60,144 bases of DNA from an uncultured Candidatus Saccharibacteria bacterium (GCA_964490125.1 CAZBAJ010000006.1:1-60144); one strand, 5' to 3'; positions 1-60,144 are shown, counted from the stretch's first letter. Notes: generated by a model not told the origin, from the sequence alone. Numbers and translations are program-made.

Positions 1-2
1 TA

Positions 3-3000
3 ACCATTACTCCCGCGTCAAATTTAATTATAAACAATGGTAGCGTTGGGATAGGAAACACCTCGCCGTCGTACGCACTTGATGTTGCTGGAACTGGTAA
101 TTTTACTGGTGACCTCCGCTTAACCGGAGCATTTTACGATACTTCCGCTTCTGCAGGTACTTCTGGTCAGTATCTTAAGTCCACCGCAACTGGAACTGCT
201 TGGGCAACACTTACCCCGGGTTCAGAGACCTTACCAACTGGTACAGAGGGTCAAACACTTTATTATAATGCCAACACCAGTCTGTGGACAGCCAGCTCCT
301 CATTATTTTATGACGATGTTACCAGTAGATTGGGTGTAGGCACCACGGCACCCGCCTACAAACTTGATGTCAACGGAGACATTAGGATAGCCTCGGGAAG
401 TAAGCTAATTGGCGCAACGCAAAGTTTTATTGACACCAACCGCCACGGCTTTTTAAACCAAACAGAAACCTCCATGTCGTTTGACGGTACAAAAATCTTT
501 ACATTAGCTGACGCCGGTTCTGGTTGGTCTTACTATCGCTCGGGAATTAAATACACAATAACTGGAAACAAAACCATTGACTTAACGACGGTTGATAATC
601 CTTTAGTTGACGGGACAACATACTATATTTATATTGACTCAACAACAGGAGCGTTGTCTGCCGCCAGCTCGTCCTGGACGCTAAATGATACAAAGGTTCC
701 TGTTGCCACAGTGCTTTGGAATAATACTTTAACGCCCAAATATCAGTTGGCAGAAGAAAGACACACGGTTCTAATTGACAGAAGGACACATTACTGGCAA
801 CACTTTTTGGTTGGCGCAAAAGCGGTAGTTGCTGGTGCAATTGACCCGGCGTCGTACGCGCTAAATACCGACACTAATGTGTCCAAAACCTTTTCCATTG
901 CGCAAACCACCTTTGCCGACGAAGACTTGGTGCAAACCTTGTCTGCGTTACCAGATCCCAACGGAACTGCAGAAGACTATGTGGTTTTTTATAGGACAGG
1001 AGCTTCTACTTGGGCTTGGAAAAACTCTAATATGCCTTTTGTTTACAATGTGGGCAACACTAACGACAGAATTCAGTACGACAATAACGGCACCATGACG
1101 GATTCTATCGCAAATCGTTGGTATAACTCTTATGTTTTATTCACCAATTTTCAGGGATCCGCAAGATATGTAGTTATTCCGGGGAGAAATGTCTTTACCT
1201 CTTTAGCCAACGCCCAAGCAGAAGCCCCTTCATCTTTTTCCTTTGCCGGTTTTCCGGTTCAAGAGGCCCAAATTGCCTACAGAATCACCTGGACAACAAC
1301 CAATTCAACTTCTCAAGGAAAATGCCGTTTGGCAGCAACTCCACAGTCAATTAACTTGTCTGCCATATCTACCGTTAGCTCCGGTTCCAGCGTAGATCAT
1401 AATAGTTTAGCAGGACTGCAAGGAGGCGCCTCAAATGAGTACTACCACCTGACCTCTGCTCAACAACTAGGTTTAACAACTGTTGGTGCTGGGTATGTTC
1501 CTTATGCTACATCAGAAGGCGTTTTGGGAAATTCTAGTATTTTTGAAACCGGAGGTAGCATTGGTATAGGCACCACATCGCCTGGAGAAAAGTTAGAAAT
1601 CGTTGGCAACCTTAAGTTCTCCGGCACGGATCCAAACGTGTCAACCACCACAGGTTTTGATTTTGACTTGGGCGACTCCGCAGGGTCATACAACTTTGAC
1701 ATTAGAAACTCCGGCGATGTCAATTTACTTTCCATAAACAGTTTAGGTGGACTAATTTTGGACGGAACAACGGGTTCCAGCGGAGTATTTAACTTTGCGC
1801 CAACTACCACAACCGACGCCTTTACTATAAATAAATCAGGCGCGGGTACGGGTGCGGTCTTTAGGGTAAATGACGCCGGGGCAGGGGACATTTCACCTTT
1901 TATTATTACCAGTACAGGTCTTGTGGGAATTGGAACTACAGCTCCCGGGAACCTTTTGGAAATTGTAGGTACCTCCAACCACTTGTCGCTAACCTATGAT
2001 GCCGACAATTACAATGTATTTAGCGTAGCTAGCGACGGCACTTTGTCGCACATTAATAACGGCACCACTGTGGCAACTTACAGCGAGTCCACCATTAATT
2101 TTAATGTCCCGTCCAGCTTTAATGTGGTGGGTGATGTTAACATGGCATACAACCTTGTAATGGAAAATCCGGTAAGTTCTGCTATTTCTTTTGCGGGGGC
2201 GGGGACTGTTGCAACTACAAGTCCAACTGATAATCTTAATTTAACCCTTTCTGCCGCTAATTTGGGGACGGTTTTTGTGGACGACACCTTAACGCTGTCC
2301 GGTGTTATCCAACCCGCAACGGATTCAACAAGCGCTATAAAATTCCAAAGCGCTTTGGGTGCAAACATTTTAAGTATTGACACCACAAACGGGTGGGTGG
2401 GAGTGGGGACAACAAGTCCCACAGCCAAACTAACCATCGCCCGTGATTTCACTGGTTCCGGGGTAACAGGTTACGGATTTAATGTCATAGCTACAGATTC
2501 CACAAACAACGCTAACACAGATTACGGAGTTTATAGTTCTTTGGCGCTAACCGGCAATGCCGCCAAAACAGGCGTGGGACTTTATTCGTCCCTGTCAACC
2601 GCGTCTACAACGGCAGACACGCTAATTGGTGCAGATATTACTACCTCTACTTCCGGTATTATCACAACAGGAACTAGAAGTATTTATGGAATAAGAAGTC
2701 AGCCCGCCTCTACGGGTGCCTCTACTGGCGGGACCACCAATGTGTATGGCGGTTATTTTAAAGCCGGGGGAACAGTAGGCACGGGCGGAACCATAAATTC
2801 CTACGGACTCTATGTTGCTAACGGGACCATGAACACTACAGGTACAACCAAGAACATTGGCCTATATGTAGAAAGTCCAACAGGAGCAACCACTAATTAC
2901 GCTGCCATTTTTGCTGGCGGTAATGTTGGTATAGGTACCGCCACACCACTGGCTTTGTTAGATGTTAACGGGGTAGGAGCTTTTGGACTAGGAACAGTAA

Positions 3001-4484
3001 GCGCGCCAGGTATAGCCTTTAGGACAGATTTGGATACCGGTCTTTGGTCTTCTGGCGACAACACTTTGAATTTATCGACTGGGGCAACAGAAGCTATGCG
3101 GATTTCCAGCGCAGGATTTGTGGGCATAGGTACCACGGCTCCAACCTATCCGCTTTCCGTAGGAGGGGATAGCGCCCTCATTGCTAACGACACCGGTAAC
3201 CTAACCATTACCCCTGCGTCAAACCTAATAATAAGTAGCGGTAGTATTGGAGTGGGTACAACCGCGCCGGGCGCAAAGTTAGAGGTAGTTGGCGGGGAGG
3301 TTAGGGTAGCAACCTTGGCAAGTGCCAACTACTATGTTTGTGTAGACGCAAATGGCGAGTTATTTGAAAGCGCCACCGCCTGTGCCGGCTCCGATATTAG
3401 GTTAAAGGAAAATATTAATCCGTTTGCCTCGGCGCTTGAGGGTGTAATGGCCCTTAACCCCATCACTTTTAATTGGAAGAATAAGCAAGAATCTGGTTCA
3501 CAGTTAGAAGTTGGTTTTATTGCGCAGGAGATGGAAAAAATTTTCCCTCAAGTCGTGCGCACTAATCCGGATGGCTTTAAGGGAATAAAGTACGATGTTT
3601 TCTCCGCGGTGCTTACCAAAGCCATTCAGGAACAAGAACTTAAAATTTCAGGAATGGACGACTTTATGATGCAAACTAACCAAACTTTGGAGGCTCTGTC
3701 TACCACCCAAGAGGAAAATTCAAGGCAAATTGCCCAAATTCAATCTTTGTTGGATGTATTGGGAATCCAAGACCCGTCCCAGTCAAGCGAGTCGTCAGAG
3801 TCCTCACAGTCCGTCGGACTTGCTGGCATCCTAAATGTCAATCTGCTAAACAGTCTACAAACTATGTATGACAATATTGTCCAGCTAGTAGAGGCTTTAG
3901 GACTTAAACAGGTGGATGGGGAGCTTGTAGTAGAAAGCCCCATGACCGTTTTAGGTGACGCAAGTTTTGCGGATGTTAATATTTCTGGCGATTTAATGGT
4001 CGGACTGCTAGAAGTAAATTCTTTGGAGAACTCTATAAATGTAATTGGACCTTCCTGTGTTGGCACAGCAAGTGAAGAAGACAAAGCGACATTAAACGAC
4101 GAGATATGTAAATCACAGACAATATATTTGCAAAAGAACCTAGCTGGAAACATTAACATGTTTAACGGCGCAATTGTATTTAGTCCTAATGGAAACATTA
4201 CCGCGGGAGAAATTGACGCTAAAAAACTCGTTGCCCAGGTATATGGAATAAATAGCATCGGTCAAAGCGTAGGGGAGGGGGTCATTCCTGCCGGGGAAAC
4301 CAATATCGTTATCACCTCGTCAACTGCCCAAAGCAATTATAAAGTGTTTGTAACGGCAACCTCTAACACGGGGGGCGTGGAACTGTTTGTTAAAGAAAAA
4401 TCGCAAGGGGATTTTGTGGTCGCGCTTTCTGGAATCTCCGCCACGGATATAAAGTTTGACTGGTGGGTTGTTCGAGTAGATTAA
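3..4484 (+). CDS. Giant repeat-rich surface/tail-fibre-like protein with C-terminal peptidase S74 intramolecular chaperone domain; 5' end lies outside the window
   Basis: The frame of ORF 330..4484 is open back to position 3. Many VGIGTTxP repeats; S74 motif SDIRLKENI...LNPITFNWK...VGFIAQEME, followed by a coiled coil. Confidence 0.85.
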   Translation, partial: TITPASNLIINNGSVGIGNTSPSYALDVAGTGNFTGDLRLTGAFYDTSASAGTSGQYLKSTATGTAWATLTPGSETLPTGTEGQTLYYNANTSLWTASSSLFYDDVTSRLGVGTTAPAYKLDVNGDIRIASGSKLIGATQSFIDTNRHGFLNQTETSMSFDGTKIFTLADAGSGWSYYRSGIKYTITGNKTIDLTTVDNPLVDGTTYYIYIDSTTGALSAASSSWTLNDTKVPVATVLWNNTLTPKYQLAEERHTVLIDRRTHYWQHFLVGAKAVVAGAIDPASYALNTDTNVSKTFSIAQTTFADEDLVQTLSALPDPNGTAEDYVVFYRTGASTWAWKNSNMPFVYNVGNTNDRIQYDNNGTMTDSIANRWYNSYVLFTNFQGSARYVVIPGRNVFTSLANAQAEAPSSFSFAGFPVQEAQIAYRITWTTTNSTSQGKCRLAATPQSINLSAISTVSSGSSVDHNSLAGLQGGASNEYYHLTSAQQLGLTTVGAGYVPYATSEGVLGNSSIFETGGSIGIGTTSPGEKLEIVGNLKFSGTDPNVSTTTGFDFDLGDSAGSYNFDIRNSGDVNLLSINSLGGLILDGTTGSSGVFNFAPTTTTDAFTINKSGAGTGAVFRVNDAGAGDISPFIITSTGLVGIGTTAPGNLLEIVGTSNHLSLTYDADNYNVFSVASDGTLSHINNGTTVATYSESTINFNVPSSFNVVGDVNMAYNLVMENPVSSAISFAGAGTVATTSPTDNLNLTLSAANLGTVFVDDTLTLSGVIQPATDSTSAIKFQSALGANILSIDTTNGWVGVGTTSPTAKLTIARDFTGSGVTGYGFNVIATDSTNNANTDYGVYSSLALTGNAAKTGVGLYSSLSTASTTADTLIGADITTSTSGIITTGTRSIYGIRSQPASTGASTGGTTNVYGGYFKAGGTVGTGGTINSYGLYVANGTMNTTGTTKNIGLYVESPTGATTNYAAIFAGGNVGIGTATPLALLDVNGVGAFGLGTVSAPGIAFRTDLDTGLWSSGDNTLNLSTGATEAMRISSAGFVGIGTTAPTYPLSVGGDSALIANDTGNLTITPASNLIISSGSIGVGTTAPGAKLEVVGGEVRVATLASANYYVCVDANGELFESATACAGSDIRLKENINPFASALEGVMALNPITFNWKNKQESGSQLEVGFIAQEMEKIFPQVVRTNPDGFKGIKYDVFSAVLTKAIQEQELKISGMDDFMMQTNQTLEALSTTQEENSRQIAQIQSLLDVLGIQDPSQSSESSESSQSVGLAGILNVNLLNSLQTMYDNIVQLVEALGLKQVDGELVVESPMTVLGDASFADVNISGDLMVGLLEVNSLENSINVIGPSCVGTASEEDKATLNDEICKSQTIYLQKNLAGNINMFNGAIVFSPNGNITAGEIDAKKLVAQVYGINSIGQSVGEGVIPAGETNIVITSSTAQSNYKVFVTATSNTGGVELFVKEKSQGDFVVALSGISATDIKFDWWVVRVD

Positions 4485-4512
4485 TTTCTATGTATGTATA
4501 ATTATATGTATT

Positions 4513-4695
4513 ATGGATAAAATAATCTTGACTAAAGGTGGCACCCCATTTGCTACGCTAAAAGCCTCCAGAGAAGAAAAAAGAAAGCTACTTGCAAACT
4601 GCGCCGGTGCTTGGGCTAATACAGAGCTAGATAGCGATAAGTTTTGGGCTAAACCGTTGGTCAGAAAGTCCAAGAAGGCTATACCTAAATTATAA
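4513..4695 (+). CDS. Short antitoxin (Phd/YefM-like, N-terminally reduced)
   Basis: 60 aa with an IILTKGGTPFA motif; its stop overlaps the start of the downstream PIN gene. Confidence 0.6.
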   Translation: MDKIILTKGGTPFATLKASREEKRKLLANCAGAWANTELDSDKFWAKPLVRKSKKAIPKL

Positions 4696-5144
4696 TGCTA
4701 AACCCGTATCTACTAGATACATCTATTATAGTGATGTGCTTGCGCAACAAGCTCTCATTTGATCATCTTTTGTCGACTTATGGGGGTAGCGACATAACAT
4801 CGTCCATGGTGTGCCTGGCGGAGTTGTATAGCGGTGTTTTTAAGTCAGCAAGAAAAGAAGAAAACGAGCAAAAAGTGCTGGAGTTTTTTAGTGGACTAGA
4901 TGAAGTCTTTGGATTAGATGTTACGGTTGTTAAAAAGTTTGGGGAGATAAAAAATCAACTAGAAAAAGCAGGTAACAACATAGAGGACTTTGATCTTTTG
5001 ATAGCGGCCACTTGTCTAGCACATGGTTGCGTTTTGATTACATTAAATACTAAGCATTTTGAACGGGTTCCAAACCTAGCCACGGTTACGCCAAAGTTAC
5101 CATCTTTATCTTATGCACAAATGACGAGGTTTGGTAGGGTTTAA
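4695..5144 (+). CDS. vapC: VapC-family PIN ribonuclease toxin
   Basis: YLLDTSII, SSMVCLAELYSG, DFDLLIAATCL, LITLNTKHF motifs. Confidence 0.9.
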   Translation: MLNPYLLDTSIIVMCLRNKLSFDHLLSTYGGSDITSSMVCLAELYSGVFKSARKEENEQKVLEFFSGLDEVFGLDVTVVKKFGEIKNQLEKAGNNIEDFDLLIAATCLAHGCVLITLNTKHFERVPNLATVTPKLPSLSYAQMTRFGRV

Positions 5145-5184
5145 TAAAGTCTACTATAGTCTAACAAATTATAACAGCATCCGC

Positions 5185-5213
5185 TTTACATAGCCACAAT
5201 AATAGTGTAAGCT
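5185..5213 (+). promoter_or_regulatory. sigma70-like promoter of DGR target 1 (leaderless-type)
   Basis: TTTACA-17 nt-TAAGCT, ending 6 nt before ATG 5220. Confidence 0.55.
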
Positions 5214-5219
5214 AAAAAT

Positions 5220-6734
5220 ATGCCCGCTGGTAAAAAACTTGCCTTACTCACCTTACTAACAGCTTTTTCTTTAGCAACTTTCTGTGTCACAGCATTGGCA
5301 ATTAATACCAAGTTTAATGGCACGACGGGGAAGATACGGGCGATAGGGGAAACGGGGATGGTGGACAAAATAGGGGAGGTGGCAGGACTTGAAACCACCT
5401 CGATGGGTCAGGGCATTTTAGAAGACCAAGTGGCTTGGCAATATACCCAACAAACGCCAGATTACACCGCCTCTTTTGCCGTCACCCAGCAACAAACCAT
5501 AGTCAAACTCCAAAAAGCAAATTTTACGGCAATTTTTAGCCAAAATTTGCAAAACCCCACTCTCCAAAGGGTGTACGATAAGGACAGTCAAGATAATTAT
5601 GACAACCAAACCAATCAGACTGGTCAACTAGAAAAAATCCAAAAAACCCAACAAGTCCACCCAAAGTACATTTTTACCGATACTGTCACCAACACTCAAT
5701 ATGTCTACCACATAACGCCCCAAGGTCTAAAAGAAGACATTATTTTTTCAAGTCGGCCAACCGCGCTATTTTTACCGCTTACTGTGCAAGCGCCGGGTTT
5801 AATTATGCAGTTTGACGACGGGGGGAAGCCTGTTTTTTACGACTCTGCCATGCAGGAGCAATTCCATTTAGAAGCGCCTTGGGCAAAGGACGCTAAGGGT
5901 AGCCAAACCACCGCTTTGTTTTATGCCCAGGCAGAACCGTCAAAAGACCCTAGTGTTAATAACCTTTCTTTGGTATTAGATACCGCGTGGTTTGCCGACC
6001 CGGCTAGAGTCTACCCGGTAATAGTGGATCCCATTGTTTTTTTTAGGGGTATTAATTTGCGCGGGGTTAATGTTAACCGCATTCCTCCAACCACCTGTAC
6101 AGCTTATACCGGTTGCGGTGAGGGTTTTGATATTACCTGCGTTCACACTAAATATAACGGTGTGGCACCTGTGGCAAAAACCGTAATTTATAAAACAGTG
6201 CAATCAAATTTAACAGGTACCAATATGTGCTGGCTGGCTCAAAATTTAGGGGCTACAGATCAAGCAAGCTCTGCTACGGACAATGACGAAGACTCCGCCG
6301 GTTGGTACTTCCAGTTTAACCGCAAACAAGGGTTTAAACATACCACCACCAGAACTCCCGCCACCACTTGGATACCAAGCATAAGTGAAAGCGCAAATTG
6401 GGCGGATGCCCAAAACCCTTGCAAACTGGAACTGGGCACAGATTGGCGGTTGCCTACCTCCACGGAGTGGCAAACGGCTGACGCTAATGGTGAGGTTGGC
6501 GGATGGGATAATTATAACGAGACTTACGCGTCCCCCCTAAAACTCCATGCAACCGGCTACATCGATAGCTCCTCTGGAGCCCTCGCCAATCGCGGTAGCT
6601 TCGGCAGCTACTGGAGTAGTACCCAGCACTCTGCTACTAACGGGTACTACCTCAGCTTCGCCAGTGGCAACAGCAACCTGAGTGGCAACAGTAAGGCCCG
6701 CGGTTTTCCCGTCAGGTGCCTTAGGAATCTCTAA
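5220..6734 (+). CDS. DGR target protein 1: N-terminal signal/TM segment, shared scaffold domain, C-terminal FISUMP-like CLec domain containing VR1
   Basis: CWLAQNLGA...WRLPT...YWSST...PVRCL motifs; the last ~60 codons align to TR. Confidence 0.9.
   Translation: MPAGKKLALLTLLTAFSLATFCVTALAINTKFNGTTGKIRAIGETGMVDKIGEVAGLETTSMGQGILEDQVAWQYTQQTPDYTASFAVTQQQTIVKLQKANFTAIFSQNLQNPTLQRVYDKDSQDNYDNQTNQTGQLEKIQKTQQVHPKYIFTDTVTNTQYVYHITPQGLKEDIIFSSRPTALFLPLTVQAPGLIMQFDDGGKPVFYDSAMQEQFHLEAPWAKDAKGSQTTALFYAQAEPSKDPSVNNLSLVLDTAWFADPARVYPVIVDPIVFFRGINLRGVNVNRIPPTTCTAYTGCGEGFDITCVHTKYNGVAPVAKTVIYKTVQSNLTGTNMCWLAQNLGATDQASSATDNDEDSAGWYFQFNRKQGFKHTTTRTPATTWIPSISESANWADAQNPCKLELGTDWRLPTSTEWQTADANGEVGGWDNYNETYASPLKLHATGYIDSSSGALANRGSFGSYWSSTQHSATNGYYLSFASGNSNLSGNSKARGFPVRCLRNL
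6548..6722 (+). repeat. DGR variable repeat VR1
   Basis: Ungapped 175-bp alignment to TR 11761-11935: 15 mismatches at TR adenines plus 5 non-adenine mismatches confined to 6552-6598. Confidence 0.95.
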
Positions 6735-6806
6735 CATGGTTGGTAGCGTACCTCTTAGTCCCGCCAAAGGCGGGACCTTGATTTATTTGTCAATTTGACT
6801 ATTTTG
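6723..6806 (+). repeat. 84-bp tail after VR1 (IMH, stop codon, hairpin), identical to 10622-10705
   Basis: Base-for-base identity AGGAATCTCTAA...GACTATTTTG. Confidence 0.95.
6758..6776 (+). promoter_or_regulatory. DGR target-recognition hairpin after VR1
   Basis: GTCCCGCC-AAA-GGCGGGAC, perfect 8-bp stem 35 nt after the VR end; absent after TR. Confidence 0.85.
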
Positions 6807-6852
6807 AATTTTTTCTCTCCCCCCTTGAATTAGCCAACGGGCTTTAGAAGAG

Positions 6853-6928
6853 TGTAAGAGCGGAAGGCGTGTACCCCAAAATGCCAAAAATCAATGTTTA
6901 CAATTAAAATAAAACCCGCTTTTGGCGG
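6853..6928 (+). repeat. Direct repeat, left flank of NYN module
   Basis: 6853-6904 matches 7623-7674 at 49/52; similarity continues to 6928/7693 with a 5-nt indel. Confidence 0.9.
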
Positions 6929-6930
6929 AC
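6911..6930 (-). terminator. Probable intrinsic terminator of NYN gene
   Basis: Minus strand CCGC-CAAAA-GCGG-GTTTTATTTT immediately after the NYN stop. Confidence 0.5.
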
Positions 6931-6931
6931 T

Positions 6932-7537
6932 TTAAGGTGAGTATGACTTGACGACATCTGCATCGTCAATGAGTATATTTTTACTCGTGGTGTATATCAG
7001 ACCCTTGTTGGGAGAGCTCTTGAAACCCAGATATACCACTTGGATTCCTCGTGCAGTAGCTTCTTTAATAGCGGGCTGAAGGTCGGAATCAGAACTGCAG
7101 AGTATAACAGTGGTCACCGCTTTGTCGCAAGCCGCTAATACTAAATCTACAGCGATTTTCACATCCACACCTTTTTCATTAAAAACATAGTGTGGATTAT
7201 TAGCCGTTAATGCTTTGCCGACCGTACTGGCTCTAACACTACCGGAAATGATGTACTTGTAACCCTTTTTTTCCAAAGTAGTTTTTAAAATACGCTGGAT
7301 TTTAATTAACTCCATCGACTTGTTCTTAAATGCTGGATGGAGCTGGATTTTTGCAGAATAATACCTATGCTCTTTAATTTTATAGTTGGCTAAAACGGTG
7401 GTAAATAATTTTACGATATCGATATTCAAGATGGTTTTGCTTGATACTGTAATACCGGCACCTCTTAAAACGCCCGTTACTTTGTGTCTAAAATTTTCTC
7501 CGTCTATGAACAGGAAGTTTGTATTTGGTATGGTCAT
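6932..7537 (-). CDS. NYN/LabA-DUF88 (PIN-like) ribonuclease
   Basis: FIDGENF, EKGVDVKIAVDL, SSDSDLQPAI motifs. Confidence 0.9.
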   Translation of the reverse strand: MTIPNTNFLFIDGENFRHKVTGVLRGAGITVSSKTILNIDIVKLFTTVLANYKIKEHRYYSAKIQLHPAFKNKSMELIKIQRILKTTLEKKGYKYIISGSVRASTVGKALTANNPHYVFNEKGVDVKIAVDLVLAACDKAVTTVILCSSDSDLQPAIKEATARGIQVVYLGFKSSPNKGLIYTTSKNILIDDADVVKSYSP

Positions 7538-7544
7538 ATTACAT

Positions 7545-7584
7545 AAAACCCCGCCGAGCGTTAAGCATAGGCGGGGCGTTGATA
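7545..7584 (-). ncRNA. Putative short terminated leader/antitoxin RNA upstream of NYN
   Basis: Between the promoter and the ATG, minus strand CCCCGCC-14 nt-GGCGGGG followed by TTTT. Confidence 0.5.
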
Positions 7585-7589
7585 GCTAT

Positions 7590-7618
7590 CTTATATCCTA
7601 GTTTTATCTTAAAGTCAA
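7590..7618 (-). promoter_or_regulatory. sigma70 promoter of NYN module
   Basis: Minus strand TTGACT (7618-7613)-17 nt-TATAAG (7595-7590). Confidence 0.75.
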
Positions 7619-7622
7619 GTTT

Positions 7623-7693
7623 TGTAAGGGCGGAAGGTATGTACCCCAAAATGCCAAAAATCAATGTTTACAATCAAAACCCACTTTTGGAGG
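7623..7693 (+). repeat. Direct repeat, right flank of NYN module
   Basis: Copy of 6853-6928, period 770 bp. Confidence 0.9.
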
Positions 7694-10633
7694 TTTTTTG
7701 CTATACTTATGTTAATGCCTAAAGTCAAAATAAAATTTATAGGACTGGCAGTAGTAACTGCTTTAATTATTGCCTTGATGTTTGCGTTTGTAGGTGTAGG
7801 GCTTGGGCTAGTAGGTAAAAATTTGCCTTTTGCCCGGTTCAATACTATCTTTGGGTTTAAACAGGGCATTTTTGACGATCCAAGAAAAGATAAAAACCTT
7901 ACCACCGATCAAATAAATGCCTTGTCTCTCCTGTCGTCAAACTACTTACAAACAGAGGTTGTCTCCAGCGGTAATACAACAATAACCTTTGCCACCACAC
8001 AAGATGCCGTCCACACCCGCATTAAGGAACCTAACTTTGAGGGTCTATTTATAGAACCCATGAATCAGCCAAAAATGGAGGTTTTGGGAAGTCAGTCAGA
8101 AAATCAGGTGGACAATCGCGACGACAATCAAACGGACAAAAAATCAGTCAACCAGTATGTTTTTACGGACAGTCAAACGGGGACTAAATTTGTCTATACA
8201 CTAAAAGAAGACGAGTTGAAGCAGGACATTATATTGCCCCAAAGTCCTCAAGCCAGCCAGTTTACGGTTTATGTTGTAACAAAAGGTATGGAAGTTGATA
8301 TTGATCAAAAGGGCAGGGCGGTTTTTGCGGACGCGCAAGGGCTTGCGCGGTTTATTTTAATTGCGCCGTGGGCAAAAGACGCGGGCGGTAGTGAAACCAA
8401 AAAGCTTTCTTATAAACTAAACCAGGCAATTTTGTCGCAGGAAGACTTAGCAAGCAGTACGACTTTAGCGGATGGGGCGGGTGTCGCAACAAAAGCAACA
8501 AATATACCCAATACAGTTAAGGACGAGCAACTTGGCGGGGGATTTTCTAAATCGTTAGACACCCAAAATGTCCAAAAATTAGTGGCAGAAGGAAGTCAGC
8601 TGTTTAACCTTGAACTTGTGGTGGATGAAGAGTGGTTAAAAAGTCCACAAAGGGTTTATCCCATAACCATAGACCCCAGCGTGCAAATTGGTACACCGCT
8701 TAATTATTCCCAGCAGTCCAAATACTGTCCGCCCGGCAATACAGAAACAAATTGTGATGCGCTATACCAGCCCGCGCCACTAGCCGAGTATTATTTTGAC
8801 GACGCCACGGGTACTACAGTTAAGGACTCTACCGCCAACGGTTATACGGGCACTTTTACGGGTAGCGGAACCGGTGGTACTACATGGACACGCCAGGGCA
8901 AAATTAACTTTGCCGGGCTTTTTAACGGCACAGACGACTTTGTGGATGTAGGCACAGGTCCTACTGGCATAAAAAGCGTGGGTTTTTGGGTGTATCCCGC
9001 CACCACCACGGAATATTTTGTAGACTTAAACGGCTCCGCTTATATTTGGGCAAACGCGGGCACGCTAACGGCAACAGGCTTTACCAGCCCGACTGTTTAT
9101 ATTAACGGCGTTAAAGCAACAACCATTGAGGCAAACAAGTGGCAGTATGTTGCGGTAACTTCTGCCACCGCTGTGGACGCCACAGATTTAGATTTAGGAC
9201 GACTAGAAGGCACGGATTATTTTGCCGGCAGACTTGACCACGCAAGGTTTTATAACTATGTAAGGACGCCAGCGCAGGTAGCGTGGGATTTTAACGCCGG
9301 CGCGCCTGTAACTTGGTACAAATTTAATGAAAACACAGGTACTGCTATTGGCGACTGGGGCGTTGGGGGGGATGGTTACCGTGGTAATAACTTAACTTTA
9401 ACCGTGGGAGCCGGGGGAACTTATGATACCGCAACCCAAGTTTGGGCAAACGGCAATCCGGGTAAAATTGCCATCTCTATGGATTTAGACGGCACAGACG
9501 ACTACGCTTCTACCGCCAATGTGGCACTGCTTGCTTCCAATTCTACTACTTACACTAATTTATCTTGGGGGGCGTGGGTTAAACCTAGGATAACCGTTAC
9601 CCGTACAATAATCCATAAAAATAATGAGTTTAGGTTAAGGCTAACGGATGTTTCTGTGCCATCTTGTCAAATATACGCAAGTAGCGCATGGCAGACGGGG
9701 GCGGTTTCCGGTGGCGTAATTCCAACAAATTCATGGTCACACATATTATGCGCTTACGACGGGGCAAATATAAAAGTGTATGTTAACGGGGTCTTGCGTG
9801 GTACACAGCCGTTAACAAACGCGGTAACTTCTACCAGCGCTACTGCCATAAATGTAGGACGGGACAGCGGTGGTAGCGAGTATTTTAGTGGGGCAATTGA
9901 TGAGGCCCGCGTGTACTCATACGCGTTAACACCTATCCAAGCCAAAACTGCTAAAAACGATGGCATTGTAGCCTATGGGCGCGCCCCCGTTACCGCGGAA
10001 CTTCCACAAAGTTTTATTTGTGGCAAACCCATTACTGTTCAACATGTGGCTAGTAACGGCGTTGCCCCGGTAGATAAAACCGTAAGTTACGGTACAGTGC
10101 TTACGGGTATTGGCGGTACGGGTGACAAATGCTGGATTACCCAAAATTTAGGGGCTACTAACCAAGCAAGCACGGTTAGTGACGCTACGGAGGCGTCCGC
10201 AGGGTGGTACTGGCAGTTTAACCGCAAGCAGGGCTACAAGCACGACGGTACTACCAGAACACCAGCTACTGCCTGGAATGCCACCGAGGATAACACTTAT
10301 ACGGGCTGGGACCCGGCAAAAGATCCATGCGCTTTAGAATTAGGTGCGGGTTGGAGGTTACCCACTTCCGCGGAGTGGACTGTAGCAGATGTTCCGTGGA
10401 CAACTTGGCAAACTCCCGGGCCCTGGGATTTACCATTAAGAATTCATGCAGCCGGCTACCTCGATAGCTCCTCTGGAGCCCTTACCTATCGTGGTACCTT
10501 CGGCTCCTACTGGAGTAGTACCCAGTCCTCTGCTACTAACGGGTACCGCCTCCGCTTCGGCAGTGGCTACAGCACCCTGGATTTCTTCAGTAAGGCCAAC
10601 GGTTTGCCCGTCAGGTGCCTTAGGAATCTCTAA
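7664..10633 (+). CDS. DGR target protein 2: TM anchor, shared scaffold, LamG/ConA-like domains, C-terminal FISUMP-like CLec domain with VR2; true start probably ATG 7715
   Basis: LamG-like motifs (WQYVAVT, FAGRLDHARFYNY, WSHILCAYDG, FSGAIDEARVYSYAL); C-terminus aligns to TR; TATACT box 7 nt before ATG 7715. Confidence 0.9.
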   Translation: MFTIKTHFWRFFAILMLMPKVKIKFIGLAVVTALIIALMFAFVGVGLGLVGKNLPFARFNTIFGFKQGIFDDPRKDKNLTTDQINALSLLSSNYLQTEVVSSGNTTITFATTQDAVHTRIKEPNFEGLFIEPMNQPKMEVLGSQSENQVDNRDDNQTDKKSVNQYVFTDSQTGTKFVYTLKEDELKQDIILPQSPQASQFTVYVVTKGMEVDIDQKGRAVFADAQGLARFILIAPWAKDAGGSETKKLSYKLNQAILSQEDLASSTTLADGAGVATKATNIPNTVKDEQLGGGFSKSLDTQNVQKLVAEGSQLFNLELVVDEEWLKSPQRVYPITIDPSVQIGTPLNYSQQSKYCPPGNTETNCDALYQPAPLAEYYFDDATGTTVKDSTANGYTGTFTGSGTGGTTWTRQGKINFAGLFNGTDDFVDVGTGPTGIKSVGFWVYPATTTEYFVDLNGSAYIWANAGTLTATGFTSPTVYINGVKATTIEANKWQYVAVTSATAVDATDLDLGRLEGTDYFAGRLDHARFYNYVRTPAQVAWDFNAGAPVTWYKFNENTGTAIGDWGVGGDGYRGNNLTLTVGAGGTYDTATQVWANGNPGKIAISMDLDGTDDYASTANVALLASNSTTYTNLSWGAWVKPRITVTRTIIHKNNEFRLRLTDVSVPSCQIYASSAWQTGAVSGGVIPTNSWSHILCAYDGANIKVYVNGVLRGTQPLTNAVTSTSATAINVGRDSGGSEYFSGAIDEARVYSYALTPIQAKTAKNDGIVAYGRAPVTAELPQSFICGKPITVQHVASNGVAPVDKTVSYGTVLTGIGGTGDKCWITQNLGATNQASTVSDATEASAGWYWQFNRKQGYKHDGTTRTPATAWNATEDNTYTGWDPAKDPCALELGAGWRLPTSAEWTVADVPWTTWQTPGPWDLPLRIHAAGYLDSSSGALTYRGTFGSYWSSTQSSATNGYRLRFGSGYSTLDFFSKANGLPVRCLRNL
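10447..10621 (+). repeat. DGR variable repeat VR2
   Basis: Ungapped 175-bp alignment to TR: 21 mismatches at TR adenines (all in AAY codons) and one T>G. Confidence 0.97.
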
Positions 10634-10705
10634 CATGGTTGGTAGCGTACCTCTTAGTCCCGCCAAAGGCGGGACCTTGATTTATTTGTCAATTTGACTA
10701 TTTTG
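10622..10705 (+). repeat. 84-bp tail after VR2, identical to 6723-6806
   Basis: Base-for-base identity. Confidence 0.95.
10657..10675 (+). promoter_or_regulatory. DGR target-recognition hairpin after VR2
   Basis: GTCCCGCC-AAA-GGCGGGAC. Confidence 0.85.
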
Positions 10706-10768
10706 TTTTTTTCCCCTACAATGCCCGCGGTTAGAGATAAACGCTAGAGCTCGCGTAACCACGGTTAC
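10694..10768 (+). repeat. 75-bp direct repeat (promoter plus leader hairpin), left flank of DUF3800 module
   Basis: 73/75 identical to 11545-11619; contains TTGACT-17 nt-TACAAT and GTAACC-AC-GGTTAC. Confidence 0.92.
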
Positions 10769-10794
10769 ATTTAACTGATGCCCCAAAAGTCACC

Positions 10795-11445
10795 ATGGAA
10801 AATGCCACAAAACCTAAAAGAATTTATATATTCCTTGACGAATCCGGCACCCTTCCCGATCCCAAAGATACCGTAGTTATTGTTGCTGCGGTGGGAACAG
10901 TTCAACCACAGCAACTATCTAGGGTAACCACTAAGACCAGAAGCCACTTACAAAAAGGTAAAAATAAGTCATCGGAAATTAAATTTTATAATGCTGGGGA
11001 TAAAACTCGCATTACCTTTCTTAAAGAACTTATGGAAAAAGACATCCAACTGTTTACTTTAACTATTGAAAAGCCGGGTCAAAGTATACTCGATACACCA
11101 GAAAACTTTGCTCTTTTATGTTGGCTTCTTTTAGAAGAGTGTTTTTTATTTTACGGTCAAGAAAATTACGAGGTAGTTTTTGACAAACACTTTCACAAGA
11201 AAACAGACAGAGAGGTTTTTGATGCTGGGCTTATGGAGTTAATCGGTAGAAAGCTCTCTATCATCCATGCGGATAGTGTCAATGACACGCGGGTAAATAC
11301 TGCCGATATGGTGGCAGGTAGCATTCTATACTATAGAACCGGGAAAAATAAACAGTTTTACGAGATGATTAAAGAAAAAATTATTAGCGAAAAAGTTTTG
11401 CACTGGAAAGTGGCAAAGAAAAGTCTATTTAGGTACGGAAAGTAA
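10795..11445 (+). CDS. DUF3800 domain protein (putative nuclease)
   Basis: N-terminal IFLDESG and C-terminal DS...TADMVAGSI motifs. Confidence 0.8.
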   Translation: MENATKPKRIYIFLDESGTLPDPKDTVVIVAAVGTVQPQQLSRVTTKTRSHLQKGKNKSSEIKFYNAGDKTRITFLKELMEKDIQLFTLTIEKPGQSILDTPENFALLCWLLLEECFLFYGQENYEVVFDKHFHKKTDREVFDAGLMELIGRKLSIIHADSVNDTRVNTADMVAGSILYYRTGKNKQFYEMIKEKIISEKVLHWKVAKKSLFRYGK

Positions 11446-11492
11446 CAAAATCTCGTCGAACCGATGCAAGCATCCATCCAAACGAGATAAGT
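11446..11492 (-). ncRNA. Putative small structured RNA convergent on the DUF3800 gene
   Basis: ATCTCGT/ACGAGAT 7-bp stem (11450-11488) enclosing GATGC-AA-GCATC; T4 tract follows on the minus strand; own promoter upstream. Confidence 0.6.
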
Positions 11493-11498
11493 GTGATA

Positions 11499-11527
11499 AT
11501 TCTATCAAGTGGATACATTAAAGTCAA
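11499..11527 (-). promoter_or_regulatory. sigma70 promoter for the DUF3800-adjacent sRNA
   Basis: Minus strand TTGACT (11527-11522)-17 nt-TAGAAT (11504-11499). Confidence 0.75.
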
Positions 11528-11544
11528 ATTTTAGTCTACACTCC

Positions 11545-11619
11545 TTGACTATTTTGTTTTTTTCTCCTACAATGCCCGCGGTTATAGATAAACGCTAGAG
11601 CTCGCGTAACCACGGTTAC
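11545..11619 (+). repeat. 75-bp direct repeat, right flank of DUF3800; contains the promoter of the TR-avd-RT transcript
   Basis: TTGACT (11545)-17 nt-TACAAT (11568-11573); 73/75 identical to 10694-10768. Confidence 0.92.
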
Positions 11620-11760
11620 GCTTGGAGAGCGTGTTAGAGTGTGGTTACCCACCCCGCTTTAGCGGGGTTAAAAAAGAAGACTACGCGTCTGGAAACTTAC
11701 CCGTAGTCTCGCAAAATTTGGTGCAACAGCCAAACATTAGTGGTGACTTTAGCGCTAGGT

Positions 11761-11935
11761 TGCAGCCGGCTACCTCAATAGCTCCTCTGGAGCCCTTACC
11801 AATCGTGGTACCAACGGCAACTACTGGAGTAGTACCCAGAACTCTGCTACTAACGGGTACAACCTCAACTTCAACAGTGGCAACAGCAACCTGAATAACA
11901 ACAGTAAGGCCAACGGTTTTCCCGTCAGGTGCCTT
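11761..11935 (+). repeat. DGR template repeat TR
   Basis: 49 adenines and 15 AAY codons in the VR frame; in-frame TAG directly upstream (non-coding); 3' end GGAGACTCTAA differs from VR AGGAATCTCTAA (IMH*/IMH). Confidence 0.97.
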
Positions 11936-12020
11936 GGAGACTCTAAGTCTTTAGCCCCTGCCTCCTGTCCAAGTCCTACCAAATTCTGTCCACCAAAATA
12001 TTATTATTAACTAAAAGCTT

Positions 12021-12404
12021 ATGGCACTATATACAGCCTTACCCGTCTATAAAAGAACCTACCAACTATTAATGGAGCTAATTACCACCTGCGCGCTTTT
12101 GCCCAGGCTGTACAAGCATACTTTTGGTGAACGCATTCAGGAGGAAGCCATAGAAATGGTCCTTGATATTTACAAATCCAACTCTTCTTACAGCAAGGTG
12201 GACTATATTGGCAAAGCCCGTGAGCATGTAGAAACCTTGCGCCTGCTTATAAGGCTTTTGCACGACACCAAGAAGATCACCCAAAAGCGCATGATTTACC
12301 TAAATACTTATATAGAGGACATTAGTAAGCAGTTAACGGGTTGGCAAAAAAGTAGTGGGACTATAAAGCCGTCCGATTTACCGGACTCGTTATCTACAAA
12401 TTAA
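12021..12404 (+). CDS. avd: Avd-like four-helix-bundle DGR accessory protein
   Basis: LPVYK...LPRLYKHTFGERI...LRLLIRLL...SKQLTGW pattern; located between TR and RT. Confidence 0.88.
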   Translation: MALYTALPVYKRTYQLLMELITTCALLPRLYKHTFGERIQEEAIEMVLDIYKSNSSYSKVDYIGKAREHVETLRLLIRLLHDTKKITQKRMIYLNTYIEDISKQLTGWQKSSGTIKPSDLPDSLSTN

Positions 12405-12412
12405 GACCAAAT

Positions 12413-13800
12413 ATGTCAAATATCGACAGACATACCAATCTAACCAACCACGCCAACCATACGCATATGCCTAATATGCCTACTAACAAGTTTGCTAATA
12501 CACCTAATACATCCAATACATCCGATACACCCAATTCAACCGCTTCTGGAGATCCCGCGGATTCTCTCATAAACGATCTTTTTACCGCGTACTATTGCGC
12601 CCGCAAAAACAAACGCAACACTTTTAATCAGCTAAAGTTTGAGTACGACTATGAAAGTAATTTGTTTAAACTTTACCGGCTTATTTTAAGTCGTACCTAT
12701 AAACCCTTGCCGGAAATTGCTTTTATTGTAAATAAGCCCGTAAAGCGGGAAATTTTTGCCGCGGATTTTAGAGACAGAGTCGTCCACCACCTGATATTTA
12801 ATTGTTTAAACCCTATTTTAGAAAAGTATTTTATTAACGACTGTTATTCTTGTCGGATAGGGAAGGGGACCTCTTACGGAATTAAACGCGCAGTTAAGCA
12901 TATGCGGGCGTCATCAAATAATTATACGGAGGATTGCTATGTTCTAAAGTTGGATATTCAGGGTTATTTTATGAGTATAAATAAGACTATTTTGTATGGG
13001 GCGGTTAAGGGTTATTTGGCTAAAGAAAAGGCTAAAAGGGGTGTTTTACCGTTTGACGAGGATTTGGTGGACTTTTTGCTAAAGGTGATTATTTTTAACG
13101 ATCCCACCAAAAATTGCCGATTTAAGGGTTGGCCACAGGACTGGTGCGGTCTACCAAAGTCCAAGAGCTTGTTTTATGCCGAGCCATGTTGCGGTTTGCC
13201 TATTGGTAATTTAACCAGTCAGCTGTTTGGCAATGTTTATTTAACAGGGTTTGACCATTTTGTTAAGCGAAATTTAGCCATTAACTATTACGGTCGGTAT
13301 GTGGACGACTTTGTTTTAATGCATACGGACGAGCAGTATTTAAATTCGCTTATACCCGTAATGTCTAGTTTTTTAGTGTCGGTTTAAAACTTACCTTGCA
13401 TCCTCATAAGGTTTATTTTCAACATTATGCCAGAGGACTAAAGTTTTTAGGCGTTATTATTAAGCCTGGCAGAATTTATATTGGGTCACGGGTTAAGGGG
13501 AACTTTTACCTCGCTATTATGGAGCAAAATAGGGTTTTAGATCAGCCGGGTTTGTGTCGGATCGAGTTTTCCCGTCAAGAGGAGTTTTCTTCACAATCGT
13601 TAGTTTTTAAGCAACGCAAGGATTGTAACACGGTTAATGTTGTTGCTCCTTCCGTGACGGAAATAAAGGGTTTTATTAGCGTCATGAATTCTTACCTAGG
13701 GTTGATGAAACACTATCAAACCTATAAATTGTGTCGTAAGTTTGTGCTTAAAAACCTAGACCCCTGTTGGTGGGATTATGTTTACTTAAAACCTTTGTAA
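12413..13800 (+). pseudogene. DGR reverse transcriptase split by one -1 frameshift (ORFs 12413-13387 and 13369-13800 in the -1 frame); ~462 aa if joined
   Basis: RDRVVHH, LKLDIQGYF, GLPIGNLTSQLFGN and YVDD in the first ORF; LTLHPHK...GLKFLG and NSYLGLMKH in the second. Confidence 0.9.
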
Positions 13801-14022
13801 GAGTGGGATGCGTCTACCCCAGAACGAGATAACATTACCAAACCTCCAAAATATCCAGTAAAGTAACCTTTAACGATCTGCGCACACCGGCTGGATAGAT
13901 GTTGTAAGATTAAAACCCTACACTTCCCGTATTTAAGGTAGAAACCACAAAGAACCCTCTGCGGATCTTCTCTTGAATGTCCTTCGAGTCCTTATGCCGA
14001 TAACTCTTAGCTAGGGTCGTCT

Positions 14023-14900
14023 TAGATATTAATTAGATGCCACCTAAATAGAGGTAAAGTTTTGCAACTGATCTTTTGTTTATGCAGAAGAATAAAATAT
14101 GCCCCAAAGGGCACATATTTAAACGAACTAAGTCCCGTATTCCGTCAATTTAAGATTGTTACTAGAGCAAATAAAGTATGACAAATGCTTGTTAGTTCAC
14201 TTATAAAAATACGCGAACTATTTCCGTCCTGTAATAACAACAAAACTCACATAATGTTAAAAAATAAGTGAACTATTTTGGGAGCCTGGTTTTAAGGTTG
14301 TCAAGATAACCTAAAAACACAGACACATAAAAACATATTCAAACACCCAAACAAACATCTAAATACAAAAACCTCCACCCAGCCACCCAAGATAAACAAA
14401 CACTCATATAAATACATACATACATACATACATACATACATACATACATACATACATACATACATAAACAGACAGATTATTAGACGGGTAATAAATAAGT
14501 AAATACAAAAATACAAACTAACCCAAACACCCAACAGCATAAACAACAAAAACCAAAATTAAATTAGAAAACTAAAACACCAAAACTAAAACACCTAAAA
14601 ATATAACTATTACTGCCAATATTAAACACTCCACCGCCGTGACCGTGATAACAGCCACCGTAGCCTATGATATTTAAGAACTAGGGTAGTTCGTTAATTA
14701 TTTTAGAAAACTAGGTATTTGCTTTAACAACAGCTTAAAAATAGTTCGCAAATAAATATAACTGAACAATGTCACAAATGTCATACAGTTAACGCCGTAG
14801 TAAAAGCCTTAAATCTATAAAAAGCAGTTTATTGTTCGTTTAAATATAGGGTCTAAGACCTAATAAAAAAAGAACCTGCGACGACAAAAAATACTATAAT
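14023..14900 (-). repeat. Long non-coding repeat element, copy A (inverted relative to B and C)
   Basis: Both arms match 16393-17255 in reverse complement; 14-bp inverted repeat 14115-14128/14834-14847; seven TAGTTC/GAACTA boxes. Confidence 0.88.
14413..14464 (+). repeat. (TACA)13 microsatellite
   Basis: 13 perfect tetramer units counted. Confidence 0.97.
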
Positions 14901-14950
14901 ATCCAGCGCGAAGGGTATAACATGTAAGTTGATTTTGCTAAAATAACCCT

Positions 14951-16081
14951 ATGAACCTGTTTGTTATTATTACCTCTTATAAAGAGGAAGCGACCATAGG
15001 GAAGGCGGTTGAGCAGATTATTTGTCCAAATAGAGATTTGTGGTCGCAGTTAAGGCTTATAATAACTTCTCCAGATCAAGATACCTTAAAAAAGGCAGAA
15101 GAAGTATGTCAAACTTATGGATTTGTAAATTTCCAACTTTTACAAGATTTGGGTCAAGGGAAAGCTAGTGCCTTAAATTTAGCCGTGGAGACAATTACAA
15201 AGGTACACTCTATCAATCCCAAAGAAGATCTGCTAATCCTAACAGATGGTGATATGTACATAGCGGACGACGCTATAAACCATTTACTTAATAGCTTTAG
15301 TTCTGCTCAAAATCCAAGATCAGAACAAAATCCAAGCGTGTGCAAAAAACCGAAATCATTGACAAATACAGACAAAAGTATTTTTAATGTCGATACGGGT
15401 GACCAAGCTGACCCCAATGCCAAAATGTTAAGCGGGGTAGGGGGGCATCCGGTTTCTTTAGACAGCCGTACAACCATGTTTGGTTATTTTTCTCATTTAT
15501 TTTGTGAGGCGGCTCATAAAAGGCGATTACACAACGATTCATTGTTCTGTAATGTTAAGTCCGATAAGCATGATGACAATGCATACTTTGGCTCGCAGAA
15601 TTTTATCCCTATGAGCGGTTATTTATATGCTTTTAGTCTGGTTGACGGGCTTTTTCCCATACCGCCCCAAGTCCGTGCGGAGGATGCCTACATTTCCCAA
15701 AAACTTTTGTCGCTTGGTTATAGCTACGGTTACGCACCCAAAGCTTTGGCGTATGTAAAGTTCCCAAAAAATTTAAGCGACTGGTATAAACAAAAAACCC
15801 GCTCTTTGGGAGGAAATGTGCAGCTAAAGTCGCTAAGAGAGTCAACTAGCGATGTTTCTGCTTCAGTTGAGGACTCCATGAGATGTTTCAAAAGTCGCTC
15901 CATTTTGCAGGACTTGGAGATGGTGTTTTTTCCATTAACCTTTGCCAAAACCCCCAAAGAGTTTCTCTGGTCGTTACTCCTTTACCCTTTGCGTCTGTTT
16001 TTATGGTTAAAAATCTATTTTAACCACGCATTTAACCGCTATAAGTCTGGCATGTGGGAACGGATAGAAAGCTCCAAATAA
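14951..16081 (+). CDS. Glycosyltransferase family 2
   Basis: IITSYKEE, ILTDGD, AEDAYIS motifs. Confidence 0.85.
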   Translation: MNLFVIITSYKEEATIGKAVEQIICPNRDLWSQLRLIITSPDQDTLKKAEEVCQTYGFVNFQLLQDLGQGKASALNLAVETITKVHSINPKEDLLILTDGDMYIADDAINHLLNSFSSAQNPRSEQNPSVCKKPKSLTNTDKSIFNVDTGDQADPNAKMLSGVGGHPVSLDSRTTMFGYFSHLFCEAAHKRRLHNDSLFCNVKSDKHDDNAYFGSQNFIPMSGYLYAFSLVDGLFPIPPQVRAEDAYISQKLLSLGYSYGYAPKALAYVKFPKNLSDWYKQKTRSLGGNVQLKSLRESTSDVSASVEDSMRCFKSRSILQDLEMVFFPLTFAKTPKEFLWSLLLYPLRLFLWLKIYFNHAFNRYKSGMWERIESSK

Positions 16082-16084
16082 CTT

Positions 16085-16158
16085 TGGCAGAGGCGGAGAG
16101 AATCGGACTCCCACAAATGGTTTTGGAGACCATTGTACTACCATTATACGACGCCTCC
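16085..16158 (-). tRNA. trnW: tRNA-Trp (CCA)
   Basis: Cloverleaf with anticodon arm ATGGT-CTCCAAA-ACCAT and encoded CCA; atypical T-loop TCCGATT. Confidence 0.9.
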
Positions 16159-16162
16159 CCGA

Positions 16163-16336
16163 TTACTTTAATTTTTGTTTTTCTTTGTGTGCCGTGGTTT
16201 TTCTGCAAGTCCTGCAGTATTTTTTAAGTTCCAGTTTTTCTGCGTCGTTTATTTTGTTTTTAGAAGTCACATAGTTGGACGACTTACAGACACTGCATTG
16301 CAAACCTATTAGCACACGATTTGTCTTTTTAGCCAT
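16163..16336 (-). CDS. rpmG: 50S ribosomal protein L33 (Zn-binding form), 57 aa, missing from the ORF track
   Basis: MAKKTNRVLIGLQCSVCKSSNYVTSKN...LELKKYCRTCRKTTAHKEK; precedes trnW as usual. Confidence 0.95.
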   Translation of the reverse strand: MAKKTNRVLIGLQCSVCKSSNYVTSKNKINDAEKLELKKYCRTCRKTTAHKEKQKLK

Positions 16337-16392
16337 AACTACGCCAGTTTATCTTAAAAGACTCTGTTTTGCAACTTGTAGTCTTGTCGCAT

Positions 16393-17255
16393 TAGATAGT
16401 ATTGTTCGTCATCTTAGGTTCTTTTTGACTAGGTCATAGACCCCATATTTAAACGAACAATAAACTACTTTTATTAAATTTAAGGCTTTTACTACGGCGT
16501 AAACTTTATGACATTTGTAACATTGTTCGGTTATATTTTTTTTGCGAACTATTTTTAAGCTGTTGTTAAAGCGAATACCTAGTTTTCTAAAATAATTAGT
16601 GAACTACCCTAGTTCGTAAATATCACAGGCTACGGTGGCTATAATTACGGCTCTACAGGCATGCTTAACTTTCTTGGGTATTATTGTACAGTCTTGGTAA
16701 TAATAAGTTGTCTCGGTGTCTGGGTGCCTAAATGTGTTTGGATATGTATTTATTTAGGTTTTTGTTGTATTTGAGGGTTTCAGTAAGTACTCGTTTGTTT
16801 ATGTATTTAATTGTTATAGTAGCAATGTATTAATTTAAGTTTTGTTTGTACTGGGTGTTTGGGCAGAGATATTGCTATTTAGGTGTTTGAGTATGTATTT
16901 ATGTGTCAGCGTTTTTAAGTTGTATTGACAGCCTTAAAACTATACTCCCGACATAGTTCACTTATTTTTTAATGTCATGGGGATTTTGTTGTTATTGCAG
17001 GAAGGAAGTAGTTCGCGTATTTTAATAAGTGAACTAACGGATGATTGTCATACTTTATTTATTGTAGTAACAACTTTAGATTAACAAAACATGGCTATTA
17101 GTTCGTTTAAATACCTGCCTTTTGGGACATACTTTGTTCTTTTGCTTAAACAAAAGATCAGTTGCAAAACCTTACCCCTATTTAGGTGACAAATAATAGT
17201 ATCTAAAAAAGGCAGCTAAAAAAATGCCGTTTAGACGACATCAAATTAATATCTA
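16393..17255 (+). repeat. Long non-coding repeat element, copy B
   Basis: 13-bp perfect inverted repeat 16446-16458/17101-17113; outer 10/11 inverted repeat 16393-16403/17195-17205; seven TAGTTC/GAACTA boxes. Confidence 0.88.
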
Positions 17256-17406
17256 GCATGTCTCCAGTATTTCTGACGCGCCGGGTAGTGTTAAGAAGTC
17301 TGTGTAACCCTCCTTCTTCTTTTAGATAGCGCTTTTCCCAATATCATCCCGTTGCCAAGCCATGTACCTCATCGTTTTATCCGTTGAATTTAGGAGTAGG
17401 GTTAAA

Positions 17407-17625
17407 TCATTCTTCCAAGTCGTATACCGCTTCATAGTAAATTTTTGGAAATCTACCTTTTTTAATGACACGACCCTCGTCCAAAAGAATTTTTAGATAT
17501 TTATAGATAGAGGTTTTTCTGACCTTACTTAAGCGTTTTTGAATAGTAGACGCCCGTAGTTTTTGCGACTGTGAAATAATAAGATACAGATCCTCTTTGA
17601 CATATACACTCGCCTTTCTGCCCAT
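17407..17625 (-). CDS. Small basic winged-helix-like DNA-binding protein
   Basis: 72 aa, ...SIYKYLKILLDEGRVIKKG..PKIYY wing pattern; TATAAT 6 nt before ATG. Confidence 0.6.
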   Translation of the reverse strand: MGRKASVYVKEDLYLIISQSQKLRASTIQKRLSKVRKTSIYKYLKILLDEGRVIKKGRFPKIYYEAVYDLEE

Positions 17626-17925
17626 TTTTGTATTATATCGACAAAAAGATATTTTAAAAGACGGTAATCTCTATTTTTACAAGAATTTGCTGTTATAGCG
17701 GGGAAATTAGCACATTGTGTTTTTTACTGTCGTACTTGAACCCAGAACCCTTGTTCGTTTATTCAATACTCGATTCGACATTTTGTTGTCATCGCAAGTC
17801 AAAATTAGTTCGCAAATTTGAATAAGTGAATTAATAGGTATTTTTACCTTGTTTTTGCTTGTAACGGCGGGGCTGGGGACTCTACAAGCGTTTGATTGTT
17901 CGACTTACTTTAGGAAGTCCAATTG

Positions 17926-18001
17926 TGGAGCCCACTCGCGGAATCGAACCGCGGACCTACTCCTTACCATGGAGTTGCTCTGCCGGCTGAGCTAAGTGGG
18001 C
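17926..18001 (-). tRNA. trnT: tRNA-Thr (GGT)
   Basis: Cloverleaf, ACTCC-ATGGTAA-GGAGT, GTTCGATTC, CCA. Confidence 0.95.
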
Positions 18002-18014
18002 CCGTCAAACAAAC

Positions 18015-18095
18015 ACCAAATGGTGCCGAGGATGATCCGCCCTGGTGGGCGTGCTCTCCTCATCACCATTTGGATTACCAAATGGTGCCGAGGAT
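18015..18095. repeat. 19-bp direct repeat of the tRNA-Tyr 3' end (att-like)
   Basis: ACCAAATGGTGCCGAGGAT at 18015-18033 and 18077-18095. Confidence 0.8.
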
Positions 18096-18168
18096 AGGAT
18101 TCGAACCTATGAAGGCTTGCGCCAACAGATTTACAGTCTGCTCCGTTTGGCCACTTTGGTACCTCGGC
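18083..18168 (-). tRNA. trnY: tRNA-Tyr (GTA)
   Basis: Cloverleaf with long variable arm, GCAGA-CTGTAAA-TCTGT, CCA. Confidence 0.95.
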
Positions 18169-18174
18169 ATAATG

Positions 18175-18249
18175 TGGAGCCATCTCCGGGATTTGAACCC
18201 GGGACCCACGGTTTACAAAACCGTTGCTCTGCCGCTGAGCTAAGATGGC
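18175..18249 (-). tRNA. trnT: tRNA-Thr (TGT)
   Basis: Cloverleaf, ACGGT-TTTGTAA-ACCGT, CCA. Confidence 0.95.
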
Positions 18250-18493
18250 AGACTCCGTCCAAGATGGCGGATCCTGGGATGTTTCTTTGCCGTCCTCCCG
18301 CGTCGCTCCATTTACTAAACTGACCATGGAATTTTAGCATTTCTGCCGTGGGGTGTATATCCCAGGCATTAGATAGCATCGGTCGTCGTCATGTCAGGTT
18401 CCATTTGTTAGACATTAATTCAATGTCATCGAGATAGCCTTTACCTTCAGCCTGCTTGTCCAAAAACCAAATCTATGCTTAAATAGCCCAGTT

Positions 18494-18721
18494 ATGTCAA
18501 AAATATGCGACATTTGTGGAAAAGGGCGACTTAGAGGCAAGCTGGTGCCAAGACTTATTGGTAGGCGCGTTTCTCACAGGTCTACAACTTTTCAACAGGT
18601 TAATTTAAGAGAAAAGCGACTCGATTTGGGCGGTGGTCGCAAGGTTAAGGTTAAACTTTGCACTTCGTGCTTGTCATCCTTTAATAGAGCGCAAAAAGAA
18701 TTAGCCGATCAAACTAAATAA
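18494..18721 (+). CDS. rpmB: 50S ribosomal protein L28
   Basis: MSKICDICGK...VNL...KVKLCTSCL. Confidence 0.9.
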   Translation: MSKICDICGKGRLRGKLVPRLIGRRVSHRSTTFQQVNLREKRLDLGGGRKVKVKLCTSCLSSFNRAQKELADQTK

Positions 18722-19644
18722 CCGTTTTTAAACTGTTCCCATGTTAGAACCTTTCCACCTTCCAGTTGTATCTGTCTAATGCCAAGTCTGCCGTCCAGCG
18801 ATATCTGCGCCGAATATATTTTAGCGATTTTAGGCTTGTTCTCAAAGTCCTTAAGTTCTGTAAACCCCACTAATTTTTCCCGCGTATTCTGCATATCGCC
18901 CAAGGTCGTCCAGGCTATTGGCCACGGGTTAAATGCCCGCACCATAGCGTCAATCCTGTCAGCTGTTGCGCTCCAGTCAATTTTAGCGTCCTCCTTATAA
19001 ATATAAGTGTTTTTTGGGTGACTGGGTGAGTAGGTGTAGCTTGCCCGCGCTTCATCTTGTGGCGTCGGGGTTATTTTGCCGTCCAAGTAACTTTGTAGGA
19101 CGACTGGGAGATGTTCCGCCGATTTTTCAAAAAGCGTTTTGTAAAGCTCACCGGAAGTTTCTTTGCCATTAAGAGGGTAGGGGAGTTGATAGATTATTGG
19201 ACCTGTGTCCATCTTCCTTTCCATGACTTGGTAGGTTATCCCGGTTATCTTATCTCGATTTAAAATCGTAAATTGTGCCGGACTTGCCCCACGATATTTA
19301 GGTAAAAGTGAGAAGTGGATGTTCAGTACTTTCCGTGGGAAGATGTCCAGTATTTTTTGAGAAAGAAAATAACTAAAATCTACCACCAATCCAATTTCTG
19401 CATCTGAATATTTTATATACTCAATAATATTATCCTCGTCCTCCTTAAGGGACTTGTTTATGGTTACAAAATTTACCCCATTTTCTTTTGCCCAGCGTTT
19501 TACCTCCACCTCTTTGGGGGTCTGATGTCGACCGACTAAAACATCTTCTTTTGTCACACAAAGCACTAAATCAAAGTTAGCTTTTAGCGCCTCCAAAATG
19601 GGTACCGATCTGTCTGATGTCCCAAAAAATACCACTTTTGTCAT
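18709..19644 (-). CDS. fmt: Methionyl-tRNA formyltransferase
   Basis: VFFGT, LNIHFSLLPKYRGASP, MDTGPI, RAFNPWP. Confidence 0.95.
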   Translation of the reverse strand: MTKVVFFGTSDRSVPILEALKANFDLVLCVTKEDVLVGRHQTPKEVEVKRWAKENGVNFVTINKSLKEDEDNIIEYIKYSDAEIGLVVDFSYFLSQKILDIFPRKVLNIHFSLLPKYRGASPAQFTILNRDKITGITYQVMERKMDTGPIIYQLPYPLNGKETSGELYKTLFEKSAEHLPVVLQSYLDGKITPTPQDEARASYTYSPSHPKNTYIYKEDAKIDWSATADRIDAMVRAFNPWPIAWTTLGDMQNTREKLVGFTELKDFENKPKIAKIYSAQISLDGRLGIRQIQLEGGKVLTWEQFKNGYLV

Positions 19645-19664
19645 TGCGAGCGTAGCGAAGCAAC

Positions 19665-20279
19665 CTAGTCCGCTATTTTAGTTCCTTTCTCCAACTCGTC
19701 GCCTTTATACATTTTTCCCATTATTCTGGTATTAAAAGTTATGCCACCCAAATGGTCCATTTCATGCTGAATCACCCGCGCCAAAAACCCGCTTGCTGTA
19801 AGTCTTTGTTCGTCGCCCTGCAGATTTTGGTATTTTAGTTTGACTTTTTTAGCCCGCCACACTTTGCCGTACAAATCCGGAAAGCTAAGACAACCCTCCC
19901 AGTCCAATTCTTCTTCTTTAGACAGGCTGACAAATTTTGGGTTGACTAGAATATAGTCGCGGTTTTGGTTGGCGGAAAGTTTTTTGTTGTTGACATTTTT
20001 ACTGCCCGTAATCGATTGATTCAATTGAATGTCGTTTGACAAGCTATCCTGTCGATTGTTTTCCCCGTCCGCCTGCAAAACCGAAAAATCCCTGGCAATT
20101 AAAACGCGCACGGGTATGCCAACCTGAATGGCAGAAAGCCCCGCCGCTTCCGGATCCTTAAAGGAATTTACAGTGTCCAACATGTTTTGAACGAGCCCAT
20201 CAAGCTCTTTGCCTGGCACTGCTTTTTGGCTTTTTTGCCCTAACTGCGGATTGGGATAAGTAACAATATCTAAAACCAT
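19665..20279 (-). CDS. def: Peptide deformylase with internal low-complexity insertion
   Basis: GLSAIQVG, EGCLSFP, HEMDHL. Confidence 0.95.
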   Translation of the reverse strand: MVLDIVTYPNPQLGQKSQKAVPGKELDGLVQNMLDTVNSFKDPEAAGLSAIQVGIPVRVLIARDFSVLQADGENNRQDSLSNDIQLNQSITGSKNVNNKKLSANQNRDYILVNPKFVSLSKEEELDWEGCLSFPDLYGKVWRAKKVKLKYQNLQGDEQRLTASGFLARVIQHEMDHLGGITFNTRIMGKMYKGDELEKGTKIAD

Positions 20280-20386
20280 GTTGACATTATACTAGATATC
20301 GGCTAAGAAATGCCGACGAGTATAAAAAGCTTTACTGTGGGTAAAGGGTGTTACTAAAAACATCGGTGATAGAAAGTTGGGCGACT

Positions 20387-20530
20387 CTAATTTTCTTTAG
20401 CTGTTTTGTCGCCCTCACACTTTTTTGGCGTAAATTCCCGTCTAACAAGAAACATAAAAATCAGCAAAAAAATCGCAGTGAGACCTAAACCCCACAGCTG
20501 TCCAATAAGTTGTGCTTTTTCTGCTTCCAT
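20387..20530 (-). CDS. Small single-TM protein (47 aa), not in the ORF track
   Basis: MEAEKAQLIGQLWGLGLTAIFLLIFMFLVRREF..., hydrophobic core followed by basic residues. Confidence 0.45.
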   Translation of the reverse strand: MEAEKAQLIGQLWGLGLTAIFLLIFMFLVRREFTPKKCEGDKTAKEN

Positions 20531-20595
20531 GCTTTTTACTACCTCATTTTGTCTTGTTGTTACCAAATTTTCTTGTAAAACTAGAGAATTGCGGT

Positions 20596-20712
20596 CTAGC
20601 GCCTTTTGTAACCATCAACCATACGAGATAACAAGTAAGTTAGACCAGAAACGGCGATACAGCCCAATAAAACGCTTATCCGCAAGATATGCAGTTCAGA
20701 CAGTTGAGGCAT
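20596..20712 (-). CDS. Small single-TM protein (38 aa), not in the ORF track
   Basis: MPQLSELHILRISVLLGCIAVSGLTYLLSRMVDGYKRR; overlaps the upstream ORF stop. Confidence 0.4.
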   Translation of the reverse strand: MPQLSELHILRISVLLGCIAVSGLTYLLSRMVDGYKRR

Positions 20713-20908
20713 TTTTTCTCATCACCTCCTTTGCTTTTAGGGCAATCCTGAAATAAACATATCCCATAAAGAGATTATACAGCATCGAAAGTAACCCCTG
20801 TCCGTCGTAACTTTTGGCAAAAATGTTCCTAATAAGGGCAACGGCAAACCATCCAGAGGAGATATTAATAACAATGTTGTAAAAAGATTCTAAATAATCG
20901 CGTTTCAT
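20696..20908 (-). CDS. Small two-TM hypothetical protein
   Basis: 70 aa with two hydrophobic helices. Confidence 0.55.
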   Translation of the reverse strand: MKRDYLESFYNIVINISSGWFAVALIRNIFAKSYDGQGLLSMLYNLFMGYVYFRIALKAKEVMRKNASTV

Positions 20909-21012
20909 ATTTCTTTAATATCACCGAGTCGGAGGGTCGTCAATAACATGTATTCTAATCTCATTAGAGAATACTATCTTGACGGCGCGCAAAAGTAGTT
21001 TATTGTGCTTGC

Positions 21013-21678
21013 ATGGTGTTAAAAATTCCTTTTGAAGATTCGCGCTTTCCGGAGTCGGTCAAAAATTTTAAAAACCCGCCTCAAGTGTTGCATATTCTTT
21101 GTGACGACAAAGTAGGGCGGGATTTTGCGTGGCCAAAGCGCAGTTTGGCAGTGATTGGCAGTAGGACAATGAGTGACTACGGTAAAAAAGTGGTGTGGGA
21201 TTTTGTGCCACAGTTGGTTGACGCGGGGATCGCGGTGGTTTCCGGCTTGGCGGAAGGTGTGGATGAAGAAGCTCAACGGGCGGTTTTGCGTTGTAGCGGT
21301 GTAACAATCGGAGTTTTAGGTTTTGGGGTAAATAAACTTGGCGATTTTAGCAATAAAGAGCTGGGTGAGCAGGTAGTTAAGTCGCAAAAAGGCTTTTTGG
21401 TATCGGGGTTTGACCCTTTTATGTCAGCCTCTAAATGGACTTTTTTAGAGCGCAATAGGCTTATTGCCGGTTTGGCAGACGCACTTTTAGTAATTGAAGC
21501 TACCCAAAAAAGTGGATGTATGTCAACCGTGGAGGCAGCGTTGGAAATTGGCAAGGAGGTGTATGTGGTACCCGGTAGCATTTTTGACTACACTAGCATG
21601 GGGGCAAACGAGCTTATTAAACAGGGCGCTCATTTGGTAAATCGGGTTGAGGATGTTTTGTCCGACTTGCAATTTTGA
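21013..21678 (+). CDS. dprA: DNA processing protein DprA
   Basis: AVIGSR, VVSGLAEGVD, FLERNRLIAGL, VYVVPG; adjacent to topA. Confidence 0.92.
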   Translation: MVLKIPFEDSRFPESVKNFKNPPQVLHILCDDKVGRDFAWPKRSLAVIGSRTMSDYGKKVVWDFVPQLVDAGIAVVSGLAEGVDEEAQRAVLRCSGVTIGVLGFGVNKLGDFSNKELGEQVVKSQKGFLVSGFDPFMSASKWTFLERNRLIAGLADALLVIEATQKSGCMSTVEAALEIGKEVYVVPGSIFDYTSMGANELIKQGAHLVNRVEDVLSDLQF

Positions 21679-21699
21679 CAGGTGTGGTATTCTTTAACA

Positions 21700-24057
21700 A
21701 TGAATTTGGTAATTGTGGAGTCGCCTACCAAGGCAAAAACTTTGTCGACCATATTGGGTAAGGACTTTGTGGTAAGGGCGTCTATGGGGCATGTGCGCGA
21801 CTTACCTAAAAGCGGTTTGGGTGTGGATGTTGAGCACGACTTTGCCCCGGAATATATAGTTCCTGACAAAGCTAAAAAAACCATAACCGAGTTAAAAAAA
21901 TACTCTAAAGATGCTAACAAAGTTGTTTTGGCGACAGATCCGGATAGGGAAGGGGAGGCTATTGCCTGGCACTTAAAGGAGTTACTCAAATTAAAAGAGT
22001 CAAACTATGGTCGGGCGGTGTTTCATGAAATTACCAAAAGCGCGGTGCAGGAATCCTTTGAGCATCAGGGTAAAATTGACGACAATTTGGTGGACGCCCA
22101 GCAGGCCAGGCGCGTTTTGGACCGGCTAGTTGGATATAAACTTTCTCCATTGCTCTGGAAAAAAGTGCGGTTTGGACTTTCTGCCGGTAGGGTACAAAGT
22201 GTAGCGGTAAGAATTATTGTGGAGCGCGAGCGGGAACGACAAGCTTTTACACCAATAGAATATTGGTCGGTAGAAGGAAGTTTTTCTACCCAAGACTTTG
22301 GGACGGGTCCCCGCCAATCGGGGGTTCGGGCGTACGCCGAAGGCGGACTAGGGACCCGACCCGAGAGCGGGCAAGGCTCCACGCAGGAAAATATTTTCAC
22401 CGCCTCGTTAGTAGAAAAAGACGGTAAAAAGCTAGAAATCGGCAATAAATCCCAAGTTGACCAAATCGTTAGCGAATTAGAAAAGTCCAATTACCAAGTC
22501 GCCAAAATTACCCAAACCCAAAAGCAAAAACGCCCGTACCCACCATTAAAAACCTCAACCCTACAACAAAGCGCGTCCAACCTGTTTGGTTTTCCCGCCT
22601 ACAAAACCATGAAAGCTGCGCAAGCTCTGTTTGAAAAAGGTTTAATCACTTACCACAGAACAGACTCTCTAAATTTGTCGGCCCAGTTTATTGACGAGGT
22701 AAGAAAATATGTAGCCAAAAAGTTCTCTAAAGCCCATCTTCCGGAGTCGCCCAATTATTACAAAAATAGCTCCAAAAACGCGCAGGAAGCTCACGAAGCT
22801 ATAAGAGTGACAAATGTTGACACTATTCCTTCTAGCCCCCAGCTGTCGACCTTTAGTCCGGAAGAGCAAAAGGTCTACTATTTAATTTGGCGTCGCTCCA
22901 TAGAGTCTCAAATGGCGCCGGCGGTTTACGATGCTACCAGCGTGGATATTTTAAGCGACACGGGTTATGGTTTTAGGGCTACGGGTTCGGTAATTAAGTT
23001 TGACGGTTGGCTGGCACTTGCTAACTTGCCGTCCAAAGATAAAACAAAAAATGGCGACGCCGAGCAGGCAGGCGAAGAGTCTCAAAATGTGAGTGCTAAC
23101 GGAGATGTCGACGAAACCCAAAACCAACTCCCACAACTACAGGAGGGCGACAAATTACACTTGGAAAAACTAAATCCAGACCAGCATTTTACCCAACCAC
23201 CAGCCAGGTATACAGACGCTAGTTTAATTAAAGCGTTGGAGGAAATGGGCGTAGGTCGTCCGTCTACTTATGCGCCAACCATTCAAACCATTATTACGCG
23301 TGGTTATGTAGAAAAAGAGGCGCGGTACTTTAAACCCCAAGAAGTTTCATATGTTGTCATAGATTTACTTAAAAATCACTTTTCTAATATAGTCGACTAC
23401 GATTTTACCGCGCTAATGGAGGAACAATTGGACGAGGTAGCAGAAGGCAAGCTCAAGTGGCAACCCGTCATTAAAGAGTTTTACGAGCCGTTCGAAAAAG
23501 TCGTCCAACAAAAGGACAAAGAGTTAAAAAAGCAAGATATTACTTTTTTGGGCGACTCTGACGAGCTGTGTCCAAAGTGCGGAAAAAAACTTATGTTTAA
23601 ACTTGGTAAATACGGCAAATTTTTAAGTTGTTCGGACTACCCCAAATGTGATTTTGCCAAACCCATAGAGGAACAAATCACCTCAATTTTTGACGAAAAC
23701 GGCAAAGATATTACTCCGGCGGTAGAAAAAGTGGACTACGGTAAGTGCGAGCTGTGCGGGGAAGGGGAGTATGTTTTAAAACAGGGCAGGTTTGGCAAGT
23801 TTTTGGCGTGTAACAAGTATCCAGGATGCAAGTCAACCAAACCGTTTTTAATAAAAATTGGCGTAAAGTGTCCGGAGTGTAAGGAGGGCGACTTAGTCAC
23901 CCGCAAAGGTAAGGGTAGGACTTTTTATGGTTGTAGTCGCTATCCCGATTGCAAATATTCCACTTGGAAAAAGCCCGCCACCGACGCTCAGGCTGTAATT
24001 GAGATGCAACGCCCTAAGAAAAAGCGCGTTGGTAAAGAAAAGGAAACAAGCGCGTAA
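21700..24057 (+). CDS. topA: DNA topoisomerase I with C-terminal Zn ribbons
   Basis: LVIVESPTKAK, ATDPDREGEAI, SAGRVQS, GLITYHRTDS; start MNLVIVES at 21700. Confidence 0.97.
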   Translation: MNLVIVESPTKAKTLSTILGKDFVVRASMGHVRDLPKSGLGVDVEHDFAPEYIVPDKAKKTITELKKYSKDANKVVLATDPDREGEAIAWHLKELLKLKESNYGRAVFHEITKSAVQESFEHQGKIDDNLVDAQQARRVLDRLVGYKLSPLLWKKVRFGLSAGRVQSVAVRIIVERERERQAFTPIEYWSVEGSFSTQDFGTGPRQSGVRAYAEGGLGTRPESGQGSTQENIFTASLVEKDGKKLEIGNKSQVDQIVSELEKSNYQVAKITQTQKQKRPYPPLKTSTLQQSASNLFGFPAYKTMKAAQALFEKGLITYHRTDSLNLSAQFIDEVRKYVAKKFSKAHLPESPNYYKNSSKNAQEAHEAIRVTNVDTIPSSPQLSTFSPEEQKVYYLIWRRSIESQMAPAVYDATSVDILSDTGYGFRATGSVIKFDGWLALANLPSKDKTKNGDAEQAGEESQNVSANGDVDETQNQLPQLQEGDKLHLEKLNPDQHFTQPPARYTDASLIKALEEMGVGRPSTYAPTIQTIITRGYVEKEARYFKPQEVSYVVIDLLKNHFSNIVDYDFTALMEEQLDEVAEGKLKWQPVIKEFYEPFEKVVQQKDKELKKQDITFLGDSDELCPKCGKKLMFKLGKYGKFLSCSDYPKCDFAKPIEEQITSIFDENGKDITPAVEKVDYGKCELCGEGEYVLKQGRFGKFLACNKYPGCKSTKPFLIKIGVKCPECKEGDLVTRKGKGRTFYGCSRYPDCKYSTWKKPATDAQAVIEMQRPKKKRVGKEKETSA
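22300..22362. repeat. Palindromic element inserted in frame in topA
   Basis: GGGACGGGTCCC / GGGACCCGACCC inverted repeat (11/12) enclosing CGCC-GAA-GGCG. Confidence 0.7.
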
Positions 24058-24144
24058 TCATTAAAACGCAGAGTTTTAAAATACAAGGTTTAGTAATTTA
24101 ATTGTATTTACAAATAACTTACGATGTAGTATTTTGTCCTAGTT

Positions 24145-24636
24145 ATGGGGAAAAATAAGTTGCAAAGACCTAGCTGGGACGAGTATTTTTTAAACATCGC
24201 GGATCTAGTGTCCACAAGATCTACTTGCGACAGGTTGTTTGTGGGTGCAGTTTTAGTTAGAGATAGAATGATCCTTTCCACAGGCTACAATGGTGCTCCT
24301 AGGCATACCGATCAGTGTGATGAACAAGGTCATTACTTAAAAGACGGGCATTGTGTTAGAACGGTCCATGCGGAAGAAAATACGGTTGCTCAAGCTGCTT
24401 ACCATGGAATAAGTACTAAAGGTGCGACACTCTACACTAATTATTTTCCCTGTGAGCTGTGCGTAAGGTTACTAATAAACGCCGGCATACAAAAAATAGT
24501 TTACAGGATTATGTATTCAAATTTGGATGCAGAATTTTCTCTTAATATGCTGAAACAGGCGGGGGTAGAGATTTTAAAGTTGGGAGTTAAGGACAATGTC
24601 AGTTCTATCAAAAAAAGAAATTCTTCAAAAAATTAA
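24145..24636 (+). CDS. dCMP deaminase / ComEB family
   Basis: RSTC...VGAVLV, GYNG, HAEENT, PCELC. Confidence 0.9.
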   Translation: MGKNKLQRPSWDEYFLNIADLVSTRSTCDRLFVGAVLVRDRMILSTGYNGAPRHTDQCDEQGHYLKDGHCVRTVHAEENTVAQAAYHGISTKGATLYTNYFPCELCVRLLINAGIQKIVYRIMYSNLDAEFSLNMLKQAGVEILKLGVKDNVSSIKKRNSSKN

Positions 24637-25234
24637 ATCAAAACAGCTTCGTTTTACTCCAGCTCTGGACAGTTTTCAGCTTCGTATGCACTCTATAGAT
24701 TTGCGATTGGGTTTCAATTTTATGTTGCCAAAATCTTGGGATATTAACGACAAAGGTAGGATTGCTTTAAACATAGATTACCTAAACAGAACAGACAAAA
24801 AGTATTTTGATTCAATCAGACTCAAGCCATGTCAGTATTTTGAGATTCTGCCTCGTGAATTTGTTGTTGTCGAGACATTAGAGCGAGTTAAACTTCCTTT
24901 AGATGTTATGGCAGTTTTATACCCCAGATCCTCTGTCAACAGGAGAGGATTGTCTGTAGATATGAGTGGAATAATCGATGCGGGATATGAGGGAAGCTTG
25001 ATAATTCCGCTAAAAAACAATACCGGATCGCAAATAATCCGTGTTTACCCGGGTGAGAGATTTTGTCAATTGGTTTTTCATGCCCTGCAGACAAGCGTCG
25101 ACTTGCAGACTAGTAGGTACGCAAAGAAGAAGGCTTCTTCAGGTTCATTAAAGGAAAGTAGTGTTGACGAGGTTAAGTACATATCAGACGGTCTGTTGTC
25201 CCAACTTAAGTCCGAACATTCTCTAGCTTTTTGA
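24596..25234 (+). CDS. dcd: dCTP deaminase
   Basis: SIDLRLG, RSSVNRRGL, GIIDAGYEG, GERFCQLVF. Confidence 0.9.
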   Translation: MSVLSKKEILQKIKSKQLRFTPALDSFQLRMHSIDLRLGFNFMLPKSWDINDKGRIALNIDYLNRTDKKYFDSIRLKPCQYFEILPREFVVVETLERVKLPLDVMAVLYPRSSVNRRGLSVDMSGIIDAGYEGSLIIPLKNNTGSQIIRVYPGERFCQLVFHALQTSVDLQTSRYAKKKASSGSLKESSVDEVKYISDGLLSQLKSEHSLAF

Positions 25235-26084
25235 ACTGACTTAATGAAAAATCGTAGTCTCTTAGCCAATCGCCCTGTTTATTGTCGTTTTTGATATGTT
25301 TTAATGTAAATTCAACTTGTTTTTGAGCGGTTTCTAAAGCTAGAATGTATACCAGGTCAACATCAACCATATCGTTGCTGTATTTTTCCAAGACAGAGCA
25401 TGCGACATCTGTAAAACTTTCATTTGGCATGTAATTCCAGCAAAATACCGCAGTTCTTGCCAAGTCGTATTCTCTTGGTCCAATAGTTGCTAATTCAAAG
25501 TCCATAACCGCTACTAATTTGTCATACGACACCAGTACATTGTGCGGTGTTAAATCTCCGTGAAGAAGGACAGGCGATGTTAGCGGTTTGGTAACTGGCT
25601 TCATCACATTTTCGTTTTCCGTGTCCATTTGCATATTTAAGTTAGCCGGAATGTTTTTGACACTAAAAGCGTGGATTTTCTTTAGTAAGTCGACAATTTG
25701 TCCTAAAATGTCATACGACATGTTTAACGGGGCAAGACCAGAAATATAGTGCGACAACCTAATTATTTTGTCCTCAAATCGGCAAATATAGTCGCCATTT
25801 AGGTTCTTAATGTAGCGTGGGGTAGGTACGATGTCGCCCAACAAGTCAGAAAGCTCAATATCTTTTCTAACGCCAGCCTCCTTTTCCTCACTCCAGTCGG
25901 CAAGTTTTAATAAGTACTCTTTATCGTCGGACGACTTTAGATACATTGCCGTAGTGTGATAGCCCCAGGAAAGCACCTCCAAATATTTTATGTCGACTTG
26001 GTAGCTTTGATATACAAATTGCGTCAACTTGGTATGGTAATCTTTTAACCCCGCAATATATTTTTGTTCCGCGTCGTTTTGCAT
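25206..26084 (-). CDS. Aminoglycoside phosphotransferase / choline-kinase-like protein
   Basis: LHGDLTPHNVL and AVMDFE motifs. Confidence 0.8.
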   Translation of the reverse strand: MQNDAEQKYIAGLKDYHTKLTQFVYQSYQVDIKYLEVLSWGYHTTAMYLKSSDDKEYLLKLADWSEEKEAGVRKDIELSDLLGDIVPTPRYIKNLNGDYICRFEDKIIRLSHYISGLAPLNMSYDILGQIVDLLKKIHAFSVKNIPANLNMQMDTENENVMKPVTKPLTSPVLLHGDLTPHNVLVSYDKLVAVMDFELATIGPREYDLARTAVFCWNYMPNESFTDVACSVLEKYSNDMVDVDLVYILALETAQKQVEFTLKHIKNDNKQGDWLRDYDFSLSQFKKLENVRT

Positions 26085-26237
26085 GCTGACTTTATACCTT
26101 ACGCAATAGGTTATTACAATAGGGGAGTTTAATTATAAAGCAGTAAGATTTAGAAAAACAATCAGTCAATAGACTGCTGTTAGTAACAAGTAAATTCTAG
26201 CTGATGCAGTAAAGCTAGATTCTAATAGTAAAGGATA

Positions 26238-26266
26238 TTGACAAAAACAAAGTCAGGTGATATAAG
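26238..26266 (+). promoter_or_regulatory. sigma70 promoter of AbrB-PIN TA operon
   Basis: TTGACA-17 nt-TATAAG, 6 nt before ATG; AAGTCAG direct repeat overlaps it. Confidence 0.75.
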
Positions 26267-26272
26267 TCAGAC

Positions 26273-26548
26273 ATGCAAATATCAAAAATTTCGTCCAAAA
26301 ACCAAATAACTTTAACCAAAGATCTGTTGGACCACTTGTCTATAGGCGCTGGCGATAGAGTCTTAATTGATTTAGCCCCTGATAACGGGGCATTTTTGCG
26401 TCCAATCCACAGCGATCCCATAGAGTATATTGCAAAAAACGCAGAGCTTTTTGCAAAAAGACTACCCAAAAGTAAGAGGGGTGCAACCGACAGGCAAATT
26501 ATGGAGGCGACTCAAAAGATAGTAGCAAAGGAATTAGCAAATGGATGA
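26273..26548 (+). CDS. AbrB/MazE/SpoVT-family antitoxin
   Basis: SKISSKNQITLTKDLLDHLSIGAGDRV. Confidence 0.85.
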   Translation: MQISKISSKNQITLTKDLLDHLSIGAGDRVLIDLAPDNGAFLRPIHSDPIEYIAKNAELFAKRLPKSKRGATDRQIMEATQKIVAKELANG

Positions 26549-26951
26549 GTATTTTGTAGACAGCAATGTCATTATCCGTTTTGTGGTAAAAGACGACCCT
26601 ACTATGTATCAGGCGAGCAAAAAGTTTTTTACCCAAGTCAGAAACAAGGAAAAAAAGGGTTTAGTATCAATTTTGGTCTTTCAGGAAGTCGTCTGGGTTT
26701 TAAGTCATTACTACAAGCTAAAAAGAAAAGAAGTTGTGGACAGTTTACAGGAACTTATACTCCTTGAGAATATTTATATTTTTGACGCTAAAAAAGAGCA
26801 GATTTTAGATTTGCTTAAGTATTACGGTCAGTCCACTCTGGATTTGGTCGACATATACTTGCATTTAGAGGCAAAAAAAGTAAACGGTCAGATAATGTCT
26901 TTTGATGAACAGTTAATGCGGGTGGGAAACAATTTCCTGTCGACGGCTTGA
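26541..26951 (+). CDS. PIN-domain toxin
   Basis: FVDSNVIIRF, QEVVWVL, DLVD, MSFDE. Confidence 0.85.
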   Translation: MDEYFVDSNVIIRFVVKDDPTMYQASKKFFTQVRNKEKKGLVSILVFQEVVWVLSHYYKLKRKEVVDSLQELILLENIYIFDAKKEQILDLLKYYGQSTLDLVDIYLHLEAKKVNGQIMSFDEQLMRVGNNFLSTA

Positions 26952-26987
26952 TTACCCTATAAATTATGGTATTATGCTCTAGTCAAA

Positions 26988-28061
26988 ATGAACAATTACA
27001 AGTTTCCTACAGTTGAAGATCTTTTAGAGGCGGGCGTGCATTTTGGGCATTCTATTAACAAGTGGAATCCCAAAATGGAGCCTTACATTTACGCCGCCAA
27101 GCAGGGTGTGCATATTTTAGACTTGGATCAGACCCAAAAACTGCTTAAAGAGGCGGGGGAATATCTGTACGACATTGCCTCAAGAGGCGGGCAGATAATT
27201 TTTGTCTGTACCAAAAAACAAGTCGCCCAAATTGCCAAAGAGCAGGCTTTGCGGTGCGGAGCGTTGTACATGAATGAACGCTGGATTGGTGGGACAATTA
27301 CCAACTTTAGTATTATTAAAAAAAGTGTAGACAAACTTATTAGTTTAAGAAAAAAGCGCGACGCGGGGAATTTGTCTATGTTTACTAAAAAAGAGCGAAT
27401 TTTGATTGACCGCGAGATAGACAAGCTGGAAAAATATTTTGGCGGAGTTGTTGGACTAAAAGGGGAGCCTCAAGCTGTTTTTTTGGTTGACGCCAGGCGC
27501 GAACGCACGGCTATTAATGAGTGCAGGATTTTTGATGTGCCGGTTGTTGCTTTAGTGGACACTAATTCTGATCCTACAGGTATTTATAAACTTATTCCAG
27601 GTAATGACGACGCGGCAAAATCGGTGGGTAAGGTGTTTTCTGTAATTGCGGACTGTATTGAAGCAGGTTATAAAGAGTTTGAGAAAAATAAGGCTGTCGA
27701 CAAGGCTAAACGGGGAGAGGGGGCTACCGCCAGTGGACTCAAGCAGTCCGGATCAGAGGCGGAAAGGTTGACGGATGCAGGTGTGGGTATTGATGCTAAT
27801 GTTGATGTGGTCTCCGATATTCCTGAAGAGCTACTTGATTCTGCCGAAGTGGAGGTTGTTAAGGAGGTAGCGGGGTCAAAGGGCGTAAAGGGTGGGGGAA
27901 AAGCCGGTAAAGCGCAGAAGAAAGTTGGTGAAATTGAGGACGATGAGGTAGAAGAAAGTGCAGATAAAGCGTCGGAAAAAATAGTAAAAAGACCAGCTAA
28001 AGAAAAATCCGCAGGGTCAGTAGAGAAATCGCCCAAGAAAGTCAAAAAGGAGGAAAAATGA
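26988..28061 (+). CDS. rpsB: 30S ribosomal protein S2 with long charged C-terminal tail
   Basis: LLEAGVHFGH, RWIGGTITNF, DTNSDP, PGNDDA. Confidence 0.97.
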   Translation: MNNYKFPTVEDLLEAGVHFGHSINKWNPKMEPYIYAAKQGVHILDLDQTQKLLKEAGEYLYDIASRGGQIIFVCTKKQVAQIAKEQALRCGALYMNERWIGGTITNFSIIKKSVDKLISLRKKRDAGNLSMFTKKERILIDREIDKLEKYFGGVVGLKGEPQAVFLVDARRERTAINECRIFDVPVVALVDTNSDPTGIYKLIPGNDDAAKSVGKVFSVIADCIEAGYKEFEKNKAVDKAKRGEGATASGLKQSGSEAERLTDAGVGIDANVDVVSDIPEELLDSAEVEVVKEVAGSKGVKGGGKAGKAQKKVGEIEDDEVEESADKASEKIVKRPAKEKSAGSVEKSPKKVKKEEK

Positions 28062-28513
28062 GTATAGATATTGAAATGATAAAAAAACTTAGAGAGCAAA
28101 CCGGTGCAGGCGTCATGGATGCCAAAAAAGTGTTGGAAGAAACCGCCGGTGATTTTGAAAAAGCCGTTAAAATTTTAATGGAAAAAGGTTTGGCAAAAAT
28201 AGAGAAAAGAGCTGACAAATCCGCCGGAGAGGGTTTGGTGTTTTCGTATATCCACTCTGGCGCTAAGGTAGGTAGTTTGCTAATGCTTGGTTGTGAGACT
28301 GACTTTGTGGCAAAAACCGAGGAATTTCAAAAGCTGGGTAAGGAGATTGCCATGCAGGTAGCCACCGAGGATTATGTGGACACCCAAGCTTTAATGGACG
28401 CAGAATATGTCCGTGATGCCGGTAAAAAGATTAAGGATTTGATAGGGGAAACGGTAGCCAAGTTGGGTGAAAAAATCGAAATCCGTGCTTTTACCCGGTA
28501 TTCCATAAAATAA
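28058..28513 (+). CDS. tsf: Elongation factor Ts (short form)
   Basis: IKKLREQTGAGVMDAKK, CETDFVA. Confidence 0.95.
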   Translation: MSIDIEMIKKLREQTGAGVMDAKKVLEETAGDFEKAVKILMEKGLAKIEKRADKSAGEGLVFSYIHSGAKVGSLLMLGCETDFVAKTEEFQKLGKEIAMQVATEDYVDTQALMDAEYVRDAGKKIKDLIGETVAKLGEKIEIRAFTRYSIK

Positions 28514-28549
28514 TTAATCGCTGGTAATAGCACAGTCAGAGAACGCAAC

Positions 28550-28573
28550 AAAAAAGCCCGCGTTTGCGAGCTT
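28550..28573 (-). terminator. Hairpin/terminator in the tsf-frr gap
   Basis: Minus strand AAGCTCGC-AAAC-GCGGGCTT followed by a T tract. Confidence 0.5.
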
Positions 28574-28720
28574 ATTTGCCTTGGGGAAAAGCCGATTAAG
28601 GCTCCTCTTTGTCCGAGAATATATGAATGCTATCACACACTCTATAAATACAAATATGACAAAGTATGTGGTTAAATTAGTCTTGTTTTCTAGCTACTTT
28701 CCAAGTACAATGTCGTCAAC

Positions 28721-29269
28721 ATGGTTTTTAAAGAACTTAATCAAAAACTTACACTTTCCCTAGAATTTTTTGTGGCGGAACTTACTAAAATCCGCACTGG
28801 GCGGGCATCAAGCGCGTTGGTAGAAAATTTGGAGGTGGAAGCGTACGGAAGTCGCATGAAGATTAAAGAGCTTGGATCAATTGCCGTGCCGGAGCCTCAA
28901 ACTATTGTAATTTCCCCGTGGGATAAGTCGCTCTTAAAAGAGGTGGACAAAGCTTTGCGGGAAAGCTCTTTAGGCGTAAACCCGGTTGTGGGGGGCGACA
29001 GTATTAAAGTGCCAATCCCTGCGCTTACAGAGGAGCGACGCAAAGAGATGGTAAAAGTGGCGGGGGCAAAGTTGGAGGAGTGTAAAAACTCTATGCGGAA
29101 TTTGCGCCAGGATGCCATGAAGCAGGTTGACAAGGCTTTTGCGGACAAAGAAATAGGCGAGGACGACAAGTTTAATCAGCGGGAAGAGGTTGAGGCTATT
29201 GTTAAAGACTATGTGGACCGGGCGGAGAAGGCTTTGGAAACTAAAAAAGAAGAAATATTAAGGGTTTAG
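28721..29269 (+). CDS. frr: Ribosome recycling factor
   Basis: IRTGRA, PALTEERRKEMVK, RNLRQDA. Confidence 0.96.
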   Translation: MVFKELNQKLTLSLEFFVAELTKIRTGRASSALVENLEVEAYGSRMKIKELGSIAVPEPQTIVISPWDKSLLKEVDKALRESSLGVNPVVGGDSIKVPIPALTEERRKEMVKVAGAKLEECKNSMRNLRQDAMKQVDKAFADKEIGEDDKFNQREEVEAIVKDYVDRAEKALETKKEEILRV

Positions 29270-29332
29270 GATCTTACTTGGTTTTAAGGTGGTTTAGGGC
29301 ATTAAACACTTCTGCCAAACCTCCAAAACATT

Positions 29333-30469
29333 ATGATTGCACTTATTGTTTTTATTCTAATACTTTCCGTTTTGGTGTTAATTCACGAGTTTGGGCATTT
29401 TTTTGTAGCAAGAAAGATGGGCGTTCGTGTGGAGGAGTTTGGCTACGGTATCCCGCCCCGAATTTGGGGTAAAAAAATAGGTGAAACACTTTATTCTATT
29501 AACGCCTTGCCTTTTGGAGGTTTTGTTAAGCTGGCGGGGGAGGACGAGCATATGTCGGTTGACAAGGCAGATGCGGGGAATTACGCCAATAAAAGCCCGT
29601 GGCAACGCCTGGCGATTCTGCTTGCGGGTGTAAGTATGAACCTGCTTTTGGCTGTGGCAGTTTTTTACGCCTTTTTTGCTATTAATAACTTTACTACTTC
29701 CAGTCTGCCTCTTTTGTACGATTATGACTTTAAATTTGGAAAAGTGATTAAAAATAATACGGTGGTTTTTGGTTTTGAGGACGGTTCTTCTGCGCAAAAA
29801 GCTGGTGTGGAATTGGGCGAGTCTATTCAGGAAATTAACGGAACGCGCGTGTTTAATGTCTACGATGTAAGGTATCAAATTAAGGACAAGGGTGGACAGG
29901 AAATTTGGGTAAAACTTTTGGACACTAAGAAGATTAAGCCTTCTTTTAGAGAGGTCAAGATTGTACCAACAAATGACTCAAGCGGTGCAGGATTTTTGGG
30001 TGTGGCTTTAGCAACTTCGGTAAACATTGACTATGGTGGTGGTTTGGTTGACAAACTTACTGCTGGTTTTAAACACGCCTTTAATGTCCTGGCGTATTCT
30101 ATGTCCACTTTTTCTCAGCTTATCAGCACATCCGTAGCACAAAAAAGTATGGAACCTGTTTCTGCCGGAGTTTCTGGTCCTGTGGGAATTTTTTCCGTGG
30201 TTGGCGTGATTTTAAACTATAAGGGGATCAATGCGGTTCTTGGACTTTTGGACTTTACGGCCATTCTTTCTTTGTCGCTTGCTTTTATGAATTTGCTGCC
30301 CATACCGGCTTTGGATGGGGGTAGGGCAGTGTTTGTAGTTTTAGAGGGCGTAACCCGCAAAAAAATAAGCCCAGCGTTTGAGGCAGGTATTCATAAATGG
30401 GGCATGGTAGGTTTATTGGCACTAACCTTTGTTATTACGGCAAAAGACATTGTTAACCTGCGTCTTTAG
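29333..30469 (+). CDS. rseP: RseP/RIP site-2 metalloprotease with PDZ
   Basis: HEFGHF, NALPFGGFVKL, NLLPIPALDGG. Confidence 0.93.
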   Translation: MIALIVFILILSVLVLIHEFGHFFVARKMGVRVEEFGYGIPPRIWGKKIGETLYSINALPFGGFVKLAGEDEHMSVDKADAGNYANKSPWQRLAILLAGVSMNLLLAVAVFYAFFAINNFTTSSLPLLYDYDFKFGKVIKNNTVVFGFEDGSSAQKAGVELGESIQEINGTRVFNVYDVRYQIKDKGGQEIWVKLLDTKKIKPSFREVKIVPTNDSSGAGFLGVALATSVNIDYGGGLVDKLTAGFKHAFNVLAYSMSTFSQLISTSVAQKSMEPVSAGVSGPVGIFSVVGVILNYKGINAVLGLLDFTAILSLSLAFMNLLPIPALDGGRAVFVVLEGVTRKKISPAFEAGIHKWGMVGLLALTFVITAKDIVNLRL

Positions 30470-30501
30470 TCACTCTAAAATTCAGATTCCAAAGTCCGCG
30501 G

Positions 30502-30547
30502 ATGTTTAAACATAACTCTTGACCTATGTTTAAACATTTGGTATAAA
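30502..30547 (+). promoter_or_regulatory. TA promoter with two palindromic operators
   Basis: TTGACC (30519)-17 nt-TATAAA; ATGTTTAAACAT at 30502-30513 and 30526-30537. Confidence 0.75.
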
Positions 30548-30553
30548 ATAACT

Positions 30554-30925
30554 ATGCCACAGTTACAAACCGCCTTCGCCATTGGAAACAGTGTTGCCGT
30601 AACTATACCTAAAAGACTGGGTGTTTTGCCGGGTTTTAGATATAGAAATGTTCCGTCAAAAGGTAAAAGAATAGTTTATGAACCCGTAGAGGAGGGGTTT
30701 GCTACCGCTAGGAGTGTCTCTACAAAAGGATCCGATAAAGCCGTTTTCCAATCTTCAAGCGAGTCTTCCCTTAGGAGAAGCGCAACCAAGTCGAAAAACG
30801 AGCAGTACAAACAATACTTAGAGTATTACAAGGCGCGCGCTGGTGCAATAAAGCTCAATATGACGACAAAAGAATTTATGAAAATTAAAAAATACTGCCA
30901 CGATCATTTTTATGAAGAAGGATAA
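30554..30925 (+). CDS. AbrB/MazE-family antitoxin
   Basis: FAIGNSVAVTIPKRLG. Confidence 0.75.
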   Translation: MPQLQTAFAIGNSVAVTIPKRLGVLPGFRYRNVPSKGKRIVYEPVEEGFATARSVSTKGSDKAVFQSSSESSLRRSATKSKNEQYKQYLEYYKARAGAIKLNMTTKEFMKIKKYCHDHFYEEG

Positions 30926-31364
30926 CAATTCTGTACTTTTGGACAGTAGTTTCATTATTTCCAATCAGATAGTGAATGATTCCTTTAACGATAGGACAAT
31001 TGAGTTATTGGCGGAATTCAGGATTGCAGGGCGATCTTGTTTAGTTGTACCTTTGATTATAGATGAATTTCTTTACATAATCGCCAGGAATTTGCGTGAG
31101 GTGCTTCCACCAAATCATCCTAAAGAAGTTACAAAAAGATTAACTATAGTGACAAATATACTACTCTCGACTAGGAACATAGTTTTTGTTAGTCCAAAAT
31201 ATACAAAAACTGATATGTTAGAAATTCCTAATATTATGTCAAAGTACGACTTAAGACCCCGCGATGCGATGATTGTTAAAAATATGGAGAAGCTGGGCAT
31301 AACGGACATTGTTACATTTGACTCCGATTTTGATAGGGTTAAAGGTATAAATGTGATAAAGTAG
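30912..31364 (+). CDS. PIN-domain toxin
   Basis: LLDSSFII, IIDEFLY, LRPRDAMI, IVTFDSDFDRV. Confidence 0.88.
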   Translation: MKKDNNSVLLDSSFIISNQIVNDSFNDRTIELLAEFRIAGRSCLVVPLIIDEFLYIIARNLREVLPPNHPKEVTKRLTIVTNILLSTRNIVFVSPKYTKTDMLEIPNIMSKYDLRPRDAMIVKNMEKLGITDIVTFDSDFDRVKGINVIK

Positions 31365-31372
31365 CTACAATT

Positions 31373-32797
31373 ATGGCTAAGAAGTTTATTCCAAAAAAGT
31401 CTGACAACATTTCCGATTGGTATAACGCTGTAGTCTTGCAGGCGGAACTCGCGGATTACGGTCCTTCTAAAGGTACGATGATTATCCGCCCTTACGGTTA
31501 TAGAATTTGGGAATTAGTTCGGCAAGCTCTAGACGCAAAGATAAAAGCCAAAGGTGTTGACAACGCCTATTTTCCTTTATTTATTCCCGAATCGTTTTTA
31601 AAAAAGGAAAAAGAACATGTGGAGGGTTTTGCGCCGGAACTTGCCGTTGTAACTATAGGTGGGGGGAAAGAATTGGAAGAGCCACTTATTGTACGACCCA
31701 CCAGTGAAACAATTATGTACGATGCATACTCTAAATGGATTTCTTCTTGGCGCGATCTTCCCATGCTTATAAACCAGTGGAATAATGTTGTGCGGTGGGA
31801 GAAGAGAACCTATATGTTCTTAAGGACTACCGAGTTTTTATGGCAGGAGGGACATACTGCTCACGCTACCCACGATGAGGCTTGGGAAATGGTTCTTTGG
31901 GCAATGGACGCCTATCAGGAGGTTTACAGTGATTTTTTTGCTATGTCTGGCTATAAAGGCATAAAGTCTGACGCAGAAAAATTTGCCGGAGCAGGTCAAA
32001 CCGTTTCCTTTGAATCCTTAATGCCGGACGGAAAGGCTTTGCAAAGTTGCACTTCCCATGATTTGGGGCAGAATTTTGCCAAAGTATTTGATATTAAATT
32101 TCAGGACAAAGACGGAGAGCTAAAGTATGTGTGGCAGACTAGCTGGGGTTTTTCCACTCGGTCAATTGGGGGGTTAATCCTTGCCCACGGCGATGACAAT
32201 GGTTTGTGTTTGCCACCAAAAATAGCGCCACATCAAGTTGTCATTCTGCCTGTAAAATCACAAGAAAATTTGTTAGCAAAAAGTAGAGAGCTGGTTAATT
32301 TGCTGACTGGTACGGGTATAAGGGTACTTCTGGATGATCGGGAGGATGAGACTTTGGGTTACAAAATTAATAAATGGGAATTAAAAGGCGTACCTGTAAG
32401 ATTGGAGTTGGGTGATAGGGAGGTCAAGGAAAACTGCGCGACCTTAATTAGACGGGATACCAGTGAAAAAGTTAATTTGCCGATAGCAAATTTAGCAACT
32501 GGAATTTTAGATCTTTTGCAAACAATCCAAAGTGATATGTTAAGAAAGTCCGACAGATTTTTGCAGGATAATACCCACCTTGTTGACGATTACAGCGACT
32601 TTAAAGCCGTAATGGAGGGTTCAAGGGGGTTTATCAAGGCGTTTTGGTGTGGCAGTTCCGAATGTGAGTCCAAGATAAAAGCCGAAACAAAAGCCACAAC
32701 CAGATGTAGACTTTTGGACGAGAAAGAAGAAGTGGGCAAGTGTGTTTATTGTGGCGGGCAGTCTAACCACCGTTGGATTTTCGGTCAGTCATATTAA
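31373..32797 (+). CDS. proS: Prolyl-tRNA synthetase (archaeal/eukaryote-like type)
   Basis: VRPTSET, FLRTTEFLWQEGHT, SHDLGQNF, C-terminal Zn motif. Confidence 0.96.
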   Translation: MAKKFIPKKSDNISDWYNAVVLQAELADYGPSKGTMIIRPYGYRIWELVRQALDAKIKAKGVDNAYFPLFIPESFLKKEKEHVEGFAPELAVVTIGGGKELEEPLIVRPTSETIMYDAYSKWISSWRDLPMLINQWNNVVRWEKRTYMFLRTTEFLWQEGHTAHATHDEAWEMVLWAMDAYQEVYSDFFAMSGYKGIKSDAEKFAGAGQTVSFESLMPDGKALQSCTSHDLGQNFAKVFDIKFQDKDGELKYVWQTSWGFSTRSIGGLILAHGDDNGLCLPPKIAPHQVVILPVKSQENLLAKSRELVNLLTGTGIRVLLDDREDETLGYKINKWELKGVPVRLELGDREVKENCATLIRRDTSEKVNLPIANLATGILDLLQTIQSDMLRKSDRFLQDNTHLVDDYSDFKAVMEGSRGFIKAFWCGSSECESKIKAETKATTRCRLLDEKEEVGKCVYCGGQSNHRWIFGQSY

Positions 32798-32836
32798 TTT
32801 TTGTAATATCCCAAAAGTGGGTTTAGAATACAAAGT

Positions 32837-33217
32837 ATGTACGATAAAAATTGTTCAATTCGCGATAGCGATTGTTTATTCTGTAAAATAGTGGCGGGGG
32901 AAGAGCCTTGTCAAAAGGTTTTAGAAACAGATGACTTTTTAGTCATAAAAAACAAGTACCCAAAAGCCCCTGTGCATGTATTGGTGGTAGACAAAAAGCA
33001 CCATATGAAAAAAGATACAATCTATGGTTCGTTCTCCAAGTCGCCAAATAATTACTGGGACAGGATGTTTGAGGCAATATTTGGTACAATAACCAAACTT
33101 GGTTTAGATAAGACCGGCTATAAGTTGGTTAACAACGGGGCGGGGTACAATCACTTTGAACATGAGCATTTTCACATTTTAGGTGGTTCCAAAGATGAAC
33201 CGGGTGGCAGTACCTAA
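32837..33217 (+). CDS. HIT family protein
   Basis: DCLFCKI, PKAPVHVLV, HEHFHILGG. Confidence 0.88.
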   Translation: MYDKNCSIRDSDCLFCKIVAGEEPCQKVLETDDFLVIKNKYPKAPVHVLVVDKKHHMKKDTIYGSFSKSPNNYWDRMFEAIFGTITKLGLDKTGYKLVNNGAGYNHFEHEHFHILGGSKDEPGGST

Positions 33218-33261
33218 ATAAGTCAATTATAAGTTTGACACTGAAACGGAGGTGTTTTTTA

Positions 33262-33453
33262 GTGGTCAGAATAAAAGTAAGAAACAACGAGTCGCTTGAG
33301 CAAGCTTTAAGGCGGTTTAACAGGGATGTTTTGCGCGACGGAATTCTAAAAGAATTAAAAGAGCGGGAACATTACACCAAGCCTAGCGAGTGGAAGCGTC
33401 TTAAAAACAAAGAAAAAGCCAGAAAAATATTTTTTGACAGACAGAGGGCATAA
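33262..33453 (+). CDS. rpsU: 30S ribosomal protein S21
   Basis: VRNNESLEQALRRF...EHYTKPSE; GTG start after GGAGG. Confidence 0.92.
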   Translation: MVRIKVRNNESLEQALRRFNRDVLRDGILKELKEREHYTKPSEWKRLKNKEKARKIFFDRQRA

Positions 33454-33746
33454 TGTATATTGGTGTTTCTCTGGTCGACAATAAGACGATTAAGGCATTG
33501 AATAAAAAGCATCTGGGGCGGGATTACGCCACAGATGTTTTGTCGTTTAATTATGATGAGGGGGAATATTTAGGCGATGTGGTTGTATCAACGGAGAAGG
33601 CTAAGGAGCAAGCAAAAAGTTACGGGAACACTTACGAACAAGAAATTGCCGAGCTGGTTGCCCATGGGGTTTTACATTTAATGGGCGTTCATCACAAAGG
33701 AGACGATCATGAAGTTACTAGTAGGTCTAGGAAATCCCGGAGATAA
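33453..33746 (+). CDS. ybeY: rRNA maturation RNase YbeY (short)
   Basis: LNKKHLGRDYATDVLSF, LGDVVV, HGVLHLMG. Confidence 0.88.
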   Translation: MYIGVSLVDNKTIKALNKKHLGRDYATDVLSFNYDEGEYLGDVVVSTEKAKEQAKSYGNTYEQEIAELVAHGVLHLMGVHHKGDDHEVTSRSRKSRR

Positions 33747-34248
33747 ATATAGAAATAACAGGCATAACGCTGGGTTCATTGTTTTGGACGCTTTTGCGCA
33801 GTCAAAAGGACTGTCTTGGTCCGTCAATAAAAAGATTTTGTCGGAAATTAGCATGTCAAAGGATAATGGTTTGATCTTGTTAAAGCCTCATACCTTTATG
33901 AACGAGTCCGGTGACGCTGTAGCAAGGGCGCTCCCGTACTTTAGCATCCAGCCGTCCGATTTGATAGTCATCCACGATGATGTTGATTTGGAGCCTTTGC
34001 AGTTTAAAATTTCCCGTAATTCCTCCTCGGCGGGGCATCACGGGGTGCAAGATATTATAGACAAGCTAGGTACGCAGGACTTCACCAGACTTCGGGTAGG
34101 AATTGGTCGACCTGTGGTTACGGTTGACGGGGCGACACGCACGGTTTTTGATGTAGAAAAGTATGTTCTGCAGGATTTTACCGACCCCCAGCTAGAAGTC
34201 GTAAAAAAACAGGGTTGCGAGTATCTTTTATCCTCACTTAAAGTTTAG
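33709..34248 (+). CDS. pth: Peptidyl-tRNA hydrolase
   Basis: LLVGLGNPG, RHNAGF, FMNESG, VIHDDVD, RLRVGIGRP. Confidence 0.96.
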   Translation: MKLLVGLGNPGDKYRNNRHNAGFIVLDAFAQSKGLSWSVNKKILSEISMSKDNGLILLKPHTFMNESGDAVARALPYFSIQPSDLIVIHDDVDLEPLQFKISRNSSSAGHHGVQDIIDKLGTQDFTRLRVGIGRPVVTVDGATRTVFDVEKYVLQDFTDPQLEVVKKQGCEYLLSSLKV

Positions 34249-34284
34249 TGGATTTTTTGTCCGCAAGCTTTATCTTTAGTAGGC

Positions 34285-35994
34285 ATGTACTACACAAAAT
34301 ACCGACCACAAACATTTGCGGAAATTCAGCGACCCAACGAGATTGCCGACTCTTTACTTCAACAGATTAAAACCGGCAAAACCGTGCATGCTTACCTATT
34401 TACCGGTCCAAGGGGAGTAGGTAAAACCACCATGGCGCGTCTGTTAGCAAAGGCGGTAAATTGTACCCAATTAACCAAAGAAGGCGATGTGTGCGGAGAA
34501 TGCGAGTTTTGCCTGGGGGTGCAAAATGGGAGTCTTTTGGACCTTGTAGAAATCGATGCGGCATCAAATAGGGGAATTGACGACATTAGAGATTTGCGGG
34601 AAAAAGTCAAACTGCTACCGGCGCAGGGCAAGAAAAAAGTCTACATTATTGACGAAGTCCATATGCTCACCAACGAGGCATTTAATGCCCTCCTTAAAAC
34701 CTTAGAGGAGCCACCAAAACACGCGGTTTTTATTTTATGTACCACGGAGTTCCATAAAGTGCCAGAAACTATTAAATCGCGGTGCCAGGTTTTTAAATTT
34801 AGGCGACCGACAAAGGGTCAGATTGTGGAAAAACTTAAGCGGATTGCAACTACAGAGTCCGCTATGGAAAAAATTGCCGAAGAGGAATTTGACCGCGTGG
34901 CGACTTTGGCAGGTGGGGCATTTAGAGACGCGGAAACCATTTTGCAACAGTTTATTGAGGGTGGTCGTGGGGGAGAGAGCGGTGTTGGCGGTACGGCGGG
35001 AGGTTACGGCGATTTTATTGTCGGACTGCAGAATAACAATCCTAAAAAGTCGCTACAAGTTATTTGCGACAATTTTGACGCTGGTGCGGACTTGGCAGTT
35101 TGGACGGACGGACTTTTGCGCTATTTGCGAGACGCCCTGTACTTAAAAATGGGCTTTACAGACGATTTTTTTGCTTTAAGTGACGACGAACTGGTTCAAA
35201 GAAAATCCGTTGCGCAGGGAGTTTCGCAGGCTTGGTTGGTTAGTGCTGTGGAGATTTTTAACCAAGCGCAAAACGATTTAAAGTCGTACTCCATTCAACA
35301 GTTAGCGCTAGAGGTTGCAGTTGCCAAATTAACTATGGGCGACAATTTGGGACAGGTTACAAACGACAGACCTGTTACCCCACAAAAGTCCGATTCCAAT
35401 CAACCGGCTGGTGATAGAAAACCTTTTGAGGGTAGTAAAAAGGGAGAACAATCAACCGAGCAGGTTGGTCAAGACAGGACTAAGGAGACTAAAGATGTCC
35501 AGAATGTTAAGAAAGTCGAATCCAAGGAAGTTCCGGTGATGGAGGAGGCGTCAGCCACTGAAGATAAAGGCTCGCCAGAAATTCAACAAGCCCAACCAAA
35601 GACAATTCAAACCTGCGTTGCTCTAGAAATTGTAGAAAATCGCTGGCGGGAGGTAGTTTCCCAAGTCACAAAGATAAATAATTCCGTAGGGGCGTTGGTT
35701 AAGTCCGGCAAGCCCGTGCAAGTGGAGGAAAATAGCGTGGTTCTAGAGGTGTCGTATAAATTTCACAAAGAGCGACTTGAAAGCTCCGCCAATAAAAAAT
35801 TGGTGGAAAAAGTGTTGGAGGAGATTTTTGGCGACAAGCTGGGGTTTAGATGCACAGTCTGCCAGAGGATAGAGGTAAAAAAAGAAGGCGAGGTTGGCGA
35901 TTTAACGGATTTAAATATTAGAATTCCGCAAGACATGGTAATTACGGGCAAAACTGTGGTAACGGATGTGTTTGACGGCGGGCTCCCGCTTTAA
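34285..35994 (+). CDS. dnaX: DNA polymerase III gamma/tau
   Basis: KYRPQTF, GPRGVGKTT, EIDAASNRGIDD, IIDEVHML, SRCQ. Confidence 0.96.
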   Translation: MYYTKYRPQTFAEIQRPNEIADSLLQQIKTGKTVHAYLFTGPRGVGKTTMARLLAKAVNCTQLTKEGDVCGECEFCLGVQNGSLLDLVEIDAASNRGIDDIRDLREKVKLLPAQGKKKVYIIDEVHMLTNEAFNALLKTLEEPPKHAVFILCTTEFHKVPETIKSRCQVFKFRRPTKGQIVEKLKRIATTESAMEKIAEEEFDRVATLAGGAFRDAETILQQFIEGGRGGESGVGGTAGGYGDFIVGLQNNNPKKSLQVICDNFDAGADLAVWTDGLLRYLRDALYLKMGFTDDFFALSDDELVQRKSVAQGVSQAWLVSAVEIFNQAQNDLKSYSIQQLALEVAVAKLTMGDNLGQVTNDRPVTPQKSDSNQPAGDRKPFEGSKKGEQSTEQVGQDRTKETKDVQNVKKVESKEVPVMEEASATEDKGSPEIQQAQPKTIQTCVALEIVENRWREVVSQVTKINNSVGALVKSGKPVQVEENSVVLEVSYKFHKERLESSANKKLVEKVLEEIFGDKLGFRCTVCQRIEVKKEGEVGDLTDLNIRIPQDMVITGKTVVTDVFDGGLPL

Positions 35995-36000
35995 CCGACT

Positions 36001-36657
36001 ATGATTCCACGACCAATTCAAAGGTTAATAGACGACTTTAAGAAACTGCCAGGTATTGGACCTAAAACTGCCCAGCGATTAGCGTTTTACATTTTGCGTA
36101 TGCCAGCAACAGAAGTGGAAAAGTTCTCCCAAAATCTGACTAGGGCTAAGAGTGATGTAACAATGTGTTCGGTTTGCAAGAATATAGATGAGGCAGATCC
36201 GTGTAGTTTGTGTACAGATAATACCCGACAGGAGAATTTATTGGCTGTAGTTTCTACCCCCCTGGATTTAATTTCTATGGAGCGGGCTGGGTTTAAGGGC
36301 AAGTATCATGTTTTGCACGGAGTAATAGATCCGCTCAACGGTGTTGGACCGGAGGAGCTGTTTATTGACGATTTAGTCAGAAGGATTGAAAATTTCTTTA
36401 ATACAGGTGTGGTAAAAGATAGTTTAGAAAGCAGTGTTAGCGAGAATTCGTCAACTCTAGAAGTTTTACTTGCTCTGTCAACAAGTTTAGAAGGGGAGTC
36501 CACAGCGCTTTATATCCAAAAACTTTTGCGGGATAGATTTCCTCTCGACAAGATAAAGATTACCCGATTAGCTCGCGGTCTCCCCGTAGGTGGGGATGTA
36601 GAGTACGCCGATGAAATTACGCTATCGAAAGCTTTGGAGGGTCGTGTATTGCTTTAA
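36001..36657 (+). CDS. recR: Recombination protein RecR
   Basis: LPGIGPKTAQRLAF, C4 Zn finger, EGESTA, GLPVGGDVEY. Confidence 0.96.
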   Translation: MIPRPIQRLIDDFKKLPGIGPKTAQRLAFYILRMPATEVEKFSQNLTRAKSDVTMCSVCKNIDEADPCSLCTDNTRQENLLAVVSTPLDLISMERAGFKGKYHVLHGVIDPLNGVGPEELFIDDLVRRIENFFNTGVVKDSLESSVSENSSTLEVLLALSTSLEGESTALYIQKLLRDRFPLDKIKITRLARGLPVGGDVEYADEITLSKALEGRVLL

Positions 36658-36697
36658 GTTGCCAAAAATCCAATTTTGTATCACAATATAGTCCGTT

Positions 36698-38095
36698 ATG
36701 GCACTGCAACTTTATAACTCGCTCTCCAAACAAGTCCAAGATTTTAACTCACTTGAACCAGACACGGTAAAAATTTACACCTGCGGACCTACGGTTTACT
36801 CCTATACTACTATCGGCAATTTTAGAACCTACACACTTTCCGATTTCCTTGTTAGGACGCTAAAATTCAACAGCTACACCGTCAAACATATTATGAATCT
36901 TACGGATGTGGGGCATTTGTTGGGCGACAATTTAGGCGACGCGGATACGGGCGAGGACAGGCTGGAAGTGTCGGCCCAAAAAGAGGGTAAAAGCGTAAAA
37001 GAAATTGTAAGTTTTTATACCCAGCAATTTATGGTCGACTATGAAAAGCTAAACCTGACCAAGCCAGAAAAATTTACCCCGGCTACCCAATACATAAAAG
37101 AGCAAATTGACTTGGTAAGACGGCTTAAAGAAAAGGGTTTTACTTATACCATTGACGACGGCGTGTATTTTGACACCTCCAAATTTAAGGATTACGGTCA
37201 TCTTTCCGGCAACACGGAGGAAAGTGTAAAGGAAGGCGCCAGAGTGGAGCCAAATCCGCAAAAAAAACACCCGCAGGATTTTGCTTTATGGAAGCTTTCT
37301 CCTGCCTATTCAACCCGCTGGCAGGAGTGGGATTCTCCTTGGGGTAAGGGTTTTCCTGGTTGGCATCTGGAATGTTCCGCTATGATTTTTAAGGAATTAG
37401 GTGAGCAAATTGATGTTCATGTGGGCGGGGAAGACCTAAAAATGATCCATCACCAAAACGAGATTGCGCAGGCGGAGGCGGTTACGGGCAAAAAATTTGT
37501 TCAGTATTGGATTCATGGGGCTTTTTTGCAGGTTGACGGGGGGAGAATGGGCAAAAGCTTGGGCAACGCCTATACGCTTTCCGATTTGGAGTCAAAAAAG
37601 TTCCTTCCAATGTCGCTTAGATATTTGTACATGACAGGTCACTACCGCAAACCGCTAAATTTTACCTGGGAAGCCCTTACCAGTGCGCAAAACTCTCTAA
37701 AAAAGCTGTACGAGGCTATGGCATCATACAATATTTCTAAGGACTCGCGGGGTTTGGTGTCGGACGACTTTGTGCAAAAGTTTAACCGGGCGATAAGTGA
37801 CGATTTAAATATGCCAAAAGCCCTCTCCGTGGCTTGGGATGTGGTTAAAAGCGAGCTGGATGAAGATATTAAAGTGGCAACGCTACTAAAGTTTGACGAG
37901 GTTTTAGGCTTGGGGTTTGACGAATTAGTGGGTTTTGAGGTTCCCAAAGAGGTTGACGATTTAGCCCGCACGCGATGGGAATATAAAAAGGTTGGTATTT
38001 GGGACAAGGCGGACTTTATTCGTCGCCAAATTGACGAGATGGGTTTTACGGTGGACGACTCGCCGACGGGGTATAGGGTGAAGAAGAAGTTTTAA
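36698..38095 (+). CDS. cysS: Cysteinyl-tRNA synthetase
   Basis: YTCGPTVY, TIGN, GFPGWHLECSAM, HHQNEIAQ, RMGKS. Confidence 0.96.
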   Translation: MALQLYNSLSKQVQDFNSLEPDTVKIYTCGPTVYSYTTIGNFRTYTLSDFLVRTLKFNSYTVKHIMNLTDVGHLLGDNLGDADTGEDRLEVSAQKEGKSVKEIVSFYTQQFMVDYEKLNLTKPEKFTPATQYIKEQIDLVRRLKEKGFTYTIDDGVYFDTSKFKDYGHLSGNTEESVKEGARVEPNPQKKHPQDFALWKLSPAYSTRWQEWDSPWGKGFPGWHLECSAMIFKELGEQIDVHVGGEDLKMIHHQNEIAQAEAVTGKKFVQYWIHGAFLQVDGGRMGKSLGNAYTLSDLESKKFLPMSLRYLYMTGHYRKPLNFTWEALTSAQNSLKKLYEAMASYNISKDSRGLVSDDFVQKFNRAISDDLNMPKALSVAWDVVKSELDEDIKVATLLKFDEVLGLGFDELVGFEVPKEVDDLARTRWEYKKVGIWDKADFIRRQIDEMGFTVDDSPTGYRVKKKF

Positions 38096-38343
38096 AGCTA
38101 GCGGTTTTCATTTGTACTGCATCTGCAATCTCGTCTGGGTAATGATTACGCGTAATCTTAGGTAACGATAACCGTCATAGAGTTGCTCTAGAAGCATATT
38201 CCCGCTATTGCATTTAGGTAATGAATAATGGGAATGATTTTATGTTGCCAAGTCTAGTTTTTAATGTATTGCAATTGAATTGCATTTGCAATCTAAACGC
38301 AATACGATCAAATTTCCCTCCCCAGGAGATGTAAAGGAATATT

Positions 38344-39039
38344 TTGCCTAAATCCTCTATAATTCCGTCCATGTTAGATAAAAAACCTCAAATGCCAAAG
38401 CTGGTTTGGGTAGGTATCGGTATTAATTTTATGTTGGACGACCCTTGTTACAAGGAGTTTTTCCAACTAAACCGCTTTTTAGTTGACAACCGTGGAAGTA
38501 CCTTCGTATTTAATGCCGTAACTAACCAGCCCCACCTCAACCTTTACGATGCTGATGTTCCTCGTGACAATCTTGCCGATATCAAAGTCGCGCTCCAACA
38601 AGTCGCACAGACAGCCAAGCCTTTTATATTTCAGTTGGACAAGTTTGATTGTTTTGACTTTGGGACAATTTTTGCTTCCTGTGTTCAGACGGAGGAATTG
38701 AGCCGGCTAGAAAAAGTAATCGTTGAGAGTATAACAAGCTTTAGGGATGGTTGCAGAACAGAGTACTACTGGAAACCCGGGAGGAAGTATACCCAAGCTC
38801 AAATTGAAAATAGGGCAAAATACGGAAATCCTTTTGTTTTGGACACATTTTTGCCACACATTACCGTTGGGTTTATAAAAGCAGGTAAGCAAAGACTTAA
38901 TGACATTATTGACGAGGTAGGACACAAATTTTCCGTCAAGCAGTTTGAATGTAATCGGTTGGATTTAGTTGTCCACGATGAGTTCGGAAAACTTATAAGT
39001 CAAAGCAGATTTAAATTTGTACAGGGGGATGGGCTGTGA
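38344..39039 (+). CDS. 2H phosphoesterase (2'-5' RNA ligase-like) superfamily protein
   Basis: Two Hx(T/N) motifs: PHLNL and PHITV. Confidence 0.65.
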   Translation: MPKSSIIPSMLDKKPQMPKLVWVGIGINFMLDDPCYKEFFQLNRFLVDNRGSTFVFNAVTNQPHLNLYDADVPRDNLADIKVALQQVAQTAKPFIFQLDKFDCFDFGTIFASCVQTEELSRLEKVIVESITSFRDGCRTEYYWKPGRKYTQAQIENRAKYGNPFVLDTFLPHITVGFIKAGKQRLNDIIDEVGHKFSVKQFECNRLDLVVHDEFGKLISQSRFKFVQGDGL

Positions 39040-40148
39040 ATTTAAGTTTAGGGATCATTGGACTTCCTAATGTCGGCAAGTCTACTTTGTTTAACGCGCT
39101 GTTAAAAAAACAGGCGGCGTTGGTTGCTAATTATCCTTTTGCTACCATTGAGCCAAATGTGGGTGTGGTAGATGTTCCGGACGAACGGTTGCAGGGGCTT
39201 GTAGAAGTCGTCCAAAACGATTTTGGACAGAGAGTGGGGGATAGGGAAGTGCCTCAAAAAATTATTCCCGCCACGGTTAAGTTTTATGACATTGCGGGCC
39301 TGGTTAAGGGCGCGCACAAAGGTGAGGGTTTGGGCAATGAATTTTTGGGACACATTAGAGAGGTTGACGCTTTGGTGCATGTTCTGCGCGACTTTGCGGA
39401 TGACAATATAATCCGTTCTGGCGCGGTAAATCCGGTGGAGGACAAAGAGACAATCGAGACGGAGCTTGTATTGGCGGACATTTCTATTCTGGATAGAATA
39501 TTGCGTAACGCCAAGGACGAAGCCAGGTCAAGAACCGCGGAGGCACTTTTGCGGGTGGAAGTATTAGAAAACTTGCGCCAAATTTTGGATCAAGGGAAAC
39601 CTGCCAGAGGTGTCGAGTTGTCACAAAAAGAGCAGGACGCCATAAGAGGAATCAATTTACTCACCAGAAAACCTATGATTTATGTCTACAATGTGGCGGA
39701 AGAGGATTTGAGTAAATTAATGTTACAAGATAATGCATTAGGCTTTAAAGACAGCGTATACATAAGTGCCAAGATTGAGTCGGAAATTTGTTCATTACCT
39801 TTGGAGGAGCAGGAGGAGTATCTAAAATCCTTGGGAATGCAAGAACCCGGCTTAAATAGATTAATAAACTTGGGTTACAAGGTTTTGGGTTTGCAAAGTT
39901 TTCTTACCGCCGGTCCAAAAGAGGTTAGAGCCTGGACAGTAAGGCAAGAAGCCAAAGCCCCGGAGGCTGCGGGCGTAATTCACACCGATTTTGAGCGAGG
40001 TTTTATAGGCGCGGATATTATTTCTTATGTCGACCTGATGAAGGTAAAAAGCTTTAAGAAAGCCAAGGAACAGGGTCTTATTAGACTAGAGGGGCGTAAC
40101 TACAGCATGCAGGACGGGGATGTGGTTGAATTTAGGTTTAATGTCTGA
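39036..40148 (+). CDS. ychF: Ribosome-binding ATPase YchF
   Basis: GLPNVGKSTLFNAL, NYPFATIEPN, DIAGLVKG, IHTDFERGFI. Confidence 0.97.
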   Translation: MNLSLGIIGLPNVGKSTLFNALLKKQAALVANYPFATIEPNVGVVDVPDERLQGLVEVVQNDFGQRVGDREVPQKIIPATVKFYDIAGLVKGAHKGEGLGNEFLGHIREVDALVHVLRDFADDNIIRSGAVNPVEDKETIETELVLADISILDRILRNAKDEARSRTAEALLRVEVLENLRQILDQGKPARGVELSQKEQDAIRGINLLTRKPMIYVYNVAEEDLSKLMLQDNALGFKDSVYISAKIESEICSLPLEEQEEYLKSLGMQEPGLNRLINLGYKVLGLQSFLTAGPKEVRAWTVRQEAKAPEAAGVIHTDFERGFIGADIISYVDLMKVKSFKKAKEQGLIRLEGRNYSMQDGDVVEFRFNV

Positions 40149-40324
40149 TAATATAGCCCGTTACTTGGGCAAATTCTATTCAGATTAGAGACAACTATCT
40201 AGACTAAATCTGAAATTTGTGCCATAGTGTCTGTGCCATTCGGGAGCAAGGTATATAGTCAATCAACGACTGCGCTGTGGCGTCACACTTCCCGTTCGGC
40301 GTTTTAAAAAGTCAAAAATAAACT

Positions 40325-40648
40325 ATGAAAAGATACGAAACAATGTTAATAGCCAAGGGCAAGTTGAGTGAGGAAAGCGCTAGAAGCCTTTCTAATTCAA
40401 CCAAAGATTTACTAGCCACCAGTGGTGCCAGAGTGTTAAACAGCAATTTTTGGGGTAAGCGTAAATTTGCCTACGAGATAAAGGGCGCAACGGAGGGTTG
40501 GTACGATGTCATTCAGTTTGAAGCCGAAGAACCTGTTATTTCCAAATTGAAGCAAAAACTTAACATTGTTGACGACCTTGTTAGGTACATAGTAATTATT
40601 TTGGCTGATGAGCCTGTAAATGGAGGAAAAAATGGCAAGAAGTCTTAA
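40325..40648 (+). CDS. rpsF: 30S ribosomal protein S6
   Basis: RYETMLI, WGKRKFAYEI, LVRYIV; rpsF-ssb-rpsR order. Confidence 0.93.
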   Translation: MKRYETMLIAKGKLSEESARSLSNSTKDLLATSGARVLNSNFWGKRKFAYEIKGATEGWYDVIQFEAEEPVISKLKQKLNIVDDLVRYIVIILADEPVNGGKNGKKS

Positions 40649-41099
40649 TAAGGTTATTCTTATTGGTAATTTAACAAGGGATGTGGACTTAAAGTACACG
40701 CCTCAAAGTACGCCTATAGCAGCTTTTGGTTTGGCGACAAATAGGCAGTGGAAGGTCGACAATCAAGTCAAGGAAGCCACAGAGTTTCATAACATTGTGG
40801 CGTGGAATAAACTGGCAGAGCTTTGCAACCAACTTTTGGTTAAAGGTTCCAGGGTGTATGTAGAGGGTAGGATTCAGAATAGGGATTGGGTTGATCAAAC
40901 CGGCAACAAGCACTATAGAACAGAAATCGTTATTGACGAAATGATTTATTTGGGTGGTAAGTCAAAATCCGGTGCATCGCTTGATGAAGTTGCAGGAAGT
41001 AGTCAAATAGATTCTGCTCCAGCCCCAACCGCTTCCGATGACCTAACGGATCTAAATATTGACGATGTTTTAGCTCAAGATTCTGTAGAGGATAAGTAA
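40632..41099 (+). CDS. ssb: Single-stranded DNA-binding protein
   Basis: LNKVILIGNLTRD, KGSRVYVEGRI. Confidence 0.95.
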   Translation: MARSLNKVILIGNLTRDVDLKYTPQSTPIAAFGLATNRQWKVDNQVKEATEFHNIVAWNKLAELCNQLLVKGSRVYVEGRIQNRDWVDQTGNKHYRTEIVIDEMIYLGGKSKSGASLDEVAGSSQIDSAPAPTASDDLTDLNIDDVLAQDSVEDK

Positions 41100-41101
41100 T
41101 T

Positions 41102-41308
41102 ATGGCAATGTCAACCGACAAAAAACTAGTAAGCGTGCCTGACTACAAAGAACCTTTAGCGTTAAAAAGGTTTATTACCGATCGTGGAAAGCTCCTGCCC
41201 ATAAAAAAGACAGGTCTTACGGCAAAAATGCAAAAAGAAGTTGCCCGCCAGGTTAAGCGGGCGCGCTTTATGGCACTTTTGCCGTACACGGATAGACACG
41301 CTTTGTAG
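41102..41308 (+). CDS. rpsR: 30S ribosomal protein S18
   Basis: DYKEPLALKRFITDRGK, KRARFMALLPY. Confidence 0.94.
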   Translation: MAMSTDKKLVSVPDYKEPLALKRFITDRGKLLPIKKTGLTAKMQKEVARQVKRARFMALLPYTDRHAL

Positions 41309-41330
41309 GGTGTGGTTTAATCTTTGGGTT

Positions 41331-42566
41331 ATGAACTCCGCATTCAAAAAATTTCAGCTTGGGTTGTTTGTGTTGCTTTTTGCAGGTTCTACTTTTTTTG
41401 GCGGACTATACTTGGGTAAACGGGGTTATCAGGTTGACATCAAAAGAAATCCTCCAAAAGTCGAGTTTATAAATAAAGCGCCAGATGCACAAAAAGTAGA
41501 CTTCTCGCTTTTTTGGCAGGCTTGGGATCAAGTATCAGCCGACTATTTAAACAGACCCGTTGATCCTAAAAAAATGTTGTATGGGGCAATTAGCGGGATG
41601 GTGGAGTCTTTAGGCGATCCGTACACCTCGTTTTTGCCACCAGATGTCAATAAGGTTGTGACAAATTCTCTAAACGGTTCTTACGAAGGCGTCGGTATGG
41701 AACTGGGGATTAAAGATGGTCAGTTAATAGTGGTGGCGCCTTTGGACGGTTCACCGGCAAAGTCGGCAGGCATTATGGCGGGCGACAAGATTTTGGAGAT
41801 TGAAGGCGTTAGTACCGCCGGCATAACCGTAACAGAGGCGGTGTCAAAAATCCGTGGCGAGGCAGGGACGCTTTCCACATTAAGAATTCAGCGCGACCTT
41901 ATAGAACCGTTTATTAAAACCGTCAAACGGGAAAAAATAACAGTAGCTAGTGTGACTTGGGAAGACAAAGGACAAGGTACCGCCTACATTAGGGTTAGTA
42001 GGTTTGGTGCGGATACTAACGGTGATTGGGATAATGTGGTAAAAGAAGTTAATGTTAAAATGCGTGAGCTGGACTCCATCGTTTTGGATTTACGAGGAAA
42101 CCCGGGCGGGTATTTACAGTCGGCAGTACATATTGCCAGCGATTTTTATACCAGTAAGCCCGTGTTATACGAGGAAACCGCGCTGGGAGAGCAGTTGCCG
42201 TTTAACGCTCAAGGAACGCCGGATTTTGCCAGGATTCCGGTTTTTATTTTAATCGACGGGGGTAGCGCGTCGGCAAGTGAGATACTTGCCTCCGCGCTCA
42301 AAGAAAATATTGACGCAGTGCTTGTAGGTCAGCAATCCTTTGGTAAAGGCACGATTCAGGACGCCAAAGAATTTAAGGATGGCTCCGGGCTGCACATTAC
42401 CATTGCCAAGTGGCTCACAAGTCAAAAAAAGTGGGTGGGCGACAAAGGTGAGAACGGCAAAATCGGTTTGGCGCCGGACGAAGTAGTGGAAATTACCACG
42501 GATGATATTAACGCCCAAAAGGACCCCCAGCTGGACAAAGTGTTAGAGTTAGCATCAAAGTACTAG
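41331..42566 (+). CDS. C-terminal processing peptidase S41
   Basis: LGDPYTSF, PDZ, LDLRGNPGG, SASASEI, FGKGTIQ. Confidence 0.92.
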   Translation: MNSAFKKFQLGLFVLLFAGSTFFGGLYLGKRGYQVDIKRNPPKVEFINKAPDAQKVDFSLFWQAWDQVSADYLNRPVDPKKMLYGAISGMVESLGDPYTSFLPPDVNKVVTNSLNGSYEGVGMELGIKDGQLIVVAPLDGSPAKSAGIMAGDKILEIEGVSTAGITVTEAVSKIRGEAGTLSTLRIQRDLIEPFIKTVKREKITVASVTWEDKGQGTAYIRVSRFGADTNGDWDNVVKEVNVKMRELDSIVLDLRGNPGGYLQSAVHIASDFYTSKPVLYEETALGEQLPFNAQGTPDFARIPVFILIDGGSASASEILASALKENIDAVLVGQQSFGKGTIQDAKEFKDGSGLHITIAKWLTSQKKWVGDKGENGKIGLAPDEVVEITTDDINAQKDPQLDKVLELASKY

Positions 42567-42674
42567 ATTTTGTTAAAGTACACGATGATAAGTAAGTCGT
42601 AGTTTCTAAGTCAGTCCTAAGTTTGGTTGCTGCAGTATTGGAAGGAGTCTTGCGCATAGGTGTAAAATATAACC

Positions 42675-43859
42675 ATGTCAGATATATCACAAGAACAGAA
42701 GTCAACCAAAAAAGTTAGCGGAATTCTGTATTTCGTTTTGTTCGTCCTTATTATTCTTTTAGCGGGCGACATTTTTGGTTCTCACAGGGCGCGCATTGGC
42801 AATTCTCTAATCCAAAAGTGGCATCAAATCCAACAAAAATTGGGGCTTAATCTTAAAGTCGACCAAAAACAGCCATACAGCCAAAATTTTGTCACGCAGG
42901 AGGTTGTGCAGGAGGAGTCGCAAGTAATTAATGTGGTGGACAAAGTTTCGCCCGCGGTGGTTTCTGTGGTGGTAAAAACTGTGGATTTTGACTATTTTAG
43001 TGGTCCAACTACTGATGAATCGGGTATTGGTACGGGCTTTATTGTGGACGCGGGTGGGCTTATAGTTACTAACAGTCATGTGGTTGACAATGTAAACGGG
43101 GAATATTCCGTGGTGCTTAAAGACGGCACCAATTACGAAGTGGACAAAATTCATTTGGATCAGCAGAACGACCTAGCGATTTTAGAAGTTACGGCGCGGG
43201 ATTTGCCGGTTGTAGAACTTGGCGACTCTGATAAATTAAAAATAGGGCAAAAAGCTATTGCTATAGGCAACGCGCTTGGACAGTTTCAAAATACCGTTAC
43301 GGTTGGGGTGGTTTCCGGCATCGGTAGGAGCATTACGGCAGGTAACGGGTTTGGTTTAGACACCAAAACTTACGAAAGTGTTATCCAAACCGACGCAGCA
43401 ATTAATCCAGGCAATTCGGGCGGTCCTTTGTTAAATATTGCGGGACAGGTTATTGGTATAAATGTGGCAACTTCTAGTGGAGCCGACAATATTTCCTTTG
43501 CCATTCCTGTCAACCAACTAAAACCCGTGCTGGAAGGTTTTGTTAAAGAGGGTCGCATTGTAAAGCCCTATCTTGGCGTGTCGTACACTATGATTAGTAA
43601 GGAAATTGCAACAATTAGGCGACTACCAGAAGGTGCGTTTGTGTCCCGTGTTGCCAAGGATACGCCCGCGGACAAAGCCGGTTTGCAACGGGGCGACATT
43701 ATAACTAAATTCAACGGCAAAGATTTAAATGTAGGGCATTCGCTAAGTCAGGCAATATCTAAGCAAAAAGTGGGCGACGAGGTTACTTTGACGATTGATA
43801 GAAGCGGAAAAACCCAGGAACTAAAAGCCACTTTGGCGGAGATGCCACAGGAATTGTAA
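42675..43859 (+). CDS. HtrA/DegP-like serine protease with PDZ
   Basis: GTGFIV, TNSHVV, QTDAAINPGNSGGPL. Confidence 0.93.
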   Translation: MSDISQEQKSTKKVSGILYFVLFVLIILLAGDIFGSHRARIGNSLIQKWHQIQQKLGLNLKVDQKQPYSQNFVTQEVVQEESQVINVVDKVSPAVVSVVVKTVDFDYFSGPTTDESGIGTGFIVDAGGLIVTNSHVVDNVNGEYSVVLKDGTNYEVDKIHLDQQNDLAILEVTARDLPVVELGDSDKLKIGQKAIAIGNALGQFQNTVTVGVVSGIGRSITAGNGFGLDTKTYESVIQTDAAINPGNSGGPLLNIAGQVIGINVATSSGADNISFAIPVNQLKPVLEGFVKEGRIVKPYLGVSYTMISKEIATIRRLPEGAFVSRVAKDTPADKAGLQRGDIITKFNGKDLNVGHSLSQAISKQKVGDEVTLTIDRSGKTQELKATLAEMPQEL

Positions 43860-43863
43860 GGAC

Positions 43864-44013
43864 ATGCTAAGAAGATCTCCAAGCGTAAAACTAACGCCTG
43901 AAAAAATCCTTAAGGGTCAAAAAGCCCTAGGGGAAATCAATGTAATTAACCGTGGCAAATCCAAATTGGATGATCAAACTATACTTGATTGGATCAGAGA
44001 GGGTAGGAGATGA
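43864..44013 (+). CDS. 49-aa hypothetical protein coupled to prfA, not in the ORF track
   Basis: [49 protein letters not shown]; ATGA overlap with the prfA start. Confidence 0.5.
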
Positions 44014-44987
44014 GTGGCATAAACCCAAAAGATCAGCTTAGCGGACAGTTGGATAGATTAAACCGCCAAGTTGAGGAAATTACTACTCAACAAAAACAAG
44101 AAGCGGACAACCAGCTAAAAGCCATGTTCGACGAGGAGGTTGACACACTTAAAAAGGAAATTTCCGCGTTAGAAGAATCCTTAAAGGTTATGGCGGGGGA
44201 TTATTCTGCAGGCGCCCAGCATGATGATCAAGCGGGTGGGGCAGGGGAGGTCAGCCCAAATATCGCCATTTTAGAAGTACGACCGGGTACGGGCGGAGAT
44301 GAAGCGTCACTCTTTGCCGGGGAATTATTTGAAATGTATACCAGGTACGCTGAAAAATCCGGCTGGAAAACAGAAATTATTAACATGACAGAGGGTAACG
44401 CTGGTGGGGTTAAGTTGGCCACAGCGGAGTTAAAAGGTTCAAACGCCTACGCGCTACTTAAAAACGAATCAGGCGTACATAGGGTTCAGCGCGTGCCTGT
44501 AACGGAGGCTGGTGGACGGATTCACACTTCCACGGCAACAGTTGCTGTTCTTCCAGTTGTCACAAAAGTAGAAATAGAAATTAAGCCGGACGACTTGAAA
44601 TGGGATTTTTTTAGAGCGGGCGGACACGGCGGGCAAAATGTCAACAAAGTCTCTACAGCAGTACGACTCACACATATTCCCACAGGGATTGTAATTGAGT
44701 GCCAGGAAGAGCGATTTCAAGGGAAAAACCGCGAGAAGGCCCTGTCAATATTAAAATCCAGACTTTACACCGAGATGCAGGAACAGCAAGTAGGGTCAAT
44801 TTCACAAATACGAGCCTCGCAAGTGGGTACAGGCGACAGGGTGGAGAAAATCCGCACCTATAACTTTCCGCAGGACAGGGTAACCGATCATCGTGTTAAA
44901 GAATCTTGGCACAATATCCCGTCAATTTTAGCAGGCAACATAGATGACATACTTAGTCATATTGACAGTAAAGAGTCCAGCAACTAA
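44010..44987 (+). CDS. prfA: Peptide chain release factor 1
   Basis: [52 protein letters not shown]. Confidence 0.95.
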
Positions 44988-44999
44988 TATTCTTTCAAC

Positions 45000-45482
45000 A
45001 TGAATACAGATTACGAAGAACGCATGAAAAGAATAGAGAGAATTCTTGACCAAGTTGCTAACGAACACGGTAGTTTGGCAAATAACTTGGGGGATGTTGC
45101 AGAAGAAGCTTTTTATAGCGGGTTAGAAAACACCAAACAATTGGGTTCTCAAAAATTTACCTCTATTGCTAGAAATGTTAGGGATTTTGATGGACATGAG
45201 TACGACATTGTGCTTAGAAACGGCACGACTGTTGCAGTGGTAGAGGTAAAGCATAAAGTCCATCCAAATGATGTAAGGGAATTGATGGAAAAAACTATCC
45301 CCGCGTTTAGAAAATCGTATCCGCAGTATAAGGATCACAAAATATATGGCGGACTAGCGGGACTTTCTTTTCCAACCGACGCTAGGCTTGACGCGGAAAA
45401 GCAGGGACTTTTTGTACTAGCCCAGAATGGAAGGTCTGTTAAGGTGGCAAATTCGGCTGGGTTTAAGCCCAAGGTATTGTAA
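45000..45482 (+). CDS. PD-(D/E)XK nuclease-fold hypothetical protein
   Basis: EYDIV...AVVEVK motif after an N-terminal helix. Confidence 0.6.
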   Translation: MNTDYEERMKRIERILDQVANEHGSLANNLGDVAEEAFYSGLENTKQLGSQKFTSIARNVRDFDGHEYDIVLRNGTTVAVVEVKHKVHPNDVRELMEKTIPAFRKSYPQYKDHKIYGGLAGLSFPTDARLDAEKQGLFVLAQNGRSVKVANSAGFKPKVL

Positions 45483-45500
45483 TTTCAACTGAAATAGGCG

Positions 45501-45770
45501 TTATGTAGTTGCTAGACCAACTCTACTCCTTGTCGGATTTACAACAGTGGTGGGATTTTTGCGTAGTAATTTTGGTATAGATAAACAGCTCGCTAATCCA
45601 GCCAATTTGGCTTTTGAGGAGATTTCGGATTTATTCGGCTTATAACTCATGTTTACATACTCAAACTCATCTAAATAATCGGCAACACTATGAGTATCCC
45701 AAAAGGCGACCTCTTCGTTGTAAGTCATAAATTTTGGTATTTTGCTAATTTTTGTACCCTTATTTTTCAT
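45501..45770 (-). CDS. Orphan CopG/BrnA-like antitoxin, C-terminus apparently degenerate
   Basis: KIPKF..NEEVAFWDTHSVADY motif. Confidence 0.6.
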   Translation of the reverse strand: MKNKGTKISKIPKFMTYNEEVAFWDTHSVADYLDEFEYVNMSYKPNKSEISSKAKLAGLASCLSIPKLLRKNPTTVVNPTRSRVGLATT

Positions 45771-45823
45771 GGCGTTTACTAAATGTAATACAAACTTAAC
45801 TGCTTTACAACAAAGGATGGGGT

Positions 45824-46783
45824 TTACAGTATCGCGACTTGAAAGTCTTGTTTAAATCTTTTTTGCGCCTCGGTAAAATAATCCGGGTTATTAGCTTTTT
45901 CATCGTAAACAAAACCAGTTTTGGCTTTTAATATTCGTTTATAATCCTCTATGGCAGTGGCTTCTTTGTAAGAGTTGAGGATTAACTCTCTACCAAAAAG
46001 ATATCTTTCTCTAACATCTCCTCCAAAACCCATGTTTTCGGCAATTTCGGCGGTCATCTCATACATCCACAGAAAGCATAAAGCATAACCTGGGTTTTTG
46101 CTTACCGTTACAGCCTCAAAACTGCCATGGTCGTAACCATCGGCTAGTATTTCTACAGGTTTGGTAGCGCTGGCCGATTGTAAATTTGCAATAAAGACGG
46201 TCGATTCAGTCATTTGGGGGTTTGTTTGGAGCATTAAGCCGAGCCTTTCGTCTGCCTCTGGTAAGCCTTCTATATCTAAAATTAAATACTCATCTTTAGT
46301 TTTGTCGACGGTTGTAAGAAGTAAAGATAGTTCAGCCATAAATGGATGGATTAGTTCGTGTCCGTAAAACCTTTCTTTGTCTGCATCACAGGAGAAAGAT
46401 GCGCCTAGTTTAATAAAGAACGCTTTAACTCTAGCGCCTGAATCTTCAAGCAAATCGATGTCACCTTCTGACCATTCCACCCATGGCGCTGGATCAAAAT
46501 CCTCTCTGCTACTTTTTCCAATAAACCGTGTAGTGTAGAATCGTGGTTCACAAAATACAACTCGTTGTTTCAGTCTAGAGTCGGGAAAAAGCTCGCTAAT
46601 GCGGTCTAGCACCGTATCAATTTCAGTCATCTTGGCGTCTATCTCGGTTCTGATATCCTTGTTACATACCGTTGGGATGTAATACTTTACTCTTTTGGAC
46701 TCTTTTAGTTCAAAATCTAGCCCCTCGATATTAACTATTGTAGTTGATACTTTTGATTCGTCTTGGGTTTTGTTTGCACACAT
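45824..46783 (-). CDS. Hypothetical protein with HExxH motif
   Basis: 319-aa ORF, YGHELIHP. Confidence 0.6.
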   Translation of the reverse strand: MCANKTQDESKVSTTIVNIEGLDFELKESKRVKYYIPTVCNKDIRTEIDAKMTEIDTVLDRISELFPDSRLKQRVVFCEPRFYTTRFIGKSSREDFDPAPWVEWSEGDIDLLEDSGARVKAFFIKLGASFSCDADKERFYGHELIHPFMAELSLLLTTVDKTKDEYLILDIEGLPEADERLGLMLQTNPQMTESTVFIANLQSASATKPVEILADGYDHGSFEAVTVSKNPGYALCFLWMYEMTAEIAENMGFGGDVRERYLFGRELILNSYKEATAIEDYKRILKAKTGFVYDEKANNPDYFTEAQKRFKQDFQVAIL

Positions 46784-47088
46784 TACATGTTTCTCAAGTC
46801 TTTAAGAGTTATAGGTCCCTTTTTCTCCGCTACCTTTTTTGCCTCTTTTTTGGCTTTAGAGGCTTTTGTTGCGACACCGCTTTCTTGGGCAATCTTTAGC
46901 TTTTTGGCAAATTTGTCAATTTGACCCTCTGTGTCAATGTATCTCTTTTGCCCGGTATAAAAAGGGTGACAAGCGGAGCAAATTTCCACCTGAATGTCTT
47001 TTTTGGTCGACATGGTCGTAAAACTATTCCCGCACGCGCAGGTTATTACAGCGTCGCTATAAATTTGAGGATGAATGCCTTTTTTCAT
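46783..47088 (-). CDS. rpmE: 50S ribosomal protein L31
   Basis: MKKGIHP, CACG, CSACHPFYTG. Confidence 0.96.
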   Translation of the reverse strand: MKKGIHPQIYSDAVITCACGNSFTTMSTKKDIQVEICSACHPFYTGQKRYIDTEGQIDKFAKKLKIAQESGVATKASKAKKEAKKVAEKKGPITLKDLRNM

Positions 47089-47103
47089 GACCGCGTTATT
47101 GTA

Positions 47104-48102
47104 TCAACTCTTTTTGCGTTCCGCAACCACAATGCCTACCACTATTATTGCCGAGCCTAGCAAAATGTCCTTGGTAGGCAGTTCGCCCAAAATTAAGAAG
47201 GCGACGGGTAGGGTAAAAATAGGGGAGATATAGGAGAAAATTACCGTGTCAGTGACTTTTAGGTATTTTAGCGACCATTCAAAAAGGTTGTAAGCGACTA
47301 TTGAGGATAGAAGCGACATGTACAGGAGTCCCAGCCAGCTAGCGGTTGATAGGTTCAGGATGCTAAAACCGCTGGAGCCGATTTTTCCCATAGACTCCAG
47401 AAGGTAAAACGGTAACATAGCTACAAGTCCGACATAAAAGGAAACTCCGGTAATAAGTTGCGAACTATATTTTTTGCGGGGAATCGGGATGCCAAAAAAT
47501 TTAGCGACCTCGTTAACCTTGTGTGAGTTTTCACCTCTTATGCGCTTTGACCATAAAACATGCGCTGTCCAAATTAGGTTATATATGACAATTAAGGTAT
47601 TGCCTATAATTCGGGCGTTCCTGGAGGCAGTGGGAGCAGATGAGTCTAAAATTGGTCCAATTGCTAAAACCAAAGTTCCTAGTGAGGTAATAATTAGTCC
47701 AACTTTAATGTTTTTGTTGATTTTATCATTAAAAAAATAATGACCCGCTCCCACCATAAGCAGGGGGGCGATAATTCCTATTACAGCTACTTCCAAAGAC
47801 GAGGTGTAATTTAGTCCATAAAATAATAAAATTAAACTTGCCTGACCCAACAGACCAGAAAGCGCTAGTCCTGGAAAGTCGTGCAGACTAATATTTTGTC
47901 GTCTAAGTTCCATATATAAAAAGGGAAAAATCACCAAACACACAATAAGAAACCGGTAAAACAAAAAGGAAAAAGGGGGAATGTAATCCAGCGTGTACTT
48001 AATAATTGGCGGGGCAAAGCCCCAAATGGCAGTTGCGCCTAGCATAGCCAAAAGCGCGTAATATTCCATATTTTTAGGGCGACTGGGCAGTCGGTTATGC
48101 AT
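47104..48102 (-). CDS. DMT/EamA family transporter
   Basis: About 10 TM helices in two EamA halves. Confidence 0.85.
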   Translation of the reverse strand: MHNRLPSRPKNMEYYALLAMLGATAIWGFAPPIIKYTLDYIPPFSFLFYRFLIVCLVIFPFLYMELRRQNISLHDFPGLALSGLLGQASLILLFYGLNYTSSLEVAVIGIIAPLLMVGAGHYFFNDKINKNIKVGLIITSLGTLVLAIGPILDSSAPTASRNARIIGNTLIVIYNLIWTAHVLWSKRIRGENSHKVNEVAKFFGIPIPRKKYSSQLITGVSFYVGLVAMLPFYLLESMGKIGSSGFSILNLSTASWLGLLYMSLLSSIVAYNLFEWSLKYLKVTDTVIFSYISPIFTLPVAFLILGELPTKDILLGSAIIVVGIVVAERKKS

Positions 48103-48126
48103 TAGTTTATGGTATCATACTGACAT

Positions 48127-48774
48127 ATGGAAATAACATACTTTGGTCACTCGTGTTTTAAGCTTAAAACAAAAGATGTCACTTTGGTTATAGACCCTTT
48201 TGACCCGGCAAAAATGGGTGTTAAATTGCCAAAACTTGAGGCGGACGCGGTGTTAATCACGCACGACCATCTTGATCATAATTTTAAGGACGGGGTAACT
48301 GGCTATCGTTTGGTAATTGATGGACCAGGGGAATACGAGCTTGGTGGAGTGACCATCTTTGGTATTGCTACCAAGCACGACGACAAAGACGGTAAAGAGC
48401 GGGGTGCAAACACTATGTACTATATAGAAACGGCAGGAGAGTCGGTGTTGCATTGTGGCGACTTGGGGCATTTGCTGGACGAGCCTGCGTTGGAAAAATT
48501 TGGTCAGGTTACCGCCCTCTTAATTCCGGTAGGCGGGGTTTATACGCTGGATGCGGAAAAAGCGTCAAAAGTAATTTCCAGCATCGAGCCTTCTTATGTC
48601 GTCCCCATGCACTATAAAATGGCAGGTTCTAAATTGCAGGATATCGACACCCTAGAAAAGTTTTTGGACGAAATGGGCATAGAAAACGGGAATGTTAAAA
48701 AATCGGCGACGCTACGGATTTCCGAGGCAGATAATGAGAACGAAACGCAAGTTATTGTGTTGGAACAGCAATAA
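48127..48774 (+). CDS. Metallo-beta-lactamase-fold hydrolase
   Basis: GHSCF, ITHDHLDH, HCGDLG, VPMHY. Confidence 0.88.
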   Translation: MEITYFGHSCFKLKTKDVTLVIDPFDPAKMGVKLPKLEADAVLITHDHLDHNFKDGVTGYRLVIDGPGEYELGGVTIFGIATKHDDKDGKERGANTMYYIETAGESVLHCGDLGHLLDEPALEKFGQVTALLIPVGGVYTLDAEKASKVISSIEPSYVVPMHYKMAGSKLQDIDTLEKFLDEMGIENGNVKKSATLRISEADNENETQVIVLEQQ

Positions 48775-48807
48775 TCTTGCAACCAGTGTTATTGTTAGCA
48801 AAAAATT

Positions 48808-51444
48808 ATGTCAAATAAAACCAGTCAACTAAGCTCTAATTCTACCGCCCAACGCAATTTAATTCCGCCACATGATTTAGACGCGGAAAAGTCCGTTTTG
48901 GGGGCAGTGCTTATTAGCGAAGATGCGCTTATTAAGGTGGTGGAAACTCTAAAGTCAGAACATTTTTATAAAAGCGCGCACGCCAGCATTTACGAGGCGG
49001 TGCTAAATCTGTATGAAAAACGCCAGCCTATAGACCTTATTACCTTGCCGGAGGAACTTAAAAAGCATAAGTTGCTTACGGAAATTGGCGGACTTTCTTA
49101 TCTTACGGAGTTGGTCAATTTTGTGCCCACCGCGTCAAATGTGGAATTTTACGCCAAAATTATTGTAGACAATGCTTTGCGACGGAGTTTAATTACCGCT
49201 AGTGCCAAAATAAATGAAATGGCGTTTGACAAAAGTGAGGTGGAAGGCTTGTTGGACGAGGCAGAGCAGGAAATTTACGCGGTTTCGCAAGACAGGTTGC
49301 ATCAGGATTTTGTGCCGATTTCTGACACTTTACAAATAACTTTTGAGCGACTTGATGAGTTAAGCAAAACCAAGGGCGCGCTGCGGGGCGTACCCACAGG
49401 TTTAAAAGGTGTGGACAGGATGCTTTCTGGTTTCCAGCGGGAAAACTTAATAATTTTGGCAGCGCGCCCGTCTGTTGGTAAGTCGTCCTTTGCTATTAAC
49501 TGCGCCCAGTATGCCGCTACTACCCATAAAAAATCAGTCGGCATATTTTCTCTAGAGATGGGTAGGGAACAGTTGGTGGACAGGATGATTTCCGCGCAGG
49601 GCGACATTGACAACTGGCGGATAACAACAGGAAATTTGCACGAGGAGGACTTTGAAAAATACGGCATTGCGGCGGGGGAGCTAGCAGAAGCGCCTATTTA
49701 CATTGACGATACGCCGGGCATTGGCATTTTAGAACTTCGCACCAAAGCTCGTCGCCTTCACATGGACAAAAAAATCGACTTGGTTATTGTGGACTACTTA
49801 CAGTTGATTCACGGTCGTACTACAGAAAGTCGCACCCAAGAAGTATCAGAAATTTCCCAGGCGTTAAAAAATTTGGCAAGAGAGCTAAAAATTCCCGTTT
49901 TGGCTCTGTCACAATTGTCCCGCGCGGTAGAAATTAGGGGAGGGGATAAACGCCCGCAACTAAGCGACCTTCGTGATTCGGGATGTTTGCTGGGCGACAC
50001 TTTAATAACCCTTGCCGACTCCGGAAAACGGATACCTATTAAGGATCTGGTCGGCAAACGCGACTTTGATATCCTTGCGGTGGACGACGATTTTAAGTTA
50101 AAGCCCGCAAAGGCATCAAGAGTATTTTCAAGCGGTAAAAAACAAGTTTATAGGCTAACGACTGTTTCGGGAAAACAAATCACTGCCTCCGCTAATCACC
50201 CCTTTTTAACTTTGGCGGGTTGGGTAAGGCTGGATGGGTTAAAAATAGGGGATGCCGTTGCCACGCCGAATTATATTCAAATTCAAGGGCTAGTCGGTAC
50301 ATTAAATGACAACAAATTAATTTTATTAGCCCATCTTTTGGGTGACGGGTGCTTTGTAGAAAGGCAACCTTTACACTACACAAATTCAGAGATGGAATTA
50401 ATCAACATAGTAAAAGACGCGGCACGCGTGGAATTTAATATCGAGCCGCGGATTGTACCGCAGGAGAGTTGGTTTCATTTATACCTTAGTGCAAAGGAAA
50501 AATTAACGCATAATAAAAGAAACCCTATTGTAAAATGGTTGGACGAGGAAATGGGCATTTATGGACTACATTCTTATGAGAAATTTGTTCCTGATGCTGT
50601 TTTTGCCCTACCTCCAGATAAAATCGCTCTGTTTCTTAAACATCTTTGGGCTACAGATGGTTGCATCTACACTTCAAAAACAGCTAAATCCACTCATTCT
50701 GCAACTGCTCATTATTCTACCAACAGCATAAAGTTAGCAAGAGGCGTCTCACATCTACTGTTACGGTTGGGGATTATAAGTACAATTCAAGCAGGTCATA
50801 AAAAGGGTTACAAAGATGTTTATATGGTTACTATTCAAGATAAGGACAATTTAGAAAGATTTTTAACTAAAGTAGGCTGTACTGGTACCAAAGCTACAAA
50901 GGTAAAAGAAGCTCTAGCTATACTGGTCGACATAAAAGGAAACCCCAACAACAATATAATTCCAAAGTCTGTCTGGTCGTACATTAAACGGGTATCCAAA
51001 GAAAAAGGCTTTACAACAAGATCTTTTGCCGAGGAGCTGGGTATTAAATACAACGGAACCGCAATATACAATAACGGGATAGGTAGAGAGCGACTATTAA
51101 AGATCGCAAAAATTTTGAAGGACGATTACCTTACCAACCTTGCTACATCGGATGTTTATTGGGATAAAGTTAAATCCATAGAAAAGCTAGGATTGGAAGA
51201 AGTATACGACATGACGGTGCCGGGAATGGTTAACTTTGTAGCAAACGACATTCTTGTACACAACAGTATCGAACAGGATGCGGATGTTGTCATGTTTTTA
51301 TTTAGACCAAACGAGGAAGACCGCATAAATCACAAGTTACTAATCGCCAAACATAGAAACGGTCCCACCGGGGAAATCGACCTTTTCTTTAAGGCCGACA
51401 GAACGCGTTTTTTTGAAGCCGAGACTAAAATTAAGGACAAGTGA
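48808..51444 (+). CDS. dnaB: Replicative helicase DnaB containing an intein
   Basis: PPHDLDAE, AARPSVGKS, IVDYLQL, LSQLSR, SDLRDSG|...|SIEQDAD. Confidence 0.97.
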   Translation: MSNKTSQLSSNSTAQRNLIPPHDLDAEKSVLGAVLISEDALIKVVETLKSEHFYKSAHASIYEAVLNLYEKRQPIDLITLPEELKKHKLLTEIGGLSYLTELVNFVPTASNVEFYAKIIVDNALRRSLITASAKINEMAFDKSEVEGLLDEAEQEIYAVSQDRLHQDFVPISDTLQITFERLDELSKTKGALRGVPTGLKGVDRMLSGFQRENLIILAARPSVGKSSFAINCAQYAATTHKKSVGIFSLEMGREQLVDRMISAQGDIDNWRITTGNLHEEDFEKYGIAAGELAEAPIYIDDTPGIGILELRTKARRLHMDKKIDLVIVDYLQLIHGRTTESRTQEVSEISQALKNLARELKIPVLALSQLSRAVEIRGGDKRPQLSDLRDSGCLLGDTLITLADSGKRIPIKDLVGKRDFDILAVDDDFKLKPAKASRVFSSGKKQVYRLTTVSGKQITASANHPFLTLAGWVRLDGLKIGDAVATPNYIQIQGLVGTLNDNKLILLAHLLGDGCFVERQPLHYTNSEMELINIVKDAARVEFNIEPRIVPQESWFHLYLSAKEKLTHNKRNPIVKWLDEEMGIYGLHSYEKFVPDAVFALPPDKIALFLKHLWATDGCIYTSKTAKSTHSATAHYSTNSIKLARGVSHLLLRLGIISTIQAGHKKGYKDVYMVTIQDKDNLERFLTKVGCTGTKATKVKEALAILVDIKGNPNNNIIPKSVWSYIKRVSKEKGFTTRSFAEELGIKYNGTAIYNNGIGRERLLKIAKILKDDYLTNLATSDVYWDKVKSIEKLGLEEVYDMTVPGMVNFVANDILVHNSIEQDADVVMFLFRPNEEDRINHKLLIAKHRNGPTGEIDLFFKADRTRFFEAETKIKDK
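49984..51264 (+). mobile_element. 427-aa intein with LAGLIDADG homing endonuclease
   Basis: Starts CLLGDT, ends VANDILVHN before S; LAHLLGDG and HLWATDG blocks. Confidence 0.95.
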
Positions 51445-51460
51445 TATAATCCCCAAGTAA

Positions 51461-51546
51461 GCCGTGGTGGCGGAATGGCATACGCGGTGGTCTCAAAAAC
51501 CACTGGAGGCAACTCTGTGTGGGTTCGACTCCCACCCACGGCACCA
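51461..51546 (+). tRNA. trnL: tRNA-Leu (CAA)
   Basis: GTGGT-CTCAAAA-ACCAC, long variable arm, A73, CCA. Confidence 0.94.
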
Positions 51547-51548
51547 AA

Positions 51549-52350
51549 TTATGGTTGTAATTCTAAAGCTTTTTGATACCAATAAGCTAAATCTCCTTGA
51601 CTAGAAGCCCAACGATAGAATTCTGCCACCGCCCAGTTCTGAAAGTAAGTTACATCCGTAAGCCCATATTTAGTTTTAACCTCGTCAAGCCATACATAAA
51701 GATCCTTTTCGCCACTTTCTAAAGTTTCAAAATCCAGTACGACTCCCTCTGGCGGTTGTAAGTCATCCCAGAGTTTGGGATCTAATGGACCTGCCAAAGC
51801 TTCAGAAATGGTCCAGCTTTGATCGGCTCTAAAATCCGGTTCCCCGTTTGAATCGAGTATGTACAAATTAAAGGCGGGGTGTGTAGGTTCGTGCAGTACT
51901 GCCCTGATTGTTGCAGGATTATCTAGACCTTGCTCAAGAAAATAGTCTGTGTTTAAGTAACAGGTGCAGACGTTGCATTGTGCGGGCGGGATCGGCTTTA
52001 TACCTAAATCACCGTAATATTCCAGCATCGTTGCCTGATCGCCAACAAAAATCAGTATTGGTTGGGTTTTTGCACCTGTAACTTGCTCGATTTTATTAAG
52101 CGTGGGTTCGGCTAAATTGCCCACAAATTCTAAAAAACGGGGATCTCCTATAACAACACAATGTTCTAGCTTTAATGTTTCGCAACTCTCTCTCCAAGAA
52201 GTGTGAAAAGAATTTTATATCCTGTTCACGGTAGAATCCATCTGGTTTTTGACCGGGAAACATGCCCTGTAGCCTTACCTCATCGGCATTTCCCGCCGTT
52301 TCAAGAAGTCGTTTTAGACCTTCGTCCATTTGCTGTTTTTCGTCTGACAT
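51549..52350 (-). pseudogene. Hypothetical HExxH protein split into two overlapping ORFs
   Basis: ORFs 52096-52362 and 51549-52124 overlap in different frames across a (CT)4 tract; HEPTH motif in the second. Confidence 0.45.
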
Positions 52351-52414
52351 AATATGTCGCAATTATACAATAATAGAGGTTGCCAGTGTAATTTGGTGTT
52401 ATAATTCCGTAAAC

Positions 52415-52969
52415 ATGATCGCATCCGACCTTAAAACAGGAAAAGTGTTTAAAGAAAATAACGCGCCGTTTTTGGTGGTTAAGTACGAGCATGTTAAATC
52501 CGCTAGAGGTGGGGCGGCGGTTAAGGTGATTGCCAAAAATCTGATTTCCGGTTCCGTTTTGGAAAAAGGCTATAAAGCAGGGGATTCCGTGGAAGAAGCC
52601 GATGTTTACAGAAAAAATGCGCAGTACCTTTATAAAGACTCGGCGGGATATAATTTTATGGATCCCCAGTCGTACGACCAATTTAGTATAGACGAGTCCA
52701 CCATAGAGTCCGAGGGCAAGTATTTAAAAGACGGCATGAATGTTGTGGTAGTTTATTTTGAGGACAAGCCTATTTCCATAGAACTTCCTAACTCGCTGGT
52801 TTTTGAAGTTGCCTATACCGAGCCTGGTTTTAAAGGTAATACGGTTTCTAATGTCTACAAAGATGCAGAGCTGGATAACGGCATGAAGGTAAAAGTACCC
52901 ATGTTTATTAAAATAGGGGAAAAGGTTAAGATTGACACTAGGACGGGGGACTACTTGTCTAAAGCCTAG
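52415..52969 (+). CDS. efp: Elongation factor P
   Basis: MIASDLKTG, HVKSARGGA, TEPGFKGNT, VPMFIKIGE. Confidence 0.95.
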   Translation: MIASDLKTGKVFKENNAPFLVVKYEHVKSARGGAAVKVIAKNLISGSVLEKGYKAGDSVEEADVYRKNAQYLYKDSAGYNFMDPQSYDQFSIDESTIESEGKYLKDGMNVVVVYFEDKPISIELPNSLVFEVAYTEPGFKGNTVSNVYKDAELDNGMKVKVPMFIKIGEKVKIDTRTGDYLSKA

Positions 52970-53043
52970 GTTAGTAAGTATTGGCAGAAGCATATTCAGA
53001 GCGATTGTATTGATTGGATAAATAGAAAGTAGCGATAAATAGA

Positions 53044-53081
53044 CATAAGAAATTACTGTGAAGCGTAATTTCGTTGGCTAT
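53044..53081. repeat. REP-like palindromic repeat, copy 1
   Basis: GAAATTAC-TGTGAAGC-GTAATTTC-GTTGGCTAT. Confidence 0.75.
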
Positions 53082-53119
53082 TTATCGCGATGGTTGCTTG
53101 TAATAATTGACTAAAGCGA

Positions 53120-53170
53120 CCCCATAGCCATAAAAAGTTACTGCGAAGTGTAACTTTGTTGGCTATGGGG
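53120..53170. repeat. REP-like palindromic repeat, copy 2
   Basis: CCCCATAGCCA/TGGCTATGGGG outer stem; AAAGTTAC/GTAACTTT inner stem. Confidence 0.8.
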
Positions 53171-53183
53171 AGCGTTACTTAAG

Positions 53184-53813
53184 ATGCTTAACACTACGGT
53201 TCACTCACTTGTAATAGCCATAACAACCCTCACCGGTCTATACAGCTTTTGGTCGTCCTGCAAAAAAGACGGCTTTGACCAAGAAAAAGCCCTTGATTTA
53301 GTTATTTTAGGACTTTTGGGAGGCGGGGCGATTGGCGTAGTAACAGGAATAATTATATCCTGGGCAGTTGTGGTAAATTTTGCCAATATAAACCCGTTTA
53401 GCGTGCTTTTTGGATTTGTGGGCACAGTCTCTTTTGTCGTCCTAAAATGGAAGTGGTCTCTGTACCGTGTTTTAGATAATTTAGCCGTTGCGCTTACCCT
53501 TTTGGCAGGTTTTTGGTTACTTACTCAAAACCTAGTCGGTCAATTTAAACCCATTTATCTTATCGCGTCGCTTTTACTTTTTGTCATTTACGCTTTGCTC
53601 CAAAAATACCGTCTGCTAGTCCTAAAATCGGGGTTTACTTTTTGCCTTACCTGCGGGGTTTTTTGCCTAGCCAGCGCCCTGTCGTCGCCCAAATTTGTCA
53701 ACTTGATATTTATTGGACTTTTGTTTACACTTATCTTGACCGTATTAATTTTTAGGGTGAGGAGTTTATATGGCAGAACTAAAAAAAATGGTAGTACCCC
53801 CGTTAATGCTTAG
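53184..53813 (+). CDS. Lgt-like membrane protein (reduced)
   Basis: Multi-TM; ALDLVILGLLGG and YRVLDNLAVA resemble prolipoprotein diacylglyceryl transferase. Confidence 0.5.
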   Translation: MLNTTVHSLVIAITTLTGLYSFWSSCKKDGFDQEKALDLVILGLLGGGAIGVVTGIIISWAVVVNFANINPFSVLFGFVGTVSFVVLKWKWSLYRVLDNLAVALTLLAGFWLLTQNLVGQFKPIYLIASLLLFVIYALLQKYRLLVLKSGFTFCLTCGVFCLASALSSPKFVNLIFIGLLFTLILTVLIFRVRSLYGRTKKNGSTPVNA

Positions 53814-54138
53814 AGATTTAGTTTTACGACTTTGGAAGCGAAGCAAAGAGCTTAAAAAAGAAGAAGAGCTAGTTAAGCAGTCCGACCCGTTATTGCAAGA
53901 GGAAAGTGCCGACAGATCAGAATCAGCAGAAAGTACTGCCGTGGATGTGGAAAAAAATATTCATGACGCCAGACTTAATTTAATTCAAGGTGCTAGGTTG
54001 GAGATTAGAAAGGCTTTGGCTAAGGTACGGATTGGTACTTACGGCATTTGCGAAGTATGCAAAAAGCCTATTGATTTAGCCAGACTTAAGGCTTTTCCTC
54101 AAGCGACAAAATGCTTTGATTGTGCCAAAAAGGACTAG
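53770..54138 (+). CDS. TraR/DksA C4 zinc-finger protein
   Basis: IRKALAKV..GTYGICEVCKKPIDLARLKAFPQATKCFDC. Confidence 0.9.
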   Translation: MAELKKMVVPPLMLRDLVLRLWKRSKELKKEEELVKQSDPLLQEESADRSESAESTAVDVEKNIHDARLNLIQGARLEIRKALAKVRIGTYGICEVCKKPIDLARLKAFPQATKCFDCAKKD

Positions 54139-54186
54139 TCGCTTAAGGCTGTTTTGGTAGTTTAGGTAAGGTTTGGACAGAATAAA

Positions 54187-54567
54187 GTGGATATGAACAA
54201 AGTTTTACTAATAGAGGACGAAAAAGATATAAGAAGCGTTTATGCGGAATATTTGCGCGACAGTGGCTACGAGGTTTTAGAGGCGCCAGATGGGGTTATC
54301 GGTTTAAAAAAGGCTTTGGAGGAGGCTTGGGATGTTATGCTTTTGGATATAATGCTCCCAGGTGAGGATGGTTTGCAGTTACTAAAAAAACTTAAGGTCA
54401 CGGAGACGGTAAAAGACAGGCCGGTTATTGCCCTTACTAATTTAAATATCGACTCGGTAATTAATGAGATGTTTGATTACGGTGCGGACGGCTTCTTGGT
54501 AAAATCGGAGATTACGCCCGACAAGATTGTGAGTGAGATAGAGGCGGTGTTGCAAAAATACTCTTAA
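54187..54567 (+). CDS. Single-domain response regulator
   Basis: LLIEDE, LLDIMLP, IALTN, LVKS. Confidence 0.9.
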   Translation: MDMNKVLLIEDEKDIRSVYAEYLRDSGYEVLEAPDGVIGLKKALEEAWDVMLLDIMLPGEDGLQLLKKLKVTETVKDRPVIALTNLNIDSVINEMFDYGADGFLVKSEITPDKIVSEIEAVLQKYS

Positions 54568-54576
54568 TGTATTGCT

Positions 54577-55296
54577 TTGGCTATGGACATTCCAATTATA
54601 TTTGAAGATGACTTTTTGCTAGTTATTGATAAGCCTGTTGGTATAAGTGTGACGGAAGAAGAGGGGGGCTTTGTGACGGGTTTGCGGTCGGAAAAAAGTG
54701 AGACGGTTAAGGACTGGGTAAAGCATAGGTACAAATTTGTGGATTGTGTGGGCGGACACGAAGACCAGTTTGAACAAAGATTTGGTATTGTACATCGGTT
54801 GGATAAAGAAACTTCCGGTGTGTTGTTGGTTGCCAAAACTAAAGAGGTTTTTGACTATTTAAAAGGGCTTTTTAAGTATAGAAGAATTCACAAAGAGTAC
54901 CAAGCTTTAGTTTACCGAATTATTACGGACGGCAGATTTGAGATTTCTGCTCCCGTTGGAAGAGATAAAGATAGCGGTACGGCTTTTAATGTGGACGAGG
55001 GGGGTAGGCAGTCCACTACAGAATTTAAGGTTGTTAAGAGAATTCAGATTCCGTTTCCGTCAACCTACCTATTTGCTTATCCTAAAACAGGTCGCACACA
55101 CCAGATTAGAGTCCATCTTAAAGCCTTTGGTCACCCGGTAGTAAATGATCACAAATATGCCTCAAGGATATTTTTAGAGTCGTCCAAAAACTTCTCAACC
55201 AGAATGATGTTACACGCCAAAAGCATTGATTTTACTGATTGGGACGGCAAGAAACGGCTTTTTGCGTCGTCCATAAATCTTACTGACTTTTTTTAG
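54577..55296 (+). CDS. RluA-family pseudouridine synthase
   Basis: VIDKPVG, VHRLDKETSG, TGRTHQIRVH. Confidence 0.93.
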   Translation: MAMDIPIIFEDDFLLVIDKPVGISVTEEEGGFVTGLRSEKSETVKDWVKHRYKFVDCVGGHEDQFEQRFGIVHRLDKETSGVLLVAKTKEVFDYLKGLFKYRRIHKEYQALVYRIITDGRFEISAPVGRDKDSGTAFNVDEGGRQSTTEFKVVKRIQIPFPSTYLFAYPKTGRTHQIRVHLKAFGHPVVNDHKYASRIFLESSKNFSTRMMLHAKSIDFTDWDGKKRLFASSINLTDFF

Positions 55297-55340
55297 AAAT
55301 AGGTCTTCACAAATTTTATAGAGTGTGATAGAAGTTATAT

Positions 55341-56351
55341 GTGCGTAAGAGTACTGCCCAAAAGAGAAAAATACGCTCTTTGTATGTCAAAAGGCGAAAT
55401 AAAAAGGTTAAAGCTACTTTATTGGTAGGAATTTCACTAGGACTTTTGGGACTATTTTTCCTCGGCAAGTCAATTGTTGCTCCCGCAGTTTCTGCTTATA
55501 GTGCTGGCTCCAGCGACCTTAAAGACAAAGATATTTACTCAACATTATTGGTAGAAAAAGATGACGCCGATTTTGTTAAAACAGCAAAAATCTTAATTTT
55601 TCAAAAGAAAGATGCCAAATTATACTCAATTAACATTCCCGTTGATTTAAAAATAGACTTACCTGGTAGGTTTGGCGAGGAAGAATACCAAAAAATCCTT
55701 AAGCTGGCGGAGACAACGGGTGAAGTCGGTAAGAGCGAGGAATTACTTATAGAAGCAACAAAAAAAGTACTCAAAATTAATGTCGACCGCTATATTATAA
55801 CTACCAAAGACTCGCTGGATCTAATTAACGGGGCTATTTTTAAAAAAGAGTTTGGACTACTTGCGCCTTGGGAAACTACTAACCTTATTAAAAATTCACA
55901 ACTTAATTTTACCGGTGGGGAATTATTGGATATGGTTATGTTTGCTCGCGGATTAACCGATCGGGATATAAGTTACATTGACTTAAATCAGGTAGCGGAT
56001 TTAGGATTAAAGTTGCGCGACATTACGCTTAGTGGCGCAATGGCAAGGGAAAGCCTGGGTGTGGTGGTGTTAAACGGTACAGGTAAGCCCGATGTAGCCA
56101 AAGAGGCTTCCCAAGTTTTTCAGAACATGGGGGCAAGAATTTCCCTCACTGCCAATGCGGAAAACGAGTATGAAAAAAGCTATTTGATAACGGACGATCC
56201 CTTAAGTGCCACCGCAAGATATATTAAAAGTTACTATCCCAACATAAATATTGTTAATACCGCATCCGCGTCATCTTTAGGGGAGGACCTGTTGGACAGG
56301 GGAGACATTTGCGTAATTGTGGGTTTTGACATTTTGGCACAGCAGGAATAA
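55341..56351 (+). CDS. LCP/LytR C-terminal-domain membrane protein
   Basis: N-terminal TM; VVVLNGTGKPDVA...DICVIVGFD. Confidence 0.75.
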   Translation: MRKSTAQKRKIRSLYVKRRNKKVKATLLVGISLGLLGLFFLGKSIVAPAVSAYSAGSSDLKDKDIYSTLLVEKDDADFVKTAKILIFQKKDAKLYSINIPVDLKIDLPGRFGEEEYQKILKLAETTGEVGKSEELLIEATKKVLKINVDRYIITTKDSLDLINGAIFKKEFGLLAPWETTNLIKNSQLNFTGGELLDMVMFARGLTDRDISYIDLNQVADLGLKLRDITLSGAMARESLGVVVLNGTGKPDVAKEASQVFQNMGARISLTANAENEYEKSYLITDDPLSATARYIKSYYPNINIVNTASASSLGEDLLDRGDICVIVGFDILAQQE

Positions 56352-56412
56352 ACTTTTATAAGTCTCTCCTTTCTAACCCTTAATATTTTGGCGCGTGACT
56401 GGTTTGTTAAGC

Positions 56413-56453
56413 TAGCCATAAGAAGTTACTGTGAAGCTTAACTTCGTTGGCTA
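56413..56453. repeat. REP-like palindromic repeat, copy 3
   Basis: TAGCCA/TGGCTA outer stem; GAAGTTA/TAACTTC inner stem. Confidence 0.8.
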
Positions 56454-56477
56454 TGGTGAGCGTCGTAAAACAAAGTT

Positions 56478-59400
56478 ATGTTATATGTAGTCCTTATAAT
56501 AATTGCGCTGGCAGTAGCTGGAAGATTCCTCGCAAAGAGGTTTAAAAAGTCGTACAAAACCTTAAACTTTGTTGCCGACCGTGTCATTTTTGAAATAAAA
56601 GTCCCCAAAATTACGGACGAAGAAGCTACATTTAAGACCGCAGCTATGGCAATGGAAAGCTTTTTTGCTTCACTTCACGGACTTTTAAAGTCCAAAGGTG
56701 AGGACGACGAGTATTTTAGCTTTGAGGTAATTTCCAAGCCAGGTTTGGGTATTAAGTTTTATGTGGTGTGTTCAGAAAAATCGTCAAACTTTGTGGAAGG
56801 TCAAATTTACGCCAATTATCCCTCGTCGCAGGTTGTTAAGGTGGACGACAATTTTGAGGATTTTTCCAAGGACAGCTACTGGGAAATGGCGCAACTAGAA
56901 GAAATAAAAAACCATATTTTTCCGCTAAAAACTTATGTGGACTTGGAGCTGGACAGCATGTCGTCGGTGACTTCGGCCATGTCGCAGTTGGTGGACGGGG
57001 AAGTGGTGGCTTTTCAACTTTTAACAAAACCTGTGGGCGACATTTGGCAAAAAGAAGGTAACGATTATGTAGCCATAATGAAAACGGGCAAAAATCCTCA
57101 AGAACGCAGTGGCGAGCCAAATTTAATTGTTTTGGTGTTGACGGAGTTTTGGAGTATTTTAGTTAGAATTTTAACAGAATCAGCCAGAATTTTTGGTGGT
57201 TCCGACAGTGGGGAAGGCGACCGCGGAATTAAAACTTCCGCGCCTGCGCCCAAACTAACCATTGTTCAAGAAATGGAAGTTAATTCCATAGAAAATAAAA
57301 TGGCAAAAATGGGTTTTACGGCGCAGGCGCGCTTTTTAGTGTCAGCCAAAACGCCTGATCGGGCAAAGCACAATATGCGCTCGGCAGTAGCCTCCATGAA
57401 TCAGTTTTCCACTACCAATTTAAATAGTTTGGTCGTTGGCCAAACGCTAACGGGTGTAGATGCCTACAATAACTTTGTCGACAGGACTTTTGATGAAGCG
57501 CGTGCCTATGTCTTAAATGTGGAAGAGTTAGGATCTTTATATCATCTGCCGTCCCAAAAAGTAGAAACTCCCAACATCGGCTGGTCGTACTCCAGAAAAA
57601 CCGAACCTCCCGCGGGTCTGCCCACCCAAAACTGCACCTACATTGCTGATACGGTCTTTAGAGATCAAAAAGTTCGCTTTGGACTTGATAACGGCGACGA
57701 CCGCTTGCGTCACATGTATGTTATTGGCAAATCCGGTACAGGCAAGTCCACCATTTTTGAAAACATGATTTCCCAGGATATTGCAAACGGCTTTGGCGTT
57801 GGTGTTTTGGATCCACATGGTGAAACAATAGACAAAGTATTAGACCGCATTCCGTCAAACCGCGTGGATGATGTTATCTATTTTGACCCGTCCGACACCG
57901 AAAGTCCCGTAGGTCTTAATCTTTTAGAAATGACCGACTTGTCGCAAAAAAACCTTATGGCCTCCGCGCTAGTGTCGGCCATTAAACACCATTTTGACTA
58001 TTCTTGGGGTCCCAGGCTTGAATACTTATTAAATTATGCCATTCTAACCCTCCTGGAGGTCCAAGGCACCACTATGTTAGGTATCACGCGACTTATGGAG
58101 GACGACAACTACCGCAACTTTATTTTGCACAATGTTAAGGATCCTGTGGTTTTAAAATTTTGGGACACCGAATTTAAAAACATGAAGAACAATCCCCGCC
58201 TTATTACAGAAGCCGTTGCGCCTATTCAAAACAAAGTCAACCGGTTTCTTGCGTCGTCCACTATTAGGAACATTTTGGGTCAGCGCAAGTCCACTATTGA
58301 CATTGAAGATGCCATGAATAACGGCAAAATTCTGCTTATGAACCTTTCTAAAGGCAAAATAGGGGAGGATAATGCGGACTTGTTGGGGGCGCTCCTTGTT
58401 TCCAGAATCCAGTTTTTTGCCTTACAGCGGGCTAATATCCCATCCAGCGAGCGGAGGCCGTTCTATTTATATGTGGACGAATTTCAAAATTTTGCGACGG
58501 GTAGTTTTGAGTCTATTCTGTCCGAGTCGCGCAAGTATGGGCTTGGACTTTATTTAACCCACCAATACACTGCCCAACTTCCGGAGGAACTGCTAAAAGC
58601 CGTTTTAGGCAATGTCGGCACAATTATTGCCTTTGCCTTAGGTACGCCGGATGCCAAGGCTTTGCAAGGTGAATTTGCGCCGTACTTCACTGACACGGAC
58701 ATTATTTCTTTAGAGCGATTTCATGTCTATATGAAACTTATGATGGACGGGATGACCTCGCTGCCGTTTTCTGCCAAAATTTTGCGCCCGTGGGTGGAGG
58801 AGGAGTGCATTGTGCCAAAGTCAGACAACAAGCAGTGGGTTTTAGAGCTTAGCCGCCAAAAGTTTGGGGTGGACAAGCTTGCGGTGGAGGACAAGGTAAG
58901 AAAATGGGTGGACACCCCGTTTGACAAGGGGATGGCCATTTCTTACGACGCCAAAGGTGGAATAAATAATTACGCGGGACAGAATACGGCTCAAAAGCCG
59001 CAGGTTCAGCAACCCGTAACCCCACCAAAACAGGTTACGACGATATCACAACTATCGCGACCGTTAACCTCGACAGAACAAATTGCTCCAGCACAAACTA
59101 CCCCTGTGGCGATACAACCCCAACCCCAAAACCAACCCTCACGATTGGTAACCCCGCCAAAGCAAAACATCCAGACACCAGCACAATCCCAAACACCCCA
59201 ACCGATTGTCGAAAAAAACCCAAAGGATCTAGTTACTTCACATCACACCTTATCAAAGGAACAATCACAAGAACCGGTACAGAAACAATCGCCAGAACGA
59301 ATCAAAATCGATGTTCCAAGTCAGCCGATGATAAACCCAGCCAGCATTATCGACCGAGGTATTTTCGACGGGATAAACATGACGACAAAAGACGGCAAGA

Positions 59401-59771
59401 ATTATTCCGTCCAACCAAATTACGCGGCAAAAAGTGAGCTGGTGTTTGGTGACGAGTTGGAGATGTATAAAGAAGGGGAGAACGACAGGTTTAGACAGGC
59501 GATAAAAGTTCCAAGAAAAGATATTGAAGGAACTTTGCAAAAGAACGACAAAGGACTGTGGGGACTTCTAGCCACGGACGGGAGATTTTATCCAGTTTCC
59601 CAAACCGCCGTGGAATTTAACGAGTTTCAACCAGGTCAGCACATGTACGGTATTCTCCCTGCTAATATCGACTTTCCGCCTTTTTGTACTTTAGCGCTAA
59701 AAAAATATCGTAAGGAATTGCAAAAGCAGAAAGAACTCCAAAAACTCAAAACCGATCAAAGTTTACGCTGA
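56478..59771 (+). CDS. VirD4/TrwB-like (HerA-type) ATPase with P/Q-rich linker and extra C-terminal domain
   Basis: RHMYVIGKSGTGKS, LYVDEFQNF, SESRKYGL. Confidence 0.85.
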   Translation: MLYVVLIIIALAVAGRFLAKRFKKSYKTLNFVADRVIFEIKVPKITDEEATFKTAAMAMESFFASLHGLLKSKGEDDEYFSFEVISKPGLGIKFYVVCSEKSSNFVEGQIYANYPSSQVVKVDDNFEDFSKDSYWEMAQLEEIKNHIFPLKTYVDLELDSMSSVTSAMSQLVDGEVVAFQLLTKPVGDIWQKEGNDYVAIMKTGKNPQERSGEPNLIVLVLTEFWSILVRILTESARIFGGSDSGEGDRGIKTSAPAPKLTIVQEMEVNSIENKMAKMGFTAQARFLVSAKTPDRAKHNMRSAVASMNQFSTTNLNSLVVGQTLTGVDAYNNFVDRTFDEARAYVLNVEELGSLYHLPSQKVETPNIGWSYSRKTEPPAGLPTQNCTYIADTVFRDQKVRFGLDNGDDRLRHMYVIGKSGTGKSTIFENMISQDIANGFGVGVLDPHGETIDKVLDRIPSNRVDDVIYFDPSDTESPVGLNLLEMTDLSQKNLMASALVSAIKHHFDYSWGPRLEYLLNYAILTLLEVQGTTMLGITRLMEDDNYRNFILHNVKDPVVLKFWDTEFKNMKNNPRLITEAVAPIQNKVNRFLASSTIRNILGQRKSTIDIEDAMNNGKILLMNLSKGKIGEDNADLLGALLVSRIQFFALQRANIPSSERRPFYLYVDEFQNFATGSFESILSESRKYGLGLYLTHQYTAQLPEELLKAVLGNVGTIIAFALGTPDAKALQGEFAPYFTDTDIISLERFHVYMKLMMDGMTSLPFSAKILRPWVEEECIVPKSDNKQWVLELSRQKFGVDKLAVEDKVRKWVDTPFDKGMAISYDAKGGINNYAGQNTAQKPQVQQPVTPPKQVTTISQLSRPLTSTEQIAPAQTTPVAIQPQPQNQPSRLVTPPKQNIQTPAQSQTPQPIVEKNPKDLVTSHHTLSKEQSQEPVQKQSPERIKIDVPSQPMINPASIIDRGIFDGINMTTKDGKNYSVQPNYAAKSELVFGDELEMYKEGENDRFRQAIKVPRKDIEGTLQKNDKGLWGLLATDGRFYPVSQTAVEFNEFQPGQHMYGILPANIDFPPFCTLALKKYRKELQKQKELQKLKTDQSLR

Positions 59772-59981
59772 TTACTTGTGATAATATAGCTCTAACGCCT
59801 CATTTAAATTGCTTAACGCGTTTTTTCTAGTTTTACCAAAGCTGGCAACATCCACATCAAGGCATTGGGATACAAAGTAACGCCCTTCTTTCCAAATTGA
59901 GAACTGGTGGTGTTTTCTAGGGTTTTGTTTTTCCATTCCTTTATTCTACTACGACGCGGATTTTAACAGAAGTCAGCGCAT

Positions 59982-60144
59982 TAGATAGTATTTTATTGTC
60001 ATCGTAGATTCTTTTTTGGTAAGGCCACAGACCCTATATTTAAACGAACAATAAACTACTTTTATTAAATTTAAGGCTTTTGCTACAGGGTTAACTGTAT
60101 GACATTTGTGACATTGTTCAGTTATATTTATTTGCGAACTATTT
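59982..60144 (+). repeat. Long non-coding repeat element, copy C (cut by the window end)
   Basis: Matches the left arm of copy B; 22-bp ATATTTAAACGAACAATAAACT is identical in A, B and C. Confidence 0.88.

Follow-up and report, generated by a model that had tools for sequence, protein, structure and literature searches.

Gene-less foldback cassettes with fixed arrays of short boxes, and an associated winged-helix gene, in an uncultured Candidatus Saccharibacteria bacterium

The stretch of DNA analysed here (the window; 60,144 nucleotides from an uncultured Candidatus Saccharibacteria bacterium) carries three copies, A to C, of an intergenic repeat, together with a small winged-helix (wHTH) gene (Table 1). 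The full copies are foldbacks: two inverted arms of about 230 to 300 bp, here termed L-type and R-type, enclose a low-complexity centre that is not conserved. The two arms within one copy are themselves diverged inverted homologs over about 230 nt. The arms of copy A were matched by nhmmer at 14020-14327 (+, E = 1.6e-65) and 14899-14637 (-, E = 5.6e-71), and those of copy B at 16390-16654 (+, E = 3.1e-70) and 17208-16902 (-, E = 3.1e-62). An initial annotation had described three copies, A being reversed, with arms about 85% alike and a 22-bp block common to all of them, and the sequence bears this out. The copies are 82 to 92% identical among themselves; the L arms of A, B and C share 87.5 to 89% identity over 160 to 256 nt, the R arms of A and B share 82% over about 310 nt, and the 22-nt block ATATTTAAACGAACAATAAACT is identical across the three. 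The centre, already described as variable, measures 240 to 300 bp in A and B and 0 bp in a further gene-less copy, L002. In copy A its + (sense) strand is 53% A, 25% C and 4% G and holds the tract (ATAC)14.8 at 14408-14466.

Several limits set by that annotation had to be moved. The start given for copy C (59982) stood, but the L end of copy A lies at about 14910 by homology with B, C and L002. Copy B is genuine; its right end, formerly placed at 17255, is at about 17206, and 17207-17255 is a second, duplicated R terminus adjoining the inner end of the copy, with a terminator-like site at 17242-17223. The count of three was also incomplete, as the window additionally holds the fragments D and E. 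Arm D lies between tRNA-Thr(ggt) and the wHTH gene and is the ortholog of arm 1 in the related contigs L018 and L019; its box 2 is mutated to TAATTC, and box 3 (TTGCGAACTAAT) and box 4 (AATAAACGAAC) are retained. Fragment E is 76% identical to the terminus over 42 nt, a likeness that is not significant by nhmmer alone (E = 1.6).

Table 1. Members and fragments of the repeat family, with adjoining features; positions are those of the window except for L018 and L019
Feature	Position	Strand	Remarks
Segment X	13792..14022	.	231 bp; not homologous to the repeat family
Copy A	14023..14910	- (L-to-R orientation)	Gene-less foldback cassette; DGR reverse-transcriptase region on one side, GT2 glycosyltransferase gene on the other
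Copy A, R-type arm	14023..14330	+	Read from outside to inside
Copy A, centre	14331..14636	.	Non-conserved, low-complexity
Copy A, L-type arm	14637..14910	-	
Copy B	16389..17206	+	Gene-less foldback cassette, flanked by the wHTH gene and rpmG
Copy B, L-type arm	16389-16660		
Copy B, centre	16661-16898		
Copy B, R-type arm	16899-17206		
Second (outer) R-terminus remnant	17207..17255	-	CTAGATATTAATTTGATGTCGTCTAAACGG and terminator-like hairpin; compared with the A terminus
wHTH gene	17407..17625	-	72 aa; adjoins copy B and decayed arm D
Arm D	17749..17900	-	Decayed R-type arm; nhmmer 17838-17749, E = 1.3e-8
E	18366..18440	+	Two tandem solo terminus motifs, GCATTAGATAGCATCGGTCGTCGTCATGTCAGGTTC then TTAGACATTAATTCAATGTCATC
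Copy C	59978..60144	+	L-type arm only, the window ending there; nhmmer E = 4.2e-44
L018 arms	485-670; 1362-1185	+; -	
L019 arms	1-156; 851-674	+; -	

Alignment of 15 arms (nine L-type, six R-type) from about seven genomes, namely the window, L002 and L017-L021, revealed a common layout, in which some 58 nt separate TTTAAAYGAAC from GTTC-N14-GCGAAC-N44-AATWARYGAAC. The four YGAAC(T)A boxes of an arm form an array of fixed geometry. The boxes are invariant across the aligned arms, and their spacing is identical in all 13 complete ones. TATTTAAACGAAC occurs once per arm in 5/5 arms of A, B and C, and the pattern TATTTAAACGAAC-N75-95-GCGAACTA matched the same proportion of arms (5/5) and 0/100 shuffles. 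The hexamer GAACTA/TAGTTC occurs seven times in A and seven times in B, including the palindrome GAACTA-CCC-TAGTTC (14678-14692 in the L-type arm of A), as the initial annotation had stated; overall, 16 hexamers fall in 2.06 kb of repeat DNA versus 13 in the remaining 58 kb. In the R-type arm of copy A the GAAC/GTTC cores of boxes 1 to 4 lie at 14125, 14195 (inverted), 14215 and 14270, and the outer end consists of the terminus TTAGATATTAATTAGATG, a TTGCAA module and then the hairpin ATGCCCCAAAGGGCAT. Conservation of the box positions to the base in 15 arms argues for a stereospecific protein-DNA complex. Both the anatomy described earlier and the suggestion of multi-site ends or a synaptic site hold.

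At their termini the copies carry imperfect inverted repeats about 22 bp long. The L end and inner R end of B share the form TTAGATAsTATT..TTyGTCAyC; the repeats read TTAGATAGTATTGTTCGTCATC (L) and TTAGATACTATTATTTGTCACC (inner R) in copy B and TTAGATATTAAT and TGGATATTAT in copy A. The subterminal inverted repeat of 13 to 14 bp noted previously is present, but the likeness is not confined to 13 nt and runs through the approximately 230 nt over which the arms are homologous. The L boundary is sharp and identical at B, C and L002 (C/GCATTAGATAG, the slash marking the boundary) despite unrelated flanks.

The 72-aa wHTH gene lies beside copy B, and in relatives it lies between the arms; the earlier reading had overlooked it. 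The protein matched the Pfam family TrmB (E = 3e-5), its AlphaFold2 model is a winged helix of the order H-E-H-H-E-E (pLDDT 73), and the top Foldseek matches were AspA (5k5q, 4rs8), PadR, ArsR and MarR, with E of about 0.01. With a dN/dS of 0.1 to 0.2, this is a real gene under purifying selection with a winged-helix fold. A TATAAT stands 6 nt before the ATG, suggesting a leaderless mRNA, and no box was found in the promoter region of the gene itself. The protein belongs to an orphan family with 5 close homologs and 7 matches in 1.84 billion representatives, and the gene is as narrowly distributed as the arms. Neither blastn of the repeats against 50,697 phage and 72,556 plasmid records nor a comparison of the arms with 241 million metagenome records and IMG/VR gave a match. 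The repeat family is very narrow in public data. It is best read as a lineage-restricted family of foldback cassettes, of which A, B and C are members that carry no gene.

The gene-bearing locus lies between a tRNA-Thr/Tyr/Thr cluster and rpmG. An L-type arm follows the wHTH gene in 5/5 related contigs (L017-L021), and an R-type arm lies upstream of it in L018, in L019 and, as arm D, in the window, where the locus is made up of the decayed arm, the wHTH gene and copy B. Contigs L017, L020 and L021 show arm 2; two of them, L017 and L020, have no arm 1, so that two arms are not obligatory. The wHTH genes of these relatives differ from that of the window by a dS of about 1 to 1.6, at which neutral DNA should be unalignable, and still the boxes in the same loci are invariant. 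Repeated boxes adjoining the wHTH gene and unchanged despite a dS of at least 1 match the pattern expected of an operator array of an adjacent transcription factor.

All nine L-type arms contain an inward-facing sigma-70-like promoter, ATGACA-N18-[TA]AT[AT][AT]T, bracketed by two boxes; it reads ATGACA-N18-TATATT in copy A (14784-14755), lies at 16508-16537 in copy B, and in copy C has its ATGACA at 60099 and its TATATT at 60123. In the R-type arms the -10-like hexamer ends in A in 6/6 cases (TATAAA in copy A, where the last position is not T), and 3/6 also have no ATGACA. Restriction of the promoter-like element to L-type arms would represent a systematic functional asymmetry of the arms. The promoter, UP-element and rut-like assignments made here are consensus matches, and promoter-like sequences in the region are no more numerous than in shuffles.

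Placement of the cassettes follows a rule. Gene-less copies lie between genes that run in the same direction, and they share one orientation: at A, B, C, L002, E and the L019 solo terminus, it is the L terminus that points to the 5' end of the gene that follows, and at A, B and L002 the R end points to a 3' end. Copy B has 14 nt between the L terminus and the putative -35; the other five sites (A, C, E, L002 and L019) have 5 to 6 nt. The L terminus of copy A (about 14910) stops 6 nt short of the putative GT2 promoter, ATAACA-N16-TAAAAT. On the minus strand, the E motifs end 5 to 6 nt from the putative promoter serving the tRNA-Thr/Tyr/Thr cluster, TATACA-N17-TAAAAT. The L terminus of copy C is 41 nt upstream of the start of a DUF7387 gene (59772-59936, minus strand).

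Most likely, the cassettes are protein-docking or regulatory units that have been copied around the genome of this uncultured ultra-small (CPR) bacterium. Specifically, A, B and C may be dispersed cassettes, derived by loss of the gene, that offer the wHTH protein multiple docking sites, a reading to which we give a probability of roughly 45% on a small sample of four gene-less copies and five gene-bearing loci. We infer from adjacency and co-distribution that the boxes belong to the wHTH protein. It would bind them cooperatively and assemble, on each arm, a defined nucleoprotein complex that may bridge the two arms. In the L-type arm, boxes 2 and 3 bracket the -10 of the putative inward sigma-70-type promoter, so that binding would repress the inward transcript. 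That transcript is predicted to run antisense to the wHTH gene where the gene is present and to be non-coding in the gene-less cassettes. The latter may be internal-deletion derivatives copied into other intergenic sites. The G-poor, C-rich centre and the R-arm hairpin are both turned toward the upstream gene, a plausible insulator or terminator arrangement, and the A/T-rich L terminus, 5 to 6 bp upstream of the downstream gene's -35, occupies the position of an UP-element or activator site. Promoter activity of the L arm, and any effect on neighbouring genes, are predicted from sequence motifs and their positions. The box-free promoter region of the wHTH gene and the missing arm 1 of L017 and L020 count against the docking model, which also leaves unexplained the route of gene-less copies to new positions.

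In phage lambda, OL - cI - OR places a repressor gene between inverted operator arrays with embedded promoters. The gene-bearing cassette resembles this immunity region in that a small gene is flanked by inverted multi-site arrays with an embedded promoter, and looping is possible. The lambda promoters fire outward, the putative one of the L arm inward; in place of the two-domain cI there is a winged helix of 72 aa, there is no prophage context, and gene-less paired arrays are dispersed in the chromosome.

Alternatively, the cassettes could be MITE-like non-autonomous transposons, with the arms serving as multi-site transposase-binding ends as in Tn7, Mu and Ac/Ds. The variable centre would then be an internal-deletion remnant, the transposase would act in trans from elsewhere in the genome or have been lost, and the wHTH gene would be cargo or a regulator of transposition. 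We regard this as somewhat unlikely. It accounts for the terminal inverted repeats of about 22 bp, the foldback with its dispensable centre, the solo termini and the sharp L boundary shared by B, C and L002. It also fits the strain differences: copies A and C are missing from sister-strain contigs that are 97 to 99.8% identical (the L arm of copy B is found in two such contigs, L015 and L016), and the L-side boundary of A is within 3 nt of the point at which homology to the empty site in L015 resumes. These points favour the non-autonomous mobile element suggested by the initial annotation, but the junctions are not clean insertions. Both differences include extra non-repeat DNA. Copy A is absent from L015 together with the 231 bp of segment X, and in contig L022 the sequence beyond 59762 is replaced, so that copy C and the DUF7387 gene (about 220 bp) differ jointly, with a breakpoint that resembles a homologous-recombination junction inside a traG-like gene. 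No target-site duplication could be defined: the candidates are weak (AGGGT near A, TGTC near B), and they abut the elements inconsistently when the flanks of A versus the empty L015 site, B, C and L002 are compared. Neither a transposase nor an integrase was found among the scanned ORFs of the 60-kb window, as had been claimed of the transposase, nor was there an autonomous element with the same ends, the sole gene found between arms being that for the 72-aa wHTH protein. Very few copies exist, and none among the 241 million metagenome records or IMG/VR. Finally, the arms are kept at one syntenic locus over saturating divergence, unlike dead transposon ends, and the termini do not begin with the TG...CA of Tn7 and Mu ends.

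Bacterial MITEs and other small intergenic mobile repeats (Correia/NEMIS, ERIC, RUP) have been reviewed (PMC2229807, PMC3184786). Like them, the cassettes are shorter than 1 kb, intergenic and without an ORF, end in terminal inverted repeats, vary in copy number among strains and may contain promoter-like and protein-binding motifs with an influence on nearby genes. Unlike them, they have not short terminal repeats but arms of about 230 bp, each with four boxes at strict spacing, and number only three to four copies with no target duplication or cognate transposase found; in several species, the same arms also flank a conserved winged-helix gene of 72 aa at a syntenic locus. Multi-site transposon ends include the TnsB sites of Tn7, Mu attL/attR and the subterminal AAACGG repeats of maize Ac/Ds. 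These share with the cassettes short termini, about 100 to 250 bp of subterminal motif copies in both orientations and a dispensable interior. The cassettes differ from them in having neither TG...CA termini nor a duplication of 5 bp (Tn7, Mu) or 8 bp (Ac) nor a transposase, and in the systematic difference between L-type and R-type arms, with the promoter-like element in the L-type only.

A bolder version of the docking model, which we consider doubtful, is that the cassette is a previously unrecognised self-propagating regulatory element of CPR bacteria whose only gene is that for the 72-aa wHTH protein. If so, gene-less satellites consisting of its paired box arrays would be copied to points exactly upstream of host promoters and would wire host genes to the wHTH protein. 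The result would be a mobile operator or UP-element module with no transposase of its own, spreading, for example, via host recombination or natural transformation.

It is improbable that the cassettes are cis-encoded RNA or small-peptide loci in the style of type I toxin-antitoxin or sRNA genes, in which the L-arm promoter would give rise to a 350- to 650-nt RNA ending at the R-arm hairpin and T-run, the product being that RNA or a short hydrophobic peptide from the GTG in GGCTACGGTGGCT. Every L-type arm retains the inward promoter-like element, a terminator-like hairpin with a T-run lies in the matching direction in the outer R arm of A (14116-14097, minus strand), and hydrophobic short ORFs start from the same conserved GTG in A (MAVITVTAVECLILAVIVIFLGVLVLVF), B and L002. 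However, RNAalifold on eight L arms gave a consensus of -1 kcal/mol with 0 compensatory pairs, that is, no conserved structure or covariation, and the centre, which would form the bulk of the RNA, is unconserved or absent. The peptides differ in length (28, 21 and 19 aa), A and L002 differ by about 1 synonymous and 5 non-synonymous changes (manual count), and the ORF is missing from the gene-bearing relatives. An RNA or peptide product would not explain why the boxes are conserved symmetrically in R arms, which have no promoter. At the gathering score Rfam matched only tRNAs; the match of the repeats to an Rfam family that the initial annotation had named as a possible refutation was absent. 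In E-value mode, 13700-17900 gave only an RNase P fragment (E = 0.53) and, within the (ATAC)n tract, a chance match to mir-297.

The precedent for such loci is provided by LDR and SIB (QUAD) of E. coli, type I toxin-antitoxin loci first noticed as unexplained intergenic repeats. They resemble the cassettes as intergenic, non-coding-looking repeats (0.3 to 0.5 kb for LDR and SIB) with internal promoters and, possibly, a small hydrophobic ORF. In the cassettes, unlike LDR and SIB, conservation is highest in the protein-box arrays and lowest in the putative peptide and RNA body. An LDR/SIB-like toxin ORF was rejected, given the inconstant length of the candidate, its mostly non-synonymous differences and the R arm with no promoter. 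We also rejected a decayed protein-coding gene, a possibility raised in the initial annotation, which had seen no convincing ORF. No ORF in the arms exceeds 39 aa, substitutions between A and B fall by codon phase as 8/10/6 and 15/25/19, with no codon periodicity, and the translated arms had no match among 5.8 billion proteins.

Very improbably, the arms are centromere-like or Ter-like arrays bound by the wHTH protein at a chromosome-organising, segregation or replication-fork site. The best Foldseek match of the wHTH model, at an E of only about 0.01, is the centromere-binding AspA; short boxes are arrayed as inverted arms adjoining a gene, and the A/B pair lies where the cumulative GC skew turns from flat to rising. 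The Foldseek likeness is generic for winged helices, since PadR, ArsR and MarR score equally, no partition ATPase adjoins the wHTH gene at any locus, and copy number varies among near-identical strains, which is unexpected for an essential site. Between 1 and 21 kb the skew is flat, after which it rises, with neither a V shape nor a peak at the repeats, and no DnaA box (TTATCCACA, at most 1 mismatch) was found inside any copy. With no DnaA boxes in the copies and no skew minimum at the repeats, a DnaA-dependent oriC was rejected, and the replication element proposed initially, with no clean GC-skew switch to mark it, found no support.

In the RTP/Ter system of Bacillus subtilis, a small winged-helix gene adjoins inverted binding sites, and further sites are dispersed. 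The cassettes are like RTP/Ter and the pNOB8 AspA/centromere (PDB 5k5q, 4rs8) in the gene for a small winged-helix protein of dimer type by inverted sites, with others elsewhere on the replicon; they are unlike them in having no partition ATPase or adaptor gene, no visible link to a replication terminus and a fold match that is generic.

Least probable of the alternatives weighed here is that the copies are functionless segmental duplicates of intergenic DNA around the wHTH gene, made by illegitimate or homologous recombination in a naturally transformable host. The messy junctions with respect to the sister strain, the resemblance of the R-arm outer module to the relatives' region upstream of rpmG (TTAGATATTAATTAAATG...TTGCAA) and a DprA gene at 21013-21678 speak for it, and against it stand boxes and spacing that are invariant over saturating divergence in syntenic and dispersed copies alike, the same L boundary at four loci, and the orientation rule with its fixed distance to the putative downstream -35. 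The DGR-associated motif TGTAAGAG-GG-A-GCGT-TACCCCA occurs for a third time at the start of segment X, next to copy A.

Sequence comparison confirmed three gene-less foldback cassettes (copies A, B and C) where the initial annotation had placed them, with A the reverse complement of B and C cut by the end of the window. Their overall positions stood, and two ends were corrected: the left (L) end of A extends to ~14910, and the true right end of B lies at ~17206, directly before a duplicated R terminus. The arms, judged by eye to be ~85% alike, were 87.5 to 89% identical over 160 to 256 nt (left, or L-type, arms) and 82% identical over ~310 nt (right, or R-type, arms). The 22-nt block ATATTTAAACGAACAATAAACT was identical in all three copies, and the seven GAACTA/TAGTTC hexamers reported per full copy were found. 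These hexamers occurred 16 times in 2.06 kb of repeat DNA versus 13 times in the other 58 kb; the idea that GAACTA is avoided genome-wide outside the repeats was rejected, as the effect vanishes under higher-order background models (13 observed versus 16 to 19 expected). The pattern TATTTAAACGAAC-N75-95-GCGAACTA matched all five window arms and none of 100 shuffles. The centre was, as described, not conserved: it could not be aligned between copies and is of low complexity, containing (ATAC)14.8, with one strand extremely G-poor (A 53%, C 25%, G 4%). Inverted ends are present, although their extent had been understated, as within one copy the arms are inverted homologs of each other over ~230 nt and not just 13 nt.

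A profile built from seven arms was used to find further pieces in the window, and this revealed a decayed R-type arm (D) and tandem solo termini (E). The final alignment comprised 15 arms from the window, from a gene-less relative (L002) and from five gene-bearing contigs (L017 to L021). Four blocks were invariant, namely, box 1 (TTTAAAYGAAC), box 2 (GTTC, inverted), box 3 (GCGAAC) and box 4 (AATWARYGAAC). The spacing GTTC-N14-GCGAAC-N44-AATWARYGAAC was the same in 13 of 13 complete arms, and the L arm of B has N15. This geometry is that expected of a stereospecific protein-DNA complex. Every L-type arm (9/9) carries ATGACA-N18-[TA]AT[AT][AT]T pointing into the cassette; its spacer includes box 2, and the predicted start site falls on box 3. 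In all six R-type arms the hexamer at the -10 place ends in A, and three of them lack ATGACA. The LexA Cheo box is GAAC-N4-GTTC; resemblances of the boxes to LexA, dif/Xer and ECF -35 sites were rejected on spacings and partner half-sites. A conserved hairpin before box 1 also was discarded as a family feature, since it reaches significance in the three gene-less R arms (z of -2 to -4) and nowhere else.

The box array co-occurs with an orphan winged-helix gene (wHTH), a 72-aa ORF beside B with a weak Pfam match to TrmB. Its AlphaFold2 model is a winged helix (pLDDT of 73), for which Foldseek returned generic winged-helix proteins (AspA, PadR, ArsR and MarR; E of ~0.01). Just five close homologs were found among 5.8 billion proteins, and there were seven matches among 1.84 billion cluster representatives. 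The gene is under purifying selection (dN/dS, 0.1 to 0.2). The same arms were present on all five contigs carrying homologs, in each of which an L-type arm follows the gene; an R-type arm precedes it in L018, L019 and the window (as arm D) and is absent in L017 and L020. Where flanks are visible these contigs are syntenic, running from tRNA-Thr/Tyr/Thr (L018) through wHTH and rpmG to tRNA-Trp (L017 and L019). In L019 the wHTH start codon (449-457) is ATA instead of ATG in an otherwise intact ORF, which could reflect loss of the start codon, use of an unusual one or a sequencing error. The order in the gene-bearing relatives is arm 1, wHTH, arm 2, A/C-rich tract and R terminus, and that in the gene-less copies is R arm, A/C-rich tract and L arm. 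Copies A, B and C and L002 look like an R-type plus an L-type arm from which the gene has been removed.

The reading that we favor, tentatively and with a probability of roughly 45%, treats the arms as docking arrays with multiple sites for a DNA-binding protein, for which the adjacent wHTH is the most likely candidate, and A, B and C as gene-less derivatives. The protein would dock on the box arrays, the L-type arm would embed a repressible, inward-pointing putative promoter, and the derivatives would have been copied to other intergenic sites, where they may act as insulators of upstream transcription and provide an upstream promoter module. Transcripts from the L arms are predicted to start at the GCGAAC box, at about 16543-16547 (+) in B, 14746-14750 (-) in A and 60133-60137 (+) in C, and to stop at the R-arm hairpin; in the relatives such an RNA would run antisense to the wHTH ORF. 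Candidate phyla radiation (Patescibacteria) genomes are tiny and gene dense, and their gene regulation and mobile DNA are poorly understood. Nearly 2 kb of the window consists of cassettes in which nothing is conserved except an array of short boxes, exact to the base. If wHTH binds these boxes, an uncultured lineage offers a compact and testable pairing of a regulator with its sites. The family is real and unexplained, and it offers a concrete protein-site hypothesis.

Cassette content differs between near-identical strains, because one sister-strain contig lacks A and another lacks C. The first (L015; Logan SRR8925812) is 96.5 to 97.9% identical to the window, carries rpmG, tRNA-Trp, GT2 and the reverse transcriptase (RT) of a diversity-generating retroelement (DGR), and has its own start within the L arm of B. 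It has 45 bp in place of window positions 13792-14913. Its junction on the L side falls no more than 3 nt from the A terminus; on the R side it also lacks a 231-bp nonrepeat segment that starts with a DGR-associated motif. The second (L022; same sample) is 99.84% identical to window positions 51519-59762 and diverges (window 59762, L022 8243) 9 nt before the stop of a traG/VirD4-like gene, continuing with TPR, YebC and RuvC genes where the window has a DUF7387 gene and copy C. The last two traG-like codons and the stop are synonymously recoded (TTA CGC TGA in the window versus CTT AGG TAG in L022), and for this reason the C junction resembles a breakpoint of homologous recombination. L023, a more distant relative, shares the backbone and a variable site downstream of the traG-like gene, with no arms in ~20 kb around that gene; the site differs among all three. 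Neither strain difference is a clean insertion. The A/B inverted repeats (82 to 92% identical in runs of 114 to 320 nt) flank GT2, tRNA-Trp and rpmG and readily lend themselves to inversion of this 1.5-kb segment by recombination. Its present orientation is ancestral, because the sister strain lacks A.

The initial annotation had listed a nonautonomous mobile element among its possible explanations. The termini, sharp boundary and strain polymorphism all are accounted for if the cassettes are MITEs (nonautonomous transposons). However, no transposase was found among the window ORFs scanned, no target duplication was evident in the flanks compared, the junctions are not clean, and long-term conservation at the syntenic wHTH locus is left unexplained; we regard this reading as unlikely, although it is compatible with docking arrays. 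Should the cassettes move as transposons, they would constitute a new MITE family, one whose multi-site ends are unusually long, and under either reading they mark strain-variable spots. No described family matches them. They come nearest to bacterial MITEs (PMC2229807, PMC3184786), to multi-site transposon ends and to the OL-cI-OR layout of lambda. A literature search on MITEs and repeat elements of Saccharibacteria or Patescibacteria found nothing relevant.

An RNA or peptide locus is improbable. RNAalifold on eight L arms gave no structure and no compensatory pair, placing arm conservation at the DNA level, and Rfam searches in gathering and E-value modes returned only tRNAs and chance matches. 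The annotation had noted no convincing ORF, and none exceeding 39 aa was found in the arms; A-versus-B substitutions showed no codon periodicity, and a translated R-arm alignment search for spurious ORF calls across arms was empty. We give very little weight to a centromere or Ter-like site; a replication origin was rejected, with DnaA boxes and a GC-skew switch both absent. That the cassettes are functionless duplicates is less probable still; boxes and spacing are invariant while wHTH shows saturation at synonymous sites when the window is compared with the relatives (dS of ~1 to 1.6), which means that the arms are under selection.

Orientation and promoter geometry were read directly off the sequence, with promoters assigned by consensus matches only. 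Every cassette lies between codirectional genes. The R end is directed toward the 3' end of the upstream gene (RT region for A, wHTH for B, trpS for L002), and the L terminus is directed toward the 5' end of the downstream gene (GT2 for A, rpmG for B, the DUF7387 gene for C, tRNA-Ala/23S for L002). Of the solo termini, those of E point toward the tRNA-Thr cluster and that of L019 toward tRNA-Trp. The L terminus (…AACAATACTATCTAATGCG) stops a fixed distance before a -35-like hexamer, itself followed by a -10: 6 nt from ATAACA in A, 5 nt from TTCTGT in C, 5 to 6 nt from TATACA in E, 6 nt from TTGACA in L002 and 5 nt from GGGACA at the L019 solo terminus, the exception being B (14 nt from TTGCAA). 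Given this gap, the A/T-rich terminus would lie at the position typical of UP elements or class I activators relative to these putative promoters. The putative promoters of rpmG, of the tRNA cluster and, in a relative, of the tRNA-Ala/23S operon abut cassettes, and the system could therefore touch translation-gene expression. On the sense strand the centres of A and B, like the tract after arm 2 in L017, L019 and L020, are C-rich and G-poor, and we infer a resemblance to a Rho-utilization site. The putative -10 elements of rpmG, GT2 and wHTH lie just 6 to 9 nt before the start codon, which suggests that mRNAs in this organism are leaderless or nearly so.

The family is very narrowly distributed, which limits its general impact: it occurs in a single GTDB species representative and a few metagenome contigs, and in none of 241 million JGI records. 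A two-box pattern scan of 185,579 species-representative genomes matched six loci, of which only L002 is a true relative. This contig, from a MAG labelled "Ca. Saccharibacteria" (CAZTSS01), has a 580-bp cassette that consists of the two arms without a centre, located between trpS and a tRNA-Ala/23S operon. The scan of the JGI metagenome collection gave eight loci, all chance matches, and two scans of IMG/VR viral contigs gave none; copy B had no blastn match in the phage and plasmid collections. Exact look-ups of the window GT2, traG-like, wHTH and DUF7387 proteins returned no match on record, and that of rpmG returned L015 and L016, both sister-strain contigs. Between tRNA-Ala and the L002 cassette (1680-1790) lies a partial duplicate of a tRNA 3' half (TGGTGGACCCGACGGGATTCG...). 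No 16S gene is found upstream of tRNA-Ala/23S on this contig, which could reflect either a split rRNA operon or a misassembly.

Features of the window and their coordinates
Feature	Position (nt)	Remark
Copy A	14023-14900	
Copy B	16393-17255	
Copy C	from 59982	
Duplicated R terminus	17207-17255	
wHTH gene	17407-17625 (-)	
Arm D	17749-17900	profile match, E = 1.3e-8
Solo termini E	18366-18440	
GT2/tRNA-Trp/rpmG segment	14911-16388	
Putative -10, rpmG	16346-16336	
Putative -10, GT2	14939-14951	
Putative -10, wHTH	17640-17625	
DGR	5220-13800	
DGR bAvd	12021-12404	
DGR RT	12413-13387	plus ORF 13396-13800
DGR TR-like repeat	11751-12031	
DGR variable repeats (VR)	6538-6818, 10437-10717	3' ends of two Lcl_C/Fib_succ_major-type target genes
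DGR 57-nt motif after each VR	6853-6909, 7623-7679	third partial copy, 13796-13824
DnaB helicase gene	48808-51444	
42-nt palindromic repeat	53040-53081, 53125-53166, 56413-56454	intergenic
PIN-domain ORFs	4695-5144, 26541-26951, 30912-31364	
1384-aa ORF	330-4484	Peptidase_S74 (tail-fibre chaperone) domain

The window otherwise is an ordinary chromosomal stretch of a Patescibacteria genome, with genes including rpsB, tsf, frr, proS, dnaX, recR, cysS, prfA, dnaB, efp, topA, fmt and def. The DnaB gene contains an intein that bears a LAGLIDADG homing-endonuclease domain (Pfam Intein_splicing and LAGLIDADG_3), and DnaB of L023 is intein free (445 aa). Each of the three PIN-domain ORFs is preceded by a small ORF, and by this arrangement they look like toxin-antitoxin pairs. 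The 42-nt palindromic repeat (TAGCCATAAGAAGTTACTGTGAAGCKTAACTTCGTTGGCTAT; copies 83 to 100% alike) is a separate small family that also is found in the sister strain L022.
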